Shown here: one piece after another, positions 1 to 55,523 of the stretch
Numbering within the stretch: the stretch's first letter is position 1
Layout: every line of letters begins with the position of its first letter
The notes under the pieces: generated by a model
The model's input: the letters and a program-made list of their open reading frames with translations, nothing else
Told to the model about the DNA's origin: nothing
Databases searched by the model: none
IMG/VR virus record: IMGVR_UViG_3300037462_000746
Coordinates: 1 to 55,523 of that record
DNA from: a virus
Taxonomy: Duplodnaviria; Caudoviricetes
Direction: 5' to 3' (one strand)
Length of the DNA stretch: 55,523 bases
Translations under genes and position numbers: made by a program

Positions 1-152
1 CTTTGATCTTTGAAAGCACCCTTAACAAACTAGGTTATATAATTCCTAAAGATGGAATATTAGATGATCAGATGATTGCTATCATTAATGATTACAACGA
101 GGGTGTGCTTTTATCAAAATACCGCGAAGAATTAAAGCGGTTTATTGATCGT
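1..152. repeat. Terminal direct repeat / circular assembly overlap (copy 1)
   Basis: 1-152 matches 55372-55523 except A72 vs T55443; the lysin ORF continues in frame across the junction. Confidence 0.95.
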
Positions 153-218
153 ATTATTGAAGTTAATCCTTCCCAAGAGGTGTTTCGCAAAGGATGGTAT
201 TCAAGAATAAATCGATAA
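3..218 (+). CDS. C-terminal part of GH108 endolysin (PG_binding_3-like domain)
   Basis: Ends NPSQEVFRKGWYSRIN, typical of GH108-associated peptidoglycan-binding domains; in frame with the 54960 ORF via the overlap. Confidence 0.85.
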   Translation: MIFESTLNKLGYIIPKDGILDDQMIAIINDYNEGVLLSKYREELKRFIDRIIEVNPSQEVFRKGWYSRINR

Positions 219-253
219 TTGACTTTTAGTTGGTTAGACGGTATTCTTATAAA

Positions 254-312
254 GTAATGAATTATTTTCCTAATCCGTTATTGTTTTAACCCTACTGTGT
301 GTAGGGTTTTTT
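254..312 (+). ncRNA. Candidate sRNA 1
   Basis: TTGACT(219-224)-17-TATTCT(242-247); terminator AACCCTAC/GTAGGGTT + T-run ending 312; no ORF. Confidence 0.6.
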
Positions 313-348
313 ATTGACGAAAATTTAATCTAACTTTACAATGATCAT

Positions 349-420
349 GAGCTTATAGCTCTTTTCATAATAATGTCCAACCCACAGCATTCGTGCGTCT
401 TCCTTAATGTGGGTTTTTTT
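349..420 (+). ncRNA. Candidate sRNA 2
   Basis: TTGACG(314-319)-17-TACAAT(337-342); hairpin GAGCT-TAT-AGCTC at +1; terminator AACCCACA/TGTGGGTT + T-run. Confidence 0.72.
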
Positions 421-455
421 ATTGAGTTTTTTTTGTTCTTGTTTATAATATAGAT

Positions 456-528
456 GAAGATTAAATCTTCTTTTTACAATTTTATCCAAACCTCCATGTT
501 GTCAGTATTTTTTTGGAGGTTTTTTTTT
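456..528 (+). ncRNA. Candidate sRNA 3
   Basis: TTGAGT(422-427)-16-TATAAT(444-449); hairpin GAAGAT-TAA-ATCTTC at +1; terminator AAACCTCCA/TGGAGGTTT + T-run. Confidence 0.68.
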
Positions 529-1624
529 ATTGGTAAAGATTTGTAAATTGCATGCCACCAAGGTCGTTGTCTTGCATGCGAGCTTTTTGAAATGAATCTT
601 CGGCAATTTTGCGTCTCAACTCATATAAATCTGGCTTATACATTCCGGATAATTCCATGGCTAGATGGTCAATGAATGTACCAATGTATCTTCCGTTCAT
701 ATCAACGTTGGATAAAAGGTTTTTAAAGTCAAACGGGAACTTTGCACCTCTTAGATAAAGAAAATTATAATTGGATGAATATGCCATTGATTCATTATCA
801 TCATCTACATTATTTGGCGTGCCCCACATTTGTACATTGATACGATCATTTGCTTTTTGTATTGAACAAATCGATGTTTGAGCAACGTTATTTGGTGTTG
901 TAATTTGCTGGTATGCTGATCGTCCTAAGGTTGAAATAGGGCGATTAATATTAAAGCGTTCATAATATATCTCTCTAAGGGATAGAATTTCTCCCATCGT
1001 TTCTTCAAGCTTATAATATTTGAATTCCTGTGGGGTTTGAATGGTAAACCATCTGGTATTCATAACCGTTGGCGAACCTTCAAAAGGTAATTGTCGACCC
1101 GTATCATATAATTGAACCCAACTTCCATCTAAGTTCGTATTTGATCCAGACACTTTTAAGCGATAATACGCATCTTTTGCACTTAAAACTCCGAAGCAAT
1201 TAATGGATACTGGGTTTTCAAATCCAATGGTGATTGACCCATTCGGAACAGTTTGTTCAAATTTAGTTTCAATATTATTATCAAAGGCAAACGAAGGTTG
1301 ACCATCCGGAAATGAAAAGTATTCTCCTTTACGAAATCTAACTCCAACTCGAACACTTACGTCATAAATGTTGAGTATTTCTGGTGGTAATGGATACCAA
1401 GCGCAGTTATTAATGAGTTTAACAGGTAAAAGAACTTCATTCATTTGCATGAAAAATGGATTAGTCCATTGTTTGATAATTTTATTCATCATTGCAAAGG
1501 CATTGTTTGCATGAAGAGGAGTTAACGTCTCTGGAGAAATCGATAAATATTGAAATGATTTCTCCACAACGTCAATATTACGAATTTTAAGCCCAAAGGG
1601 GTCTAAATCACTCGCAAATACCAT
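527..1624 (-). CDS. Putative head-tail connector/tail tubular protein with inserted discoidin (F5/8C)-like domain
   Basis: Last gene of capsid operon; adaptor-like N/C termini; central FENPVSI...YYRLKVSGSN...WVQLYD...FKYYKL resembles galactose-binding/discoidin domains. Confidence 0.5.
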   Translation of the reverse strand: MVFASDLDPFGLKIRNIDVVEKSFQYLSISPETLTPLHANNAFAMMNKIIKQWTNPFFMQMNEVLLPVKLINNCAWYPLPPEILNIYDVSVRVGVRFRKGEYFSFPDGQPSFAFDNNIETKFEQTVPNGSITIGFENPVSINCFGVLSAKDAYYRLKVSGSNTNLDGSWVQLYDTGRQLPFEGSPTVMNTRWFTIQTPQEFKYYKLEETMGEILSLREIYYERFNINRPISTLGRSAYQQITTPNNVAQTSICSIQKANDRINVQMWGTPNNVDDDNESMAYSSNYNFLYLRGAKFPFDFKNLLSNVDMNGRYIGTFIDHLAMELSGMYKPDLYELRRKIAEDSFQKARMQDNDLGGMQFTNLYQ

Positions 1625-1626
1625 AA

Positions 1627-1995
1627 CTAATCCATTCCAGATTTGCGTTTAGACTCTTTTTTCTTAAATTTAGTGTCTTTCATGCCAAAATTCTCTCTTT
1701 CTGAGCCTGTTTTTGGCTGAAAATAAGGATCTTCGCGATAAACTGGACCTGCTTCTTGCTTGTACATGTAATCTTCGTACATTTCACCTGCTCCAGCGAA
1801 CTCTTTTGGCGATAAAGATTCGTTAGCAAAGTTCAATTCGCGATATTCCCCACGCATTTCGGGTTTATCCCATGATTCTTTGTAAAATTGTTCAGTGTTA
1901 AATGGATTATCCATCATTTTTGAAGCAAACGGATCGGGTCCAAGGTCAATTTCCTTGTAATAGTATCCGCCTGGGCCATTATATTTTTTTAACAT
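1627..1995 (-). CDS. Hypothetical protein
   Basis: 122 aa ORF in operon, RBS AAAGGA. Confidence 0.7.
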   Translation of the reverse strand: MLKKYNGPGGYYYKEIDLGPDPFASKMMDNPFNTEQFYKESWDKPEMRGEYRELNFANESLSPKEFAGAGEMYEDYMYKQEAGPVYREDPYFQPKTGSERENFGMKDTKFKKKESKRKSGMD

Positions 1996-2011
1996 TTTTT
2001 TATCCTTTTTT

Positions 2012-2641
2012 TTATAATAGGCTTTGAGTATTAAATTGCCAATCTAACGAAACCCCAGCTTCTAAATCAATCACCTCCATGAATAATTTGGATGCAGGTT
2101 GATTTACAAGAACATAAGATGGCGTTGTGGTTGTTTCATCCTTGAGATTATCATTAACAATAAACTTTTGAGCGTCTAATTGCGCTTTAGTTAACGTATT
2201 TAAGGTAAGTAACCCATAAATACTGTATTTTACTTCACCTGAGCCGTTTACAATCACTCTATGAGAGGTTGGCGCACCATCATAAGCGATGATTTCTGTC
2301 ATTCCATCACCAGCCCCTATTGATAATGTTTGAGAATCATCTACAGGTCTTACTTGGAACGATTTGTACATATTAGCGCTGGTGACGGTTACGTTACCAT
2401 TTAACGTCAGAATTTCATTTATAGGTTGATTAAATATGGTGTAACCATTGATAAGAAGATCAAAATTTTCTCCTGACCCAGCTGTAAACTTAAGGTATCG
2501 ATAATTGTTTTGAGTAATATCAGAATATAACCAAGAATTCAAAACTAAGCCATCTTTGATGACTGGTTTAGCATTCAATATTGACGTCGTACTATATGTT
2601 GGAAAAAGACTTCTTGCTTGATAGACAATACTTGTTCCCAT
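2012..2641 (-). CDS. Putative virion structural protein
   Basis: 209 aa beta-rich ORF in capsid operon, RBS AGGAG. Confidence 0.55.
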   Translation of the reverse strand: MGTSIVYQARSLFPTYSTTSILNAKPVIKDGLVLNSWLYSDITQNNYRYLKFTAGSGENFDLLINGYTIFNQPINEILTLNGNVTVTSANMYKSFQVRPVDDSQTLSIGAGDGMTEIIAYDGAPTSHRVIVNGSGEVKYSIYGLLTLNTLTKAQLDAQKFIVNDNLKDETTTTPSYVLVNQPASKLFMEVIDLEAGVSLDWQFNTQSLL

Positions 2642-2651
2642 TTTTTATCTC

Positions 2652-3602
2652 CTAATTAACCCAAGTTTGGAAGTTTTCAGAATATGGAGTTAAACCAAGA
2701 ACAGTAGAATCATTATTGTTCAAATAATTTCTTTGTTCTAGGTCAGACGCAAACGTTGGCAAATTTCCAAAACCATAATGTTGCGTAAAGATCGTAACTA
2801 CATTTGTTCCATTAAATGGATCATTTTCATAATAAGATGTATCTCCAAACACAGGACCAAACTCAAAGTAAGGACGGGTAAATCCAGTTGTAATTGTAGG
2901 GATATTATCTTTATCACCAATATACAAAGGAGGAGAATTTGTAATTATAGGCATCCATTCACATGCAGAAGGAGGATTAGAACATGTTATTAAAGGATTT
3001 CCCATGTACAAAATCATTTTTGTAAATGACTTTGCATCATAAATAATATTGTAGGGTATTCCAAACGCGAGACCTAATGTTAGAACATAGTTTAATGTTG
3101 AAGATGATTTGTTTGTAACCTTAATGCTATTTACAAACTTTTGCGGACCAAGTCTTGAAGAGACTGATGAAGAAAATGCTTTTTTATATACCATTTTTCG
3201 GTAATATCTATCTAATCCTGATACGGTAACATCACAATCTTGATCAGTTTCAAAGTCTAATGTGCGTTCAAAATCAAGTTCTACGCATTTCCCAGTAGAT
3301 AATCCTTCTCCATTTTTTAATGTTACAAAACCTGTAAACGATGCAAAAGGAATAGTTCCCAAAGGTAAATAAACTGTAGCATTGCCTGGAATTGTTCCTA
3401 TCAATAAAGAAGAAGTAGAATAATTAGGATTAAATGAATATGGATAGACATCTCCTAAATAAATACCTCCTCCACGTCCTAAATAACCTGACCCTTGAAA
3501 CGCTCCAGCCCTAATCCCATCTTTAACGTTGGTTGGCGTTAACATGAGTTGTGAAATATTATCAGTATTTCCTGCATAAGGAATTGGTTCTAGCCCTGCC
3601 AT
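2652..3602 (-). CDS. Putative virion structural protein, paralog 3 of a triplicated family
   Basis: Shares D[FYC].R, RP.F.F, [YA]G.G and terminal W motifs with the next two genes. Confidence 0.6.
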   Translation of the reverse strand: MAGLEPIPYAGNTDNISQLMLTPTNVKDGIRAGAFQGSGYLGRGGGIYLGDVYPYSFNPNYSTSSLLIGTIPGNATVYLPLGTIPFASFTGFVTLKNGEGLSTGKCVELDFERTLDFETDQDCDVTVSGLDRYYRKMVYKKAFSSSVSSRLGPQKFVNSIKVTNKSSSTLNYVLTLGLAFGIPYNIIYDAKSFTKMILYMGNPLITCSNPPSACEWMPIITNSPPLYIGDKDNIPTITTGFTRPYFEFGPVFGDTSYYENDPFNGTNVVTIFTQHYGFGNLPTFASDLEQRNYLNNNDSTVLGLTPYSENFQTWVN

Positions 3603-4513
3603 GGTGTGAATCCTTCCGTAAAGTTGGGTTGACCGTAAACGTATTTGATTTCAGATGATACTTTACCGATTTCTGGAAGGTAATTTTCTTCATCAAGAGA
3701 TGCATTATTGAATTGTGTTGCATTACCTAATCCATATACATTCTGCAATAATGTAAATGTATATTTATTAATATTGTCATCAAAAGCTTCCCCATTTTTT
3801 AAGAATTCAAACCACGGTCTAGGGGTATTTTGAGTCAACGTTATTGGAGTTGTTTGTGCAAAAGAATAATTTCCATCCCATTTAAACGCATAGGGTTCAG
3901 CATCATTTAGCGTATTAATCCATAACCCATCATGTACATTTCCTGACAATTCGTGGTCAGCGTGAGCCGAAACTTCGAGTAATTGAGAAAGAATTCCATT
4001 ATCTGTTATGGGCAATTCAAAAATATTTGTTAACGTAAATTTAAGTGTAACGGTAACAGGTGCATCTGACGTTAAAAAAATTGAACTTAATCCCAACGTT
4101 GCTGCCAATGGATTTGTGGACGTTGAGACGTCATCTAAAACTGTTTGGTTGAATCCTATTTGTCCATAAATATCATAATATGAAATAAAAATATTAACAT
4201 TAGTCCCAGGCGCAGATGTTGCAGTAATTCGTGCTGCAATTACCCTGGAATAATCAAATACTAAAACTTTTGTTTTACCATTTAACGATTCAATTTTACC
4301 CGCAACAAATTGAGATAAGGGCACAATCGTTTTAGATGTTGGGGTTAAAGTAAATTCAGCTGTATATAAATCTACCCTTGGGTTTGGTTTTGTAATTGTA
4401 TATGGCATAGGAAGTCCGACAGGAACTCCTGGGGAAGCTTCATTAGGAATAAAAATTTGTCCTGCTGTAAAACCAGATTTAAAATTCGAGCCATTTAAAA
4501 AATAAGAGTCCAT
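3590..4513 (-). CDS. Putative virion structural protein, paralog 2
   Basis: Likely start MDSYF at 4513 (TAATG coupling to upstream stop); GVPVGLP, RPWFEF, GFTPWQ motifs. Confidence 0.6.
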   Translation of the reverse strand: MDSYFLNGSNFKSGFTAGQIFIPNEASPGVPVGLPMPYTITKPNPRVDLYTAEFTLTPTSKTIVPLSQFVAGKIESLNGKTKVLVFDYSRVIAARITATSAPGTNVNIFISYYDIYGQIGFNQTVLDDVSTSTNPLAATLGLSSIFLTSDAPVTVTLKFTLTNIFELPITDNGILSQLLEVSAHADHELSGNVHDGLWINTLNDAEPYAFKWDGNYSFAQTTPITLTQNTPRPWFEFLKNGEAFDDNINKYTFTLLQNVYGLGNATQFNNASLDEENYLPEIGKVSSEIKYVYGQPNFTEGFTPWQG

Positions 4514-5406
4514 TATGATTGCCACCCTTTCCATCCTTTTGAATATGAAGCCCCACCAATCACATATTCTTTACTGTTTAAGAACGGTGTGGGTTGGAAA
4601 TCACCATCTTCTGCTATTGCAATTGTTTGATCTGTTAGAGGTATGTTATAACCAAAACCTGCTACATTTTGACCTATAATTAATATACTTTCCCCATCAA
4701 ACGAATTGGTTGTAATTCCTTCTACGACTTCAAAAGCAAATAAAGGTCTTACACTTCCTTCACTTAAGGTTTGATCTGAGGCTTTTACTGAATTAACTAG
4801 GCTAAACAGAGGTTTAAGTTTATAGGGAGTGCTTCCTTCATTATATATTCCATACAAAGGAAATCCTTTAAAACTTACAAACGAAGGAGGTGCTTCATTG
4901 AAGTTTGAAAATGGAAGTTCTATAATATCCATTGTAAAAACTCGAACATTTGTTAACCCGGCACTTCCTGAAACTTTTATAGAATTAATAGCAGAAACAC
5001 CTCTTGGTGCTATAAAAGATTGAATTCCTTGTATTTCTTGAGAAGTTCCTCCAAACGTCATGGGTTCGCCATAAAAATCTCTTACCGACGCAAATACATT
5101 AAATTCTTGATTTGCAGTGATTAAAATTATGCGACAGCAATCAAGTGGAACTTCTAGATCAATAACAGTAAAAGGCGTGGCTAATTTATTTCTATTAAAA
5201 TTAATATATGCCCCATTTGCTGATGCAAAATTAGGATTTGTATCGGGTGAAGATAAAATGGCTCGTCCTGATATTGGTTTCCATGCATATAATAAGGGCA
5301 CACCCGTTGGCACACCCGTTGTAGCATTACCAATTTGTCCAAAGACACCAGAGGTAATGCTGTCCGTAAAGGTTGTGCCAGTCTGATAACTATTGATAAC
5401 GGACAT
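4513..5406 (-). CDS. Putative virion structural protein, paralog 1
   Basis: Directly after MCP; GVPTGVP, RPLFAF, GWKGWQ motifs. Confidence 0.6.
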   Translation of the reverse strand: MSVINSYQTGTTFTDSITSGVFGQIGNATTGVPTGVPLLYAWKPISGRAILSSPDTNPNFASANGAYINFNRNKLATPFTVIDLEVPLDCCRIILITANQEFNVFASVRDFYGEPMTFGGTSQEIQGIQSFIAPRGVSAINSIKVSGSAGLTNVRVFTMDIIELPFSNFNEAPPSFVSFKGFPLYGIYNEGSTPYKLKPLFSLVNSVKASDQTLSEGSVRPLFAFEVVEGITTNSFDGESILIIGQNVAGFGYNIPLTDQTIAIAEDGDFQPTPFLNSKEYVIGGASYSKGWKGWQS

Positions 5407-5421
5407 GATGAGTCCTTTCTT

Positions 5422-6351
5422 TTATAAGTAGTTATCCGCGCTCAATGGCTGTTGCAGTCCCAAGGATGCTCTAAAGTCGTCATAATCCAAAAGGAAGCGC
5501 ATAAAGCAACTGGTTAGGAGTGTAAACGTAGAAATGTTTGGCATCTGTTGAATGTCAAAGGGCCAGCGAATATACATATACATACCTGGCAAATTAGTTC
5601 TTATCATAACCTGGTTTTTGGCAATATACGGGTTGACATGAATTCCGTCGCTGACCCAGCGCATTCCACTTGCAGGGTTTACCGCAAAACTACTGGTATT
5701 TGGCGAGAATTGAGACTCTAACATTACATACATTACAGCGGTCATTTCTGGCGGCACAGTAACAACTTTTGCCTTGTTATTGGCTACAAAGAATCCATTG
5801 TTTGCCTTAAAGCGCCACATTTTTACCAACAATTGATAGAATGTTGAAATATTTAACATAGCATTACCATTCAAAGTGTTTGAAACTGGACCTTTTGCTG
5901 TATTGTGTTGTGTAGAATATAACGTCACGCCGTCTAAACCTGGGTTGCCTCCTGGGCGGAAACCATCTGCATAGAATTTTGCTACTTCAAGGTTAACGGC
6001 TTCGATCATGGATTGAAGGAATGCAACACCTAATTGAGGTGCTATGGCGCGATATAAGTTATCTTGTAAATATTGACGGGTAATATTCACTTGAAGAGAA
6101 TAAATTGGGAAGTTGAATTGTTTCTGACCGTAGTTAGAAAATGTCGCATAAGGCGCTTGTCCACCGTCAAGTACTTTGACCGCCTCAGACATCATTCGCT
6201 TACCAAATCCGTACTCTGTATGACGTTGTGTGTACCGAATGTCAAATTCTTTCTCATATAATTTTGGCATTGTAGGGTACAACGCTTTAACCAAAGAAAA
6301 TCCAGGCATCGTATCTTGGATATTTTGATCTATCGTGACTAAATTGTTCAT
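5422..6351 (-). CDS. Major capsid protein (Mu gpT-like HK97 fold)
   Basis: 309 aa; GLDGVTLYSTQH motif, VTVPPE, VNPY, D-F-R C-terminus typical of this MCP family; follows scaffold and decoration genes. Confidence 0.8.
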   Translation of the reverse strand: MNNLVTIDQNIQDTMPGFSLVKALYPTMPKLYEKEFDIRYTQRHTEYGFGKRMMSEAVKVLDGGQAPYATFSNYGQKQFNFPIYSLQVNITRQYLQDNLYRAIAPQLGVAFLQSMIEAVNLEVAKFYADGFRPGGNPGLDGVTLYSTQHNTAKGPVSNTLNGNAMLNISTFYQLLVKMWRFKANNGFFVANNKAKVVTVPPEMTAVMYVMLESQFSPNTSSFAVNPASGMRWVSDGIHVNPYIAKNQVMIRTNLPGMYMYIRWPFDIQQMPNISTFTLLTSCFMRFLLDYDDFRASLGLQQPLSADNYL

Positions 6352-6396
6352 TGTGTTATTCCTTTATTATGTATGAACGTTTTAATTTTTTTTTAA

Positions 6397-7224
6397 TTAA
6401 CTAGTTAGTACCTTTTGTTCGTAAATTGATACTGCGTTTGAATTAATAAAACTTTGGTTGAACATAACGCCAACTATGTTGTTCTCATTCGTATCATCTG
6501 GGTCCGTATCACTCCACCACCCGCTATTGTCATAATTATTAGGTGTTAGAATAAGCAAAGGATTTGAAGGTGGTCGTGTATAGTTTTCTTGCAATAAAAT
6601 ATCGTTTATTGATTGTGGTGAGGTTAAGCAAATTCGTGATGTTCCGGGCAATAAACCTTGTGCAGAAGCAGTTGACGTGTTAGGAGTTCCTTTAACAAAA
6701 ACAAAATCTACTGTTCCTACTGTTTGAGTATATTGATCAGCTGGATCACCCCCAAATTGGGCGCATCCTAAGAAATAATCTTGAGATATCCCTGGTAGAC
6801 CCGGTTCACCCCGATATTGGATTTTATATCGCGCTTGTGCATCTGTATTAACAATCACCTGTACTGTAGTACCTTCTTGTAAAACTGTGGTTTTATCATA
6901 AGAGGGCCATGTATCGTTAGGCGTTAAAGAATTATTTGCAGGTTTATATTTAAATCCTACTATTACACCTACAATAGGTGGGTAATATATATTTTGTACA
7001 GTATTAGGAATAGTAATGTTACTTGAAATAAATGCAGGGTACACATAACCTAAAGCAGAAGATACATTTGTACCCGCAACGGCTGGAAGATAAGAAATTA
7101 CAGGATCACCTGACCAACCACTAAATGCTGGATTCCAAGGGAATGTTAGCAACGTGGGGTTAGCTTGTGAAGCTGCACTCGTTGATAAATCCCCTTGAAG
7201 TCCAAAAGGAGAAAAAGTTGCCAT
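6397..7224 (-). CDS. Putative capsid decoration/minor capsid protein
   Basis: N-terminal PFGL motif and IVGVIVG...V.VNTDAQARYKIQ pattern seen in genes preceding this MCP type. Confidence 0.55.
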   Translation of the reverse strand: MATFSPFGLQGDLSTSAASQANPTLLTFPWNPAFSGWSGDPVISYLPAVAGTNVSSALGYVYPAFISSNITIPNTVQNIYYPPIVGVIVGFKYKPANNSLTPNDTWPSYDKTTVLQEGTTVQVIVNTDAQARYKIQYRGEPGLPGISQDYFLGCAQFGGDPADQYTQTVGTVDFVFVKGTPNTSTASAQGLLPGTSRICLTSPQSINDILLQENYTRPPSNPLLILTPNNYDNSGWWSDTDPDDTNENNIVGVMFNQSFINSNAVSIYEQKVLTS

Positions 7225-7468
7225 TTTGAAAAGTCCTTTATTATTATTATTTTATCTTTTAATTTGACAACCCTAAACCTTAAGATTGACAAAAATAAGC
7301 TTAAATTTGGTGAAATTAACTGACTTTTTGCGCTCAAAATCATATTAATCTCGAGCTAGATCCGAAAACCGTTAGGTTCGCTTGAATAGCATTATAATTG
7401 TAAAATAGTTCTTGCTTAGTTTCAAGAAATTAATAAGAATATTATAAAATAAATATAAAGGCAAGCAA

Positions 7469-7570
7469 ATGAAATTTTTAAAAATCATCTTCTTGAGCAT
7501 CAAAAGCAAACTTCGCTACCTAAAAAACAAGCGGAAATCAAAATACAATTGTTTTCATCATTTTTTCTAA
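7469..7570 (+). CDS. Possible 33-aa basic peptide (MKFLKIIFLSIKSKLRYLKNKRKSKYNCFHHFF)
   Basis: ATG after AAAGG; below ORF-track cutoff; opposite strand to flanking genes. Confidence 0.3.
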   Translation: MKFLKIIFLSIKSKLRYLKNKRKSKYNCFHHFF

Positions 7571-7613
7571 AATGTGCTTGAAAGCTTTCAGTGTTAATGA
7601 TTAAATAATCATA

Positions 7614-7692
7614 GATTCATTTAGAATCCTTGATTAAAACAACCATCCCCTCGGCAGTGTTGAACTTTTCTTTATGCGAGGGGTTTTTTTTT
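7614..7692 (+). ncRNA. Candidate sRNA 4
   Basis: TTGAAA(7578-7583) with weak -10; hairpin GATTC-ATTTA-GAATC; terminator CCCCTCG/CGAGGGG + T9 on the strand opposite the flanking operon. Confidence 0.55.
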
Positions 7693-8353
7693 AATAACCA
7701 AGCTGATTAATTTGATTATTCAAATATATAGATGGATCTGACCCATCGTTTACTCCATCTTCTTTGAGATATTTCATACCCAGTATGCGTTTATTATACT
7801 TATCTTGGTTTTTACGACCATTGGGTCCGATTTCTTCATATTGTTCACGGTTTTCAGCAGCTAACATTTCGTTATAACGTTCATGATCTTCGCGATCTCG
7901 TTCCATGATGATATTTTCACCAATTATAATAGCCTGGTCATGCAAAACTTCGTCTGATTGTTCTTTTTTTGTGAGACCTGCATGGTTGTCCAATTGGTTA
8001 TACACGCTATCAGACACTAAATTTGTTTTTCGATGGCGTGCTGCGGGTACAATTCGATAACCATTCTCGCGATGAAGCGCGATCATCGCTTTAGTGCTAT
8101 AAGCTTTATGATCCATGTTATCGATGATTTTCCAAGGAATTAAAGCATATCGCTTGTTTGCAGGAGCTTCATTCAAAATCCTATCAAGAAGATTAGTAGA
8201 CATATTGAGCTGAATGTCGGATTCCCAATATGGATTTTCTTCCGACAATAATCTTTCTCCTCTATGAGCGTTACTACCGGAAAGTTCTTTGTAACGATCG
8301 ACTAACGAAAATCGACTTTTAGATTCGTCAACGCTTGTGTGTGGGTACATCAT
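7691..8353 (-). CDS. Hypothetical head-module protein
   Basis: Likely start MMYPHT at 8353 after AAGGA; between scaffold and capsid genes. Confidence 0.65.
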   Translation of the reverse strand: MMYPHTSVDESKSRFSLVDRYKELSGSNAHRGERLLSEENPYWESDIQLNMSTNLLDRILNEAPANKRYALIPWKIIDNMDHKAYSTKAMIALHRENGYRIVPAARHRKTNLVSDSVYNQLDNHAGLTKKEQSDEVLHDQAIIIGENIIMERDREDHERYNEMLAAENREQYEEIGPNGRKNQDKYNKRILGMKYLKEDGVNDGSDPSIYLNNQINQLGY

Positions 8354-8369
8354 AATTTTTTTATCCTTA

Positions 8370-9515
8370 TTAATATGATTGTTTGTATGTATTAAAAATT
8401 TCATCGTAGCTTTCTGCGACTTCAGAAATATTATTAGTTAGCCCTGAATCCTTGATCGTTTGAAGCCAATTTTGCCGAGCAATTTTGTCATCTTGATTCA
8501 TTGGCGCTTTATAACGCAATCTGTTTGGCTCAGAGCGTGTTACTGGAGCAGAGAAGTCTTGTGAAAATCGTTGCATGTTCATTCCATCTCCATAGGGTTG
8601 CTGTTGTTGATTTGCAGGAAGTTGTGTATTGAACTCATTTTTCAAATGAACTTTTAAATTAGAAGATAGGTCTTGAAAAAAGTCATCCGTATAAATATCA
8701 GTACCTCGACCTTCAATTTTATATTTATCTGCAAGCGTTGCCTCTAAGTTTTGAGCTATTTGTGCAAGCCTGGGCGAATAATTTGGGTTTTCAAAACGAT
8801 TGTCTAAAAACTTATGAGAATTCAAAAATCGATCAACGGCTTTGTTTTTTCCTTCATCTTCCTCATATTCATATTGAGGCTTGTAATTATAGTCTTTACG
8901 TCTGAATTCTTCATAAGCGCTATTTACAAGGGTAGAATGGGATTGATATTGATTTTTGAGTCGGGCTAATTCATCTTTGATTTTATCTTCCTGGATAATC
9001 GCTTGTTTTGATTTGTAATCCGCTTCAATGGAAGCTTGATAGTTATCTTCATTCCTATACTTTTCCTTTAAGTATAATTCTTCTGCGGCAATTCGTGCTT
9101 GATCTGCTTTTTCCTTTTCAAGTTTTTGCATTTCAAGCAACATGCTTTGATTTTCGAGATAAGCATTTCGTAACGTAAGTTCATCTATTTGTTTTGCTTG
9201 CATAGCCTTTTCTTGTTCAGCTTGCATTATTTTTTGTTTTAAACGCTCTTTTTGATTTAATTTGTTTGCCTTTGGCTTAGATTCTTTTTCGTCGTCTCCG
9301 GAATCATTTCTCGACTCATTCTTATATTCAGGAAAATCTTCTTTACGTGTAAGTTTGCTAAAATCGGGTTCTTCTTTTGCTAAAGATGGAATCCATTGTG
9401 CAACTTGCTGCACGTCCGGGTTAGCGTACTCTCCCTCTCTTACATTTTTTAAAAGCTTTGACTGTTCATTGGGATCATTGAAAGCCTTTTCTATATCGCT
9501 GAAAATGTCGCTCAT
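8370..9515 (-). CDS. Putative capsid scaffolding protein
   Basis: Charged coiled-coil 381 aa protein upstream of capsid genes. Confidence 0.55.
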   Translation of the reverse strand: MSDIFSDIEKAFNDPNEQSKLLKNVREGEYANPDVQQVAQWIPSLAKEEPDFSKLTRKEDFPEYKNESRNDSGDDEKESKPKANKLNQKERLKQKIMQAEQEKAMQAKQIDELTLRNAYLENQSMLLEMQKLEKEKADQARIAAEELYLKEKYRNEDNYQASIEADYKSKQAIIQEDKIKDELARLKNQYQSHSTLVNSAYEEFRRKDYNYKPQYEYEEDEGKNKAVDRFLNSHKFLDNRFENPNYSPRLAQIAQNLEATLADKYKIEGRGTDIYTDDFFQDLSSNLKVHLKNEFNTQLPANQQQQPYGDGMNMQRFSQDFSAPVTRSEPNRLRYKAPMNQDDKIARQNWLQTIKDSGLTNNISEVAESYDEIFNTYKQSY

Positions 9516-9524
9516 TTTTTACTC

Positions 9525-10214
9525 CTAAAAATCAGTTTTTGAAAGCGTTTTGATTTGCTCTTCAAACTTTTTCAAATTATCGCTATCAAATTCTTTAGAT
9601 TTATAATATTCAGAGGGGTCATCTAATATTCCAAGAATTGCAACGTCTTCGACGATGCAGATAACATTGCCGTTCATAGCTCTAGACGTTAATACGTTCA
9701 TAGATTTGAAATGAACATAATCTCCAAACGTACAAGGAGGACCAGAAATAAATTTTTCAGTCGAAAACGCTTGTTTACCAATTTTTATGACTTTTCCGAT
9801 GTGGTAGTCATCCCTCAGCTCCCCATGCGCATCCATAAGATTAAAGTTATGTTCGTAAGGAGCAATGACTAGACGAATGCCTTCGGGATCAAAGCAATCT
9901 AATCCAAATGCTTCTAATGATAAGTTTTTAATTTCTTCTTGCGTCCAAAAACGTCTGTTCCGTTGCTTATAATGATCGATTGGATAAAAAGGATCTGGGT
10001 TAAACAGTGGAGAGTCATGTCCCATTAACATAGGAAAAAGCGTATTAAATCGTTTGTCCATTACGTCCATTGTGCGGAAAAGTATAGAGTTTTCCTTTAC
10101 ATGATCATAGACTGGGTATGCGAAATTCTCTGGAAGGATTTTGTCTGTTTTAGATAAAAAGCCTGGTCGAACATCCTCTTGAATCTGTGTAATTTTTTGT
10201 GGTGAAGTCGTCAT
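9525..10214 (-). CDS. GroES/Cpn10-like co-chaperonin with long N-terminal extension
   Basis: RLVIAPY...GKVIKIG..AF...GP.C..GDYVHF...IVEDVAILGIL matches the phage Cpn10 pattern. Confidence 0.75.
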   Translation of the reverse strand: MTTSPQKITQIQEDVRPGFLSKTDKILPENFAYPVYDHVKENSILFRTMDVMDKRFNTLFPMLMGHDSPLFNPDPFYPIDHYKQRNRRFWTQEEIKNLSLEAFGLDCFDPEGIRLVIAPYEHNFNLMDAHGELRDDYHIGKVIKIGKQAFSTEKFISGPPCTFGDYVHFKSMNVLTSRAMNGNVICIVEDVAILGILDDPSEYYKSKEFDSDNLKKFEEQIKTLSKTDF

Positions 10215-10319
10215 AGATAACCCTTTTTCTTATTGCTTACACTAATATATGTCAAAAAAAAAATTTAATTCAAGTAACTTGTAAAAAAAACATAAGAAAT
10301 TAGGTATAATTAATAAAAA

Positions 10320-12425
10320 ATGTATAATAAAGAGTATCCAATGCAAATGAACCAACAGTTTACACTTCAAGAGCCGGCGCAAGATTTCTTTGAAAACCTC
10401 CTTCTTAAAGCACCTCAAAACCTTTACGATGTCGAAGCAAAAATCAGTGAAATGCTCGATTATGAAATTCAAAATCGAACAGCATGGTTTGAGCGAATTC
10501 GTCAATCGATTGTTTCCCTAGGATTGACTGATATTTACACGCGAAGCATTCAGAACCCAGGAAACGTCAAGAATACTACGTATCTTGAATGTTGGTTGAA
10601 ACTTTTGAATACTTACACTTCCGAAATTTTTCAACCCATGAACTTATTAACCTATGAGATTAAATACTTATCCTTTTTGAATCAAAACGAAGAATTAAAG
10701 GCGCAAATTAATGATTTAGAGAATCTTGGCAAAACATCCACGGAAGCATTAAACTTAAATTTGTGTAAGCGTTGGTCGGAATTTGTCCCAGAGTTAAAAA
10801 AAATCATCTCATCCTGTTTTTTGACAGGTGGTGCAGTTTGCAAAGTTTTTTTTGACCCTACATTAAGACGACCCACTTTAAAATTGATTGAACCTGAAAA
10901 CTTTATTATTAATCCAAATGCATCATCCCTTGAAACGGCAGAGGAAATCTCGCATATATTTGAAATAGATGAAGAAAAACTCAATGAACTTCAAAGAAAT
11001 GGTATTTATTTAGATGTCGAATTATCTCCTAATGGAGAAGATTCAACAAACCAAGCAGGATCTGTAGAACGTACTCGCGAAACCGTAAATAACATAAAAT
11101 CACGCACCCAAGATGACATTGTTAAGAAATATCGCATCTGCGAAACTATTTTTATGGCGTTTCCTCATGAAGTTGGCGATGAATATGGAATGCAAATTTC
11201 GGGAGGGTGTAAAATGCCTTATAAAACGCATTTTCAACTTGGAACAAAGATTGCTTTGATGCGAAAGCGTTGCTGGTATCCCAACAAAGAAGAAATTACC
11301 AAAAAAATTGATATGGTGAAATTTACATATGTTCAAACAATGAATTTCTGGGGGCTTGGTTTAATACAATTGCTTGAAAATCTTCACAAAAATGCTAACT
11401 CTGTTCAAGATTCCCTCGATAAGGCAATGAAACTTGCTTACGAACCTACGGCTATTGCTTCATCTAACATCACTATTAACCAAGCCAATATGCGGATTCA
11501 GCCTGGATTCGTTAACGTGTTTAATGGGTATAATCCCGGTGACATGTTCCACCACATTGAATTTCCTCAACCTACGCCAATTTTCATGGAATACCTTAAT
11601 TTTATAGAAGGGAAGATGAAAACGATTACTTCAATATCTCAAATTAAAATGGAAAGTTTGCCTGCAAATATCAAAGCATCAGTTTTATTATCCTTGATGA
11701 TGGAAGATTCCAAGAGCATGTCGAGCGTTATGAGGCAAATGATTCAAAGTCTGAATGAACTTTTTGAAGTTGTAAAACAATTTATGATGAATGAAATGGG
11801 TGAAAGATATTTCATCAGCAAAGAGTTTAAGCTAAAAAATAAAGACATTTTTAAAGAAATTATCGACTACAAATCAACCGCAGATCCCAACTATTCAAAC
11901 CAAGCCATGCAGGTTATCTTGTATCAAACGATTTTTGAATATGCCGCAGCTCATCCCGAATTGTTTAAAATGGATGAACTGTATCGTAGATTTTTCAATG
12001 TTCTTAAAATTGTTAACATTGATGAAATTATGCTCACCCCTGAAGAGCTTCAAAAACAAAAACAAGATCAACAAACTATGGTCGACCAACAAAATCAGAT
12101 GCAACAAGCTCAAATTCAAATGCAGCAAGAGCAAATGCAAACTCAAAATCAACTTATGGATAAAGAACTTGAGATTACTGCTCAAAAGAATCAAATGGAA
12201 GCAGAAATTAAACAGCTTACGCTTGAAACCAATAAACAATTGGATGCGCTTAAAGTTCGCCATGAAGAAATTCACGACAAAGCTCTGCTTGAGCAGCAAA
12301 ACATGATTGAGGATGAAAAGAGAAAAGAAACAATTTTAAATTACATCATTAAAATGAAAGAGCTTGAATTGAAATATGGTATACAGATTAACATTGATCC
12401 ACAGAAAGAATTAAACGATGCCTAA
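10320..12425 (+). CDS. Portal protein (P22-like)
   Basis: 701 aa; GGAVCKVFFDP, IEPENFII, FWGLGLI, PG motifs; Q-rich C-terminal coiled coil. Confidence 0.85.
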   Translation: MYNKEYPMQMNQQFTLQEPAQDFFENLLLKAPQNLYDVEAKISEMLDYEIQNRTAWFERIRQSIVSLGLTDIYTRSIQNPGNVKNTTYLECWLKLLNTYTSEIFQPMNLLTYEIKYLSFLNQNEELKAQINDLENLGKTSTEALNLNLCKRWSEFVPELKKIISSCFLTGGAVCKVFFDPTLRRPTLKLIEPENFIINPNASSLETAEEISHIFEIDEEKLNELQRNGIYLDVELSPNGEDSTNQAGSVERTRETVNNIKSRTQDDIVKKYRICETIFMAFPHEVGDEYGMQISGGCKMPYKTHFQLGTKIALMRKRCWYPNKEEITKKIDMVKFTYVQTMNFWGLGLIQLLENLHKNANSVQDSLDKAMKLAYEPTAIASSNITINQANMRIQPGFVNVFNGYNPGDMFHHIEFPQPTPIFMEYLNFIEGKMKTITSISQIKMESLPANIKASVLLSLMMEDSKSMSSVMRQMIQSLNELFEVVKQFMMNEMGERYFISKEFKLKNKDIFKEIIDYKSTADPNYSNQAMQVILYQTIFEYAAAHPELFKMDELYRRFFNVLKIVNIDEIMLTPEELQKQKQDQQTMVDQQNQMQQAQIQMQQEQMQTQNQLMDKELEITAQKNQMEAEIKQLTLETNKQLDALKVRHEEIHDKALLEQQNMIEDEKRKETILNYIIKMKELELKYGIQINIDPQKELNDA

Positions 12426-12769
12426 AAAGCTAGTTTCTTTTCTATAAGTTTTATGGAATGTTGATCGTTGGTTAATGCAATATAGCACGGAGAATAATAC
12501 TGGTATTTGTTTTTTACAGGAGATTTTTCTGATCCAAGTACGCCTTTGATAATAACATTTTCTTTATCAAAAGCTGTGTTATTGGTAATAAATTTCTGAA
12601 GATTCTCATCATGAATATAAACTGGAATATTGCTATATTTATTATTTTTATCATCTTCTAGAAGTATGAGGTGAACCAAAATACATTCTTTGTTGGATGC
12701 ATTCTTTAAGTTCCAATACAAAGGATTAAGTTCAAGCTTACCTGTTATTTCTATGTTATTAGTAACCAT
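12422..12769 (-). CDS. SSB-like OB-fold protein
   Basis: NNIEITGKL..NP ... VIIKGVL pattern of SSB; lacks acidic tail. Confidence 0.5.
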   Translation of the reverse strand: MVTNNIEITGKLELNPLYWNLKNASNKECILVHLILLEDDKNNKYSNIPVYIHDENLQKFITNNTAFDKENVIIKGVLGSEKSPVKNKYQYYSPCYIALTNDQHSIKLIEKKLAF

Positions 12770-12900
12770 GACATCTTAAAAGTTTTTGCCTAATGTATAA
12801 TAATGTGCTTGTTGTAATCATGCAACATTTATTTATTATTTTTTTATTTTCAGCCTATTTAGCAAGTGTTATAGTTTTTGTATTATTTGGAGTAAAATAT

Positions 12901-13554
12901 ATGAATACAGTCGATAAACCCTCTCCCGCTTTTATTTCTGAAATTTTAAAAGACGAGCTGGACTACAAGGAAAGAAAAAAGGATGAGCAAGAAAAAAAAC
13001 GTCAAGCAGTTCATCGCAAAAAAGAAATAGAAATTGCTGAAGAAGAAGTTAAGGTAGCTGGGATAATTAATTCCGAATTAGAATCAAAACCTACAATGGA
13101 AGGTCAATGGTTTATGACAAACTATGATGATCCTTTGTCAGAAATACTTAACTCTCCTCCCTATTATTATCTTATTCAAAACATTCCCGAAATACTTGTT
13201 CCTAAATTTAAACATGTTAAAAAAATTTATTTTGGAGCAAAAATGATTAAGACTCAGCATATGCAATCAAATATGGTAGCGCTGCCCATCATAATACATA
13301 AACTCTTTATAGGTTTATTAATTGAGCCACCCCAATACGAAGATATTGTCGCATCGCACAAAGCATCTGTTTCTGAATCTTCGTTTGCGTTTAATCTTGA
13401 AGAAGAATGTTACTATCGATGGTTCAACAACCTTCCAAGTCTAAAAGCATATCACGATTATATGGCGATCATAAACCAAGTGGGAATTTCGCTCCATTTT
13501 AATTACAGCCCTCAAAAACTGATTATGGCTCTCGAAAATGTTAAAGAATTCTAA
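12901..13554 (+). CDS. Hypothetical protein
   Basis: Likely start ATG 12901 after GGAG. Confidence 0.65.
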   Translation: MNTVDKPSPAFISEILKDELDYKERKKDEQEKKRQAVHRKKEIEIAEEEVKVAGIINSELESKPTMEGQWFMTNYDDPLSEILNSPPYYYLIQNIPEILVPKFKHVKKIYFGAKMIKTQHMQSNMVALPIIIHKLFIGLLIEPPQYEDIVASHKASVSESSFAFNLEEECYYRWFNNLPSLKAYHDYMAIINQVGISLHFNYSPQKLIMALENVKEF

Positions 13555-13861
13555 GGGTAGAGGAAGACCACCTAATATTGAAGAAGATTATGCACTTCTT
13601 ACAGAAGTGCATTCGATAGATGATATTCCAAGCGTTGGTATCAAAATATTGAATACACTTGGAAAGGGCAATATTAAAATAGCATCGGCTAAAAACATGT
13701 TTTATCTTTTAAAAAGCTTAGATCAGCTTGCGTATTCTTCAATGGATCGTTTGTCGAAACAAAAATTTAAACTCATATGCCAAGTGGCAGATCAAATTCA
13801 GAACAAAGGAATTTCAGCAATAGAACATGATATGGATGAAGACGATCTCATTGACTTTTAA
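13538..13861 (+). CDS. Hypothetical protein, possible terminase small subunit
   Basis: N-terminal GRGRPP, helical, acidic tail; weak assignment. Confidence 0.35.
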   Translation: MLKNSKGRGRPPNIEEDYALLTEVHSIDDIPSVGIKILNTLGKGNIKIASAKNMFYLLKSLDQLAYSSMDRLSKQKFKLICQVADQIQNKGISAIEHDMDEDDLIDF

Positions 13862-13885
13862 GTTGTTTTCACATACTCTCTAAAT

Positions 13886-13954
13886 GGACAAATAACGTTC
13901 ATCTTATGTTTAAAGACATTTCAACACCCTTCGTCAACAAGAGGGTGTTTTTTT
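13886..13954 (+). ncRNA. Candidate sRNA 5
   Basis: TTGACT(13851-13856)-17-TACTCT(13874-13879); 5' hairpin GGAC/GTTC; terminator AACACCCT/AGGGTGTT + T-run. Confidence 0.6.
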
Positions 13955-13992
13955 CAATTGACTTATAAAGTCATCATGATTATGATATCCCT

Positions 13993-14081
13993 GTGAAAAA
14001 GAATGCAACTTTTTCTCAATCATTTTATTTTCTTATATTGTATAATGACTTACACCCTTTTGCAAGGAAGGGTGTTTTTTT
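13993..14081 (+). ncRNA. Candidate sRNA 6
   Basis: TTGACT(13958-13963)-17-TATGAT(13981-13986); hairpin GAAAAAG/CTTTTTC; terminator ACACCCTT/AAGGGTGT + T-run. Confidence 0.72.
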
Positions 14082-14109
14082 ATGTTTTATGCACTAAATA
14101 GATAGATGA

Positions 14110-14136
14110 AAGGCGTTTTTTCTAGAAAAACGCCTT
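14110..14136. terminator. Inverted repeat, probable terminator for gene 14155-14487
   Basis: AAGGCGTTTTT/AAAAACGCCTT stem. Confidence 0.55.
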
Positions 14137-14154
14137 ATTAAAAGTAATATTACT

Positions 14155-14487
14155 TTAATATTGAAAAATCTTAGTGACTGTTCGCTTCATTTCGACTTTA
14201 TTGTCGCCATAAGAAAGCTTTTTGAAAGGACTTTCTTCTGTTTCGTTAAAATAATTACCTCCACCAGCATTTAAAAATGGTTGTCGCTCACCTGACCAAT
14301 TATAAAATTGGTTTTGCTTTTTAGCAAAGTTCTCGCCAGTTGAAGCAGGAAGCAAATCACCTTCCTTATATGCCATATTCATTTCTTTTTCCATATCAGC
14401 TTTACGTGAACGTAAAAGTTCATCAAACGAAGGGCCTAAAGCTGACCCGCCAGTCGTGTTCCAAGAGGTGCGCTCAAAATCGTCCAT
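14155..14487 (-). CDS. Hypothetical protein
   Basis: 110 aa with (AAT)n leader and AGGT RBS. Confidence 0.65.
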   Translation of the reverse strand: MDDFERTSWNTTGGSALGPSFDELLRSRKADMEKEMNMAYKEGDLLPASTGENFAKKQNQFYNWSGERQPFLNAGGGNYFNETEESPFKKLSYGDNKVEMKRTVTKIFQY

Positions 14488-14549
14488 AATTTTTACCTAT
14501 TTATTATTATTATAAAGGTAGTTTAGCTTAATTTGCATATTTTTACACC

Positions 14550-15791
14550 TTAAAAACGACTATATTTTAGCTTTTCTTGCCTGTGTACTTCATCCCAATC
14601 AATGAATGATTCTTCGCTCCAATTTTGAGTCTCTTCACCTGTTTTTTTCTCGTCCAAAAGTGCTTCTACAAGCCTGTTTTTAAAAATATTTACATGATAG
14701 ATGACAAAGTCTTTTTTAAAAATCTTTGTGGCAAGCCACCTAATATATTCAAAACTATACCGTTGGTTCTTTTGGATAAATACCTCGTCCTGAATCTCCC
14801 TTAACAACATCTCGTCCTTTATCCCCTTTTCAAGAGGATAGGAAGAGGTTTTAAAGAGCATCGTTGTAAAATTAATGAAATGATGTTGGTTTTGAAAAAC
14901 TTTAATGACGTTGTTCTGATGCATGTCTAAAGCTATTTCCTGAAGCTTTGCTTTGATCTCGTCCTCCGATACAAGCTTGTTTTTGAAATATAGGTTAGTT
15001 TTTATAGCTTTTATTAACCTTTCTATCTCTTTTGATTTTGAATCGATAATTTCATTAAGCGTAAACATTCTATTTAATTTTTCCAGTTTTGCCGTAAGTA
15101 TAATTCTGTTTATTTTTTTTAAAAAATAATAATCTATCTGTGCTGAAATCGGTACAAAAGTTTTCACAGGGTTTTCCGAAGGGTTATTCACATGTTTAGG
15201 TTTGCATACAAATAAAGGCTTATATTCAGGATTTAAGTGAAAATTCTTCGTTCTTTTGCCATTAACTACCTTTTCTAAAGGGCTAATAAAACCCAGTTTT
15301 TCGATCGATTTCAGATATTTGCTGACAGTGTTCCTATCGAGATTAATCGCTTTAGATAAATAGATGATGCAGTTGTCTTGTTTTTCGCTTCGATGACTTA
15401 AAAGAAACAGAAGCAAAAGATGCCTAAAATCAACGCGTTTATCGTGAAATAAGCTCGAATTTACTGCTGACTTAGCAGATTGCTCATATTTTTCACGATT
15501 AATAACTGAATATTCGTTATTAATGATGCGAATATATCCCTTTTCTTGCAACGCCTTCATTACAATCATCATTTTGCGAGGTGGAACGTTGGTTTTAAAA
15601 TTCGACCACCTTAATGCAAGAGAAGACAAAGAGATATATTTTACATTCTTAATATCGTTTTTTGTATGTAAAAAATGTGCCAGCAGTAAAGATTTTTCCC
15701 GGAAAGTGACATTTTTATCACACATTAGGGTAAGAGGAATAAAAGTAAAGTTTTTTTCTTTATCTTTTTGTATTTTCTTGGTATTCTTCAT
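14550..15791 (-). CDS. Putative replication initiator with two winged-HTH domains
   Basis: Two HTH repeats (MKALQEKGYIRI; LSKAINLDRNTVSKYLKSIEKLGFI); FTFIP..L motif of phage replisome organisers; start uncertain (15791 or 15827). Confidence 0.7.
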   Translation of the reverse strand: MKNTKKIQKDKEKNFTFIPLTLMCDKNVTFREKSLLLAHFLHTKNDIKNVKYISLSSLALRWSNFKTNVPPRKMMIVMKALQEKGYIRIINNEYSVINREKYEQSAKSAVNSSLFHDKRVDFRHLLLLFLLSHRSEKQDNCIIYLSKAINLDRNTVSKYLKSIEKLGFISPLEKVVNGKRTKNFHLNPEYKPLFVCKPKHVNNPSENPVKTFVPISAQIDYYFLKKINRIILTAKLEKLNRMFTLNEIIDSKSKEIERLIKAIKTNLYFKNKLVSEDEIKAKLQEIALDMHQNNVIKVFQNQHHFINFTTMLFKTSSYPLEKGIKDEMLLREIQDEVFIQKNQRYSFEYIRWLATKIFKKDFVIYHVNIFKNRLVEALLDEKKTGEETQNWSEESFIDWDEVHRQEKLKYSRF

Positions 15792-15833
15792 TCGATATAG
15801 CGCCTTATTTTGTTTACAGCATATCAACCTTAT

Positions 15834-15915
15834 GAAAAAAAAAGATTAATTTCAAGTTTTTTTTAAGGATGTGATTAAGACACACAACCCCATCTTGGCG
15901 CAGATGGGGTTTTTT
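15834..15915 (+). ncRNA. Possible sRNA 15 (weak promoter)
   Basis: Plus-strand terminator AACCCCATC/GATGGGGTT + T-run between two minus-strand genes; promoter match poor. Confidence 0.35.
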
Positions 15916-15916
15916 A

Positions 15917-17674
15917 TTACCAAAAAGTGTTTGTTTCAAGAGGCATTGATCTTGGCGTAATGTCAATGCGAGGCAAAGCCGCAGCAATATCGTGAATCAT
16001 TCTTTCTTCTTCATAACGATTTACAAGTATTTTTCTCTGTTCCATAAAATCTAACGCTTGAGAAAACGTGTCAATCACATCTCGCGCTGCTTTTCCAGAG
16101 TTAGGAAAAGACGTACACGCATTAATAAATTTCTGACTAAAATGTGTGTATTCACCATTTAGATCTACAGGTAAATAGATCTTCCCAGATTCAATTAATG
16201 GCGTTATCTTAATTACGCGCGTTTCTTTGGCATCATCTTCTTTAGCAAACCCGCGTTCTGAAAGGGAAGTAGGTGTATACCCCACAATGTTATTGTGTTG
16301 CATCCGCCTTAAACACTGAATTAAATTTTTACCGTTGGCTTTTTCTTCAATAATTACAATATGTGGTTTTAGAACTCCATTCATATGCGCTTCACGTGTA
16401 AGTGAGTCGTCATAAATATTTTTGACCTGCATATTTAAAACTTTAAGAAGTTCTGGGAAATCAAGCCTATCATACCAAACATTTAACAATACGGCTGCTT
16501 TAGTGTGTTCGGATTCTCTGAAAATACCCCATGCAGTACTTGCGCTGAAGTCCGCATTCATATTAGAACTCATAGCCGTATCAACTGATAAAATCACCAT
16601 TTCCAATGAACTCATCATATGAAGATGGAATTTCCTAAACCAATCAAGCTTGATGATGTTTCCTTCTTTAGGTGTTGGATCTCCCTGATAAATAGAGTTA
16701 AAATCTGCAACCGAAATATTCTTTCTAATTTTTTCAATGCCTTTTTCGGTATATCTTGATGGACTAGTCACTTCATTTTTTGTTTTGCGATAGTCTTCCC
16801 AAATTAATTCCCCTGTGTAAGGGCTTATGATTTTACAATGTCGTTCTGGATCATACAGAAAGGGTATAACAACATAGGTGAGATCTTTATCCTTTTGTGA
16901 AAGGATTCGTCCAAATAAATCTTCATCATGGCTTCTATGCATCACACCTATCATAATAGATTCTTTAAAATTATCCCGCCGTCCGTAAAACACTTTTGTA
17001 AAAGTGTTCCATATTTTCTCTCGATGGGACTTGTAACGTATCTTAGTTAAGTCATTTGGGTCATCGATAAGTAAAACAGTGCCTCCTGACCCCGTTGCTG
17101 CGCCATCAAAACCTACCGCTCTTCGTGATCCTCCTTGATTTGTATGCGTCACTTCTTTGTTGTATTTTCTCAAGGACAAATCGCTACCAAAAAGATCTTT
17201 AAACTTTTTAGAGTTAATTAAATCTTGCATAGCGCTATTAAAACCTCTGGCATGGAAAGAACTATAGCTTGCTGTTAAAAAAGATAAACGTGGTTTATGC
17301 AATAGTAAAAAGGCTGGAAGAAGAATGCTAATTAATGTTGATTTACCCTCACGAAGAGGGGTGTGTATTAATACGTCGCCCAATTTACCCCGAATAATCG
17401 CATTGACGCATGCGCAAATTCCATCAATAGGAACGGATTCGGTAAAAGGGTTGCTTGTACCAGCTTCATCCCAAAAATATTTAGCGAACTCTTTAAAATC
17501 AAGCAAAAGCTTTTTTTTTAGAGCCTTTTTCTTTGGCTCATTTTGTAAATAATCTTTGAGGTTCTTTGCCTTTACAAAGGTGGCGTCAATAATCTTTTCA
17601 ATGGGTGATAAAGGTAACATTATTTTTATACTATAGCCCCAACATTTTATAGATTTTTTATTTGTTTGTAGCAT
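15917..17674 (-). CDS. terL: Terminase large subunit
   Basis: Walker A PLREGKS, Walker B LLIDDP, nuclease SVDTA, IEEKANG, DVIDTFSQAL; start may be 17620. Confidence 0.95.
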   Translation of the reverse strand: MLQTNKKSIKCWGYSIKIMLPLSPIEKIIDATFVKAKNLKDYLQNEPKKKALKKKLLLDFKEFAKYFWDEAGTSNPFTESVPIDGICACVNAIIRGKLGDVLIHTPLREGKSTLISILLPAFLLLHKPRLSFLTASYSSFHARGFNSAMQDLINSKKFKDLFGSDLSLRKYNKEVTHTNQGGSRRAVGFDGAATGSGGTVLLIDDPNDLTKIRYKSHREKIWNTFTKVFYGRRDNFKESIMIGVMHRSHDEDLFGRILSQKDKDLTYVVIPFLYDPERHCKIISPYTGELIWEDYRKTKNEVTSPSRYTEKGIEKIRKNISVADFNSIYQGDPTPKEGNIIKLDWFRKFHLHMMSSLEMVILSVDTAMSSNMNADFSASTAWGIFRESEHTKAAVLLNVWYDRLDFPELLKVLNMQVKNIYDDSLTREAHMNGVLKPHIVIIEEKANGKNLIQCLRRMQHNNIVGYTPTSLSERGFAKEDDAKETRVIKITPLIESGKIYLPVDLNGEYTHFSQKFINACTSFPNSGKAARDVIDTFSQALDFMEQRKILVNRYEEERMIHDIAAALPRIDITPRSMPLETNTFW

Positions 17675-17717
17675 AATATATCCTGAAGTTAGTTGTAAAA
17701 CTATTTTCAGGAGAATT

Positions 17718-18080
17718 ATGAAATCTGTCTTTATTCCGTTGGCGCTTCTTTCATCCTCTTTAGCCTCAAGTTCTCAAACCATAGAGGGTGATGAACGAAC
17801 TTATACCTCATTTAAAATTATCCATATTGATACCAACAATCAGGTATTGCCTGTTTTACCCCCAAATACACCTTTAGATGTTACGGGCGTCAATACCGAA
17901 AGAGCTTTGAGAAAATCTGCAAAACGAAAACGTTATACTGTTGTATACTACACCGAAGATTGGGAATTAGAATGGCTAAATTTTCTTAAAGTCATTCTTG
18001 AAGAAGTTCAAGATGTTCATCCTCCTTGCATTTTGGAAAAGCGGGAAACATACAATGCTCGAAGATTTTACAGCGAATAA
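17718..18080 (+). CDS. Hypothetical protein with signal peptide
   Basis: MKSVFIPLALLSSSLAS N-terminus; RBS AGGAG. Confidence 0.65.
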   Translation: MKSVFIPLALLSSSLASSSQTIEGDERTYTSFKIIHIDTNNQVLPVLPPNTPLDVTGVNTERALRKSAKRKRYTVVYYTEDWELEWLNFLKVILEEVQDVHPPCILEKRETYNARRFYSE

Positions 18081-18140
18081 ACTTTGATTAATTGTTAAAA
18101 ATTGCCTATCTTAATTTAACCATATAAAAAAAGAGATTAA

Positions 18141-19514
18141 ATGAGCGAATATGACGATGAATGTTTAAACGTTCTTCCCTTTGACAATTTTATGAAAGAT
18201 GCGACAAAAGAGTTTCTTTCTAATTTAATGAAGGAAACTTTTTCAGAAAAAGAATGCCCGGTTGAAGAGAGAGTCTTGATTGACAATGAAGTATTTTTAG
18301 ACAATGAGAAATGGATAAGTCTTCTTAAAAATATAGAGGTGAAAAATCCAATTCTTTATCCTAATTTGGGTAAACCTTATACCCACTATAAGCCCGAGCC
18401 AAAATTCGAGCATTATTATATGGTTTTGGAAAATTATTATGATGGATCACTAAAGCCTTTTGATCCGTGTATTTATTATGATTTGAAGCCAAATCAGAAA
18501 CTTATAACCTCTATCTATCTGAAAAGCGCACTCGAAGACTTAAGATGGAAGGATAAAACTGCTTGGATTGAAGTTCACTTGCACTTAATAAGACTCTTTT
18601 TAGACCCAAAACTCAATGAAAAAGAATCGGATGGAAATGAACATCAAGAAAGTGAGCATTGTTTTAAATACCAAATCATGACTTATTTTAATCAGTTTGG
18701 GAAACATTTCTTTTATGAAATCTTTAGCAAAACTGAAATGAAAAGATTTTTTCAACGGTTTGAAGATTTGGATACCCTCATAGAAGATGCTAAAAACTGC
18801 CATTTAATACCTGAATCTAGTTCCAAAAATTTTGATATCAAAGACCGCAAAGATGAGGCATTTTTAGAATGGGTTTCCCTTTATGTAACGCGGGACTATT
18901 TATCTGAGGAATTAAAGCTTTTCGAAAGTAGCTTACGATCACTTTCAAGCATGATGTTGTTGATGAACTATTTCACGGATGGCATTTTGGATGAGCTTAA
19001 ATTAGACAGTTCAGAAAAAGAATTTTTCACTACCATTTTTATATCTATGGATAAAGATACTAAAGGAAAAGATCAATCCTTTGTAAAAATGATCAAAAAT
19101 GCGTGTTTGCATCATTTGTATGATTTGCGCAGCACAATACTTTCGTCATTACGCGAAAGCCCACAGTTAATTGACCACATTCATTATGAAACCTCTCTCA
19201 TACGTAAAAAGTTTAAAAACTCTAACTATCCACAAATTAGCACGGAATATCTTCTTTTCAATTGGAATAACGTTGGTTTTGTGAGCTTAAATGACCCTTT
19301 AATTTATGATGATATTGCCTACCAACCTTTAATAACTAGGATTTTACAACAAAAGAAGTTTTATGAAGAAATAAGGACTAAAGTGTTTCGAAGTGCTAAA
19401 GAATTCTACTATATAAAGGCAAGAATTAATTTTAATACTCAATTAAATCGTAATGAAACTTTAGATCAAACAACGTTTCTTGAACCCCCATATTTAGGGG
19501 GCTATAAATTATAA
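18141..19514 (+). CDS. Hypothetical protein
   Basis: 457 aa ORF. Confidence 0.75.
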   Translation: MSEYDDECLNVLPFDNFMKDATKEFLSNLMKETFSEKECPVEERVLIDNEVFLDNEKWISLLKNIEVKNPILYPNLGKPYTHYKPEPKFEHYYMVLENYYDGSLKPFDPCIYYDLKPNQKLITSIYLKSALEDLRWKDKTAWIEVHLHLIRLFLDPKLNEKESDGNEHQESEHCFKYQIMTYFNQFGKHFFYEIFSKTEMKRFFQRFEDLDTLIEDAKNCHLIPESSSKNFDIKDRKDEAFLEWVSLYVTRDYLSEELKLFESSLRSLSSMMLLMNYFTDGILDELKLDSSEKEFFTTIFISMDKDTKGKDQSFVKMIKNACLHHLYDLRSTILSSLRESPQLIDHIHYETSLIRKKFKNSNYPQISTEYLLFNWNNVGFVSLNDPLIYDDIAYQPLITRILQQKKFYEEIRTKVFRSAKEFYYIKARINFNTQLNRNETLDQTTFLEPPYLGGYKL

Positions 19515-19880
19515 ATTTTCTTCGTTCTGCGGGGGAGTGTTAACAGAAATATCCCCTATTACTTGGATGCTTTCTATGCCGCTCTTGTAAATAACTTTGG
19601 GCTTTTTTACTGGGTCTAAGATGATAATATATCGATCAAAATGACTCACCTTTCCTGAAAACTCTTTTCCGCTTTGCATTTGAATTAAAATTTCAATTCC
19701 TTGATCTTTCATGCTTTCTAAAAACATGTCTTGTACTTTAGAGGTCTGTGAAATATTTACTGGTTTTTTTTTCTTGGCAGGCGCATTGAAAGATTTTTTG
19801 AATGCAGGTTTTGAATAGCCCATTCCAGGTCTAGATGTTTGCGGACGTTGAGGGTATTCGTTGTTTGGTTGGTATGCCAT
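19509..19880 (-). CDS. hfq: Hfq-family RNA chaperone (Sm/Lsm fold) with basic N-terminal extension
   Basis: VQDMFL...G...GKV..FDRY.I.L...VIYKSGI aligns with Hfq LQDPFL...GIKLQGQIESFDQFVILL...MVYKHAI; start ATG 19880 after AGAGG. Confidence 0.9.
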   Translation of the reverse strand: MAYQPNNEYPQRPQTSRPGMGYSKPAFKKSFNAPAKKKKPVNISQTSKVQDMFLESMKDQGIEILIQMQSGKEFSGKVSHFDRYIIILDPVKKPKVIYKSGIESIQVIGDISVNTPPQNEENL

Positions 19881-19941
19881 ATTTTCCTCTTTATGTTGAC
19901 TTTGTTTAAGTTTAATGAATATATATCTATAGTCAAGAAAA

Positions 19942-20643
19942 ATGAGGAACAAAGTGGTAAGTGAGGACTTTCCTGCCTTAGAAACGTTAGATGAATTAAT
20001 TCATTATTTTTTGAATATAGCTGAAGAGTATTCAAAAGCTGGCTTAATTAGTCTTGCTATTCAGGATAATTTGCTTTGGCATTGGCATAAAAATTTTAAG
20101 GTAATTATTCCACTATTAAAAAGGCTTAATTTAGAAGGGGATTTTTTGGTTCAGGATGAAGATCTTTTTAATCATGCAAAATCAACAAAAAAAATTGAAA
20201 AGATATTTCTTCTTGAGGCTGTTTATCAGATGGGGAAAATCATATTTACCCATCGAAACGAAAACAAAGATACGTATGTTTATCCCATTGTAGATCGTTT
20301 GATGTTCTATAGGCTTCAAACATTTTATAAACCAATAATAGATCATCCCGTTGATACTATCAAATTACATCAGCCGAAAATAGAAATCGATAAATCTGAA
20401 AAGTTTATACGCTATAAGGTAAAAGAATTTTTTATTCATATGGCTGCACCTGAAAATGAAGAAGAATATAATCTGATAATACACACAATATTAAACCTTA
20501 TCAAAAGCATCAAAATTCATGAAGACTCACCCATGGTAAACGAATGTAAAGAGTTGATATCTCTTTTAACACATATATTTGAGACGCCAAAAAGTAATGA
20601 TAAAAGCGAAACAAAACAAAAATCTTTGGAAAGAAAGGATTAA
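19942..20643 (+). CDS. Hypothetical protein
   Basis: 233 aa helical ORF, divergent from hfq. Confidence 0.7.
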   Translation: MRNKVVSEDFPALETLDELIHYFLNIAEEYSKAGLISLAIQDNLLWHWHKNFKVIIPLLKRLNLEGDFLVQDEDLFNHAKSTKKIEKIFLLEAVYQMGKIIFTHRNENKDTYVYPIVDRLMFYRLQTFYKPIIDHPVDTIKLHQPKIEIDKSEKFIRYKVKEFFIHMAAPENEEEYNLIIHTILNLIKSIKIHEDSPMVNECKELISLLTHIFETPKSNDKSETKQKSLERKD

Positions 20644-20646
20644 TTA

Positions 20647-21351
20647 ATGAGCCAAAATATTGAACTTAGTACCCCAAAGCCAGAAACTTCCGAAATGCAT
20701 GAAAACATGTTTAAGGAGATGACTCCCACCATTAATTATAACGATCTTGAAACATTACTTGGACAAATTTCTTTAGAAATGACGAACTTTGATGAGCTCC
20801 TTAAAGCTGTTATAGATAATGCAATAGACAAAAAAGAAGACATGTTTCCAGCATGTATAGGATTGCTCAAAAGATATCATCTTATTGAAAAGCTACATTT
20901 AGAGGTAGTGAACGCTAAACCTCAAGAAGAATATGCACGTTATGTATTAATGAGAATTTTTTTAGCGGCTTTGATGGCAGTTATTTTTGAAATATGTTTA
21001 TACAAAGAAGCAGGCGAATTGAAACCTCTGCGTCCATTTTACATGCTTTACGCAACTTGTTATATGAAGTTTAATAGCCCTAAGTTTCATTTTCCCGATG
21101 ATTTTATTCATGAATTTGCCTTTATGGAAGAATATGTGTCTTCTATTAATCCATGTTTGGGCGAGCCATTTTTCAAAAAAAGTTTATTTAAAGCGAGCGC
21201 ACAAGATGTAATAGATATAATAAAAGTCTTTATTGATGGATTAAAAACCATCAAAAAACGGTCATATGCTCAAAAAAAAGACACCGATACACTAAAATAC
21301 ACTTATCCATATGTATCGTTTATGTACGAACCTAAGCAACAATCTAATTAA
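20647..21351 (+). CDS. Hypothetical protein, paralog of next gene
   Basis: Extensive similarity to 21367-22107. Confidence 0.8.
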   Translation: MSQNIELSTPKPETSEMHENMFKEMTPTINYNDLETLLGQISLEMTNFDELLKAVIDNAIDKKEDMFPACIGLLKRYHLIEKLHLEVVNAKPQEEYARYVLMRIFLAALMAVIFEICLYKEAGELKPLRPFYMLYATCYMKFNSPKFHFPDDFIHEFAFMEEYVSSINPCLGEPFFKKSLFKASAQDVIDIIKVFIDGLKTIKKRSYAQKKDTDTLKYTYPYVSFMYEPKQQSN

Positions 21352-21366
21352 TGAAAGGATTAATCT

Positions 21367-22107
21367 ATGAAAGAAATTGAAGTATCTGTCCAGGTAGATC
21401 CTGGAAATCCAGGAATTCGTGAAATGTATGAAAAAGTATTTAAGGAAAACCCTCCTGCCTTAGATTATGATGAGCTTGCAATCATAATGGAACAAATAGC
21501 TTTAGAACTGAAAAACATAGAGGAGCTCGTTTCAGCTGTTATCAACAATACAGTGAAAAAAAAAGAAAGCATGCTTCCAGTTTCTGTAGGGTTGCTTAAA
21601 AAACATAAAATTATTGATAAGCTTCCTTTGATGGCGAAGAAGGCAAAAGATAAAGAGGGTTATACGCGTTATGTATTGGTGAGAATGTTCATATCTTCTA
21701 TCATGTGTGACATTTTTGCTACAGGATGGTACGAGGAAGAAGGAAAATTAAAACCTTTGCTTTCGCTTTACATGCTATATTCAACCTGCTACAAAAAGTT
21801 TGATGACCCTAATTTCGTCTTTGCAATGAATTTTGAAGAAAAATTTATTGCTCTTGAAAAATATGTATCCGATATTAAGCCTTTTCTCGATGAGCCACAC
21901 CTTAAAAAATGCATATTGAAATTAAATGGTGAAGACTTTAACGCTCTCTGCGAAGTTTTCATTGCAGCATTAAAGGAAACCAAGGAATGTGTAGAAGTTT
22001 CTGAAAAAGAGAGCGATTCATCAAAGAACATCTATCCAAAAATATCGTTTATAGACAATGCTCTTTTCATTCTTCAATCTTTTGTGAGTACTTTTACTGA
22101 AGCATAG
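21367..22107 (+). CDS. Hypothetical protein, paralog of previous gene
   Basis: Shared Y.RYVL.R.F, G.LKPL...YMLY.TCY.KF. Confidence 0.8.
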   Translation: MKEIEVSVQVDPGNPGIREMYEKVFKENPPALDYDELAIIMEQIALELKNIEELVSAVINNTVKKKESMLPVSVGLLKKHKIIDKLPLMAKKAKDKEGYTRYVLVRMFISSIMCDIFATGWYEEEGKLKPLLSLYMLYSTCYKKFDDPNFVFAMNFEEKFIALEKYVSDIKPFLDEPHLKKCILKLNGEDFNALCEVFIAALKETKECVEVSEKESDSSKNIYPKISFIDNALFILQSFVSTFTEA

Positions 22108-22136
22108 GTATTAAGTAATAAAAGGGTTAAAAAGGC

Positions 22137-22781
22137 ATGAATATAGATACCTTAGAAGGATATGCAAGAGCTGTTCATCGATGTCTGGAAAAAACATTTA
22201 AAGTGCATCTGGAGTTTTTAGAAGGAACTCCAGAAAAATTATCGAAGCTTTGTTTAATTGGTCCCTGGTTTTACAGGGAATTGTATGAAGCGTTAACCCC
22301 CCTTTATGAAAAGTTTTGCAACCAAAAAAGTAAAAAGCTTTTAGATGATTCTATCTATAAAGAGTTTAAACCTAAGATAAAGCGCATCTTAAAAAGCCTT
22401 TTGTTAAAAGAGATTATATACAAAAAAAAAGGTGATGTTCTTTTGTACGATGATGCCATTATCTTAAATGCCAAAAAAGACGTACTTAAAATCTTTTTTA
22501 AAGGAAAACCTTTGTCTGAAGATAAAAAAGCTTACAAATCTTTGCCTGACCAAGAGAAGGTATATACTTTATTAATAAAGGCGACAGAGGATGAATTTAC
22601 ATCTTATTTGGTGAAAACAGTGTTAATGCTTAAATCATGGGTCAATGAGTTAACTCAAGAAAACATAAATTTACAATCGTTGGTGATTACGAATGTATGT
22701 ATGCTCATTAACAAGTTAATTGATATTCTTACCTTATTTGAGAACCAAAGTTTGTTTAACTTTTTTCATGAGGAGAAATAA
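22137..22781 (+). CDS. Hypothetical protein
   Basis: 214 aa ORF. Confidence 0.7.
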   Translation: MNIDTLEGYARAVHRCLEKTFKVHLEFLEGTPEKLSKLCLIGPWFYRELYEALTPLYEKFCNQKSKKLLDDSIYKEFKPKIKRILKSLLLKEIIYKKKGDVLLYDDAIILNAKKDVLKIFFKGKPLSEDKKAYKSLPDQEKVYTLLIKATEDEFTSYLVKTVLMLKSWVNELTQENINLQSLVITNVCMLINKLIDILTLFENQSLFNFFHEEK

Positions 22782-22818
22782 GATACAATGGTTTTAGTCA
22801 ACAACAACAATAACAAAA

Positions 22819-23820
22819 ATGACGACACAAATTATTCAAACTCGAATCGACCCAATAGTACCTGCCAATGCCTCACTTAATGTAATTGAGATCAACGCAC
22901 AAAACACACCCGTTCAACTTATTTACCCGACTACATTCATTCAAAGTCCATATTATTTAGCGGCGGCTATTATAATAACTCAGCCTATAGGATTTTCAGA
23001 TGGAACGTTGGTTATGCCAAACGCATTGCAAATACCACAAAGTATCGTTTGTCAATTCATCAACACATCTGCCTCTCCCTTTACACTTCTTAATTTTGAA
23101 GGAGAGGTTATAAGGGTCATAGAACCCGGTAAAATGATCCTTTTGTATATGTTACCTTCGTCCAATCCTCCAACCCCAGCAGGTAATTTCTATACTGCTG
23201 AAATTGGGGCTGGCTCTTCAGGTCAAGATCCTGCTGCCCTTGCAGGGTTTGGACTCATAGCATTGGATAATAATAAACTAAATTGTTTTATAGAAAGCAA
23301 TGTTTTCGACGTACCTTTTGTATTAACAAATGACTTTGATGCTTCATTGATCACTTGGACAGGTGGAACGTATACCATTGACCTTGATACGTTAGCATCA
23401 CCAATTCCAGGTTTCTATTGCATGGTCAAAAACGCATCACCTTCAGTTTTAACCCTTCAAGCTTCCAACATAGACGGCGGAACAACCATTGATTTAATTC
23501 CAAATCAATCGTGTATTATTGTTTATGATAATACTTTTTCTAATTGGAAAACCGTTGGTTTAGGGTCATTTTCTTTTGGAAATGCCGTGCAATTTACATC
23601 CACTGGCATACGATTAACCAATGGTTCTGCAACCAATCCTTCGTTGGCGTACATTGCTGATCCAAGCACGGGTTTATTTTCTAAGGGTACAAGCGATGTG
23701 TCTATCACTAACTCTGGTGCAGAATCGATCAGTTTCACGCAAGAAGGCCCTGTTTTAATTGTCGGAAACTATATGCTGGGAGGAGATCTTTTACTAGAGT
23801 ATGCAGGCATTTACCCATAG
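22819..23820 (+). CDS. Putative tail/virion structural protein
   Basis: Beta-rich; GSATNPSLAY..DPSTGLF motif common in tail fibres. Confidence 0.6.
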   Translation: MTTQIIQTRIDPIVPANASLNVIEINAQNTPVQLIYPTTFIQSPYYLAAAIIITQPIGFSDGTLVMPNALQIPQSIVCQFINTSASPFTLLNFEGEVIRVIEPGKMILLYMLPSSNPPTPAGNFYTAEIGAGSSGQDPAALAGFGLIALDNNKLNCFIESNVFDVPFVLTNDFDASLITWTGGTYTIDLDTLASPIPGFYCMVKNASPSVLTLQASNIDGGTTIDLIPNQSCIIVYDNTFSNWKTVGLGSFSFGNAVQFTSTGIRLTNGSATNPSLAYIADPSTGLFSKGTSDVSITNSGAESISFTQEGPVLIVGNYMLGGDLLLEYAGIYP

Positions 23821-23829
23821 GAGTAAAAA

Positions 23830-25404
23830 ATGAGCGTATATTCTAACCCTTTAGGTGAGTTTGCAAGGGCAATTCCGATCCAATCGGGTGCTAACCTTGA
23901 TATGACCAAGTTTTCTTCAACGATGTGGATAGATTCCCAACACACAAGATGGGATAATGGGTATCCACGAAAAATGGGAGGAAGGCAGCTTGTAGATTTC
24001 GGAAATGATTCAATTGCACGAGCCATTTACGTCAACATCGTAGACGACAATCGACGTTATATTTTGATGAAAGACAACTCCATCATACAAATTGATGTAA
24101 ACCCGGAGGGAAATATAACAGCCATTCGAAATCGGACACCCGTTGGTTGGGAATTACCCGAAGCAGGCAATAATTATAATTATTCCTTTACTGAATTTTC
24201 ACGCACTACGACCAATGATGGTATAATTGCTTCTCTTGTGTTTTTTTTCTTTGTGCCCCTTGAAAACGCCAAAAACCCATTAACAAATAAAGAAAAACAA
24301 ATTTATTTTGGACGTATCGATCAAGATACGCCATTTATACCTTATGAGGCATTTGTTGCAGACAATCCTACTCAAAAACCTGTTAAAACTTCAGGGGGTG
24401 TTATTGAATCAACTCAAAGGTTAATTATTTATGGAAATGGGGGGCTAATTTACTATACCGAAGTAAATAATTTTGATGTGATTCCAATTGCAAACATTTC
24501 TGCGGGGGGGTCATTAAAAATACTTGCGGCAAGACCATACCGCGGGTCAATTTTGTTTTGGTCGCCAGAGGTGTTGTTTGGAGGCACCTTTACATCCCTT
24601 GGATTAAATCTCGAACGACTTACAAGCATGACCATTGTAAGTCCTACATCCATTATAGATGGAAGAAATTCAACCTATTACTGGATGGGCTTAAATCAGA
24701 TGTATGCCTTTAACGGAGCGCTTCAGACTTTCCAAAACGATAATAACCGCAATTATTTATACGAAAAGTTGAATCGCAATTACTTAGGAAACTGCTGGGG
24801 AATGTTCTTAGAAAGTTTCACTGAGCTTGCATGGTTTGTGCCACAAAACGATGACAAAGAGGCATCGCTTTGTATTATACACAATATGGAAGAAAAAACA
24901 TGGTATAAAACCATTCTAAATAGGTCATGTGGACTGACTACGGGTGTAGCACCCTACCCTGTAATGGGTGATAACCAATTTCTTCCTGGCTTTCTTCAAA
25001 ACAATTATCCTATTTGGTATGAAGACAAAGGTTTAAATCAAGTCATCGAAGGTATTGCCTACCCAATTGAGGCTTGGGTTGAGTCGAACATGTTTAGGAC
25101 ATACCTTGATAGTGTTCAAGCTAATCTTGCAGTTGTGTTAAGACGTTTGGAGAAGAATATTAATCAAATAGGAGATATGTACCTTGAGGTTAAGTATTAC
25201 AATTATCCTGACTCAGAAGCCTCTACCCTAGACCCTATAGTATTTCAACCCTCCACAACAAACATTAACTTTTCCCTAGAATCCAGTATTTTTAGTTTCA
25301 AATTTGTTTCAAACACTATTGATGGATTTTATCAATTTGGACCGTTGGTGATTAACTACCAAAACGGAAATGCAAGACCTACGGTTTCTTTTACAGGTGA
25401 ATGA
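23830..25404 (+). CDS. Putative tail hub/tubular (DNA-stabilization, P22 gp10-like) protein
   Basis: W.D...RW..G.PRKMGG N-terminus, YWMG...Y.FNG, WF.P motifs. Confidence 0.65.
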   Translation: MSVYSNPLGEFARAIPIQSGANLDMTKFSSTMWIDSQHTRWDNGYPRKMGGRQLVDFGNDSIARAIYVNIVDDNRRYILMKDNSIIQIDVNPEGNITAIRNRTPVGWELPEAGNNYNYSFTEFSRTTTNDGIIASLVFFFFVPLENAKNPLTNKEKQIYFGRIDQDTPFIPYEAFVADNPTQKPVKTSGGVIESTQRLIIYGNGGLIYYTEVNNFDVIPIANISAGGSLKILAARPYRGSILFWSPEVLFGGTFTSLGLNLERLTSMTIVSPTSIIDGRNSTYYWMGLNQMYAFNGALQTFQNDNNRNYLYEKLNRNYLGNCWGMFLESFTELAWFVPQNDDKEASLCIIHNMEEKTWYKTILNRSCGLTTGVAPYPVMGDNQFLPGFLQNNYPIWYEDKGLNQVIEGIAYPIEAWVESNMFRTYLDSVQANLAVVLRRLEKNINQIGDMYLEVKYYNYPDSEASTLDPIVFQPSTTNINFSLESSIFSFKFVSNTIDGFYQFGPLVINYQNGNARPTVSFTGE

Positions 25405-25646
25405 TGAAACTTAATGTTCCGTTGCCTGGAAAACTTGAGTTCAAGGATTGGGCAGAAAAATTCATTGCGAATTATCCAAATTCTGGTATATCTTTACCAA
25501 GAGAAAATCAAGATTGGTCAGAATGGGGACAGCTTCTCATGTCAGTACCAGAATTTAAGACGATTCCAAATCCTTTAAAATCTATGTACAAAGATGATTG
25601 GCAAAGCTGGGCAATCTTGATGATCTCTACAAAAAGGGATTCCTAA
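25401..25646 (+). CDS. Small conserved-looking phage protein
   Basis: Trp-rich 81 aa, coupled to tail hub gene. Confidence 0.6.
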   Translation: MMKLNVPLPGKLEFKDWAEKFIANYPNSGISLPRENQDWSEWGQLLMSVPEFKTIPNPLKSMYKDDWQSWAILMISTKRDS

Positions 25647-25975
25647 TGGACTTGCACCTTAAAACTTTGAAAGACTTTAAAAATGATCTTATTAAAATGC
25701 GCGATCAATCCTTAGATCGATTTATTTTCAGTGAATTATCCGATAAAGAAATCCACGAAATCAGAGGTATGGTATTGGGGATATCAAAAATACTATTAAA
25801 CTTACAAAATATCCTTGATGACTATTTAAAAAACTCTGATTTACCCTATAATTTACGAATCCTCGAAGAAGAAGCCAAGAAGTATAATATTGGCATGTCT
25901 GATTCTGGGGCTGAATTGAAAGGAAAATACAATGAAAACTCATCCAATCATATCAAATATGAACATATTTATTAA
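25646..25975 (+). CDS. Hypothetical protein
   Basis: Start MDLHLK by TAATG coupling. Confidence 0.6.
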   Translation: MDLHLKTLKDFKNDLIKMRDQSLDRFIFSELSDKEIHEIRGMVLGISKILLNLQNILDDYLKNSDLPYNLRILEEEAKKYNIGMSDSGAELKGKYNENSSNHIKYEHIY

Positions 25976-26273
25976 ACTTCTTAAAATCAATAAGGAATTT
26001 CTTAAACTTCGCAAAGAAAAAATTCGCTTACGCTTTGGCAGGTATATCTCTGAAAGCATCCCAATTAAATTTCTTATTCTTGCTCAAATATGCCTTTTTC
26101 TAGCATTAGGTCATGAAAAGCATCTAGATAGCTATATCAAAATTTTTGGTCAAGCATCTTATCAAACATTTTTAGTATGGATAGCTGGGCTATTTATAGG
26201 TGCTTATTTTTCAGAATTAAACATCTATTTAAAAGATGCAGAAGCCAATGATTGGCGCGCACCCGATTTTTAG
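25932..26273 (+). CDS. Small membrane protein (2 TM)
   Basis: Two hydrophobic segments. Confidence 0.5.
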   Translation: MKTHPIISNMNIFIKLLKINKEFLKLRKEKIRLRFGRYISESIPIKFLILAQICLFLALGHEKHLDSYIKIFGQASYQTFLVWIAGLFIGAYFSELNIYLKDAEANDWRAPDF

Positions 26274-26281
26274 GGAAAACT

Positions 26282-26584
26282 ATGTTATTTGAAGCAACTA
26301 AAATAGTCTTAAATGAGTGTAAGTTTAGATTCATATCAGAGCTAGTTAACGACCTTTTTACCAATAAGTTTTTCGTAAGTCTATTAATGATTCATAGCGT
26401 TTTAGAACAACTTTCTTTCGACTTTGTAAAACTCGACAAAGTTGTTAATATTAAATGTATATTATTCTGCTATGCCATTGGGGTTTCAGTTAGAATTTTC
26501 ATAGAGCTTTTAAAGGATGCACAACATAGGGTTCAAGTACGCATATGGTGTGAAGAATTGGATAAAAAGAATGACTTTAACTAA
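26282..26584 (+). CDS. Small membrane protein
   Basis: ATG 26282 after AGGGA; hydrophobic segments. Confidence 0.5.
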   Translation: MLFEATKIVLNECKFRFISELVNDLFTNKFFVSLLMIHSVLEQLSFDFVKLDKVVNIKCILFCYAIGVSVRIFIELLKDAQHRVQVRIWCEELDKKNDFN

Positions 26585-26768
26585 AGCTATAATGTCTATC
26601 CCAATATTCATAGCTTTCATAGCGAATGGTATAAGTTTAATTCCTTTCGCTATGCCCCATGAATACGACTTACATCGATGGGAGAAAAAACAACTTATGA
26701 TAGTCTTATTTTATTTCATGACGAACCTTCTAAGCGCATATGCAGGGGTTTGTTTAATATTATTTTAA
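26571..26768 (+). CDS. Small membrane protein (2 TM), holin candidate
   Basis: 65 aa, two hydrophobic segments. Confidence 0.5.
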   Translation: MTLTKAIMSIPIFIAFIANGISLIPFAMPHEYDLHRWEKKQLMIVLFYFMTNLLSAYAGVCLILF

Positions 26769-26779
26769 GGAGATCAATA

Positions 26780-26947
26780 ATGCACAACCGTTTAGAAGCA
26801 GTTTTTGTAGGATTGCTTGGGTCAGTTCTTTTGCTCAATCTCTCTATATATACAAGAACGGACAAGCAGGAAATAATTAATGCAATTATGCTTTTACTTT
26901 TTGCAATTCTGCTCAAAATAATACACGATTTAAGGAAAAAAGACTGA
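26780..26947 (+). CDS. Small membrane protein (2 TM, basic C-terminus), holin candidate
   Basis: ATG after AAGGAG; 55 aa ending LRKKD. Confidence 0.55.
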   Translation: MHNRLEAVFVGLLGSVLLLNLSIYTRTDKQEIINAIMLLLFAILLKIIHDLRKKD

Positions 26948-26950
26948 AAA

Positions 26951-27040
26951 ATGAGCGAAAATGAAAAAAATAAATTAAAGTTGGCTTTGGTATCGATTGC
27001 ATCGATAATCATTCAATATTTGATGGTTTTTGGAGGATAA
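26951..27040 (+). CDS. 29-aa single-TM peptide
   Basis: MSENEKNKLKLALVSIASIIIQYLMVFGG, abutting neighbours. Confidence 0.4.
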   Translation: MSENEKNKLKLALVSIASIIIQYLMVFGG

Positions 27041-27142
27041 ATGCAAACACTCTATGAAATTGATCATGCTTTAGGGCTTGTTTATTTTATAACCATTGAA
27101 GCATATATACTGTATACAATTATTAAATCATTGTTAGATTAA
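27041..27142 (+). CDS. 33-aa single-TM peptide
   Basis: ATG after GGAGG; MQTLYEIDHALGLVYFITIEAYILYTIIKSLLD. Confidence 0.45.
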   Translation: MQTLYEIDHALGLVYFITIEAYILYTIIKSLLD

Positions 27143-27207
27143 CCTTTAAGTTTCTTACTTTTTCAAGGTATACTATCTCATAATAATAATAAAAAAAAGG
27201 TTTTCAA

Positions 27208-29040
27208 ATGGCTTATATTTTTGACCTTCCACAAACCATAGGTGTGGATGCGGGTGAAACGCATGATGGTGCGATTTTAGGTACTTTTTCTCGAAAAGAT
27301 TACAACGGTATTTCGTTTTATTCTCAATACCATGAGTTTCAATATGCAGTCATAAATGGCTCTTTAACCGATCCTGATCAGCAAGAGTGGATTGAGGTTC
27401 AAGATGCGTTTAATTCGGGGACTGCCCAAGATCTTTTTACTCCTGGAGTTGATCCCAATTACAATTTTAAAACCCTCTATATTTCATATCGAGACGGCAT
27501 CGATGGCTATCGCTTTAATTGTACAACAGAAGCAACAGGCACATTTACCTTTGTTGTAGAATATAACTCACCTACTGGCTATATCACTTTGCCGGGAGCG
27601 GTTTTGAGCGCTAATTTCTTACAAGAATTAGGAGATGGAAATACATTAACTTTAGGGACTATCCCAACTAACTGGCAAGAAGATTATATTGGAATACCCA
27701 ACATACCACGTCAAAAATGGCTTCGAATTCGTGTAGCCACAGGAACTGTAACAGGACCTGCAACAATAACAGGTGCATGGGCAAAATCAGCAGTTCCAGA
27801 AGATGACATTACCCCTGGCGCAGCAAATCCTCCGTTCTATAATCCTTATGGCAACAGACTTATTACTGAAGGGGATATTTTATATTTTAGCTCGCAATAT
27901 AAAAATGGGTTGATGAACTTTGCATATACTACACCGTTGGTGGGTGATTTAAGTTATCTTTATTCAAAGGTCGATGGTACGTTTGGCGTCCTTGAAATTC
28001 AGTCTGATTTATCGTCTAACTGGAACTATGCAAATAACTTAACAGTAGATGCAACAAACCTTGTAGCAGCAGGCGCAGGCGCAACAATCAGCAGTGTTGA
28101 AGGATTATATGGCAATTGTTACGTTGAAGCAGAGTGTGCAGCTACGCCAACAGCAACTACGAATCAATGGTTGTTAGGATTATCTAACGCCCAGACGGGT
28201 ACAATCAAATATGGCTTGTTTATGACCTTTGTAGCAGGAACGCCTCGTTATCAAGTGATTATTGATGGGTCGTTGGTATTTACGACTCCGGCAGATTTTG
28301 GGTTTTATAATGACGTTCAAATTTGGCGATATAATGGTATAGTTTACTTCTTTGCAGGCGGCAAATCGTTTGGATCTGTGGTTGAAGTACCCGATAATGA
28401 TTTATTATATGTAAGGGTCGTTGGTACGGACAATGCAGTTGAAATTAACAATGTTAACTTCGTGGATTGGAGTTCTTCAAGGTATGCTAAACCTATCGCA
28501 TTAACATGGACAGAAAATACGGATTTTGACCCTCCTGCCCCATCTACCATTACCAAGGATTATCCTGCAATGTATTCCATTGCGTTCAATACGCCTGATG
28601 ATTTTGCCCCCCTTACAGCAGAATTATCGAAAACAGGGGTAGCAGGGTATAATATTGGAATTGTGAATATGACAACTCCAACTCAAGATCCAGTCCTAAT
28701 GTTAGAAAATTATATTGGGTGTGATGATCCGGATAACACCCTTTTCAAAACTGGAACACAAACGATTATTAATTTTTCCAACCTGATCACACAAAATACG
28801 GATGAGGGAGCATATATTGATCCAATATACCGAGGAGCGTTCACCTATATCATCAAAAACAGCGTTGGCGGACATGCACGTGTGGCTATGTTTTTTGATA
28901 ATAGCGCAGAACGAAATAATATTTGTGTAGCACCCATAGTCCCTAAAATAGGAGTGACGGATATAGGAATAATACAAGTGGGCTTCCAAAAAGAAGATCA
29001 ACTTGTCGGCAACCCTTCCGAAATTTCAATTTCAACATAA
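27208..29040 (+). CDS. Putative receptor-binding/tail protein
   Basis: 610 aa, T/G/A-rich beta protein with lectin-like central segment; next to tail fibre. Confidence 0.55.
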   Translation: MAYIFDLPQTIGVDAGETHDGAILGTFSRKDYNGISFYSQYHEFQYAVINGSLTDPDQQEWIEVQDAFNSGTAQDLFTPGVDPNYNFKTLYISYRDGIDGYRFNCTTEATGTFTFVVEYNSPTGYITLPGAVLSANFLQELGDGNTLTLGTIPTNWQEDYIGIPNIPRQKWLRIRVATGTVTGPATITGAWAKSAVPEDDITPGAANPPFYNPYGNRLITEGDILYFSSQYKNGLMNFAYTTPLVGDLSYLYSKVDGTFGVLEIQSDLSSNWNYANNLTVDATNLVAAGAGATISSVEGLYGNCYVEAECAATPTATTNQWLLGLSNAQTGTIKYGLFMTFVAGTPRYQVIIDGSLVFTTPADFGFYNDVQIWRYNGIVYFFAGGKSFGSVVEVPDNDLLYVRVVGTDNAVEINNVNFVDWSSSRYAKPIALTWTENTDFDPPAPSTITKDYPAMYSIAFNTPDDFAPLTAELSKTGVAGYNIGIVNMTTPTQDPVLMLENYIGCDDPDNTLFKTGTQTIINFSNLITQNTDEGAYIDPIYRGAFTYIIKNSVGGHARVAMFFDNSAERNNICVAPIVPKIGVTDIGIIQVGFQKEDQLVGNPSEISIST

Positions 29041-29056
29041 TAAAGGAATACGAATT

Positions 29057-30145
29057 ATGGATTTTTTACCTAGAAAAGTTTTAACTGAAACCGAATATGC
29101 TGCGCAAAAGGAATCGCTTGATCCGTTAACTGGGTATGTCATCGTAAGCGATGGCGACCCGACCCAAGTTGTTTCATTTGGCGTTGGCACAACAACGTTT
29201 GCAACATCTTCAAGTGGAACTGCTCCAGGCAGTTCTACCTATATTACTAATACTGATGAAACTGCGGATCTTCCAAATTCATTCAATATTGGGGCGACCA
29301 ACTTAACTGTGGGCTCACAAAGTATTTTGATGAATAATCCGTTGGTTTTCAACGAAGGAAATCTGGTGGCTAATGTTTTGCAATCTTCTGACCCAGGATT
29401 TCTTTGGGTAGATAACGCAGGAGCTTTAAATCAAACTCGTAACATGAATTTCACTTCTACAGGAGGCCCACAAAATATTACTTGGAGTGGAGTAAATGTT
29501 TTTCAATGTGAAGCAAATGCATATGCGTTTAATGGAAATACCGTTGGTTCTGACACGGGGTTTGATGGTCCGACAATGACCATGAATTTTATTGAGTCTA
29601 ACGATGACGAAATTATTTTTAGAAGAAAAGTACCATCTACACCGTTAAAAGTAACTTACAGAACGGATGTGGAAGTAGACTTACAAGGAAATGTGTACAC
29701 TAATTTTACATCAGGCACAGGAACACATGTAGTCGTTGGTGCAGCCAATCAATTGTTTTTACAAACTTCCTCACGTAGGTTTAAAGAAAACATCACGCCC
29801 ATTGAAATTACAAGTGAACTTCTTACAAAAATCATTCGTCTTGAGCCAGTTACCTATACCTATAAGCCTACAGATAAAGCAATAGAGTTAAATGGTGAAG
29901 ATTTTTGCGAGAAGGAAAAGCAAAAAGTAACCGTAGGTTTAATTGCGGAAGAATTATATGAATTGTTCCCTAATTTGGTCAATTTGGACGAAGAAGGAAA
30001 GCCCTATTCTATTAACTATAGCGGTTTAACAGTCATTTTAATTAATGCAATTAAGCAACTTCATAAAGAAACTAGCTATTTAACTGATCGCTTAGAGGCT
30101 GTTGAAAATAAGTTACAAGAACTTAACTTAAATAAGACTAACTAA
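29057..30145 (+). CDS. Tail fibre/spike with C-terminal intramolecular chaperone (Peptidase S74)
   Basis: TSSRRFKENI...GLIAEEL...P.LV...INYSGL..ILINAIKQL; start ATG 29057 after AAAGGA. Confidence 0.85.
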   Translation: MDFLPRKVLTETEYAAQKESLDPLTGYVIVSDGDPTQVVSFGVGTTTFATSSSGTAPGSSTYITNTDETADLPNSFNIGATNLTVGSQSILMNNPLVFNEGNLVANVLQSSDPGFLWVDNAGALNQTRNMNFTSTGGPQNITWSGVNVFQCEANAYAFNGNTVGSDTGFDGPTMTMNFIESNDDEIIFRRKVPSTPLKVTYRTDVEVDLQGNVYTNFTSGTGTHVVVGAANQLFLQTSSRRFKENITPIEITSELLTKIIRLEPVTYTYKPTDKAIELNGEDFCEKEKQKVTVGLIAEELYELFPNLVNLDEEGKPYSINYSGLTVILINAIKQLHKETSYLTDRLEAVENKLQELNLNKTN

Positions 30146-30148
30146 TAC

Positions 30149-30250
30149 AAAAAGCGGAATCTTTTAGTTGCTTGCTAAAGAACATGGGATTCCGCTTTTA
30201 AATGCGTTGTTAAAAAGAAATCTAAACAACTTTTTAACAAAGGAGATCGC
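30149..30250 (-). ncRNA. Candidate sRNA 7 (5' anti-SD GAUCUCCUU)
   Basis: TTGCAT(30285-30280)-17-TATTAT(30262-30257); 11-bp hairpin; terminator GCGGAATC/GATTCCGC + U-run (bidirectional). Confidence 0.65.
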
Positions 30251-30286
30251 ATAAGGATAATATGTTAAAAAATTATTGGATGCAAT

Positions 30287-30389
30287 AAAAAAACCGCCAA
30301 CCTCAAGATATTAGATCACATATATAAAAAAAGGGGCGGTTGTGTCAAATATTATAAAAGAACCACTAAACATATAAATGTGAAATGGC
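30287..30389 (-). ncRNA. Candidate sRNA 8
   Basis: TTGAAT-16-(TGG)TAAGAT(30401-30396); hairpin at +1; terminator AACCGCC/GGCGGTT + U-run. Confidence 0.65.
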
Positions 30390-30425
30390 ACAATAATCTT
30401 ACCATACCATGGATTATATTCAACT

Positions 30426-30516
30426 AAAAAAAACCGCCTCTTAAAAAATCAAATAACAAAGGGAGACGGTTATATAAAATTAATATAAGTAAGTCATAGT
30501 AGTTTGAATCAACTAC
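30426..30516 (-). ncRNA. Candidate sRNA 9
   Basis: TTTACA(30551-30546)-17-TAAGAT(30528-30523); hairpin GTAGTT/AACTAC at +1; terminator AACCGTCTC/GAGGCGGTT + U-run. Confidence 0.68.
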
Positions 30517-30565
30517 ATATTTATCTTACCGTATAAGTAATACCTTGTAAAGGTAGTTTTCTCGG

Positions 30566-30606
30566 GACTATACTCCGGTAAACTCCGTATATTCCGGAGT
30601 ATAGTC
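30566..30606. repeat. Perfect 13-bp inverted repeat with internal ACTCCG repeats
   Basis: GACTATACTCCGG-15 nt-CCGGAGTATAGTC. Confidence 0.85.
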
Positions 30607-30629
30607 TTTAATTGTAGTTAATATATAAC

Positions 30630-32453
30630 TTAAACGCCCATTCTAGCCATCATCGAAGATTGCTGCGCTCTAATTTGTTCATAAATGTTATCATTCCCTT
30701 TAATTGGGTAGATGAGTTTCTTTTCCTGATTGTTTGCATAAATTACAAAATTTTCAGTATCGAGAAGCATCGTGATAATATCCACCGCATTTTGAATTGC
30801 CTCGATATTTACCTTTACAGGTTCTATGATACCTTCATTGAATAAGTTTACATTACTTGTTCCATAAAGTAAGTTAAAACCTTTCCAATCAGTGCTTTCG
30901 TTTAAAACGGGTTCATCTGTATGAGGGACATGATAATGATTAATAAAATTATCCACTTCAGTTGATGGAATGTGGTTTGTTTCCAACAAATGGCGCGTTA
31001 AATTAATTAAGGCATTTGAAACAATTTTCATACCCATTATAAATTGATCATAGGAATATTTATCTTCAGTAATTTTGCTTTCTACTTCCATTAATCGATC
31101 TAAGATGGAGTGAGCCGCTTGCATATAGGGTAACCCCCCTCCAGGCAATACGCCCCAGTCTCGGGCTACCATGACAGCGCAAATAGCGTCTTCGATGCGA
31201 TCTATTCTTTCGTTTCGTGCTTTTTCAGTGATTCCACCAAGTTCCAATATTGCTATACCATCGGACAATCTAGAAATTCGGTTTTTTAACGAGATTCTTA
31301 CTGCATCGTTGGTTTCTTTTTCACATTGTTGTTTTAATCCATCGCAAAAATCTTTAACCCGATTTCCTTCTTCAGGTAATGGAATAAGAATAGACTTTTC
31401 TTTATTAATCACTGCTTTTTTCAGGCGACCTAAATCTGAAATATTACACTGTGCTTTACCTGTTCCAAGACGTTTCAAAAACTTACCACCTATGCCTTGG
31501 CATCCTGAAATCATCGCAAGGTCTGTCATAAGCGCTTCGAGTTGTTCTGAATTCTCTGCTACATGATCAGCCTGAATCACACATGCATTGACTGCTTTAA
31601 ATGAATGTTGAGTTATAACCCATTCCAATATATCTTGTTTAATCTTTTTACAGATAATTAAAATATGCGGTATCTCAGTTCTGATTTCAGAACTTGCTTC
31701 CATGAGTAACCGTTGGTGGTGTTCTATAATTTGTTTGAAAATATTTTGAAGCTGAAAAACAGAAAAGATTTCGTCTTCAGTGACTAAGACATAAGGTAAA
31801 ATCAATTCGCTTGTCATCCGCTTGCTATTATTGATGAAGTAGTTACTCATAAACCCTTTCATCAACCCCATACCAGGTGATGTAAACAAATGAGTTTTTG
31901 TGGACTTGCTTTCTTCCACAAAAATATTTCCTGTCTCCCCCAAGATCTTCATGGCTTCGCGCAAATACCCAGAAATTTCAATATCATTATTTGAAGCAAT
32001 CAATGCTACTTTTTCTAAAATCTCAGGGTCTTTAGCCAAGATTCTTTTTTGCTTTAAAAACTCAATGGCATGTTCTGCTGCAAACTTCATCCCTCTTTTA
32101 ATATCGGGGTTCATTCGTAAAATAGGTGTGCCATCTTCGTTGCGCATTTCTTTATAAAGTTTTGATGCTAAAATAATAGCTGTTGTAGTTCCATCCCCTG
32201 CTCTTGCGACAGTATTTTGTGCAATGTCTTTTATATATGTTGAGGCAGAATACTCAATTTGATCTTCAAAAGTTATTTCCTTTGCAACCGTTACACCGTC
32301 TTTTGTGCAATGTAATTCACCATTATCCCGCTGAAGGCTTACATTATGTCCAGCTGGACCAAAAGTGCTCCCTACTGCTTTTGATAATTTTTCGATACCT
32401 GAATAAACTTTTTTATGCGCTTCTTCACCAGAAATGATCTCTTTGATGACCAT
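30630..32453 (-). CDS. groEL: GroEL-like group I chaperonin (divergent)
   Basis: TFGPAG.NV, TKDGVTVAKEI, AGDGTTTA, IEDAI, GVLPGGG, GIIEP.KV. Confidence 0.95.
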   Translation of the reverse strand: MVIKEIISGEEAHKKVYSGIEKLSKAVGSTFGPAGHNVSLQRDNGELHCTKDGVTVAKEITFEDQIEYSASTYIKDIAQNTVARAGDGTTTAIILASKLYKEMRNEDGTPILRMNPDIKRGMKFAAEHAIEFLKQKRILAKDPEILEKVALIASNNDIEISGYLREAMKILGETGNIFVEESKSTKTHLFTSPGMGLMKGFMSNYFINNSKRMTSELILPYVLVTEDEIFSVFQLQNIFKQIIEHHQRLLMEASSEIRTEIPHILIICKKIKQDILEWVITQHSFKAVNACVIQADHVAENSEQLEALMTDLAMISGCQGIGGKFLKRLGTGKAQCNISDLGRLKKAVINKEKSILIPLPEEGNRVKDFCDGLKQQCEKETNDAVRISLKNRISRLSDGIAILELGGITEKARNERIDRIEDAICAVMVARDWGVLPGGGLPYMQAAHSILDRLMEVESKITEDKYSYDQFIMGMKIVSNALINLTRHLLETNHIPSTEVDNFINHYHVPHTDEPVLNESTDWKGFNLLYGTSNVNLFNEGIIEPVKVNIEAIQNAVDIITMLLDTENFVIYANNQEKKLIYPIKGNDNIYEQIRAQQSSMMARMGV

Positions 32454-32517
32454 GATTTGTCCTTGTTTTTATTGTTACCAAGATCCATCTTAAGTAAAAA
32501 AATAATAAAATCAAACC

Positions 32518-33165
32518 TTAACTAACTTTAGGATTAATATTTTCATCAGTTTTACCAAGAAGATTTGTTTGCAAGGCAAGATTCGCCAAATCTTTCATCT
32601 TTTCAAAATGATAATCCGCTAAAGTCTGGTTTCGAAGCGCTAAAAACGCATAGTAATAACTTGCTTGAAGCAAAAGTGCTGGATACGTTTTGGTTAACCA
32701 GTTTTGTTGATTCGTTGAATCTAAGGGACTTATCAATATATGATATCTTAATGTATATGAATACACACCATTATTCGTTAAAGGTGCTCCGATGGGTGCA
32801 AAGAGGAAAAATTGGTCTTCCGCTTCATTGGAATAAAATTCAGGAATGCCTATGATAGAATCGTTGTTTTGGATAAGGCGTACGTAGCCGTAGTTGCGTC
32901 GTTTTAAAATATATGTTTTATTGTTTTCATCGGGGTTGGTAATAGATAAGGATACTGTATATAGCCAATCAAACGGTTTTTGTATTAAGTTAGCTCCTGG
33001 TGGGATTTCACCAAAAACAGTTTTCTCTGCTTGTAAGACGTTTAATCTAAGTTGAACTTCTGCGCATGCATCACGAATGATTTTTGGAATTTGAAGCACA
33101 AAATTAGGTTCATTTCCTTTGGTGGTAATAAATTTAATTTGCTCCACTAATTCATCATACGTCAT
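32518..33165 (-). CDS. Putative head-tail adaptor protein
   Basis: MTYDELV..I...; G.PEFY; NWL...YP.LLL pattern. Confidence 0.6.
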   Translation of the reverse strand: MTYDELVEQIKFITTKGNEPNFVLQIPKIIRDACAEVQLRLNVLQAEKTVFGEIPPGANLIQKPFDWLYTVSLSITNPDENNKTYILKRRNYGYVRLIQNNDSIIGIPEFYSNEAEDQFFLFAPIGAPLTNNGVYSYTLRYHILISPLDSTNQQNWLTKTYPALLLQASYYYAFLALRNQTLADYHFEKMKDLANLALQTNLLGKTDENINPKVS

Positions 33166-33806
33166 ACCGCACCTCGTGTATAGGATACACTTACTAGAGT
33201 ACTAACTAATTCGCTAACATTTAAGTATAAGGAGCTGTTAGGATTTAACAGGAGTGGACTTTCCAACAGCTGATAATCCTGTGCACCTGTGACTTGATTA
33301 GTGATTTGAACAGGGGATGTGAACGTTGGTGATTCAAGTAATAAGGATAATATATTAGAGGTCGTATTTGCGTAAACATATATACTCTTGATGTTATATA
33401 TATATTCGCTGACATTGCTCAAAATAACTGATGGACCAATGCTAGCTGTAGTGGTTGTATTGAGTTCAAATTTTGACGTTCCAACAAAAAGCGGATTTGT
33501 GGATGAACCCTCAATATAATATACAATCACATTAATGATATCGCCATTTGCAAAGTCCAAGGTATTAATCTTTAATGTTTTATCGAGTGAAAACACGGGA
33601 TACCCTGATTCAAGTGCATCTATGATTTCAGCAGAAACAATTTTAGAAAATAAAAATTTAGAGCTGTTACCAAATGCAATTCGACCCGTTCCACTTGTTT
33701 GAACGATTGCCGAAAATAAAAGTATATTTTCAGTTGTCCCAAGTGTGAGGGTGGTTTCAGTGTCAGAGCCTGATTGAGTAATAATTTTTTCAATGGATTT
33801 GATCAT
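33162..33806 (-). CDS. Putative virion protein with internal duplication
   Basis: 214 aa S/T-rich beta protein, coupled to adaptor gene. Confidence 0.5.
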   Translation of the reverse strand: MIKSIEKIITQSGSDTETTLTLGTTENILLFSAIVQTSGTGRIAFGNSSKFLFSKIVSAEIIDALESGYPVFSLDKTLKINTLDFANGDIINVIVYYIEGSSTNPLFVGTSKFELNTTTTASIGPSVILSNVSEYIYNIKSIYVYANTTSNILSLLLESPTFTSPVQITNQVTGAQDYQLLESPLLLNPNSSLYLNVSELVSTLVSVSYTRGAV

Positions 33807-33807
33807 T

Positions 33808-34092
33808 TTAGGGCCAGGGTAAAAAGTTTAATATCGGTCTTGGATTCATAACCGGTTCAGGGTCAAGGATGAGGCGAGGTGAAAGGTTAGCAGGCTGCGG
33901 TTCGTCTACAAACATCTCGTGGGCTAAAATACCCGTATTATAAAGCCCAGTTCCAGAATACTCAAGGTATGGTACCATGTCTTTCATATACACGACAAAC
34001 TTAGATATATCGCATTGACCTATCGGTGAAAAATCCGATATATCCTCGTTAAAGGACGTGTCGATAAAGGTTGAAGTGAACGAGTTGATCAT
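33808..34092 (-). CDS. Conserved phage protein
   Basis: CDISKF...D.PQP...P....DP.PV.NPRP pattern seen in podovirus structural modules. Confidence 0.6.
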   Translation of the reverse strand: MINSFTSTFIDTSFNEDISDFSPIGQCDISKFVVYMKDMVPYLEYSGTGLYNTGILAHEMFVDEPQPANLSPRLILDPEPVMNPRPILNFLPWP

Positions 34093-34134
34093 TTTTTTTT
34101 ATTTATTGTAACGCGTCTAGATCAGGAAAGAAAG

Positions 34135-34227
34135 AAAAAAACCTGCCGAAATACAAAACATGAAAGGCAGGTTGCGTTAAGTTAACGATATTTGATTAAG
34201 AATCTTTAATGATAATTCTCTAGATTC
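34135..34227 (-). ncRNA. Candidate sRNA 10
   Basis: TTGTTA(34262-34257)-17-TAAACT(34239-34234); hairpin GAATCT/AGATTC at +1; terminator AACCTGCC/GGCAGGTT + U-run. Confidence 0.68.
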
Positions 34228-34263
34228 ATCATTAGTTTACGTGTTTGCAGAACGTTTAACAAT

Positions 34264-34356
34264 AAAAAAACCCGCCAAAATAAGAAAAAAAAGGCGGGTG
34301 ACACTAAAAACAATCTTTACTTTGAAAGGTTTTTTAACAAAAATGAATAAAAAACT
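34264..34356 (-). ncRNA. Candidate sRNA 11
   Basis: TAGACC(34391-34386)-17-TAGTAT(34368-34363); 5' hairpin; terminator ACCCGCC/GGCGGGT + U-run (also ends the early operon). Confidence 0.55.
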
Positions 34357-34360
34357 ATAG

Positions 34361-34996
34361 TTATACTATCACATTATGTTTCTTAGGTCTACCTTTTTGG
34401 TTTTCCTTTCCAAAGAAATGACACCAATTTACCCATCCCTTATCTTTGTAAATTTTATAAGGTTGATAGGGTAAATTTCTGGGTCTTCTTCTACGGTAGT
34501 CTATGATAGATTTAATTCCTTTCTCAATAAGGTATTTTCTTGCTTTTTCGAACGGCAAAAACTGTTTACGATATATCCCATATCCATCTTTTTCACAAGG
34601 AATGCCGTTTTCATCGATCTTACCAAAAAAATGCATCCAACTCATCCATCCTTTGTTTCTATATTTTTCTCTTGGATTTGACGGCAAGTTATAGGGTTTT
34701 CGTGCGTTTTTAAATTGATTAATCGATTTTATATTATTCTCTCTAATCCACTTTTCCGCCTCTTTATAGGACATAAATTCTTTTTTATTAAACGCATCTT
34801 TATCTTTGCCCAAAAAATCAAACCAATTTGTCCAACCCTTTTTTTTATAAGCGTAAGCAGGGTCGTTAGGCATATTCTTAGGTTTGGTCATTTTCTTCCA
34901 TTCAACAGCGGTTTGCACTTCAAGGCTTTGTGCGAACATTTTGCAACGCTCAAAACTTATATATTTAGATTTCCTTTTTTTTCGTATTTTACTCAT
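34361..34996 (-). CDS. Protein with three integrase-repeat-unit (INT_rpt)-like domains, putative DNA binding
   Basis: 3x F/Y..A.....L.IKS......P.NLP..P...Y...GW..W..F.GK. Confidence 0.7.
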   Translation of the reverse strand: MSKIRKKRKSKYISFERCKMFAQSLEVQTAVEWKKMTKPKNMPNDPAYAYKKKGWTNWFDFLGKDKDAFNKKEFMSYKEAEKWIRENNIKSINQFKNARKPYNLPSNPREKYRNKGWMSWMHFFGKIDENGIPCEKDGYGIYRKQFLPFEKARKYLIEKGIKSIIDYRRRRPRNLPYQPYKIYKDKGWVNWCHFFGKENQKGRPKKHNVIV

Positions 34997-34998
34997 TT

Positions 34999-35673
34999 CT
35001 ATTTCCTCTTTTTTCTCCTTTTTGTATCGTCAGCAAAAAAAACTGATGTAATTCGTTCAGAATCAACTGATCCCGTTCGATCAAAAGACATCATCCACTT
35101 TAATACTTTAATGAGTTGACCAAAGGAATCAATTTCAAACTTACGTCCAAAAATCTTTGACTTCTTGGCATGCAAAAGCATCACCAGAATTGCTTTTGCA
35201 GATGGGTTCTGCTTAAAAATATTATGATTATCTGTCCCCAATATCTTAATTAACGCCTGTACCGTTGGTTCTTTGGTGGGTGGATAAGATAGATAAAAAA
35301 CAACAAACTTTGTCCAGTTGATCAAAGGAGTAGTTTTAAACTTTATCTCTTCAAATACCGTGTTTTCAAAGACATTAAATCGGTGACCCTCTATTTTCAA
35401 ATTTCCCACACATCGATAATAAGGAGCATCGCAAACATTAAAACCGATATCGGCTGCAATCGTTTCAGATTCGCACATAGGACAACTTATGCCAGTTGAC
35501 CATCTAGCATAGGTATACAAGTTATAAAGTTCTAAGGGTTTATATTCAAAATACTCTAAAATGTCATGTATTGGAATATCACTGAATTGTACGGATTCCC
35601 CGTCCAACTTAGAATCTACGGAATGCATCACATTTAATATTGATTGCGGTATGTTTTTAATTTCTTCATTCAT
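34999..35673 (-). CDS. IS1595-type zinc-ribbon domain protein lacking a DDE domain
   Basis: RW..G..CP.C...YRC...RFNV...TVFE..K..PL..W; only 224 aa. Confidence 0.65.
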   Translation of the reverse strand: MNEEIKNIPQSILNVMHSVDSKLDGESVQFSDIPIHDILEYFEYKPLELYNLYTYARWSTGISCPMCESETIAADIGFNVCDAPYYRCVGNLKIEGHRFNVFENTVFEEIKFKTTPLINWTKFVVFYLSYPPTKEPTVQALIKILGTDNHNIFKQNPSAKAILVMLLHAKKSKIFGRKFEIDSFGQLIKVLKWMMSFDRTGSVDSERITSVFFADDTKRRKKRK

Positions 35674-36168
35674 TTAAGCACTCCTTTCTAGGTTCATGTT
35701 GTTCTGAAACTCAAAGTAAAGATCTTCTAGAGTTGGAACGCACTGTTTAATAAAGGCTTTTATCAACCGGGTATCCAAAATATCATTGGCAGAAGGTTTT
35801 GCATAAAGGTTGGGATGATCATGTGCTAATTCATAAAAAGGAAGGGTTGGCAAGAGCACAACCTTTAGAAGGGTGGTTAATAAATTTGTCGAGCGCTCTT
35901 CCATTTGATGTTCAGTTTCACACCTGATTTCAAGATTAGATAAAGCTAAGGTTATCCCTTTTATAAACCCCATACGTAAGTTATCTTCAACAGCAAGTTC
36001 ATAAAATAAAGTTCTTACATTTTCATACATCTCTTTCAACACCGTCGGTGTACGGTGATAAGAAAGAGCATGCATAAAATTATTAAACGCCATAGGATTC
36101 TGAAAATCACTATTATAGTTCATTTGCCACTCTTTTTGTTGGTGGTGTTTGTAAAGCATATGTTTCAT
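35674..36168 (-). CDS. Hypothetical protein
   Basis: ORF in long leftward operon. Confidence 0.7.
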   Translation of the reverse strand: MKHMLYKHHQQKEWQMNYNSDFQNPMAFNNFMHALSYHRTPTVLKEMYENVRTLFYELAVEDNLRMGFIKGITLALSNLEIRCETEHQMEERSTNLLTTLLKVVLLPTLPFYELAHDHPNLYAKPSANDILDTRLIKAFIKQCVPTLEDLYFEFQNNMNLERSA

Positions 36169-36193
36169 TCATTTTCCTTTCAAAGTTAAGTGT

Positions 36194-36706
36194 TTAAGTT
36201 TGCACCAAATTATAGTCCTGTTGTTCAACATATTCTTTGTACCAAAGCATATTGAGTTCTGATTTCTCTACAGGACTAACTAATAAATACCCTTGTGTAT
36301 AATAAAGGTATGTATTGTTTAACAATAACCGAGTTCCTTTTCTTGTTTTTAGATGTTTTTGTCCAACGATTAATAAATATTGGAGTCTTCTTATATTCAA
36401 GTTAATGCGTTTGTAGGGTCGAATGTTGAACAGTAAAAGATATCTTTCGTCAATATGAAACAACCCCCTTTCATTAATTGAAAATACATAATCACCAATC
36501 CTATGGTTTAATTCCGATAAAAACTCTTTTAAAAATTCATCCGACAGGCGGCTTTTCTCAGTTGTGTACTTATAGATGTTTTTTGTAAACTTTCCAGAAA
36601 TAGTATCTGTCACGGAAAATTTAACCCCGTATAAGTCTTTGTGTTTCAAAAGCCTAAAATCGATCAATTCTACGATAAACGCGTTATAAAAGTTCCCTTC
36701 GATCAT
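36194..36706 (-). CDS. Hypothetical protein
   Basis: ORF in operon, ATGA coupling. Confidence 0.7.
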   Translation of the reverse strand: MIEGNFYNAFIVELIDFRLLKHKDLYGVKFSVTDTISGKFTKNIYKYTTEKSRLSDEFLKEFLSELNHRIGDYVFSINERGLFHIDERYLLLFNIRPYKRINLNIRRLQYLLIVGQKHLKTRKGTRLLLNNTYLYYTQGYLLVSPVEKSELNMLWYKEYVEQQDYNLVQT

Positions 36707-37248
36707 TTTCCTACCGTATTTATAGCTTTTAGCATTTTCTTTTTAGCCTTGTTACGCTTGGAATCACTTTTCATATTATCTAAATATACATCAAAAATGT
36801 TCAGCTTTTTTTTATCTTCGGTGTAACGAAAATATTGATAGGAAATAGAAATAATAATTCTTTCATCCAAAGCTGCTTCAGCCCTTTTTTCAAATTCTTC
36901 TACTGTCATCGAATCCCACCAATCTTCTCTGTCGGGTTCGTTCTCCATTAAAACAGTATATTTGATAATATAATTACCTTGCTTTTTAGCTAATTGATTT
37001 CGAACATCAAAATGATCATCGTCCATTTCTTCTGACATTTTTTCTGAAAAAACAAAACATGTAATGTCTTTCAAAAAATCTCTCATAGAAGAGTAATTCT
37101 GCACTTCATCGAGACTCAAAGAACATTTTACAATCGCATTCCAAAACATATCTTTGAAAAAATAATCCAACTCCAACTTAACCATGCCATTGTTTTTTTC
37201 GTATGCGATGTATTCAACGTTTTTGATATCAATTAATCTCAGTTGCAA
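36703..37248 (-). CDS. Hypothetical protein
   Basis: TTG start after GGAG. Confidence 0.7.
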   Translation of the reverse strand: MQLRLIDIKNVEYIAYEKNNGMVKLELDYFFKDMFWNAIVKCSLSLDEVQNYSSMRDFLKDITCFVFSEKMSEEMDDDHFDVRNQLAKKQGNYIIKYTVLMENEPDREDWWDSMTVEEFEKRAEAALDERIIISISYQYFRYTEDKKKLNIFDVYLDNMKSDSKRNKAKKKMLKAINTVGK

Positions 37249-37253
37249 TTTAC

Positions 37254-37568
37254 TTACTCCGTTGAATTAAATAATTCATGCAAAATTTCTTCCATTTCTA
37301 CACATTTTTGCCTAATCCGTTCACAACGTACTTTAATTTCTTGTTCTGCGATCATCTTATTATCTCTGTGCTTTTCGCAATAAAAAACAATCTCAGATTT
37401 TTCGTGTTGTATGTCATTTATCTTATGAAATACTTTTAATCGCATTTCTAAAATTTCGTACTGCTTTTGGAGAATTTCAAGGTCTGCTTTTAATTGCGTT
37501 AACATTTCCATTCTCTTGTGCATAATCGCCTTCAGCTTTGAATTTTCCTCAGTCATTTCCCTTCTCAT
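37254..37568 (-). CDS. Hypothetical coiled-coil protein
   Basis: ORF in operon. Confidence 0.65.
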   Translation of the reverse strand: MRREMTEENSKLKAIMHKRMEMLTQLKADLEILQKQYEILEMRLKVFHKINDIQHEKSEIVFYCEKHRDNKMIAEQEIKVRCERIRQKCVEMEEILHELFNSTE

Positions 37569-38400
37569 CGTTGGCTTCTCTAATAATTTTGTTTCCTTTT
37601 TCGTCTAATTCTATCCCCAAAGAGTCTAGAACCTTAGGCTTTAACTTTGCAAAGTCTTTTCTAAAATCTAACTTCCTAAATTTAATATTTTCAATCTTAT
37701 GTAGGGGCTTATGATCATCACGGTATATTGCATCATGGTCATAGTATTCGTCATAATCATACCAAACATCCTTCCAATATAAAGCGCTTTTAAACGAGTC
37801 AAAGAGTTCTATTGCGTTCAAATAATGTTCGTAAAATGGGGAAAACAAACTTCCAAAATCATCATAAGTAACTTTCCACGCATTAACTATTTCTGGCTCT
37901 GCATTCTCTTGGAATCCAGGTATAAATGTTATTTCTAGATTACCTTCTATAATATGTTCTATAAGTGAAAATACCCCTTTGGGCGTGTTGAACAAACAAA
38001 AGTATAAGAAGTTAGAAAGTGCATATAAAAATGAACCTTTATTTATATCATCTTTCTCTTCACCTATTCTCCACTCTTGATCCGTTTGACCCTGAATATG
38101 CTTAAAACGCTCAAAAGCATTTTCAATTTCGAATTTTTCTTCTACTAAAAAAACGCGATCATAAAGCAAAAAAATTTCTTCATTTGCTTCCATTTTCTGT
38201 TCTGCCAATATTTTTTTTAGGGCGTACCGATTTATCCCAAAGTCAGGGTATAGCCCTTTTAGGATTTTTAAACTTTCTTCATCGTGAACTAATAACATGA
38301 ATTGAGCTAAAGGCTTCTTATTTTCATCGATTAAAAGATTCAAAACTACTGTTAAGTTAACATTAGGTATGTTCTTTGGTTTAAGTATTTCGTTTGTCAT
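37549..38400 (-). CDS. Hypothetical protein, early family B
   Basis: N-terminal V.L.VVL / FML...D..S..IL pattern shared with neighbours. Confidence 0.7.
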   Translation of the reverse strand: MTNEILKPKNIPNVNLTVVLNLLIDENKKPLAQFMLLVHDEESLKILKGLYPDFGINRYALKKILAEQKMEANEEIFLLYDRVFLVEEKFEIENAFERFKHIQGQTDQEWRIGEEKDDINKGSFLYALSNFLYFCLFNTPKGVFSLIEHIIEGNLEITFIPGFQENAEPEIVNAWKVTYDDFGSLFSPFYEHYLNAIELFDSFKSALYWKDVWYDYDEYYDHDAIYRDDHKPLHKIENIKFRKLDFRKDFAKLKPKVLDSLGIELDEKGNKIIREANDEKGND

Positions 38401-38423
38401 TTTAATTCCTTTCATGACATTGG

Positions 38424-39044
38424 TTAATGTAGTGTTAAAGATAAGGGATGAACTGCCTTCGTACCCTTCTCATTTAATTGGGTAAAGCGCAGTATCCCTT
38501 TTTGCGTAGGCTTGACTTCAATGTTCATGTTTTTCAAAAAATCATCTTCCCAAAGTTTCACAGCATCCATCACCATTTCTGAACTAGGGAAAAAACAATC
38601 ATTTGTAATATCATTGAAGGTTGTAAAACCTTCCATTAGATATGTATAGGATTTGTCAAACTCAACTATTTCTAATTCAAATAATCCTTTACTAATATAA
38701 TTTAATAAATTGTCGGAGGTAAACGTTTTGTAAATCCATGTTGAAAAATCCTCCAAAAGAGTAAACGGTAGGTGGTCAGTTTTTTCTGTTTTAGTCGTTG
38801 GACTAAAGTCAAGTTTCATAATTCTTGGTTCAGTCATTGTAAAACTTAGTAACCTCTCCAAATAGTTTAATTCCTCTGAACAAAGAACTTTACATATTTC
38901 TTCATCACTTCCTAGCGTTAACCTTGGAATAAGTTTCGACAAAACTTGAAATGTATATTGATCGGATAAAAACATACAGAACTCATCTTTATTTTCGCTT
39001 GGATGAATCGCAATGGATAATTTAATCGTTGGTACACTATTCAT
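38424..39044 (-). CDS. Hypothetical protein, early family B
   Basis: IKLSIAI / FCMF.SDQ.T..VL. Confidence 0.7.
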   Translation of the reverse strand: MNSVPTIKLSIAIHPSENKDEFCMFLSDQYTFQVLSKLIPRLTLGSDEEICKVLCSEELNYLERLLSFTMTEPRIMKLDFSPTTKTEKTDHLPFTLLEDFSTWIYKTFTSDNLLNYISKGLFELEIVEFDKSYTYLMEGFTTFNDITNDCFFPSSEMVMDAVKLWEDDFLKNMNIEVKPTQKGILRFTQLNEKGTKAVHPLSLTLH

Positions 39045-39828
39045 CGTTTTCTTCCTCTTTTTCCTCGTGAACCTTCTTAGTTAATTCAAATCCAAAAAAT
39101 GGATAAGTTTCCCAAGGTGATAAAATAAACATAATTTCGTACTTATCTTTAAAATATTTGTCATAAAGCCGTGTAAGGTTTTTATTCAAATCTTTTGGAA
39201 TGACTCGGTTTGACTCATTAATGCCGCGTGATTCAAGAAAGTCTTCTACAAATTTATCTGCTATAAATCTTACCCGCAATGTGTACCCCTGATCCATAAA
39301 CTCAAAAAAGTCTTCGTGCATTAAAATATTCAAGAGACACGAGGTTAAGTCCCGTATAAACCGTTTTGAGTTTTCTAGCTTTTGCTTTATTTGCCTATAA
39401 TCACCCTCTTCTACAGGGATATATTCCGGGTTTGCCATTTCATATTCTGCACAAGATATCAACCGTTCTTCCTTATTGTTTGGTTTGTAAAAAGACGGGT
39501 TTTGCTTAAAGTATTCTTCGGCTGATAATAGCTCTAAGTCAGGAACATTCTTTTTACCCATGACTTTATCGCGAAACATTATGTTTCTTAAACCCAGGTT
39601 ACAAATCCGATACAACCTACCCTCCAAATGAAAATTGTGTGGTTCGTTGTTTTTGTTCTTTTTTTCTGCAAGTTCCTGCAAAAGTTGTAACCGTTTTTTG
39701 TAAAAAAAATCATCTTCGGCTAAAATATCCATTGTCTTTTGACCTGTTGGAATTAACCACAGTTCTTCCATGGGAATGGAAACTATCGCTGTCAAATCTA
39801 TAGCTTTGGTGTTTTTATCATAACTCAT
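39037..39828 (-). CDS. Hypothetical protein, early family B
   Basis: IDLTAIV / LWLI...Q.T..IL. Confidence 0.7.
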   Translation of the reverse strand: MSYDKNTKAIDLTAIVSIPMEELWLIPTGQKTMDILAEDDFFYKKRLQLLQELAEKKNKNNEPHNFHLEGRLYRICNLGLRNIMFRDKVMGKKNVPDLELLSAEEYFKQNPSFYKPNNKEERLISCAEYEMANPEYIPVEEGDYRQIKQKLENSKRFIRDLTSCLLNILMHEDFFEFMDQGYTLRVRFIADKFVEDFLESRGINESNRVIPKDLNKNLTRLYDKYFKDKYEIMFILSPWETYPFFGFELTKKVHEEKEEENDE

Positions 39829-40204
39829 CTTCTTCTAAGCCTTTTTCAGTTCTTTCTGCATCCTCATGCCTAATGATAATTGTTTTCCAATCATTAGAAA
39901 GCGTGTATCTCTTGTCATCAAATATAAATTCATAATCATTTATCCGTTTAAAATATACGGTATTGAATGGATGGGACTTATATTTTTCTGTATCCTCTTT
40001 GCAGGGTTTATTTTTCAATTCATTGTGCATACTCTCAAACACACGCCAGAATTCACAAAATAAAATGTTCACATTTTGCCTATGATTTTTAATTTGTTTT
40101 TCATCCATTCTTGTTATCAACCTTTCCTTTAGTTGGGTGTTGAGAAAGATAAAGTGGGGAAAAGGATTTTTTACAATGACTCCCAGGACTTTTCCTCTTA
40201 TCAA
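39818..40204 (-). CDS. Hypothetical protein resembling C-terminus of 40350-41093
   Basis: EFIFDDKRYTLSND.KTIIIR vs EFIFDEGHYSLSKD.KVLIIK. Confidence 0.6.
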   Translation of the reverse strand: MIRGKVLGVIVKNPFPHFIFLNTQLKERLITRMDEKQIKNHRQNVNILFCEFWRVFESMHNELKNKPCKEDTEKYKSHPFNTVYFKRINDYEFIFDDKRYTLSNDWKTIIIRHEDAERTEKGLEEDEL

Positions 40205-40346
40205 ACCTTATTTCTTCTGAAAAGTTAGGAATCTTTTCCTTTAAATCTTCATACATACTTTTCAACCAAAGTCTTGCATTATTAAGGCTAGCCTCGCGTG
40301 TTTTCTCATCATCAATGCTCATTGACCCTTTTTCCCTTCTGTTCAT
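40101..40346 (-). CDS. Hypothetical protein
   Basis: 81 aa; overlaps previous ORF. Confidence 0.45.
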   Translation of the reverse strand: MNRREKGSMSIDDEKTREASLNNARLWLKSMYEDLKEKIPNFSEEIRFDKRKSPGSHCKKSFSPLYLSQHPTKGKVDNKNG

Positions 40347-40349
40347 AAT

Positions 40350-41093
40350 CTAATTTCCCTTCTGTTCACAATCTATAGAGTTGAAATACCAATCCTTGGA
40401 ATCAATTCTTTCCCGCTGTTTAATTATTAATACTTTCTTATCCTTCGATAAAGAGTAATGACCTTCGTCAAAAATAAACTCTCTATCTGATAACATTTCA
40501 TAATCTGTAGTATTAAAATTCCAACCCTTATATTCGTCCCTATCCCATACATAATGTCCACTAACAGTGTTATCATTTTCACCTTTGAATTCGTTATTCA
40601 GTTCACGGAAACATATGTTCAGTGCTGCAAAAATATTATCCATCGTAGGCGAATAATAAGAAATGTCACGAGTGTTTTTCGGACACCGTTTAGAAGTTAT
40701 CTTTATTATATAATTTCCAAACCCATTCGTTCGACCCGTTCCCGTATCAAATAATAACGAAAGAAAATAGTAAACCCTACAGGATGTAAGAAAATAAAAA
40801 TTTATCCTACGCTTTTCATCACCAGAAAAATCATTCTCCAAGTGATGTCGTATATCTTTCATGAACTCATATAAATTCATTATCCTTAAAAAGTTTTTTC
40901 CATTAAACGTTACTGCTTCTTCCAAGTAATCGTTATCCGCTTTTTTCAAAAGCTTTCTTAACTCATTACGCGTTTGAATATCTTTAGCCCAAACTTCAGT
41001 AATATATCTAAGTTTATTGTCGTTCTGGTCGCAGTTTCGAACGTATAAACAAATATTAAGTGTTTTAGGCTTCATCTTTGAGAATTCCTCCAA
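40350..41093 (-). CDS. Hypothetical protein, early family B
   Basis: LNICLYV / EVWAKD.QT...L. Confidence 0.7.
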   Translation of the reverse strand: MEEFSKMKPKTLNICLYVRNCDQNDNKLRYITEVWAKDIQTRNELRKLLKKADNDYLEEAVTFNGKNFLRIMNLYEFMKDIRHHLENDFSGDEKRRINFYFLTSCRVYYFLSLLFDTGTGRTNGFGNYIIKITSKRCPKNTRDISYYSPTMDNIFAALNICFRELNNEFKGENDNTVSGHYVWDRDEYKGWNFNTTDYEMLSDREFIFDEGHYSLSKDKKVLIIKQRERIDSKDWYFNSIDCEQKGN

Positions 41094-41683
41094 GGCTCCC
41101 TTATTCCTTCCAGTTTAATCACATTTTTAGAGCTATCGTATCCATATAAAATCATAGAGAAATACATCAGAAGGATTGTGCCGTTCCTGCCATCGGAATT
41201 GTGAGGTTGTATTGAACGATATAGAGTGTCCAATTCGTTAGCATTCATAATTAAAACATCATTTTTATTAATATCAAACTTCCTATACCTTGAACTAAAA
41301 AAACCATCCTTGGGGTTTGGAACTTCAATCTGCAATGTAATTTCTCTGTTTTTAATCGCAGTGAGAATGTCGTGCCGCATCAATCCAATTAATAATGATT
41401 TTGCTATTTTATCATATACTTGTATTTGCCACTTTATAGGGTAAAAACTTGTATCAATAAATCGCCAGTCAGCCTTTTCCTTGATCATACAACCTGGAGG
41501 CAACTTGCATAAAAATATACACCCCCTTTTCATATCCACATTGTCTTTAAGGTATTTGTGTCCTTCACCATCAGCCCCCAACAAATAAACAAGCCCTTCA
41601 GCAGCGTTCACAAAAAATGTAACGCGAACTACCTTTGGCGTTGGATATTCTTTATCTGGCATGTCTACAAGTTTAGAGTCCAT
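41072..41683 (-). CDS. Hypothetical protein, early family B
   Basis: VRVTFFV / VYLL..D. Confidence 0.7.
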   Translation of the reverse strand: MDSKLVDMPDKEYPTPKVVRVTFFVNAAEGLVYLLGADGEGHKYLKDNVDMKRGCIFLCKLPPGCMIKEKADWRFIDTSFYPIKWQIQVYDKIAKSLLIGLMRHDILTAIKNREITLQIEVPNPKDGFFSSRYRKFDINKNDVLIMNANELDTLYRSIQPHNSDGRNGTILLMYFSMILYGYDSSKNVIKLEGIREPWRNSQR

Positions 41684-41688
41684 TTCCT

Positions 41689-42360
41689 TTATCCTCTGTC
41701 TTTTTGATCTCTAATCGTTAAAAACTTTCCTTCTAACCTATACTCTCTTCTATCAAAATCAAACTTAGTACGCGTTATGTGTGTGTATTCATTAAAAGAA
41801 AATGGCATACCAGGTTTAGTATCTCCTTCGTTACCTTCGTCTATGCTTTCCATCATGTCCAAAGCAGTCTGTCGTAACCCTTTTAATACTTCATGTAAGA
41901 AAAACTTACTAAAGTAAAACGTTTCTTCCGTTTCTTCTTTGGTCTCCAGGTAAAAAGCTATTCCATCGTCCGGAAATTTCATTTGGAAATTATCCGTAAG
42001 CCTAATCATTGCTTTGTAAAGACCTTCTGCTATTTTTTCAAAAAAATGTTTACGATCAAGCTTATTTTCCCAAAAGTTATTCTCTAATAAAGTTAAAGCA
42101 TCGGGATAATAAGAACCAATACATTGATAAACACATAACGTTCCTTCATCAAATACTTCTTTATATTCCTTGAACGTCTCTTCCTTTTGTTCCTGGGTGT
42201 GACAAAAATCTAGATACTGTTCCTTAATCACAGAAGTAATATAGTCCTTTGTTGGCTTATCCTTTGCAAATACCCTTAATACCCATAATGTAGGTGTATC
42301 TTTCTCAACACTGATGCTTATACCTAATTCAATTCGTTCAATTTCATTCGTCATTTTCAT
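41689..42360 (-). CDS. Hypothetical protein, early family B
   Basis: Start after AAAGGAGA; IELGISI / RVFAKD.PT...I. Confidence 0.7.
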   Translation of the reverse strand: MKMTNEIERIELGISISVEKDTPTLWVLRVFAKDKPTKDYITSVIKEQYLDFCHTQEQKEETFKEYKEVFDEGTLCVYQCIGSYYPDALTLLENNFWENKLDRKHFFEKIAEGLYKAMIRLTDNFQMKFPDDGIAFYLETKEETEETFYFSKFFLHEVLKGLRQTALDMMESIDEGNEGDTKPGMPFSFNEYTHITRTKFDFDRREYRLEGKFLTIRDQKDRG

Positions 42361-42367
42361 TCTCCTT

Positions 42368-42769
42368 TTAACATTCAATAATATATACTGGTTTATTAAA
42401 CATATTACACATGACATGGGATAGCGAATCCCTGTCGAGGTTATCTATTTGAGGCACAACACTAATTGATTTCGCATCCACATAATGCTTAAAACCGCGT
42501 ATTGTTTTCCAAAGCTTTTCCTGCTGGTTAATTGCATCAAGAACTACAGCCAAGTTAAACGTATCCCGTCCTGGATACCACACCCTTTCATCTGATATAA
42601 AGGTATCGCCGTGTATGATTTTTTCAGTGTATGGTAGGTATAAAGTATAGCTGAATATAATACCGCTCCTTTTCTCATCCCACCCATACCAATTTCTATA
42701 GTCGTTAATTACTATTGTTAGTTCTTTCTCACAGTCATAGTTAAAAAGTTTTTGTGCTAAATTCGTCAT
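42368..42769 (-). CDS. Hypothetical protein, early family A paralog
   Basis: Ends MFNKPVYII; preceded by repeated leader. Confidence 0.75.
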   Translation of the reverse strand: MTNLAQKLFNYDCEKELTIVINDYRNWYGWDEKRSGIIFSYTLYLPYTEKIIHGDTFISDERVWYPGRDTFNLAVVLDAINQQEKLWKTIRGFKHYVDAKSISVVPQIDNLDRDSLSHVMCNMFNKPVYIIEC

Positions 42770-42793
42770 TTTGGATCTCCTATCCGTTGGTTT

Positions 42794-43219
42794 TTATAAT
42801 ATGTGTACTGGTATATTAAAATACTCTTCCTTGATGTACTTAATAGCTTCAGGCGTTAAGCGACCAAATTCTATTCCACAAATAATAACTATCTTTTCAA
42901 ACCAGATATCTTCTGGCTTCCAAAGAAGACTACCACCTTTACTTAGGTTTTCCCAAAGTTTATATCGTTTGTTTAACTTATCCAGAATAAGTTTTATTTG
43001 ATCTCTCGATACTTCAAGATTGGTTGAATCCGTTCCCCACTCATCGCAAATAATATAAAGCTCATCCTTGTATAATATGTTTTCGTTGATGATTAGCGCA
43101 TATGAAGTTTCTACCCAATTTTCACAATCATTCCTAACGATATTCCATGAAATTTCGTTTAGACATATAGTAATTGAGTTTTTTCTCAAATTTATCTTGT
43201 TTCTTTCTATATTGTTCAT
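42794..43219 (-). CDS. Hypothetical protein, early family A paralog
   Basis: Ends EYFNIPVHIL. Confidence 0.75.
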   Translation of the reverse strand: MNNIERNKINLRKNSITICLNEISWNIVRNDCENWVETSYALIINENILYKDELYIICDEWGTDSTNLEVSRDQIKLILDKLNKRYKLWENLSKGGSLLWKPEDIWFEKIVIICGIEFGRLTPEAIKYIKEEYFNIPVHIL

Positions 43220-43240
43220 TCTTTTACTCCTATTCGTTGG

Positions 43241-43651
43241 TTAAATAACCTTAAAGGGTGTTTCAAAATAATGTTCTTGTAAGTTTTTAGCCGAATCCTC
43301 GCTTACTTCTCCAATATGGCTTACAAACTCAATGCCTTTAACTTTGTTGCAGCTTGGTTCATATTTTCTACCGTTGAAAAACCAAGCAGCTTCTTTTTTA
43401 CCTATTTTGTTGAAGATATTAACTATATTTGAAAGCTTTAACTCATCTTGATTTTCGACCTCATAATCATACTCCCAATCATCCTCATAAATAACTATCT
43501 CATCATGTATAGGTAAGCCACCAGGCATCTGTATTGAATAAAATATATACAATATATCGCTAAAGTTTTCCCTGTCTGCGCTTAGCTCGGTATCATGTAA
43601 TACCACATGCATTACCTCGGTTAGTTCGTTGAATTTCTTTGCATTTTTCAT
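43241..43651 (-). CDS. Hypothetical protein, early family A paralog
   Basis: Ends HYFETPFKVI. Confidence 0.75.
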   Translation of the reverse strand: MKNAKKFNELTEVMHVVLHDTELSADRENFSDILYIFYSIQMPGGLPIHDEIVIYEDDWEYDYEVENQDELKLSNIVNIFNKIGKKEAAWFFNGRKYEPSCNKVKGIEFVSHIGEVSEDSAKNLQEHYFETPFKVI

Positions 43652-43677
43652 AATGGATCTCCTATCCGTTGGTTTCT

Positions 43678-44091
43678 TTAGTTATCAATTTTCCGTTTAA
43701 TCACTAATCTCTCAATAGTTGTGTGCATCACAGTTATAGGACATTTAAACAATTCATCCAAACCATCGTAGGTTTTCCTTGATACATTTTTAATATCAAC
43801 AGTCAATGTTAGCTCAGCGATATTATCAACCTTACCTAAAGCCTTCATCTTTTTAATGATACTTTTAACTATAGGGCGAATGTCGTATTCGCTGTCCCAG
43901 CGGTTATTCAATAGGGCATCATAATAAGAAAGATATAAGCGACTGTTTTCATATTCATAAAGCGTGCGGCTTTCTTCACCACGTATTGCATAGTCATAGT
44001 CAAAAAAATACTTAGCTTTACCCTTTCCTGCATTGGTAATATTTATACAAACTTCTTTTAATTCGGTTTTTAATTCTGTGTTTATAGTCAT
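43678..44091 (-). CDS. Hypothetical protein, early family A paralog
   Basis: Start MTINTE at 44091 after repeated leader; LFKCPITVM. Confidence 0.75.
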   Translation of the reverse strand: MTINTELKTELKEVCINITNAGKGKAKYFFDYDYAIRGEESRTLYEYENSRLYLSYYDALLNNRWDSEYDIRPIVKSIIKKMKALGKVDNIAELTLTVDIKNVSRKTYDGLDELFKCPITVMHTTIERLVIKRKIDN

Positions 44092-44113
44092 AATGGATCT
44101 CCTATCCGTTGGT

Positions 44114-44515
44114 TTAAACAAATTTTACAGGGGTTGAAAAGTATTCGATGGCTATCTTTTTTCTGGCAGCTTCACTTATAGGAGGAACTTCAGAAACAAT
44201 ACTAATCGTATCAGCTGTAAGACAAGCATTGCGCCCATCTTCACCTTCAGCCCACAGTTTATGCTTATCATTGATTCTATTAAGTATATGTTTTAAGGTT
44301 GAATAAGTTACGTTACCGTTTTTGCTAGCTTCTCTCCAATTTTTGGAAACAACCCAAACTGAATGATCATGGCTAACAACTTCTAATTGATCTTTTCCAC
44401 GATAACCATGTTGATAATAAATAACGTATACATCTTTGCCGTTGTGATCTTCCGTTATTACATAATCATATATACATAGTTCTAAAGTGCTTTGGTTTGA
44501 AAGTTTTTCTAACAT
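44114..44515 (-). CDS. Hypothetical protein, early family A paralog (first gene of operon)
   Basis: Ends EYFSTPVKFV. Confidence 0.75.
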   Translation of the reverse strand: MLEKLSNQSTLELCIYDYVITEDHNGKDVYVIYYQHGYRGKDQLEVVSHDHSVWVVSKNWREASKNGNVTYSTLKHILNRINDKHKLWAEGEDGRNACLTADTISIVSEVPPISEAARKKIAIEYFSTPVKFV

Positions 44516-44544
44516 GATATAGACTCCAATTTGTTTACATCCTT

Positions 44545-44573
44545 AACTTACCATCAAAAATGTATACATACAA
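44545..44573 (-). promoter_or_regulatory. Sigma70-like early promoter overlapped by palindrome ATGTATACAT
   Basis: TTGTAT-17-(TGG)TAAGTT upstream of the 10-kb leftward operon. Confidence 0.55.
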
Positions 44574-44904
44574 ATAAAAATTTCTTTATATATACATTTT
44601 ATTAGAAAATAGTATATTTGTTGCAATTATACAACATTCTAATTTTTCAAAACATTACTAATATAATCCAGTATTTCCAAGCCATTCTCTTACCACAATT
44701 CCAAGCCAAAACCCAATCTTAATCCAAAACCGATAGTTTTTATCTAGGTCAAACAAGTGCTAAAATACTCTATTTTAATATATTACTTGTATTTAATGTA
44801 TGTACACGAGTATTTGCTATAGTTTAATGTTATACATTTCATTTGATATACCGTTTAAACTAATAATGATTGATTATTTGCGCGTTAGCGCCTAAAATTT
44901 CCAT

Positions 44905-45014
44905 GTACTGCGAAAGTACAACTGTAATAAATGATAGGCAGACTGTCTTTATTCTTTATTTTTTGTTAGCATATTTCACTCCAACCCGCTTATGTCATTT
45001 CGCGGGTTTTTTTT
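44905..45014 (+). ncRNA. Candidate sRNA 12
   Basis: TTGATT(44870-44875)-17-TAAAAT(44893-44898); hairpin GTACT/AGTAC at +1; terminator AACCCGC/GCGGGTT + T-run. Confidence 0.7.
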
Positions 45015-45050
45015 ATTGACTTACCACTTCTTCAAGTATATTTTCATTAT

Positions 45051-45263
45051 GACTCATACAACTTAATTAGTTTAATGCATGAGGGAATCTCTTAATTGTA
45101 AGGTTTATTTTGTTTCTTAATATTTTTTCGCGACAAAATAAACCTAGAGAGCCTGTGTGGATGCGCCTGTGTGGCTAATAATATATTTTAATGCTTGATA
45201 TAAATGTTTTTGTATCAAAGACTAAAGCTGCTACGTTCAAATAATAGCGTAGCAGTTTTTTCT
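45051..45263 (+). ncRNA. Candidate long structured RNA 13 (about 210 nt)
   Basis: TTGACT(45016-45021)-17-TATTTT; several hairpins; terminator CTGCTACG/CGTAGCAG + T-run. Confidence 0.62.
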
Positions 45264-45297
45264 TTACATAGGGGTTTATTTTTATTACAATAGGCTT

Positions 45298-45391
45298 ACA
45301 AACCTATCATAGTTTGTAAAAATTCTTTTTAGATACTCCAACCCGCACCTATTATTTTAATTAGACTTAGTTCTAGATTGGCGGGTTTTTT
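45298..45391 (+). ncRNA. Candidate sRNA 14
   Basis: TTTACA(45263-45268)-17-TACAAT(45286-45291); hairpin ACAAAC/GTTTGT at +1; terminator AACCCGC/GCGGGTT + T-run; overlaps 3' end of 45357 gene in antisense. Confidence 0.68.
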
Positions 45392-45674
45392 TATTATTAT
45401 CCCCTGTACCTTTATTCCACTCCCTAATGACATCAAACATGTTGCCTAACTTTTTTTGCTGATTAGCTTTCTCCATATATTCAAAAAACTTCTCTTTGGT
45501 TTTGTTTTCATCAAAATACACCACTACATATTCTCCACTTTTATTTCCTATAAATTTCATTGAATCTGTTTCAGTTTCATAAATGATCCTTACAAGTGTT
45601 TCCTTTTTTAGTTTACTTCTATCCAGCATTTGACAAGTTGTGTGATAGAGTTCTTCAAGTTCTTCTCTTTTCAT
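45357..45674 (-). CDS. Hypothetical protein
   Basis: 105 aa, RBS AAGGAAAGGG. Confidence 0.65.
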   Translation of the reverse strand: MKREELEELYHTTCQMLDRSKLKKETLVRIIYETETDSMKFIGNKSGEYVVVYFDENKTKEKFFEYMEKANQQKKLGNMFDVIREWNKGTGDNNKKTRQSRTKSN

Positions 45675-45732
45675 GCCCTTTCCTTATTTTTCTTTAAACA
45701 TGAAGAGCCATCTAAGTTTTTCTGATGCTTCT

Positions 45733-45922
45733 TCACTCATTTTCTAACTTTTTCTCGTTACTATCTTCTTCAAACATATTATTAAACGACTCTTCAAAAA
45801 ACCACTCACATAAGTTCTTTGCTGCTTTTTTGTTCTTCGTTCCAAGTTGCAGTATTAACAGTAGGTATTGGATTAAACCACGGCAACAAATCTTTCCATC
45901 GAATGTATTCTTCATCTGTCAT
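45733..45922 (-). CDS. Small hypothetical protein, possibly frameshifted
   Basis: Starts at 45922 and 45915 are in different frames around an A6 run. Confidence 0.4.
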
Positions 45923-45938
45923 TTTCCTTAGCTCCGTA

Positions 45939-46100
45939 TCATTCATTCAACATCTCTATTTGCCTTTCCAATTTTCCTATTACTCTATCAGTTGTTTCTA
46001 TATATTGATCTGCCAATTTTATATGTTTATTCTGCTTATCTATGATTTTTATCAGTTCACTTTTTTCCATATTTTCATAGTCTATATTTTCATTACTCAT
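45939..46100 (-). CDS. 53-aa coiled-coil hypothetical protein
   Basis: ATGA coupling with 46097 stop; MSNENIDYENMEKSELIKII... Confidence 0.5.
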   Translation of the reverse strand: MSNENIDYENMEKSELIKIIDKQNKHIKLADQYIETTDRVIGKLERQIEMLNE

Positions 46101-48556
46101 CGGTTATCATTTTCTTTCATCAAACTTAAGCTCTTCCCTAAATTCTTTAACATAACTTTAACCTTATCACTATGACTCAGTTTGCTTAACCCATAAACAG
46201 TATCTACCGCCTCATTCAATTTTCTTAAATTCTGCATCTTGATTATAAGTTTTTTTGCAGCTTGATTTGTTAAACCAATATCAATTCCTTTTACTCCAAG
46301 AATTGGCGAGATCTTAGCCAAAGCAATTTTCCAATCACCAGTAAATAAATCTGACGCTGCGCTTGCTAAGGCGCTTGCATATGTTAATCCTTCCCCATAA
46401 CTTTTCGTATGAAGAGCAGTTCCCGAAGTGTTTTCAAACTTGTGTACCTTATTCATATCGTCGATTACATTGGATATCGCTTCATATCGTTTCAAATCTT
46501 TACCATAAATATTATTCTTTACAATTTCATCCATGTTTTTAAAGTTTTTGTTCCATATGGACGGATTGAATTCGGCATTGTTAGCTTTGTTTGCACTGCC
46601 AAGCATTCGATTAACTTTGCCAACAAACCTATTGTAATCTTCTGGATTCATGTTTTGTGCAAAGAGATTCTTTTTACTTCCTCTTTTTTGAACATCGCCT
46701 ACTAATAGGTTAGCTAGCTTTAATGGATCTTCAATATTATTCATCATTGCATTGAAGTCTGGTCTTTCTTTTTGTGCAAACTCTGCATAATCAGCGTAGT
46801 TTCTACGCATCCGTTCTGCTGCTTTCTTATCTTTTAACGACATAGGTTGTATTATATTTTGATTAACATCTTCCTTTAAAGCACCGTAAAGTCCAGCCAT
46901 CTCGGCGCTATCCTTTTTCTTAAAGTATTTCCCAAATACGTTTTGCTCGCCTATGTCTCTCAGAATTGCTTCTGCATATGAAAAATCTATATTATTTTTT
47001 ATGTGTGGGTTATCGATTAACATTTGTTGTTTCAAAAATGGATTTTCCATTACCTTTCGAAGCACTGGATCAATGTCAACAGTAACACCATTTATTTTTA
47101 CAGTTTCCTTTTTTGGCTTGGAATCAATCTTTGCTTTTAACTCCTGAAGTTCTTTTACTTCTCGTGGTGATAACCCAGATTTAACAGCATTCTTTTCATA
47201 ATCTATTAATTTTTTGTTTAATGATGCACCTAACGTATCACCTGTAATCTGTTGTAATGTCTGTCCAAGTGGCGACGTTAAAAACATATTGATATGTCCT
47301 GGTTCATTTGATATACCTTTTAATACATCGTGCACGTATTGATTAACGTTATTCAATACAACTTTTCTATCAGTATATTTTTCAACATCTGCTTTATGTT
47401 CATTGAATCTCCTAGCAAAATCTTCTGAAATATTTTCTGCCTCTTTCATTATATGTGGTTGAGCTTCAATTGCAATTTCAGACCTGCTAAACGGTTGTTC
47501 ATAATCGGGATAGATAGCTTTAGAAACTTCTCTCTTTTGTTTATCTAATGCTTCTCGCACATTTTGTCCAAGGATTGAAGTTTCCATAACTTTTGTTCCA
47601 AGCTTTACAGGTACACTTTCAGTTACGTTAAAAGGGTATGCTGTTACCCCTATATCTTCATACATTTTATTTTTTTGATAGGCATCGCTTCTATAATTTT
47701 CTTTATTTTCTGCTTTAAATCTTCTTGCTTCAGGTGTTAAATGAAATATACTCCTTGGTAATCTTCCTCCAATGTTTGCACCAGCAAGACTTGCACCTAT
47801 ATCTGTAAATATATTTCTATTTTCATCTGGGATTGTTTTAGGTGCTACCACAGCTCCAACATTAGCACCCACATGAGCTGGGTTTTTAATATTTGTTCCT
47901 GCTTTAAAAAAGTTCCCAACACCTTCAATCCCTTTTCCGACATTTTCTATTGCTGCTTTCCCAGTCGTCCCTAAGACTTCTGCTCTTTTTCCTGCATCTC
48001 TAAAAGCCTTTCCTGCTGCTTTGATTCCTGTTCCTGCTCCTCGGTTTAATACCATATCTAAAATTGCTGCCGGAACTTCATTAACGTTTTCTGCAAACTC
48101 ATTCTTTTCTGGGTTTAAGCCTATCTTTTTACCTTGAGTTCTCAAATATTCTTTTGTTTGACCAGCCAAGTTTAAAAGTTCACGTGGGTTCTCTTCTGTG
48201 GGTTTTTCATAGTTAGGGTTAAGATAATCTTCACCGCGAAACACTTGTGCTTTATCTTCTCCAAGGCTTGGATTATACACCCTGCTTGAGAGGTCTATCA
48301 TTCCAGGAAATGTTGATGCAGAACTTATACCTATTTGAGCCAATCTATCAATAGGGTGAGCTGCTGTATCATATATATACTCACCCATCTTTTCAAAAAA
48401 CCCTCGATTATCTTGTTGTTGTTCATGCATCAATGAGTTTAAACGTTGGGTAACAATAGCCCTAGCCCTGTCTTCGCTCATATCGTATTTTTTCGCTAAC
48501 GAGATAGCGGCTTCTTCTATTTGTTTTGAATAATCCCGCTTGGGTTGTTTGTTCAT
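46097..48556 (-). CDS. Putative DNA ejection/internal virion protein
   Basis: 819 aa helical; C-terminal N.SGTA motif; last large gene of ejection block. Confidence 0.6.
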   Translation of the reverse strand: MNKQPKRDYSKQIEEAAISLAKKYDMSEDRARAIVTQRLNSLMHEQQQDNRGFFEKMGEYIYDTAAHPIDRLAQIGISSASTFPGMIDLSSRVYNPSLGEDKAQVFRGEDYLNPNYEKPTEENPRELLNLAGQTKEYLRTQGKKIGLNPEKNEFAENVNEVPAAILDMVLNRGAGTGIKAAGKAFRDAGKRAEVLGTTGKAAIENVGKGIEGVGNFFKAGTNIKNPAHVGANVGAVVAPKTIPDENRNIFTDIGASLAGANIGGRLPRSIFHLTPEARRFKAENKENYRSDAYQKNKMYEDIGVTAYPFNVTESVPVKLGTKVMETSILGQNVREALDKQKREVSKAIYPDYEQPFSRSEIAIEAQPHIMKEAENISEDFARRFNEHKADVEKYTDRKVVLNNVNQYVHDVLKGISNEPGHINMFLTSPLGQTLQQITGDTLGASLNKKLIDYEKNAVKSGLSPREVKELQELKAKIDSKPKKETVKINGVTVDIDPVLRKVMENPFLKQQMLIDNPHIKNNIDFSYAEAILRDIGEQNVFGKYFKKKDSAEMAGLYGALKEDVNQNIIQPMSLKDKKAAERMRRNYADYAEFAQKERPDFNAMMNNIEDPLKLANLLVGDVQKRGSKKNLFAQNMNPEDYNRFVGKVNRMLGSANKANNAEFNPSIWNKNFKNMDEIVKNNIYGKDLKRYEAISNVIDDMNKVHKFENTSGTALHTKSYGEGLTYASALASAASDLFTGDWKIALAKISPILGVKGIDIGLTNQAAKKLIIKMQNLRKLNEAVDTVYGLSKLSHSDKVKVMLKNLGKSLSLMKENDNR

Positions 48557-49806
48557 TTCCCCACTCCTAATATTTTAATTGCCAAGTCGTCTGCATCTTT
48601 ATACACATTATCTTCTTCTTCATTTGGTCTATTATTAACCAAGTTCTTTTGTTGCCCTGATGATTGTTTTTCAACCCCTTCATTATTTTGAGCTTGATTC
48701 TCTCTTTTCTCTGCATCGCGTAACTCCAACATTTCAGCATACGTTGGCATTTTTCCATGTTGTTGATAATAATTAAGCACATTATCGGGTGTCTTGAATA
48801 CCCTTGGGTTTTCCAAATATTTGTCAAATGTTCTTAAGCCAACATGTATTGGCACACCCTTTTCGACTTTTTCAAGCGCAAACTCGTCTCTTGCAACTTC
48901 TTTTGAATACTCTTGAATATTTTCAGATAAGATTTTGGTCATACCTTTATACCCCAAGCTTAAGTCTACTTTACCGTCTTTGACTAATCTTCTGAGCTGA
49001 TCTGAACCTTTTCCTGAATTGTTCTCACTGATATAATATACCAACTCATTAACATATTTATTCACGAGCTGCATGTCCTCGATTTTATTTTTTCCAACCA
49101 ATCCTATACTTAATGGGTCACCCTTCAAAAATTTTCCTTCAACGGGTCCCCATGTATCTAATCCTGTTAGAGCATCTTGAATTTGAATCATTTTGTTTAA
49201 TACTTTTCGTTTATAGTTATAATCCTTTGTTGTATCTTTGGTTTGTTCATGAACAAATTTTTGTTGTTCTAATCCCATTTTTGCACCTTCATGCGCATAT
49301 TTTGCTTGCTTGCCCAATATATCCATTTCTTTCAAGTCAAGCTCTCTATGTTTCATGCCCAGCTCTTCACGCTTTATGGCTCTGTTGTAATCATAGTCTT
49401 TTATGAATTGATATGTATTTGATATCGTCTGATCTATTTCTGCCTGTTGGCGCAAGTTTTCATTCTGTTCCATTCCATGAGCTTTAAGTCCTTGGTTTGC
49501 CCCCATCAGACCTCTTGCTAAAACAGCCATTGGACTTTCTCCAGCAGGTGTGTTCATCACGGCTTGAGCAGCACCGCCCAACATAGATTTGTTTGGGTTC
49601 ATGTTGCTATATTGTTTTTCAAGTTCAGCTTTTCTTTTTTGCATTCCTTCAATAGCTTGCATCTGCGGATAATTATTCGGCATAGTTTGTGGATTGAAAG
49701 GAGCTTGTTGAGGCATGGGTTGAGGCGTTGGGTGTGGAGTCCCCCCAGAAATTACCATTTGATTCTCTAACGCTTTATTTTTCAATGTATTAATCATGCT
49801 GCACAT
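48553..49806 (-). CDS. Putative ejection/internal virion protein
   Basis: Q/P-rich N-terminus, LARGL.GA, coiled coil. Confidence 0.55.
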   Translation of the reverse strand: MCSMINTLKNKALENQMVISGGTPHPTPQPMPQQAPFNPQTMPNNYPQMQAIEGMQKRKAELEKQYSNMNPNKSMLGGAAQAVMNTPAGESPMAVLARGLMGANQGLKAHGMEQNENLRQQAEIDQTISNTYQFIKDYDYNRAIKREELGMKHRELDLKEMDILGKQAKYAHEGAKMGLEQQKFVHEQTKDTTKDYNYKRKVLNKMIQIQDALTGLDTWGPVEGKFLKGDPLSIGLVGKNKIEDMQLVNKYVNELVYYISENNSGKGSDQLRRLVKDGKVDLSLGYKGMTKILSENIQEYSKEVARDEFALEKVEKGVPIHVGLRTFDKYLENPRVFKTPDNVLNYYQQHGKMPTYAEMLELRDAEKRENQAQNNEGVEKQSSGQQKNLVNNRPNEEEDNVYKDADDLAIKILGVGK

Positions 49807-49815
49807 TTATTTCTC

Positions 49816-52335
49816 CTATGTAGTGCCAGTATTGGACGTTGGTTGAACTGTATTAGCAGCCTGTCTGGCTCGTAAAGCCATTTCTGCTCTATGCGCTGCT
49901 TCGTTCCTACGATTTGCAGCCATGTTCATACCTAATTCACCTGCACCCAATACAACACCTGCAATATCTCTGAAGGTTGTGTCAGGATTTGGAGTGGGCG
50001 CTTGTGCCGGTGGCATTGCACCATATGGCGCATTCTCGCGCTCTAATGTTGCCGGTGCTGCCTGCGGTACTAAGCGAGGCATTGGGATGTTCCTACGCTC
50101 TTCTTGCTGCATTTGTGGTAATCCAAGGCTTGCTGCCCTTAACGTATCTAAATGCGAATTTAGTTCTGACCTTGGATGGTTTTGTCTTCGCATAAATTCC
50201 GCACTTTGTCGCGCACGATTTTGTTCTCCCAAATTATGCCTTAAAGTTCCAGCTGCGATTGCATCGCTTGCAGCTTGTCGCTGTCGGTTACGCATTCTTT
50301 CTTCTTGTAATTGGCTTTCGCGCCATTGTTCCAATGCTCTTTGTGCATCACGTTGATATTGTCCTTCTGAAAATTGAGCTCTCCCGCTTCGTTGTTGTTC
50401 ATCCAAAGCCCTTAAACGCAATTCTGTTGCATGATCTAAAACATTTTGATCGCGCATGACATCCCCAAATTCGCGTGCAGCCATATGTTCAAACATAGAA
50501 TTACGTCCCATACGGTTTGCAGAAAACTGACGCCCTAAATCTTCAATTGATCTGTTAAACCTTCTTAAAGCTCTTTGCCTTGAATCTTCTAGGATAGAAT
50601 CGCGCAAACTTTCAAAACCATGCCGTCCCCTGTTAGGATTCATGTACGCTTCTGCTGCACGTTGTTGTCGAGTGTTGCGCTCTGGATATTCAAAGTTATT
50701 TGAAGCAGGAGAGGCTTGTCGTTGGTTTTGAAAATCTTGTTCAATTGCTCCAACCCCACTTGAAATAAGAGGGTCAGAAGGAATAGGATTAGCTTCAAAA
50801 GGATTTTCTTCAAAAGGTCGATTTGTTAGTTGCCTTGATCTTTCTTGAACTGAAGCTAATTGAATACGCTCAGGGTCTACCACTTCATGTGTTCTTGTAT
50901 CAATTACTGTTCCATCAGGGTTCGTGACATATTGAGGTGTATCGCGCTCTCTTCGTTGATTCAACGCATTTGTATATTGTTCTTTTGCAATCTTTAAAGC
51001 TCTTTCTCCCTTACCTGCTGTTTCTTCATCTCCAATGCTCCTTGCGTCTTTTATTATGTTTTCAAGTTTTGAAACTATCTTGTTATAGCCTTCGCTGTTC
51101 TGGATTTGAATAGTTCTATTTTGTATGCCAGTATCTTCAGGAAAATTAAGTGTAAAAGGAAAACTTGGTTCGGTAATGCCATAGAAGTTTTCACGATTGC
51201 GAACGGTCTGATTTTGTTGAACAGTTGTTGGTAATGTTGATTGTGGTAAATTACCTGCTTGAGCTTGAGCTTGAGCTTGAGCTTGAGCTTGATTAGGTAT
51301 GTTAGATGTTTGAGCTTCTCTTTGCCTTAAAGCATTTGTGTATTGAGTTCTAATTTCATCTATATTAGTTTGTAATTTTCTGACACTTTGCTCATCACCA
51401 TTTTCTTGAGCCTCTTCTAGTCTTGAATTAAGGATTCTGATTAACCCATCATATTCATTTTGTTCTCTTATAGTTGATGTTGCTGGTCTGTTGTCAACAC
51501 CAGTATACGTTATATTTAAAGGAAAATTAGGTGTAATATTAGCACTAGGGTTTACACTTTGTCTTTCCTCGTTTCTTTGATTTGGTTGCACTTGAGGTGA
51601 TGCGATTGCTTGAGGAGGTGCAGAAATATTTGTAGGAGCTGTTAAAGCACTTTTTAATGCTTCTTGGTTTTTGCGCCTTAATAAATCATATTCATATTCA
51701 TTTTTTACACCAGCTTTTCTATACCTCTCTTGATCTTTTTCTTCATACTCTTTGCTTATTTTTTCACGTTCTTCATTTCTCCTTTTGTCATATTCACCTA
51801 GCAATTCTTCAGCTGTTAAGTTGTTTTGCCATTCATCACCTATTGCTAAGTGACCCTTTTCATATATCTTTTCTCTTTCATTTCTAAGGTATGCAATATC
51901 TTGTTTTATGGCTTGTGCGATTTGTTCTTTTGTTCTGTTTCTTTTGTCATTTCGAAACAGATAATCTAAAATTCTTGAAAACTCTTCGGGTCTTTCAAAA
52001 TCTTTTAATTCTCTCCAATTTTTAAACACATATTTGTATCCGGATGGACTGTCAAATTCTAAAGGAAACTGAGCTAGTTCTTGAGGTCTTTCTTTATAAA
52101 TAATTTCCCTTTTTGGTAACTCTTCAGCAAATTTTTTCATCCACTGATAATCTTCTGCGGCTTCTTCTTTAGTTTTTGTAGGATCGTTGTTATATTCTAA
52201 ATAATCATTTCTCGCTTTTTCTGCCCAATATTTTGCATCTTCTATTTTTTTAATGTATCTATTTTCACCACTTGGTAATGATATCCATCTAGGAAGTTCA
52301 AAAATTCTCTTTGATTTATCACCTCTAAATCCCAT
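49816..52335 (-). CDS. Putative ejection/internal virion protein with internal repeats
   Basis: 839 aa Q/R/E-rich; duplicated FP...GDE...QYTNAL.QR modules; (QA)n tract. Confidence 0.55.
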   Translation of the reverse strand: MGFRGDKSKRIFELPRWISLPSGENRYIKKIEDAKYWAEKARNDYLEYNNDPTKTKEEAAEDYQWMKKFAEELPKREIIYKERPQELAQFPLEFDSPSGYKYVFKNWRELKDFERPEEFSRILDYLFRNDKRNRTKEQIAQAIKQDIAYLRNEREKIYEKGHLAIGDEWQNNLTAEELLGEYDKRRNEEREKISKEYEEKDQERYRKAGVKNEYEYDLLRRKNQEALKSALTAPTNISAPPQAIASPQVQPNQRNEERQSVNPSANITPNFPLNITYTGVDNRPATSTIREQNEYDGLIRILNSRLEEAQENGDEQSVRKLQTNIDEIRTQYTNALRQREAQTSNIPNQAQAQAQAQAQAGNLPQSTLPTTVQQNQTVRNRENFYGITEPSFPFTLNFPEDTGIQNRTIQIQNSEGYNKIVSKLENIIKDARSIGDEETAGKGERALKIAKEQYTNALNQRRERDTPQYVTNPDGTVIDTRTHEVVDPERIQLASVQERSRQLTNRPFEENPFEANPIPSDPLISSGVGAIEQDFQNQRQASPASNNFEYPERNTRQQRAAEAYMNPNRGRHGFESLRDSILEDSRQRALRRFNRSIEDLGRQFSANRMGRNSMFEHMAAREFGDVMRDQNVLDHATELRLRALDEQQRSGRAQFSEGQYQRDAQRALEQWRESQLQEERMRNRQRQAASDAIAAGTLRHNLGEQNRARQSAEFMRRQNHPRSELNSHLDTLRAASLGLPQMQQEERRNIPMPRLVPQAAPATLERENAPYGAMPPAQAPTPNPDTTFRDIAGVVLGAGELGMNMAANRRNEAAHRAEMALRARQAANTVQPTSNTGTT

Positions 52336-52336
52336 T

Positions 52337-53410
52337 TTAAATTCCTCCCCTTGAAGCCATTAAGTTTTGCAAAAAATCCATATTCAACTTTGGATGGTAT
52401 GCTGAATTAAACTTAGATAATGTTTCATTTCTACGATTAAAGTAATCGTTTTCGTTGGCTATTTCTTGTTGGCGATGCGCTTCTAAATCTTTTTCGTATT
52501 GTGCTAACCGTTTGTTTTCAGACTCTCTATGTTGTGACGCTTCAACGTTGTATTTATTGATACGTTCCATGTCTCTTTGACGTGCGCCCATCATAAATTT
52601 GTTATAGTCGGTGAGATCGTTCTTTCCTGAATCAGGCACTTTAGATCCTCCAAGTGATTTCAATAAACCTCCACCTGCTAATGCACCTGTGACTAATGGA
52701 TTTCCTAAGGATTCAAATAAAGAACTTGCAGCTCCACCTAATCCCTTACCTCCTTTCAATGCATCCATTGCACCTCCACCAGCATATCCAAGTCCACCGG
52801 ACATCAAACTATTACCGAGAATATCAAGCCACCCTTTCTTTTCGTTTTCAGGAGCGCTCGCATTATGCATAACCCCTGCGCCAGCTGATCCTAAACCTGC
52901 TCCTATTGCGCCTCCAATTCCTGGAGCAATAAAATTTCCGATAACCCCTCCTAAAAATGGAAGCACAACATCAAAAAACCAAAATTCAGGTAATCCAGTT
53001 TCTTCATTAATTCGATCTTCAACAGGAACTTCATCTGGATATAAATCCCAAAAGAATTCAAGCATTTCGGCAGGCATAAACGCTACCTCAGTATCTCCAC
53101 CCTCACCCATTGAAGCTAATTCCTTTTCTACAGGTAATTTAGGTTCAGGAACTGGTAAATTTTGTTTAGGTCCAAGTTTATGATCTAAAAGTTGATCCAT
53201 TTCTTGAGCCAAACCTTGAGCAGTTTCTGGTGGTAATTCCATTAACTCTTTAATAGCTTTTTCGGTTTGATCTTTAATTTCAGGATTAGACTGAATTATT
53301 TCCCAAAGCTTACCAAAATAAGGTGCGCCATATTTTTCTGTATCCGCTCCACCTTGCAATCGCTCCATTGCTTGGATTTCTTCTTTTTTAAAGTGTGCGA
53401 CCACATCCAT
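52337..53410 (-). CDS. Putative ejection/pilot protein with glycine zipper
   Basis: GGDTE...INEETGLPEF motif followed by G/A-rich hydrophobic helices. Confidence 0.6.
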   Translation of the reverse strand: MDVVAHFKKEEIQAMERLQGGADTEKYGAPYFGKLWEIIQSNPEIKDQTEKAIKELMELPPETAQGLAQEMDQLLDHKLGPKQNLPVPEPKLPVEKELASMGEGGDTEVAFMPAEMLEFFWDLYPDEVPVEDRINEETGLPEFWFFDVVLPFLGGVIGNFIAPGIGGAIGAGLGSAGAGVMHNASAPENEKKGWLDILGNSLMSGGLGYAGGGAMDALKGGKGLGGAASSLFESLGNPLVTGALAGGGLLKSLGGSKVPDSGKNDLTDYNKFMMGARQRDMERINKYNVEASQHRESENKRLAQYEKDLEAHRQQEIANENDYFNRRNETLSKFNSAYHPKLNMDFLQNLMASRGGI

Positions 53411-53419
53411 TTGATTCTC

Positions 53420-54757
53420 CTATAATGCTGCTATTAAAGGTAGCGCGGCTTCTGCTTCAGGTAACGCGGCTTCTGCTTCAGGTAATATAGAATCAAGAAG
53501 ACTTGATATGCCTGAGCTTGCATAATTTTGAGCACCCATCATATTTTCAGGGCTAATGTCGGATACTCCTTGCTTTAATGCATCAAGCGGGCTTGCACCC
53601 CCCATGTAGTTTCCACCTGCATTTAAAAGTCCTTCTCCTCCTGCCCTTAGCATTGGGTTAGAAATGTTTGGAAGGTTTTGTCTTGCAGTTCCCATTATAG
53701 AATTAATCGCAGAACTTCCCATGCCTTCAGCTGTTGGATTTACCCCTGCACTTAAATTGGAAGCGGCAGTGTTTCCTAGGCTATTGGTAAGATTACCCGC
53801 AAATTGCCCTGCTACATTTCCCATTCCAGGTTTAATGCGATCTGCTAATCCAGAAACTTTATTTTGAACAGTATCTGCAATTGAAGGCATTTGCTTTTGG
53901 AGTAAGTTTCCTGCGCCTTGTTTCAAAATATCAAGGTAGGAATTTTGTGGCTGTTGTTGCCCCATTCCAGCGCCTCCTTCAGCTCCTTGTTGTTGCGATT
54001 GATTTGCATTTTGCCCATAGGTAGACAAAAGATTGCTTGCGGTTTGTCCAAACGTATTACCAATGTTTTGGCTTGTTTCTGGTGATAATCCTGCCTTTTG
54101 ACCCAGCCTTGAGACCCCTTGAGATAATAAGGGTGAGGCAAATTGACCAATAGCAGGTGCTGCTGATTGAAATGCACTACCAATTCCATTCATTACAGGC
54201 GATAATGCTTGTCCGACTGAATTAACCGCACTTCCAATTCCATTCATTACGGGAGATAAGGCTTGTCCAACAGAATTAACTGCTCCACCGATTCCATTAA
54301 TGACAGGACTCAAAAAGTTGGTTAAAGGTGAAAACGCTTTTCCAAGTGAACCTAAAAAGTTTCCTAAAAAATATTCGCGCTTACCTGTATGAGGGTTTCC
54401 TGGTTGTTTTCCTCCGTACAAAAGGTTATCAAATACATCGGCTACATGACGCGGGAGAATGACTGCCTCTGTGTCTCCATATCGCCCTGAGCGTCGTATG
54501 GCTTGTTCCAAACCATTTTGAGAATTTGTATTCTTAGCCAGATAATCACGTTTAAAATTTTCAAGATAAGGTACAAATCGTTTATGCCCCATGACTTCTC
54601 CTAGGGGTAAAAACGACGGATAACCAGTACTTGGATCTTTGAGCATTCCGCCTTGAATTTTTGAAAGCTGTTCAATTTCAGGGCGCGACATATGCGCAAT
54701 TATATAGGCTTCTGTATCTTGTAATTGAGGAGGTAGTTGGTGTTCGATATTGTGCAT
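53420..54757 (-). CDS. Putative ejection/pilot protein, G/S/A/N-rich with tandem repeats
   Basis: GRYGDTE...NPHTGKREYF motif; 18-aa repeats ALSPVMNGIGSAVNSVGQ; LPEAEAA x2. Confidence 0.6.
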   Translation of the reverse strand: MHNIEHQLPPQLQDTEAYIIAHMSRPEIEQLSKIQGGMLKDPSTGYPSFLPLGEVMGHKRFVPYLENFKRDYLAKNTNSQNGLEQAIRRSGRYGDTEAVILPRHVADVFDNLLYGGKQPGNPHTGKREYFLGNFLGSLGKAFSPLTNFLSPVINGIGGAVNSVGQALSPVMNGIGSAVNSVGQALSPVMNGIGSAFQSAAPAIGQFASPLLSQGVSRLGQKAGLSPETSQNIGNTFGQTASNLLSTYGQNANQSQQQGAEGGAGMGQQQPQNSYLDILKQGAGNLLQKQMPSIADTVQNKVSGLADRIKPGMGNVAGQFAGNLTNSLGNTAASNLSAGVNPTAEGMGSSAINSIMGTARQNLPNISNPMLRAGGEGLLNAGGNYMGGASPLDALKQGVSDISPENMMGAQNYASSGISSLLDSILPEAEAALPEAEAALPLIAAL

Positions 54758-54959
54758 TTGAAAACCTTTTTTATTATTATTTTATGAATATTTTATCATT
54801 TTTTAACACCCTATTGCATTGTTTTATTTGGTTTATTTCTTGGAATTTACTCTTCAAAACGTTTCAATTAATGTAACCTTTTGTTCATCAATTTAGAGTG
54901 GTGTATTTCATTCAAATCAGGTTATACTTTTAGAAAATTATCATTGAAAGGAGTCTTAA

Positions 54960-55523
54960 ATGAAGGATTTTACTAAGAGTTCTAAGCTTTTGAAATATGT
55001 CCTGAGAAATAAGCTTAATATTTCTCTAGGTATTTTATTTATTGTAGCAGGTTATAGTCTGATGGATATAATGCGTGTAACAACAAAGATTCACAAAGTT
55101 GAAACTGCTAAGTTTGAAGAAGCCATTGCATATGTTTTGAAAAACGAAGGGGGTCTTTCAGATCATCCTGCTGATCGTGGAGGCTTAACAAAGTATGGGA
55201 TTTCAAAGGCATCTTACCCATATTTAGACATACGTAAACTTACTCGCGAAGATGCTATTAAAATCTATCGTAAAGACTTCTATGATCGTTTCAAATTAAA
55301 CCGCATTAAAAATCAAAACACACTTAATTTAATATTCGATATGGCAGTCCTTATGGGTAAATCAAGGGCAACTTTGATCTTTGAAAGCACCCTTAACAAA
55401 CTAGGTTATATAATTCCTAAAGATGGAATATTAGATGATCAGTTGATTGCTATCATTAATGATTACAACGAGGGTGTGCTTTTATCAAAATACCGCGAAG
55501 AATTAAAGCGGTTTATTGATCGT
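54960..55523 (+). CDS. Endolysin, glycoside hydrolase family 108 with N-terminal hydrophobic anchor (5' part; continues through the junction to 218; about 209 aa)
   Basis: ATG at 54960 after GAAAGGAG; translation contains EGGLSDHPADRGGLTKYGI (GH108 motif) and TM-like ISLGILFIVAGYSLM; in frame with ORF 3..218. Confidence 0.9.
   Translation, partial: MKDFTKSSKLLKYVLRNKLNISLGILFIVAGYSLMDIMRVTTKIHKVETAKFEEAIAYVLKNEGGLSDHPADRGGLTKYGISKASYPYLDIRKLTREDAIKIYRKDFYDRFKLNRIKNQNTLNLIFDMAVLMGKSRATLIFESTLNKLGYIIPKDGILDDQLIAIINDYNEGVLLSKYREELKRFIDR
55372..55523. repeat. Terminal direct repeat / circular assembly overlap (copy 2)
   Basis: Matches 1-152 with one mismatch; implies a unit genome of 55,371 bp. 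Confidence 0.95.

What the first reader, a model, noticed from the sequence alone, without database searches (positions are those of the whole stretch)
219..45391. Phage-encoded Hfq plus about 14 tandemly arrayed, independently transcribed small RNAs: candidate phage sRNA-silencing system
Seen: six intergenic clusters (219-528 x3, 7578-7692 x1, 13851-14081 x2, 30149-30551 x3, 34135-34391 x2, 44870-45391 x3) contain units of one shared design. Each has a TTGACA-like -35, a mostly 17-nt spacer, a TAnnnT -10 (weak in unit 4), and a purine 7 nt downstream where a short hairpin usually begins. An AU-rich linker and a GC stem (often AACC../..GGTT) with a large loop and U-tail follow. The next -35 starts within about 4 nt of the previous U-tail, and there are no substantial ORFs. 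The same genome encodes an Hfq homolog. Established: stem plus U-tail 3' ends are the Hfq proximal-face binding module of trans-acting sRNAs. Inference: the phage carries its own RNA chaperone and an sRNA arsenal to silence host (and its own) mRNAs. I know of no described phage with this array-plus-Hfq arrangement, but I could not search.
Basis: partly seen in the sequence, partly recalled or inferred. Interest (0 to 1): 0.93.

Follow-up and report, generated by a model that had tools for sequence, protein, structure and literature searches.

The report
Phage small-RNA gene arrays plus own Hfq
An uncultured 55-kb phage carries about fourteen tiny non-coding promoter-to-terminator genes stacked head to tail in six gaps between its operons, together with its own unusual copy of the RNA chaperone Hfq, which suggests (but does not yet show) that the virus brings a self-contained small-RNA toolkit into its host.

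Summary
Observation confirmed. The six clusters hold 14 strong intrinsic terminators. Nine have a sigma-70-like promoter at 9-10 of 12 consensus positions and four at 8 of 12; E1 has none. Spacers are 17 nt in 11 of 13. In all 8 internal junctions the next -35 starts 1-3 nt after the U-run. In shuffles of the six regions, 14 terminators become 0.08, 11 units 0.03 and 8 tandem pairs 0. No unit has a convincing ORF or an Rfam match.

The only complete relative, G001 (TerL 70% identical), has the same design, with arrays at two syntenic sites, and the same Hfq clade. The Hfq is real: Pfam 47.6 bits and an Sm fold. It has its own TTGACT promoter, an invariant H57S change, and lacks the rim and distal residues.

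Interpretation partly supported. Unit sequences are not conserved between relatives. Pairing to phage start sites and anti-SD motifs are not above shuffles. No RNA run was listed, and the Hfq link rests on one lineage.

Prophage sRNA genes are known, and this scan noted tandem prophage sRNA arrays on other DNA. A phage-borne Hfq beside such arrays was not found in print.

The parts
219..312 (+). Unit A1: TTGACT-17-TATTCT, +1 about 254, terminator 288-308, U6. It also terminates the upstream + operon.
314..420 (+). Unit A2: TTGACG-17-TACAAT, 5' hairpin from +1 (349), terminator 379-415 (loop 21), U7
422..528 (+). Unit A3: TTGAGT-16-TATAAT, 5' hairpin from +1 (456), terminator 488-522 (loop 17), U9
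7578..7692 (+). Unit B1: TTGAAA-17-TTAAAT (weak -10), hairpin at 7614, terminator 7647-7683 (loop 23), U9. It lies just after a conserved 33-codon ORF (7470-7571) and may be that ORF's 3' UTR.
13851..13954 (+). Unit C1: TTGACT-17-TACTCT (8 of 12), terminator 13924-13948, U7. The -35 overlaps the end of gene 13538-13861.
13958..14081 (+). Unit C2: TTGACT-17-TATGAT, 5' hairpin, terminator 14052-14075, U7
30426..30551 (-). Unit D1: TTTACA-17-TAAGAT, 5' hairpin from +1 (30516), terminator 30471-30432 (loop 22), U8
30287..30423 (-). Unit D2: TTGAAT-16-TAAGAT (8 of 12); a second candidate promoter is TTTATA-16-TATAAT at 30378. Terminator 30341-30292 (loop 36), U7.
30149..30285 (-). Unit D3: TTGCAT-17-TATTAT (8 of 12), 11-bp internal helix, terminator 30195-30154 (loop 26), U5. 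The stem sequence GCGGAAT..ATTCCGC is shared with G001.
34264..34360 (-). E1: terminator 34299-34270 (U7) of the operon ending at 34361. No convincing promoter of its own.
34135..34262 (-). Unit E2: TTGTTA-17-TAAACT (8 of 12), terminator 34173-34140 (loop 18), U7. It has the same strand as the downstream genes, so it could also be a leader.
44870..45014 (+). Unit F1: TTGATT-17-TAAAAT, 5' hairpin from +1 (44905), terminator 44983-45008, U8
45016..45261 (+). Unit F2: TTGACT-17-TATTTT, 211-nt multi-hairpin RNA, terminator 45225-45258, U6
45263..45392 (+). Unit F3: TTTACA-17-TACAAT, 5' hairpin from +1 (45298), terminator 45340-45387 (loop 34), U7
19509..19936 (-). Phage Hfq gene (ATG 19880, 123 aa; disordered Lys-rich N-terminus and Sm core) with its own TTGACT-16-TAAACT promoter at 19936-19909
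15886..15915 (+). Extra lone terminator of the same AACC..GGTT type, on the + strand between two - strand genes. G001 has one at the same position.

Best explanation
The six clusters are arrays of autonomous, non-coding mini-genes. Each unit is a host-type (sigma-70-like) promoter that starts 1-3 nt after the previous U-tail. It would give a 59-110-nt RNA (one of 211 nt). The RNA has a short hairpin at or near its 5' end, a U-rich unstructured body, and a C-rich/G-rich clamp stem that closes an unusually large U-rich loop, followed by 5-9 U.

The first unit of most clusters also terminates the preceding operon. The RNAs are most likely abundant small RNAs made by host RNA polymerase.

Their 3' module (U-rich stretch, terminator hairpin, long U-tail) is the kind that Hfq proximal faces bind. 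The phage expresses, from the same promoter type, a divergent Hfq that keeps most proximal-face residues but not the distal or rim ones. So the likeliest mechanism is that the phage Hfq loads and stabilises these RNAs. The RNAs then act as fast-evolving base-pairing regulators, or as decoys that occupy host RNA-binding and decay machinery.

Shown: the anatomy, its non-randomness, the absence of ORFs, conservation of the design in a relative, and the Hfq family and fold. Inferred: transcription, the RNA ends, Hfq binding, and any target.

My odds: the units are real sRNA genes, about 0.55. They work through the phage Hfq, about 0.3.
For: - Fourteen terminators lie in the six clusters, 13 with an upstream promoter match of at least 8 of 12 and a 16-17-nt spacer.
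- Shuffles give about 0.
- A perfect 5' hairpin starts within 3 nt of the predicted +1 in 7 of 14 units, P = 0.0013.
- No convincing ORF lies in a unit.
- RNA bodies are U>A on the transcribed strand in 23 of 28 units of both genomes, P = 4e-7.
- Among the 38 strong hairpins of both genomes, terminator 5' arms are 47% C, 3' arms 50% G, loops 45% T, with a median loop of about 18 nt.
- Five of six clusters point at the 3' end of an opposing gene, so the units are not leaders of downstream genes.
- G001 (collinear; TerL 70%, GroEL 63%, Hfq 46-49% identical) has about 14 units of the same design. They include arrays syntenic with clusters A and C and a four-unit array, each with a promoter-like junction and a 5' hairpin.
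- Hfq: Pfam 47.6 bits against a cut-off of 27; PDB Hfq matches; a model with an alpha helix followed by five beta strands and TM 0.8-0.87 to Hfq structures; its own TTGACT promoter.
- The Hfq clade has 13 environmental members. The motifs QDMFL, SHFD.YII and YKS.IES are invariant across the 8 sequences aligned.
Against: - No expression evidence exists.
- Unit sequences at syntenic sites do not align between the window and G001. No 9-mers are shared outside terminator arms and T-runs. A nearby non-coding block, 7283-7382, is almost identical in both genomes, so the unit bodies are not under comparable sequence constraint.
- In a soil-metagenome relative, roughly 85-88% identical in genes, the cluster regions fall below 80% identity or are replaced, while the A2/A3 junction at 368-433 is kept.
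- Duplex energies to 65 phage start regions are no better than shuffles: mean z is -0.33 and only E1 stands out.
- Anti-SD tetramers are not enriched: 9 against 7.9 in the window and 12 against 10.7 in G001.
- The phage Hfq lacks rim arginines and the distal Y25/I30, and has H57S (E. coli numbering recalled). This argues against classical matchmaking.
- The one unrelated phage record with a similar Hfq (31% identity) has no arrays.
- Many G001 promoters are far from consensus. The automatic criteria caught only 2 tail-to-(-35) junctions there.
Confidence: 0.5

Rival explanations
1. The repeated element is really a composite terminator-promoter cassette (U-tail directly followed by a -35), like the PeSLs of T4-type phages. 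Such cassettes would insulate operons at module boundaries and serve as recombination or indel points. The short segments between cassettes would be empty or decayed slots, and any RNAs would be by-products.
For: - The -35 follows the U-run by 1-3 nt in 8 of 8 internal junctions. T-run + ATTG also follows A3, where no unit follows.
- Clusters sit at operon ends and convergent junctions.
- Unit number and position differ between the window and G001. G001 has arrays at 25860-26092 and 24700-24455 where the window has none.
- Unit bodies are not conserved.
- In the soil relative the A2/A3 junction is kept while flanking bodies are not.
- PeSLs are described as small composite terminator/promoter sequences that mediate indels (PMC4122927, abstract read).
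Against: - There is no ORF between cassettes in any of 28 units, whereas PeSLs flank genes.
- The cassettes are not near-identical repeats. Stems differ and loops are unrelated, so they are poor substrates for homologous recombination.
- The recurrent hairpin at +1, the U>A strand bias of the bodies and the narrow size range point to selection on the transcript.
Confidence: 0.25
2. The units are real small RNAs but work without the phage Hfq, for example with host factors or as decoys for RNases, defence sensors or RNA polymerase. The phage Hfq then has another job, such as sequestering host U-tailed sRNAs or handling phage mRNAs.
For: - The phage Hfq lacks distal and rim residues and has H57S.
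- The body sequences evolve fast while the architecture is kept. This fits a function that needs shape and abundance rather than a seed.
- Another Hfq-like phage record has no arrays.
Against: - Arrays and this Hfq clade occur together in both complete genomes.
- Hfq uses the same promoter type as the units.
- The units carry the U-rich stretch, hairpin and long U-tail that Hfq proximal faces bind (the binding rule is recalled).
Confidence: 0.17
3. The units encode very small peptides, or they are chance matches in AT-rich intergenic DNA.
For: The DNA is AT-rich (about 70% AT in the gaps). The generic promoter scan finds no excess of promoter-like sites genome-wide.
Against: Region-only shuffles give 0.08 terminators against 14, and 0 tandem pairs against 8. 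There are no SD-led ORFs. The same design is seen in G001.
Confidence: 0.03

Closest known systems
Prophage-encoded Hfq-dependent sRNAs of E. coli (Pas family, EcOnc, DicF, AgvB/AsxR, lambda PreS, VP882 VpdS)
   Same: They are stand-alone phage-borne sRNA genes ending in a stem-loop plus poly-U, which is read as terminator and Hfq site (bioRxiv 10.64898/2026.05.13.724894, passages; review PMC12197685, passages). Earlier notes of this scan report four-copy tandem PasB-type arrays antisense to tail genes (not checked here).
   Different: Those phages rely on the host Hfq. Their sRNAs have conserved sequences and seeds and are validated. Here the phage has its own Hfq, six arrays are spread over the genome, there is no sequence family, no Rfam match, the host is unknown and there are no expression data.
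PeSL composite terminator/promoter cassettes of T4-type phages
   Same: A terminator hairpin is directly fused to an early-type promoter, repeated in variable regions (PMC4122927, abstract).
   Different: PeSLs are conserved repeats that flank ORFs. Here the stems and loops differ, and the space between cassettes is 60-110 nt of non-coding, U-rich sequence that begins with a hairpin.
LhrC1-5 multicopy sRNAs of Listeria monocytogenes
   Same: They are several small sRNA genes of about 100 nt, poor in G, in which the terminator loop itself takes part in target binding (PMC4132741, passages). Large U/C-rich terminator loops are the most unusual feature of the units here.
   Different: LhrC copies are paralogues that share CUCCC..UUUU motifs. 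The phage units share no seed, and anti-SD motifs are not enriched.
Bacterial Hfq (PF17209)
   Same: Sm fold. Q8, D9, F11, G29, G34, F39, D40, Y55 and K56 are kept, and F42 is Y as in Gram-positive Hfqs (numbering recalled).
   Different: H57S is invariant in the clade. Rim R16/R17/R19 are K/D/G. Distal Y25 and I30 are Q and K. There is a disordered, Lys-rich N-terminal extension of about 45 residues. There is no PHROG match.

Membership tests
Hfq (Pfam PF17209, Sm-like) | Profile match above the curated cut-off | tested here: met
   47.6 bits against 27; 49.1 bits in the six-frame search
Hfq (Pfam PF17209, Sm-like) | Sm fold: N-terminal helix followed by five strands | tested here: met
   Model H48-60 and five strands, core pLDDT 83-89. 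Top PDB folds are all Hfq, TM 0.76-0.89 normalised by target.
Hfq (Pfam PF17209, Sm-like) | Proximal-face uridine pocket (Q8, F/Y42, K56, H57) | tested here: inconclusive
   Q, Y and K are kept. H57 is S in 8 of 8 aligned clade members.
Hfq (Pfam PF17209, Sm-like) | Hexameric ring and RNA binding | not tested
   No complex job was run. RNA binding needs an experiment.
Hfq-class trans-acting sRNA genes | Own promoter and intrinsic terminator, no ORF | tested here: met
   By sequence only: 13 of 14 units with a promoter match of at least 8 of 12, 14 of 14 with a strong terminator, and no convincing ORF
Hfq-class trans-acting sRNA genes | 3' module: U-rich stretch, hairpin, long U-tail | tested here: met
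   U-runs 5-9 (median 7), bodies 41.5% U, loops 45% U
Hfq-class trans-acting sRNA genes | Conserved seed or demonstrable target complementarity | tested here: not met
   No shared 9-mers outside terminators. Syntenic units do not align. Phage start sites are not better than shuffles. Host targets cannot be tested because the host is unknown.
Hfq-class trans-acting sRNA genes | Expressed as a discrete RNA that binds Hfq | not testable with these tools
   No RNA holder was listed.
PeSL cassettes | Terminator hairpin fused to an early promoter | tested here: met
   8 of 8 internal junctions have a 1-3-nt gap.
PeSL cassettes | Near-identical repeat copies that flank ORFs | tested here: not met
   Stems and loops differ. 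No ORFs lie between cassettes.
Any Rfam RNA family | Covariance-model match | tested here: not met
   0 matches at gathering score. Two unrelated weak hits at E below 1, neither in a unit. G001 gave only 2 tRNAs.

The most novel reading that the evidence does not exclude
This phage lineage carries a self-contained riboregulation kit. It has a proximal-face-only Hfq variant with a Lys-rich N-terminal arm, specialised for the U-tailed RNAs of the phage's own fast-evolving sRNA gene arrays. Chaperone and guides would thus travel together and be exchanged cassette by cassette. That would let the virus silence or rewire host and phage mRNAs, or out-compete host sRNAs, independently of the host's own chaperone.
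Probability: 0.28. Interest if true: 0.85.

Novelty: new variant of a known kind. Interest (0 to 1): 0.62.

Why it matters
Phage sRNAs known so far borrow the host Hfq. A virus that brings both the chaperone and a set of about 14 RNA genes would be a new level of post-transcriptional host takeover.

It would also give a natural, compact system for studying which Hfq surfaces are needed for which job. This Hfq keeps the U-tail face but lacks the rim and distal face.

The cassette-like junctions may explain how phages gain and swap small RNA genes. If the rival holds, the arrays are still a clear non-T4 example of composite terminator-promoter cassettes.

Tried and rejected
- **RNA evidence.** No RNA holder was listed for window 1-10000. 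The four runs laid were DNA contigs only, so nothing can be said on expression.
- **More relatives.** TerL and Hfq profiles found only G001 in IMG/VR, one 2-kb metagenome contig, and nothing in GTDB genomes.
- **Pattern scan of IMG/VR.** A scan for tandem GG-T7..ATTG..GG-T7 gave 17 stretches. Two are G001. The other 15 show no such arrays, and L013 is a row of small-loop terminators 250-500 nt apart. The pattern is narrow, so this does not show absence elsewhere.
- **Distant comparisons.** A distant TerL relative (L008, 21 kb held) has 1 terminator and no tandem pair. The Hfq-like phage record MT835489.1 has 12 terminators and 1 tandem pair.
- **Self-targeting.** Duplex energies to 65 start regions are not better than 12 mononucleotide shuffles per RNA. 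The method is crude, with no accessibility term.
- **Anti-SD enrichment.** Not found.
- **Known RNA families.** None.
- **Host.** Not identified. There are no close cultured phages.
- **Literature.** Phrase searches for phage-, prophage- or virus-encoded Hfq found no such report. This covers only the held library. My Hfq query is divergent, so the tblastn of 50,697 phage records (1 weak hit) and the PHROG scan (no hit) do not exclude canonical Hfq genes in other phages.
- **Supplements of papers.** Not opened.

Full report
**What the window is.** The window is a whole IMG/VR virus record (55,523 bp, 34.8% GC). Its first and last 152 bases repeat with one mismatch, so it is circular or terminally redundant. 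It encodes a large terminase, a portal protein, a tape-measure-like protein, a tail-fibre chaperone domain and a divergent GroEL. Most genes have no family. It has no tRNA, no near relative among 50,697 phage records, and a terminase under 30% identical to any cultured phage. The host is unknown.

The six clusters are at the stated coordinates.
- A terminator finder (stem of at least 6 bp with at least 4 G-C pairs, loop 3-45, at least 6 T in 7) gives 17 sites in the genome. Fourteen of them are the units. One more (15886-15911) is of the same type, and two lie inside genes.
- Promoter matches: nine units reach 9-10 of 12 against TTGACA/TATAAT, counting B1, whose -10 lacks the key A. Four units reach 8 of 12. 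E1 has no convincing promoter and is simply the terminator of the upstream operon (and reading).
- Spacers are 17 nt in 11 of 13 units.
- The base 7 nt after the -10 is a purine in 13 of 14 units.
- A perfect hairpin of at least 5 bp starts within 3 nt of that base in 7 of 14 units, against 13.8% of positions genome-wide (P = 0.0013).
- U-runs are 5-9 nt. The next -35 begins 1-3 nt after the U-run in 8 of 8 internal junctions.
- Dinucleotide shuffles of the whole genome, and of the six regions alone, give essentially none of this.
- No unit holds a convincing SD-led ORF. None matches an Rfam family.

**Context.** In five of six clusters the units point towards the 3' end of a gene on the other strand, so they cannot be leaders of downstream genes. 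Only E2 precedes same-strand genes. The first unit of clusters A, C, D and E also serves as the terminator of the preceding operon. Outside the units, few intergenic gaps carry a good TTGAC-type promoter. One that does is the gap before the Hfq gene (TTGACT-16-TAAACT).

In the window and its relative together, the terminator 5' arms are C-rich (47% C), the 3' arms G-rich (50% G), and the loops U-rich (45%). The loops are very large for intrinsic terminators, with a median of about 18 nt and a maximum of 36. The RNA bodies upstream of the terminator have U>A on the transcribed strand in 23 of 28 units (P = 4e-7). These strand-specific features argue for selection on the transcript, not only on the DNA.

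**Relatives.**
- One complete relative exists in IMG/VR: G001, 58,026 bp, collinear but reversed. Identities are TerL 70%, GroEL 63% and Hfq 46-49%.
- G001 has 22 strong terminators (3.0 expected) and 7 same-strand tandem pairs (0 expected).
- By eye it has about 14 units of the same design. There are two at the site syntenic with cluster A, two at the cluster C site, a four-unit array at its left end, and two further pairs where the window has none.
- Seven of its internal junctions read T-run + A/CA + TTG/TTT, but the hexamers are further from consensus. My automatic criteria caught only 2.
- The unit sequences themselves are not conserved. Syntenic clusters do not align, and the only shared 9-mers are terminator arms and T-runs.
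- This is not just saturation. A non-coding block at 7283-7382 is nearly identical between the two genomes.
- A third relative appears in soil-metagenome contigs, roughly 85-88% identical in genes. There the cluster regions drop out of the 80% alignment or are replaced by similar lengths of other sequence: 239 letters for 261 at cluster C, and 172 for 163 at cluster B. The A2-terminator/A3-promoter junction (368-433) is kept.
- So the architecture is maintained while the bodies turn over quickly and units are gained and lost.

**The Hfq.**
- The gene at 19509-19880(-) scores 47.6 bits against Pfam Hfq (cut-off 27) and matches solved Hfqs by sequence.
- Its model has a disordered, Lys-rich N-terminus of about 45 residues and then a helix plus five strands. 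All top PDB folds are Hfq.
- Against Hfq chains (E. coli numbering recalled), Q8, D9, F11, G29, G34, F39, D40, Y55 and K56 are kept and F42 is Y. H57 is S. The rim R16/R17/R19 are K/D/G. The distal Y25 and I30 are Q and K.
- The YKS.IES motif and the Lys cluster are invariant in 8 aligned clade members. The clade has 13 members, all environmental, none with an organism name.
- It looks like an Hfq that can hold U-rich 3' ends but lacks the usual mRNA-binding and annealing surfaces, unless the basic N-terminal arm replaces them.

**Tests of the silencing idea.**
- Best duplexes between each unit RNA and 65 phage start regions are not stronger than for shuffled RNAs (mean z -0.33; only E1, an A/U-run artefact candidate, stands out).
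- Anti-SD tetramers are at the level expected from composition.
- Host targets cannot be tested.
- No RNA run holds the phage (recorded only as tried).
- The one other phage record with a similar Hfq (31% identity) has no arrays.
- A pattern scan of IMG/VR for such tandem junctions found arrays only in G001.

**Reading.**
- Best explanation: autonomous small non-coding RNA genes, transcribed by host polymerase and built with the 3' module that Hfq binds. They probably work with the phage's own Hfq, either as rapidly diversifying base-pairing RNAs or as decoys.
- Main rival: the conserved thing is the composite terminator-promoter cassette, as in the PeSLs of T4-type phages (PMC4122927, abstract), and the short inserts are empty slots. 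Against it stand the lack of any ORF between cassettes, the lack of repeat identity, the +1 hairpins and the strand-specific composition.
- The Hfq link is inference from co-occurrence in one lineage and a shared promoter type.

**Comparison with what is known.**
- Phage- and prophage-borne Hfq-dependent sRNAs are established. Examples are the Pas family, EcOnc, DicF, AgvB/AsxR, PreS and VpdS (PMC12197685 and bioRxiv 10.64898/2026.05.13.724894, passages). Those use the host Hfq.
- Earlier notes of this scan describe tandem PasB-type arrays in Stx prophages and arrays in P2-like prophages (not checked here).
- LhrC of Listeria shows that a terminator loop can be a target-binding site (PMC4132741, passages).
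- New here: the units belong to no known family, six arrays are spread over one virulent-looking genome, and the genome carries its own divergent Hfq clade.
- Four phrase searches found no report of a phage-encoded Hfq. That covers only the held library.

**Verdict.** The finding is a new variant of a known kind, with interest 0.62. The boldest reading still open, a portable chaperone-plus-guides kit, has a probability of about 0.28.

Noticed in passing
window 7283-7382: A non-coding block is nearly identical between the window and G001, although their proteins are only 50-75% identical. It contains two TTGAC/CTGAC motifs and may be a key promoter/operator or a structured element.
   Followed up: partly
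window 7470-7571 (+): A small, very basic ORF (33 codons) is conserved in G001 (38 codons). It lies just upstream of unit B1, so B1 may be its 3' UTR.
   Followed up: partly
L007 1638-1709 (-) and L005 4-80 (-): G001 carries two tRNA genes. One is an odd tRNA with a 4-base anticodon call, at the site that corresponds to window cluster B. The other is a tRNA-Met next to its four-unit array. The window has no tRNA.
   Followed up: partly
window 30560-30608 (-): A 13-bp perfect inverted repeat (GACTATACTCCGG...CCGGAGTATAGTC) lies right after the GroEL stop, without a U-tail, just upstream of unit D1's promoter.
   Followed up: no
window 30630-32453 (-): A phage-encoded, very divergent GroEL-like chaperonin (Pfam Cpn60_TCP1, E = 1e-42), 63% identical in G001.
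   Followed up: no
window 45151-45174 (+), inside unit F2: A direct repeat GCCTGTGTGG x2, separated by 4 nt, lies in the 211-nt unit, which folds into several long helices (MFE -58.9 kcal/mol).
   Followed up: no
window 1-152 and 55372-55523: The ends of the record repeat (152 bp, one mismatch at position 72), so the ORF at 54960-55523 continues into 3-218.
   Followed up: yes
L005/L006 (G001 20400-21150, + strand): Where the window has cluster D, G001 has three small paralogous membrane-protein-like ORFs and a unit in the opposite orientation. The content of this junction is therefore highly variable.
   Followed up: no
window 44516-44870: A 350-nt AT-rich gap lies upstream of the early paralogue operon. 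It has no promoter at 9 of 12 or better on the minus strand, so the promoter type of that operon is unclear.
   Followed up: no

Follow-up and report, generated by a model that had tools for sequence, protein, structure and literature searches.

Putative small-RNA cassettes in a phage that encodes its own Hfq: a predicted seed for early-gene leaders and a weak excess of antisense start sites

The 55-kb phage analysed here (the window, 55,523 nucleotides, is the whole stretch of DNA) encodes its own Hfq RNA chaperone together with about 14 cassettes that look like genuine small-RNA genes. A preliminary description had flagged five stretches in these cassettes as exposed reverse complements of translation-initiation regions. 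That they are the single-stranded parts of real sRNA cassettes, working in a phage-run, Hfq-assisted repression of translation, is a reading to which we give about an even chance; host targeting by these stretches is possible but finds no support here. Comparison with a related phage backs a single predicted target, the phage's own early-gene leader and not a host gene. In the proposed system, host RNA polymerase would transcribe the cassette RNAs, phage Hfq would hold them through the U tail and linker, and they would repress translation by pairing with Shine-Dalgarno (SD) and start-codon regions; the seed of unit U7, acting on early leaders, would give a timed shut-off of an array of early paralogues.

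A phage-encoded Hfq and a sister phage

The Hfq gene (19509..19880, minus strand) encodes a protein of 123 aa that matches Pfam PF17209, scoring 47.6 bits where 27 is the cut-off. No PHROG family was found for it, and comparison with 50,697 phage records gave one match, which was weak. A homologue with 49% identity is present in G001, the one close relative, which is collinear with the window at about 70% amino acid identity and is referred to below as the sister phage; six more relatives show 61-79% identity. Literature searches listed no paper using the phrase 'phage-encoded Hfq' or 'viral Hfq'.

Cassette architecture

Fourteen units share one layout, in which a promoter is followed by a 5' hairpin, an AU linker, a terminator with a large loop and a U-tail, all 5' ends and RNA extents being predicted from sequence. 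The layout recurs in the sister phage, where 14 hairpins of the cassette type, each with a loop of at least 11 nt, lie at sites partly syntenic with those of the window, and a third relative carries two units in tandem. The promoter is of the sigma-70 type and abuts the U-tract of the terminator before it, many cassettes being arranged in head-to-tail arrays. A hairpin followed by a T-run is found on the expected strand in 14 of 14 units, with loops of at least 11 nt in 12 (11-36 nt among the large loops) and a T-run of at least 6 in 13, U7 having 5. Correctly placed promoter-like sites scoring at least 9/12 precede 10 of the 14 units, the scan detecting none at U4, U5, U10 and U11; 34 sites in the window score at least 10/12, five of them at units. 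The word TTTTTTATTG is found 7 times where 1.78 would be expected; six of the seven occurrences are at 3' ends of units. Fold z-scores range from -2.2 to -4.3 in the five units tested, and the linkers are unpaired in the predicted folds. In Rfam no unit matches at the gathering score, and at E up to 1 both matches fall outside the units.

Three units lie on the plus strand at the left end. U1 (sRNA1; 219..316) has the promoter-like TTGACT-17-TATTCT, an RNA of about 60 nt and a terminator at 288-308. U2 (sRNA2; 314..422; TTGACG-17-TACAAT; RNA about 349-422; fold z -3.0) begins with a 5' hairpin at 349-361, and its flagged parts are the linker (362-378, UUUUCAUAAUAAUGUCC, reverse complement GGACAUUAUUAUGAAAA) and the 21-nt loop (387-407, GCAUUCGUGCGUCUUCCUUAA, reverse complement UUAAGGAAGACGCACGAAUGC) of the terminator at 379-415. 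The U2 paralogue U3 (422..531; TTGAGT-16-TATAAT; RNA about 456-531; terminator 488-522) has UAC in its linker at the position of U2's CAU. Also on the plus strand, U4 (7612..7692), with a 5' hairpin, a linker and a terminator at 7647-7683, is flanked by two minus-strand genes, while U5 (13886..13956; terminator 13923-13949) may be either the terminator of the gene at 13538-13861 or a separate unit. U6 (sRNA6; 13958..14083, plus strand; TTGACT-17-TATGAT; RNA about 13993-14083; terminator 14052-14075; fold z -3.0) contains the partly paired flagged stretch 14015-14036, reverse complement AUAAGAAAAUAAAAUGAUUGAG.

The minus strand carries five units. The RNA of U7 (sRNA7; 30148..30284; RNA about 30249-30148; fold z -4.3) is predicted to consist of a single-stranded 5' seed CGAUCUCCUU, an 11-bp hairpin and a terminator (30198-30151). 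U8 (30285..30378; TTTATA-16-TATAAT) would give an RNA of about 60 nt that is a single hairpin with a 36-nt loop (30341-30292), and U9 (30424..30551; TTTACA-17-TAAGAT; RNA about 30516-30424) has a terminator at 30471-30432 whose 22-nt loop begins CCUUUG. In U10 (sRNA10; 34133..34228; terminator 34173-34140) the flagged stretch is the 18-nt loop at about 34149-34166, reverse complement AAAUACAAAACAUGAAAG. U11 (34262..34330), with a terminator at 34299-34270 and a 16-nt U-rich loop, may be the mere end of the gene at 34361-34996.

The remaining units are on the plus strand. U12 (sRNA12; 44870..45016; TTGATT-17-TAAAAT; RNA about 44905-45016; terminator 44983-45008; fold z -2.6) has the flagged linker 44966-44982, reverse complement GGAGUGAAAUAUGCUAA. 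U13 (45016..45263; TTGACT-17-TATTTT; terminator 45225-45258) would yield a multi-hairpin RNA of about 213 nt, and U14 (sRNA14; 45263..45395; TTTACA-17-TACAAT; RNA about 45298-45395; terminator 45340-45387) shares ACUCCAACCCGC with U12. This 12-mer, reported earlier as common to the two, is present at 44978-44989 and 45335-45346 and combines 5 nt of linker with the terminator's 5' arm of 7 nt.

Most units are convergent with or antisense to neighbouring genes, and at least nine end facing a convergent gene and are therefore not mRNA leaders or tails. Their location at operon boundaries, between convergent genes, would suit strong promoter/terminator modules that serve as punctuation, insulating convergent operons or soaking up RNA polymerase, with RNAs that have no trans target. 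We consider this unlikely: insulation needs neither the constant design of 5' hairpin and linker nor large loops, and the Hfq gene is retained in both phages. Under a punctuation reading, the start-site-like antisense words would come from composition and terminator anatomy. The many U-tailed RNAs with strong promoters, found beside a phage Hfq, could also sequester host Hfq as decoys or sponges, or load the phage Hfq as its cargo, acting by titration and not by base pairing. Phage sRNAs that compete for Hfq are described in the review PMC12197685; we hold the titration explanation to be very unlikely, as it gives no account of the U7 seed, of its conservation or of its compensatory change.

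The flagged stretches and the antisense excess

All five flagged stretches read exactly as first described. Their single-strandedness holds for four, which are predicted to be mostly unpaired (mean unpaired probability 0.91 for the U2 linker, 0.80 for the U2 loop, 0.81 for the U10 loop and 0.91 for the U12 linker), and fails in part for U6, which is partly paired (0.59; CAU 0.08). They had also been called antisense to ideal start sites. With a start site defined as a canonical SD 4-mer 3-10 nt upstream of AUG, a rule passed by 35 of 65 crude phage gene starts, this is true of the U2 loop and the U12 linker, and the other three have no canonical SD word at start-site spacing. The fully exposed canonical anti-start sites are only these two, and they speak for the proposal that exposed loops and linkers act as guides, blocking translation of host mRNAs, such as those of defence genes, by pairing over SD and AUG. 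None of the five stretches is conserved in the sister phage, which, with the UAC of U3, counts against host guides; outside U7, the loops and linkers of one phage cannot be aligned with those of the other, as punctuation would have it.

In the window alone, antisense SD-N3-10-AUG occurs 4 times against 1.56 (P 0.064), 1.70 (P 0.089) or 1.96 (P 0.057) in shuffles, and a loose definition gives 9 against 5.8 (P 0.12), so that the flagged anti-(SD+AUG) look is weakly above chance in this genome and the expected enrichment over shuffles is not significant there, a result that favours punctuation. It does appear on pooling: the sister phage alone has 6 sites against 1.6-2.2 (P 0.002-0.013), and the two genomes together 10 against 3.3-4.1 (P 0.001-0.002; P 0.001 against 3.33), with three other definitions giving 6 against 1.52, 20 against 7.32 and 8 against 1.79. 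Once the sister phage is included, unit antisense as a class is more start-site-like than shuffles. This excess, which is seen again in the sister phage and holds under four definitions, argues for host guides, and its persistence in a shuffle that holds stems fixed argues against punctuation. The earlier caution that CAU is common by chance was well placed, CAU not being enriched in the window units (18 against 19.7 expected); nor are anti-SD 4-mers in units (19 against 17.4 and 25 against 20.6).

Only 3 of the 10 pooled antisense sites are unpaired throughout, the other seven weakening the case for host guides, and in four of the ten the spacer is a paired terminator arm, a point for punctuation. 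Terminator anatomy, in which CAU is followed by a C-rich 5' arm and a loop beginning CUU, accounts for part of the anti-(SD+AUG) look of the flagged stretches. The pooled excess (P about 0.001-0.005) suits host guides better than had been expected, and it is not fully accounted for.

The antisense words might instead mark the true starts of tiny opposite-strand genes: U2 antisense reads AAGGAAG-8-AUG and leads into a frame of 21 codons, and one site in the sister phage opens a 39-codon frame. The other eight frames run to 3-11 codons, and no frame is conserved from one phage to the other; we regard this explanation as extremely unlikely.

Search for targets

The flagged stretches match the phage's own starts no better than shuffles do (against 65 starts, 13/20 for the U2 loop and 20/20 for the U10 loop). 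The 10 pooled antisense sites match own-genome starts at 13-18 of 25 positions, the mutual mean best of real starts being 15.9-16.5; the lack of a superior own-genome match leaves room for outside targets. Overall, phage start regions made no better partners than windows inside coding sequence: of 31 unpaired segments, 7 outdid all 166 controls, with 8.7 expected. The 18-mer of the best candidate had 10 matches in the genomes of 185,579 species, about chance level (about 17 expected, calculated for uniform base composition), in unrelated MAGs and genomes that are taxonomically scattered and mostly of high GC. The phage's own Hfq speaks for host guides and the search result against them; we judge them unlikely enough to be given little weight.

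The U7 seed and early-gene leaders

The U7 5' seed GAUCUCCU is complementary to the early-gene SD AGGAGAUC, and in the sister phage both are altered together, to AAUCUCCU and AGGAGAUU. In the window GAUCUCCU faces AGGAGATC at four start sites, among five non-self occurrences; in the sister phage, from which AGGAGATC is absent, the seed AAUCUCCU faces the leader AGGAGATT. Judging from this complementarity, the leaders of the early paralogues, which contain AACGGAUAGGAGAUC, are likely targets of the seed; the genes lie at 42767..44103 on the minus strand, with SD words at 42781-42774, 43663-43656 and 44103-44096. The fourth AGGAGAUC start site (26768..26782, plus strand) precedes an ATG at 26780. 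The three-part fold of U7 is alike in both phages though both stems have diverged in sequence. The compensatory change is one position in one genome pair, and the match to leaders is not rare, 5 of 20 seed shuffles being equally good against phage starts. A conserved seed with a compensatory partner is at odds with punctuation, and the sole comparatively supported seed pairs with the phage's own early leaders, which is at odds with host guides.

Relation to known systems

Hfq-binding sRNA modules combine a terminator and poly-U with an upstream U-rich site. The units resemble Hfq-dependent trans-acting sRNAs in their predicted size of 60-210 nt, own promoter and U-tailed intrinsic terminator, in the A/U-rich stretch upstream of the terminator and in a seed able to pair with the SD region; they differ from known Hfq sRNAs in numbering about 14 cassettes, many head-to-tail, and in terminator loops of 11-36 nt. 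Seed conservation, with a compensatory change, is seen for U7 and for none of the five flagged stretches. RNAIII and the Rsa sRNAs of staphylococci direct C-rich hairpin-loop seeds at SD sequences, and several terminator loops here likewise begin C/U-rich (CCUUU, CUCCCUUU) and could kiss an SD, but anti-SD 4-mers are not enriched in the units.

In phages P1 and P7, the c4 antisense RNA acts on an mRNA of the phage itself, whose translation it stops by base pairing at and near the ribosome binding site; the pairing sequences are thought to be in loops (PMC12197685). The U7 seed is also predicted to target the ribosome binding region of the phage's own mRNA, but it is a free 5' end and not a loop, and nothing points to processing out of a longer operon transcript; among the 65 phage starts the flagged loops find no partner. 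Lambda PreS, VP882 VpdS and DicF use host Hfq, and the phage sRNAs described so far, as far as the account in PMC12197685 extends, borrow it from the host. The present phage differs in encoding Hfq itself.

The specific host-guide claim adds little for now. A bolder extension of the preferred reading, self-contained riboregulation in a virulent-type phage in which its own Hfq and about 14 sRNAs act together, some timing early genes and others (like U2 and U12) silencing host mRNA initiation through generic anti-(SD+AUG) seeds, we regard as unlikely. The U7 seed-leader pair, with its natural compensatory change, offers a clean test case for Hfq-assisted repression run by the phage. If true, a phage with both the chaperone and a dozen cassette-built sRNAs would carry riboregulation as a kit that is compact and portable.

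Candidate sRNA cassettes and their turnover

Hairpins rich in G+C and trailed by a T-run were sought with loops of up to 50 nt allowed; combined with a promoter scan and folds, this search yielded 14 cassettes in the window (U1–U14), whose RNA ends are predictions and which correspond to the fourteen sRNAs of the preliminary description. Every unit combines a short hairpin on the 5' side with an A/U-rich linker that stays unpaired, followed by the terminator hairpin and its U tail. Terminator loops measure 11–36 nt in 12 of the 14 units, the T-run reaches at least 6 in 13, and 10 carry a correctly spaced promoter-like site scoring at least 9/12; units occupy about 1% of the strand space, and 5 of the 34 window sites scoring at least 10/12 lie at units. 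Within arrays the U tail adjoins the −35 element of the next promoter, ATTG(AC), directly, and such junctions are found at 307–316, 415–424, 523–532, 30283–30292, 34260–34269 and 45009–45018. The sequence TTTTTTATTG occurs seven times against 1.78 expected, with six occurrences at unit ends. Since an opposite-strand gene faces the 3' end of most units, they are not mRNA leaders or tails. A 10-bp hairpin with a T-run at 15886–15911 (plus strand), between two minus-strand genes and with no clear promoter seen, could represent a further unit or else an antisense terminator.

G001, the sister phage, is represented by a complete IMG/VR record of 58,026 bases whose termini are direct repeats. It runs collinear with the window, at roughly 45–80% amino acid identity per gene. 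It also has 14 large-loop terminator units, among them arrays of two to four, at sites that are partly syntenic and partly different, and this comparison suggests that close relatives acquire, lose or relocate cassettes. The window lacks units at the sites of two G001 pairs, 25912–26085 (plus) and 24461–24626 (minus), and some window units stand in turn at sites without any in G001. A third relative, represented by a short contig, has two tandem units with one common stem and differing loops. The sister phage carries a tRNA-Met at its left end (G001 4–80, minus), and an odd sister-phage tRNA-like gene with a four-base anticodon (ARAGORN; L011 1638–1709, minus) lies at the window's U4 position; no tRNA was found over the 55,523 bases of the window.

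Start-like antisense words in the units

Five stretches had been described as single-stranded and antisense to ideal start sites: the U2 linker (362–378) and loop (387–407), a segment of U6 (14015–14036), the U10 loop (about 34149–34166, minus) and the U12 linker (44966–44982). The letters of all five are exactly as described. Single-strandedness was borne out for the U2 linker, U2 loop, U10 loop and U12 linker (mean unpaired probability 0.91, 0.80, 0.81 and 0.91, respectively), but U6 reaches 0.59 and its CAU is paired (0.08). Only two of the five complements have a canonical Shine-Dalgarno (SD) word 3–10 nt before AUG: AGGAAG-8-AUG for the U2 loop and GGAG-7-AUG for the U12 linker. The remaining three depend on GGAC, AAGAAAA or GAAA; the canonical rule is satisfied by 35 of 65 crude window gene starts.

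When start-like words in the unit reverse complements (SD-N3-10-AUG and variant definitions) were counted against shuffles, the enrichment fell short in the window alone (P 0.057–0.12) but emerged upon pooling with G001 (P ≤0.005). The window has four such sites, against 1.56 expected for hand-set units (P 0.064) and 1.70 for rule-set units (P 0.089) under dinucleotide shuffling, and 1.96 with stems kept fixed (P 0.057); a loose definition gives 9 against 5.8 (P 0.12), and CAU alone is not enriched (18 against 19.7). G001 has six, with 1.64–2.15 expected (P 0.002–0.013). The pooled count is 10 against 4.11 with stems kept fixed (P 0.002), 9 against 3.67 with paralogues dropped (P 0.002), and 10 against 3.33 (P 0.001), 6 against 1.52 (P 0.005), 20 against 7.32 (P <0.001) and 8 against 1.79 (P <0.001) under definitions A, B, C and D, respectively. 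Because the rule was set beforehand and then applied to G001, the excess is modest but reproducible.

Of the ten pooled sites, only three are free of pairing along their whole length: the U2 loop, the U12 linker and, in G001, the 5' end of the U7 homologue; in the last of these the CAU may lie upstream of the predicted RNA start. At four of the ten, the 'spacer' is the paired 5' terminator arm, with CAU directly before it and CUU directly after. The flagged complements are a mixture: those of the U2 loop and the U12 linker are real, and others arise as a side effect of how the terminators are built. The top enriched non-stem 4-mer in the units of both phages is TCAT (23 against 11.1, z 3.9, about twofold), frequently located in the linker or immediately 5' of the terminator stem, with G001 tandem paralogues accounting for part. 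A CAU immediately before the terminator stem is present in 5 of 14 G001 units, but was not counted as a motif because four of the five are tandem paralogues. Loops and linkers gave no alignment between the window and G001, and U3, the window paralogue of U2, has UAC in place of the CAU of U2; the flagged stretches are thus not conserved.

Search for phage and host targets

Duplex energies of whole units against 65 start and 311 internal windows gave equal start and control means and were dominated by the GC-rich terminator arms, for which reason they were dropped in favor of unpaired segments. Thirty-one such segments were scored against 65 start windows and 166 internal control windows, and seven did better than all 166 controls where 8.7 were expected. 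Shuffles equalled or beat the flagged segment in 4 (U2 linker), 13 (U2 loop), 13 (U6), 20 (U10 loop) and 18 (U12 linker) of 20 cases. The likeness of the 10 antisense start-like sites to starts of their own genome never exceeded that among real starts, and exact complements of at least 10 nt elsewhere in each genome were limited to AT-rich 10–15-mers at about chance level, few of them at starts (e.g. 18122–18133).

The stretches had been proposed as guides against host initiation sites. The ends of the record, 55372–55523 and 1–152 (about 150 bases), repeat each other with one mismatch, so that the gene at 54960..218 spanning them is a single GH108 endolysin, whose hydrophobic N-terminus may point to a Gram-negative host. 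As for the U2 loop, its 18-mer complement has 10 exact matches in a collection of 185,579 species, with about 17 expected at uniform base composition. For a trans-acting seed, an exact 18-mer scan is a weak assay, and all it says is that nothing stands out. These matches fall in unrelated lineages, mostly of 46–70% G+C, and 4 of the 10 lie at frames of at least 140 aa. Host targeting by the flagged stretches is possible and gains no support here.

The U7 seed and the early-gene leaders

In both phages a U7 unit follows the GroEL region; its seed, at the free 5' end, and its GCGGAAU terminator flank a hairpin whose sequence is unrelated in the two. The window seed is GAUCUCCU (30239–30249, minus) and its partner SD AGGAGAUC. 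The word AGGAGATC occurs six times in the window: three copies lie in the near-identical leaders of early paralogue genes, one in the U7 gene, one ahead of the ATG at 26780 and one at another place; the seed-partner sites are 42774–42781, 43656–43663 and 44096–44103 (minus) and 26768–26775 (plus). The G001 seed is AAUCUCCU and its early leader reads AGGAGATT, with pairing word AGGAGAUU (the G001 pair is at 21315–21322 and 1421–1428), and AGGAGATC is found nowhere in the G001 genome. The U7 seed and early SD thus appear to have changed together as a natural compensatory pair, at one position in two genomes, while the leader AACCAACGGATAGGAGAT is otherwise the same in both. From inspection, U1 and its G001 counterpart could pair with this leader too.

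A phage-encoded Hfq

The window, an entire virus record of 55,523 bases and 35% G+C, encodes a large terminase, a portal protein, tail genes and a GroEL-like chaperonin, and its genes use AGGAG or AAAGGA as SD words. It has no Rfam match and no match in a DNA search of 50,697 phage records, to which its terminase and GroEL are at most 30% identical. Apart from G001, searches of viral contigs with the terminase, as a single protein and then as an alignment, returned a single record, 28% identical and lacking Hfq; a neighboring gene found one 1.5-kb metagenome contig, and the terminase found nothing in genome contigs.

An Hfq gene lies at 19509–19880 (minus; Pfam PF17209 at 47.6 bits, where the cut-off is 27). 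The G001 Hfq (30103–30438) is 49% identical to it, and six further assemblies encode relatives at 61–79% identity. No PHROG family was found for the window protein, an Hfq alignment found nothing in viral contigs, and the phage collection (50,697 records) gave a single weak match, MT835489.1, whose first 50 kb showed no tandem large-loop units. Among the papers listed by literature searches, none had the wording 'phage-encoded Hfq' or 'viral Hfq'; the supplement of PMC12197685, which tabulates 38 phage sRNAs of no known function, may include similar cases.

Most probably the cassettes are true phage sRNA genes whose products would act, together with the Hfq of the phage, on regions of translation initiation, and the supported target, as judged by seed and leader pairing, is the phage's own early array, which would be reached through the U7 seed. 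PMC12197685 already describes phage sRNAs relying on host Hfq, with repression exerted at ribosome binding sites; what is apparently new is an Hfq encoded by the phage itself.

Follow-up and report, generated by a model that had tools for sequence, protein, structure and literature searches.

In many bacteria, the central chaperone of small RNAs is Hfq, originally identified as a phage host factor. Its RNA contacts are described in the available text of PMC4337610, PMC3753642 and PMC10628458, which assigns the uridine pocket to Q8, Q41, F42, K56 and H57, the adenine sites to Y25, L26, I30, N28 and T61, and the annealing patch to R16, R17, R19 and K47. H57 and Q41 belong to the proximal face, according to the same portions of PMC4337610 and PMC10628458.

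Proteins with a related fold have been described in phages. In the available sections of PMC12152347 and PMC11373665, T4 GoF, T4 MotB.1 and T4 Frd.2 as well as mycobacteriophage Adephagia gp39 are phage Sm-type barrels with a suspected post-transcriptional role; the GoF paper (PMC12152347) calls the three T4 proteins very dissimilar in sequence. More Sm-like phage proteins are present in the BFVD database, for example one from each of the Mycobacterium phages Tonenili and Phabba that is named 'Hfq-like domain-containing protein'. Our literature search, with subscription full texts outside its scope, found no phage with its own sequence-level Hfq, and only fold-level LSm- or Hfq-like proteins.

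Here we analyse a phage-borne gene that is real and under selection and whose product belongs to the Hfq branch of the Sm family. Its sequence suggests that the phage supplies the infected cell with an RNA-handling protein of its own.

The gene and its genome

The window, by which we mean the whole stretch of DNA analysed, is a 55.5 kb virus record whose completeness is rated at 100%; it carries a terminal repeat of 152 nt and has a G+C content of 32–39%. It encodes TerL, a portal, a tape-measure-like protein, virion proteins, a tail-fibre chaperone domain and tail genes, and almost all of the phage's genes have no family match. No tRNAs were found in it, and an Rfam search of the whole window returned no family at gathering thresholds; positions 44400–45500 gave sub-threshold, chance-level matches only. 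Within that segment, at 44516–45356, lie three plus-strand units of a hairpin followed by a U-tail, which are candidate small RNAs. The features of the locus are as follows.

19509..19880, minus strand: Hfq-family gene, 123 codons plus the stop codon TAA (19509–19511); from the open reading frame and its translation, Pfam Hfq and the Hfq fold
19740..19880, minus strand: N-terminal tail, codons 1–47, rich in Lys, Pro, Gln and Asn, predicted to be disordered, net charge about +8 to +9; from pLDDT, charge table and alignment
19557..19739, minus strand: Sm core, codons 48–108, with a helix (48–60) and strands 63–68, 73–80, 84–87, 95–98 and 102–108; from the AF2 model (pLDDT 83–89) and Foldseek
19512..19556, minus strand: short acidic C-terminal tail, codons 109–123, net charge −3; from the charge table
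19886..19890, minus strand: Shine-Dalgarno-like AGAGG, 5 nt 5′ of the ATG; from the sequence
19909..19936, minus strand: weak promoter-like site TTGACT-16-TAAACT, matching at 9 of 12 positions, in the 61-bp divergent gap to a plus-strand gene starting at 19942
19483..19503, minus strand: 7-bp G+C-rich hairpin, 6 nt past the stop codon and without a clear U-tract (−14.4 kcal/mol, z = −1.96)

The 123-aa product is coded by 19512–19880 on the minus strand from an ATG at 19880, which we prefer over an upstream TTG at 19952 because the family alignment supports the ATG. As originally predicted, the gene lies alone on the minus strand inside a plus-strand block, being the sole minus-strand ORF within the run from 17718 to 30145. 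The promoter-like site is a lead only, as five such sites were found around the gene and 7.2 were expected from shuffled sequences. The hairpin is marginal, with 10 of 200 shuffles equally good; it sits within the 3′ end of a convergent 457-aa gene, and a terminator scan at the gene did not call it.

Little about the genome points to a particular host. TerL is at most 29% identical to its counterparts in cultured phages of many unrelated hosts. Across 185,579 species genomes, none of 83 pattern matches was confirmed as a TerL relative and none of 34 as a relative of the Hfq family. By a simple pattern, Shine-Dalgarno-like motifs precede 33 of the 59 long ORFs in the window, which argues only against hosts that do not use such motifs. 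One sequencing run alone, a DNA run labelled as a wetland metagenome, contains the stretch; it may itself be the window's source, so we drew nothing from it on habitat or expression, and RNA runs containing the stretch were not listed.

Family membership, fold and selection

The assignment to Hfq, made at first from the letters alone, was borne out by the profile search suggested as its check: residues 49–106 match positions 1–58 of the 64 in Pfam PF17209 (Hfq) at 48 bits, compared to a cut-off of 27 (E = 9.3e-13), and the genome-level Pfam scan gave the same protein 49.1 bits. BLASTP against E. coli K-12 Hfq found 25% identity over 57 residues (E = 4e-8), and identities to E. coli Hfq in the family alignment are 20–27%. 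A sequence search of the PDB returned Gram-positive Hfq matches of similar strength (E = 8e-5). The assumed Sm fold also appeared in the AF2 model, where a helix (48–60) is followed by five strands (core pLDDT 83–89). Foldseek retrieved 147 PDB matches at E ≤ 0.001, and the best 50 of the 147 are all solved Hfq structures (best matches: TM by target 0.76–0.89, rmsd 1.1–3.6 Å). The data support a true Hfq-family Sm protein encoded by the phage.

Other profiles were not reached. The protein scored below the cut-offs of the NCBIfam Hfq equivalogs (TIGR02383, 38.8 vs 61.7; NF001602, 33 vs 95; NF010691, 28 vs 270) and below the gathering score of the LSm profile PF01423 (16 vs 23.4 bits). It had no match to PF21979 in a Pfam scan at E ≤ 10 and no PHROGs family at E ≤ 0.001. 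A predicted complex of four copies of residues 44–123, computed with the family alignment, scored 0.10 and 0.09 compared to a mark of 0.42 in a control-free run, a result that we count neither for nor against a ring.

The family is tiny, with 3 clusters among 1.84 billion representatives. A second complete phage (L002, 58 kb with terminal repeats) carries a 46%-identical homologue in the same neighbourhood, where the flanking TerL and structural genes are 68–72% identical to those of the window. In both complete phages, the gene lies on the strand opposite to its neighbours and forms its own transcription unit. Between the L002 and L005 copies we counted 18 synonymous against 7 non-synonymous substitutions (dN/dS = 0.09), and, judging from these sequence comparisons, the gene is under purifying selection. 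In a quick tree, the 10-member family stands apart from other Hfqs (SH-aLRT 95 for the split of two labelled groups; 81 columns, with 109 of the 181 inner branches left unresolved). Four long-branch rows (P0062, P0082 and a pair of P0150 domains) join the family in this tree, an attachment that we regard as unreliable.

The scores under the equivalog cut-offs are what one would expect of a decaying passenger, a captured host hfq that is drifting to loss of function, and the same may be said of the canonical residues that are gone from two of the three RNA surfaces, along with H57. We consider such decay very improbable. The low dN/dS ratio speaks against it, as do 40 invariant columns across 8 members with identities down to 50%, an intact reading frame with a ribosome-binding site, and the retention of the gene in both complete phages although the cargo genes around it are not the same.

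RNA-contact surfaces and tails

Residues were called in E. coli numbering from a MAFFT alignment of E. coli K-12 Hfq and eight family members. Invariant positions, E. coli included, are Q8, D9, F11, L12, G29, G34, F39, D40, I44, L46, Y55, K56 and I59. Compared to E. coli Hfq, the window protein carries R16K, R17D, R19G, Y25Q, I30K, F42Y and H57S, and additionally K31E, Q41R, K47D, S38H and S60E. The manual alignment behind the original prediction had listed Q8, D9, F11, G29, G34, F39, D40, Y55 and K56 as kept and had named F42Y, Y25Q, I30K, the replacement of R16, R17 and R19 by K, D and G, and H57S as changes; the MAFFT alignment reproduces every one of these calls.

The same pattern of a retained proximal pocket with altered distal and rim surfaces, first proposed for the window protein, is true of the whole family. 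All 10 members share Q8, D9, F11, L12, G29, G34, D40, Y42, Y55, K56, S57 and I59, and 9 of the 10 have F39. The distal positions vary (Q, H or R at 25; K, D or E at 30; E, T or V at 31), and so do those of the rim (K or Q at 16; D, S, A, N or T at 17; G, D, N or E at 19; D or G at 47). In the window protein, the distal adenine sites Y25, L26, N28, I30 and T61 have become Q, M, S, K and S, so that the canonical set is absent, and the rim patch R16, R17, R19 and K47 reads K, D, G and D, with one of four positions basic. Among 164 other Sm domains (top representatives), position 25 is Y or F in 121.

The proximal face itself is kept in about three-quarters of what had been claimed. Q8, Y42 and K56 of the uridine pocket are present together with Y55, but H57 has become S and Q41 has become R. 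The Sm2-type Y-K-H motif is incomplete, with Y55 and K56 kept and S at position 57 in 10 of 10 members, compared to H in 128 and S in 16 of the 164 other domains. Position 41 is R in the window protein and L in two family members. Because position 57 is S in all members and position 41 is R or L, the pocket appears only partly intact, and any preference for RNA over DNA is uncertain.

The basic N-terminal extension that had been pointed out is real, comprising 48 residues with a net charge of +9 and predicted disorder (AF2 pLDDT below 50 over most of residues 2–43). Its length within the family is 47–54 aa, and its charge is +8 to +9 in all nine full-length members, with a neutral core. Residues K24-P25, K29, K37-K38 and V41 are invariant in 8 of 8 members; in the C-terminal tail, E120 is invariant in the 7 closest. 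Basic extensions are not peculiar to this family: one of at least 30 residues with a charge of at least +5 occurs at the N-terminus in 13 of 130 single-domain representatives, a set that is biased toward the query profile and in which some extensions may be start-codon miscalls. In the available text of PMC4337610, G4 and Q5 at the N-terminus of E. coli Hfq contact rim-bound RNA in the RydC complex. Because the conserved Lys cluster directly precedes the residues equivalent to G4 and Q5, it is a reasonable inference from the alignment that the basic tail stands in for the arginine rim.

Our preferred reading, to which we give about even chances, is that the phage encodes an Sm ring which binds U-rich RNA and whose basic N-terminal tail replaces the arginine rim. 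The core would form an Hfq-type ring whose conserved proximal pocket (Q8, Y42 and K56, with F39 and Y55) would hold U-rich single-stranded RNA, the distal A-tract site and the rim arginine patch having apparently been lost. The disordered tail of each subunit (about 47 residues, +8 to +9) would exit from the proximal face on its rim side and could provide non-specific nucleic-acid affinity, and perhaps annealing, as the rim arginines do in enterobacterial Hfq. The short acidic C-terminal tail may vie with RNA for this basic arm. In an infected cell, U-rich RNAs of the phage (terminator tails, antisense transcripts and small RNAs are candidates) would be bound, protected or paired by the protein, whatever Hfq the host may have.

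The same surfaces could serve a host-directed antagonist that competes with host Hfq for U-tailed sRNAs or co-assembles with it, thereby disabling small-RNA stress responses. Such a protein would keep the uridine pocket and lose the parts used in sRNA–mRNA pairing (the distal A-site and the rim arginines), as in a sequestering decoy, and accessory host-takeover genes often form their own transcription unit on the strand opposite to their neighbours, as this gene does in both phages. However, a simple decoy would not need a conserved, strongly basic tail, and the host may lack Hfq. Mixed rings appear doubtful, and less likely than competition for RNA, because the identity to E. coli Hfq is only 20–27% and residues of beta-4 and beta-5 differ (S57, G58 and E60). 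We regard an antagonist as unlikely, at less than half the chance given to an RNA-binding ring of the phage's own.

A DNA-directed role was also weighed, in which a ring with Lys-rich tails binds DNA and acts as a nucleoid protein of the phage, as a condensing protein or as a packaging accessory. The tail is rich in Lys, Pro and Ala and may in this resemble histone-H1-type DNA-binding tails, and the slot just upstream of TerL is the usual place of the small terminase. In both complete phages, no gene on the same strand lies closer upstream of TerL than the Hfq gene (at 1.8 kb in the window, at 0.56 kb in L002), and scans of long ORFs, 51 of them with Pfam and 30 with PHROGs, recognised no small terminase. 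H57, replaced here by S, is said to favour RNA over DNA in the available text of PMC10628458, and DNA transactions are reported for E. coli Hfq by the titles of PMC4963395 and PMC12029325. However, opposite-strand genes lie between the Hfq gene and TerL in both phages, and because they intervene the Hfq gene is not in an operon with TerL. The missing small terminase says little because almost all of the phage's genes have no family match, and the Hfq protein itself has no Pfam or PHROG match to a terminase-small family. Moreover, it is the uridine-pocket residues that are invariant, and no small terminase with an Sm fold is known to us. A DNA role appears improbable, and its specific form, an Hfq ring re-tooled through the loss of H57, the histidine that reads the 2′-OH, together with six Lys-rich tails per ring, into a small-terminase-like or packaging accessory that works with TerL or condenses the genome, is somewhat more improbable still.

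The family offers a natural experiment in which the uridine pocket is frozen and variation is open to the distal face and the arginine rim, with a basic disordered tail at the chain end opposite to that of the enterobacterial Hfq tail. If this tail restores RNA capture or annealing, then an Sm chaperone's catalytic basic surface would be movable onto a disordered arm, and the phage would be the first case of a virus that imports its own Hfq-type RNA matchmaker.

Comparison with cellular and phage-borne Hfq

Enterobacterial Hfq (E. coli K-12 b4172 and Salmonella) has the same fold (best TM 0.83–0.89), and the window protein keeps its Q8, D9, F11, L12, G29, G34, F39, D40, Y55, K56 and I59. It differs at the rim, where the E. 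coli RRER-type arginine patch reads K-D-Q-G at positions 16–19, at the distal face (Y25Q, I30K, K31E) and in the pocket (H57S, Q41R). The polarity of the tails is inverted: E. coli Hfq has a 6-residue N-terminal end of charge +1, a core of +3 and a 36-residue C-terminal tail with an acidic tip, whereas the window protein has a long basic N-terminal tail and a short acidic C-terminal one. Its gene is phage-encoded and lies outside the miaA-hfq-hflX context of enterobacterial Hfq.

Gram-positive Hfqs (S. aureus, B. subtilis and L. monocytogenes) share Tyr42 with the window protein, and their rims are similarly poor, with Lys16 in the S. aureus 'KANQ' and reduced basic residues in the B. subtilis 'RKEN' (PMC3753642 and PMC10628458, from their available text). 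In contrast to the window protein, they retain H57 and have an aromatic side chain at position 25, and they have no long basic N-terminal tail. Cellular Hfq-like clusters with N-terminal extensions (Pfam Hfq_1/Hfq; 114–142 aa; mostly Acidobacteriota by Atlas labels) are nearest by language-model features (score 0.92–0.93), which is a lead only and not alignment-level kinship.

T4 GoF, T4 MotB.1 and T4 Frd.2 as well as Adephagia gp39 are, like the window protein, small phage Sm-type barrels, but in the available text describing them they are known by predicted fold only, whereas the window protein is a sequence-level Hfq above the Pfam threshold. Compared to 50,697 phage records, it had a single match, MT835489.1, which we rejected as a phage Hfq; the hfq there follows a 311-aa ORF in the bacterial miaA-hfq arrangement, the ORF being taken as MiaA because the same places are matched by E. 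coli MiaA in 4 loci. E. coli Hfq itself matched seven phage records (two 501-kb Salmonella contigs, MT835489.1, two named 'Acinetobacter phage MD-2021a' and two from Staphylococcus), most of which look like host DNA by size and identity.

Canonical Hfq genes, found with a search pattern that required the YKHAIST motif, are present on other IMG/VR contigs (loci L010, L013–L015, L017, L024–L030 and others) and are likewise Hfq-family genes inside phage-like DNA. Their neighbours include a CI/S24 repressor, an ERF recombinase and a DnaB-like helicase (L015), a VapE-like protein (L024), an integrase (L027) and ParB (L010), while 5 of 23 hfq loci have a plain host context with miaA or hflX. These proteins are 70–93 aa long, with YKHAIST and no N-terminal tail, compared to the tailed 123 aa of the window protein. 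Their genes occupy early or lysogeny regions rather than a place next to TerL, and in the quick, poorly resolved tree they scatter among cellular Hfqs, whereas the window family is separate. That several temperate-phage-like contigs carry canonical hfq in their early regions is a broader and unstudied theme. Consequently, as canonical Hfq genes already occur in temperate-phage early regions, the window protein is a variant of Hfq on phage DNA and not the first of its kind.

A phage-encoded Hfq-fold protein under selection

The hfq-like gene (19509-19880, minus strand) comprises an open frame of 123 codons and a stop codon, and an AGAGG lies five bases ahead of its ATG start at 19880. A longer start at TTG 19952 is disfavoured, since the relatives have the common start M-A/T/E/S-Y. 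The encoded protein matches the Pfam Hfq model PF17209 over residues 49-106 (48 bits, cut-off 27, E 9.3e-13), 35 distinct Hfq sequences in the PDB (best E 1.5e-5) and E. coli K-12 Hfq (25% identity across 57 residues, E 4e-8). It reaches none of the NCBIfam Hfq equivalog cut-offs (best 38.8 versus 61.7). In an AlphaFold2 model built from an eight-sequence alignment, a helix at residues 48-60 and five strands have block pLDDT values of 83-89, and pLDDT is mostly below 50 at residues 1-43 and 118-123. The best 50 listed Foldseek matches in the PDB are to Hfq alone (TM by target 0.76-0.89). The original prediction of a phage Hfq hinged on an Sm fold; because the model and the Foldseek matches both show the Hfq fold, it stands on this point.

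When we searched 5.8 billion clusters through a word index, six other proteins emerged, with 61-79% identity. Profile-searching the full set of 1.84 billion 50%-representatives returned 371 matches at E <= 0.001 and 5 at E <= 1e-10; the family forms three clusters among these representatives (P0004, P0008 and the fragment P0009). After the family, the next profile matches are two-domain Hfqs (1e-11 to 1e-10); ordinary Hfqs come after these, none of them stronger than 1e-7. The nearest non-family matches include tandem two-domain Hfqs of ~140-200 aa (proteins P0010-P0015, P0021, P0025, P0029, P0033, P0035, P0043, P0051, P0053 and P0087), and two or more Sm domains are present in 16 of 158 proteins.

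DNA context is known for two relatives, on the sister phage L002 (a viral record of 58,026 bp that has direct terminal repeats and a completeness rating of 100%) and on L005, a 1.5-kb metagenome contig. Their two copies differ by 18 synonymous and 7 non-synonymous changes (dN/dS 0.09). The gene could in principle be a decaying passenger, a reading that these selection data contradict. The window phage encodes a genuine Hfq-fold protein, and selection acts on it.

A conserved pocket and a conserved basic tail

The E. coli Hfq reference from NC_000913.3 was aligned with eight family members. The alignment reproduces the predicted retention of Q8, D9, F11, G29, G34, F39, D40, Y55 and K56 and the predicted changes F42 to Y, Y25 to Q, I30 to K, R16/R17/R19 to K/D/G and H57 to S, and it adds K31E, Q41R, K47D, S38H and S60E. 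According to excerpts of the source papers, the uridine pocket of Hfq comprises Q8, Q41, F42, K56 and H57 (PMC4337610, PMC10628458), the adenine sites Y25, L26, N28, I30 and T61 (PMC10628458), and the rim patch that catalyses annealing R16, R17, R19 and K47 (PMC3753642; PMC4337610). Given these roles, the proximal face that was described as kept is mostly so (Q8, Y42, Y55, K56), and not wholly (Q41R, H57S).

Across 10 family members, Q8, D9, F11, L12, G29, G34, D40, Y42, Y55 and K56 are identical, as are S57, I59, E60, S61, H38 and Q18, and F39 is kept in nine. The distal positions vary (25 = Q/H/R, 26 = M/T, 30 = K/D/E, 31 = E/T/V, 32 = F/H), as do the rim positions (16 = K/Q, 17 = D/S/A/N/T, 19 = G/D/N/E, 47 = D/G). 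Pocket residues are conserved and distal and rim residues are unconstrained. Selection thus maintains the pocket, with its unusual S57 and the family-specific H38 and E60, and no longer constrains the A-site or the arginine rim. In a comparison set of 164 other Sm domains from the 150 best representatives, which is biased toward the query, 121 have Y/F and 5 have Q at position 25; at position 57, 128 have H and 16 have S.

All nine full-length members have an N-tail of 47-54 residues whose net charge is +8 to +9, a neutral core (-1 to +1) and an acidic C-tail of 6-15 residues (-1 to -4). In the N-tail, all eight members compared share K24, P25, K29, K37, K38, V41, T46 and S47. T46/S47 align with E. 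coli G4/Q5, which contact rim-bound uridines in the RydC complex (excerpt of PMC4337610), an alignment that would place the exit of the lysine cluster from the ring beside the rim. In E. coli Hfq, the acidic C-tail and RNA compete for the basic rim (excerpts of PMC10628458 and PMC5606850); by analogy, the acidic C-tip of the window protein may interplay with its basic N-tail.

The structural side of the original interpretation finds partial support: Hfq fold, conserved pocket, free distal and rim surfaces and conserved basic tail. Its functional side, binding or stabilising U-tailed phage sRNAs or poisoning host Hfq hexamers, is putative. A protein acting as a decoy, keeping small RNAs away from host Hfq, would also fit this 'pocket only' pattern, in which the other surfaces are not conserved, but it leaves the conserved basic tail unexplained and would require a host possessing Hfq.

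Genome context and candidate RNA ligands

The window is a 55,523-bp virus record, rated 100% complete, and its 152-nt direct terminal repeat (1-152 and 55372-55523, 99% identity) indicates a complete genome. The hfq-like gene lies beside packaging and structural genes of this otherwise dark genome; in a Pfam scan of 51 long ORFs, almost all remaining window genes had no match.

Annotated genes of the window
10320-12425 (+), portal
15917-17674 (-), large terminase TerL
23830-25404 (+), virion protein
29003-30145 (+), tail-fibre chaperone domain
30630-32453 (-), phage-encoded Cpn60/GroEL-type chaperonin (Pfam 146.6 bits)
32518-33165 (-), virion protein
53420-54757 (-), tape-measure-like protein

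A 229-aa protein at 9525-10214(-) has a weak GroES-like PHROG match (E 4e-4). A strong terminator-like hairpin at 15886-15911(+), with 10 pairs then TTTTATT, sits in the short gap between TerL and a 425-aa replication-initiator-like gene, both on the minus strand, and could terminate an antisense transcript.

As predicted, the hfq-like gene is alone on the minus strand inside a plus-strand run, the sole such gene in 17718-30145(+). The L002 homologue (113 aa, 46% identical) is likewise opposite in strand to both neighbours, and lies upstream of TerL and on its strand, as in the window. TerL (70%) and structural proteins of 524 aa (69%) and 610 aa (71%) are similar in the two phages, but the genes immediately flanking hfq have no counterpart; consequently, hfq is retained while adjacent genes turn over.

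A DNA-directed role is suggested by the loss of H57, by an N-tail composition that we take to be H1-like, and by the gene's place upstream of TerL in the two genomes, without a recognisable small terminase. However, the genes between hfq and TerL are on the other strand, and sparse annotation overall makes the missing small terminase weak evidence.

For an RNA-directed role, possible ligands lie in a gene-free gap of 842 bp (44516-45356) between minus-strand genes. It contains three plus-strand hairpins that run into U6-U8 tracts, and a promoter-like site precedes each of them.

Hairpins with U-tracts
~44983-45009 (+)
~45224-45259 (+), fold z -4.0
~45340-45387 (+)

The gap holds no plus-strand ORF above 49 aa and has no DNA match in L002, and its hairpins match no Rfam family. 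As leads, the three units may each yield a small RNA of about 100-210 nt, a possible ligand of the phage Hfq. In the mechanism that we propose, the window protein would assemble as a ring, its pocket would bind U-rich single-stranded RNA, and the N-tail would provide a non-specific capture or annealing surface, so acting on phage transcripts during infection.

Separately, a 38-nt upstream element occurs three times (42761, 43643, 44083) within 42368-44121(-), where it includes the ribosome-binding site for genes belonging to a run of small, similar-sized minus-strand genes (133-147 aa) that may be a paralogue array.

Comparison with other Hfq proteins

Cultured-phage records contained no convincing Hfq, and PHROGs no family for the window protein. 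Our phrase searches of the literature for phage or viral Hfq found no paper; a broader search found structure-predicted cases, namely an 'LSm-like fold' in T4 GoF/MotB.1/Frd.2 (excerpt of PMC12152347) and mycobacteriophage Adephagia gp39, called 'Hfq-like' in one line (excerpt of PMC11373665). BFVD holds small Sm-like phage proteins, for example in Gordonia phage Waits (TM by target 0.78), and an 'Hfq-like domain-containing protein' in Mycobacterium phages Tonenili and Phabba.

Scanning 2.9 million IMG/VR contigs with a canonical Hfq motif pattern gave 23 loci. Five have host context, with miaA or hflX adjacent, and two (L021, L022) encode a long glycine-rich C-tail, presumably typical of Acinetobacter-type host Hfq. 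We inspected the neighbours at four loci, where hfq is canonical (70-92 aa).

Neighbours of canonical hfq
L015 3414-11256, CI/S24-type repressor, ERF, DnaB-like helicase
L024 5202-9529, VapE-like protein
L027 4255-6267, integrase
L010 3445-6802, ParB

From these neighbours, canonical hfq genes do ride in early/lysogeny regions of temperate-phage-like contigs, of which the literature searched held no description; they look worth a separate scan. A further candidate, L004 (MT835489.1, 'UNVERIFIED: Bacteriophage sp.'), was rejected: at 2679-4264 a miaA-like gene directly precedes a canonical hfq of 85 aa, the order seen in bacteria, and the stretch is therefore probably host DNA.

In a quick, poorly resolved tree, viral canonical copies are scattered among cellular Hfqs and the window family is its own group. 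As a natural experiment that is both clean and testable, the family bears on the location of the basic working surface in an Sm chaperone, and it directs attention to phage-borne RNA chaperones as an unstudied class. Its members form a phage-specific Hfq lineage that branches deeply and has its tail architecture inverted: E. coli Hfq instead has an N-end of 6 residues (+1), a core of +3 and a C-tail of 36 residues (-4).
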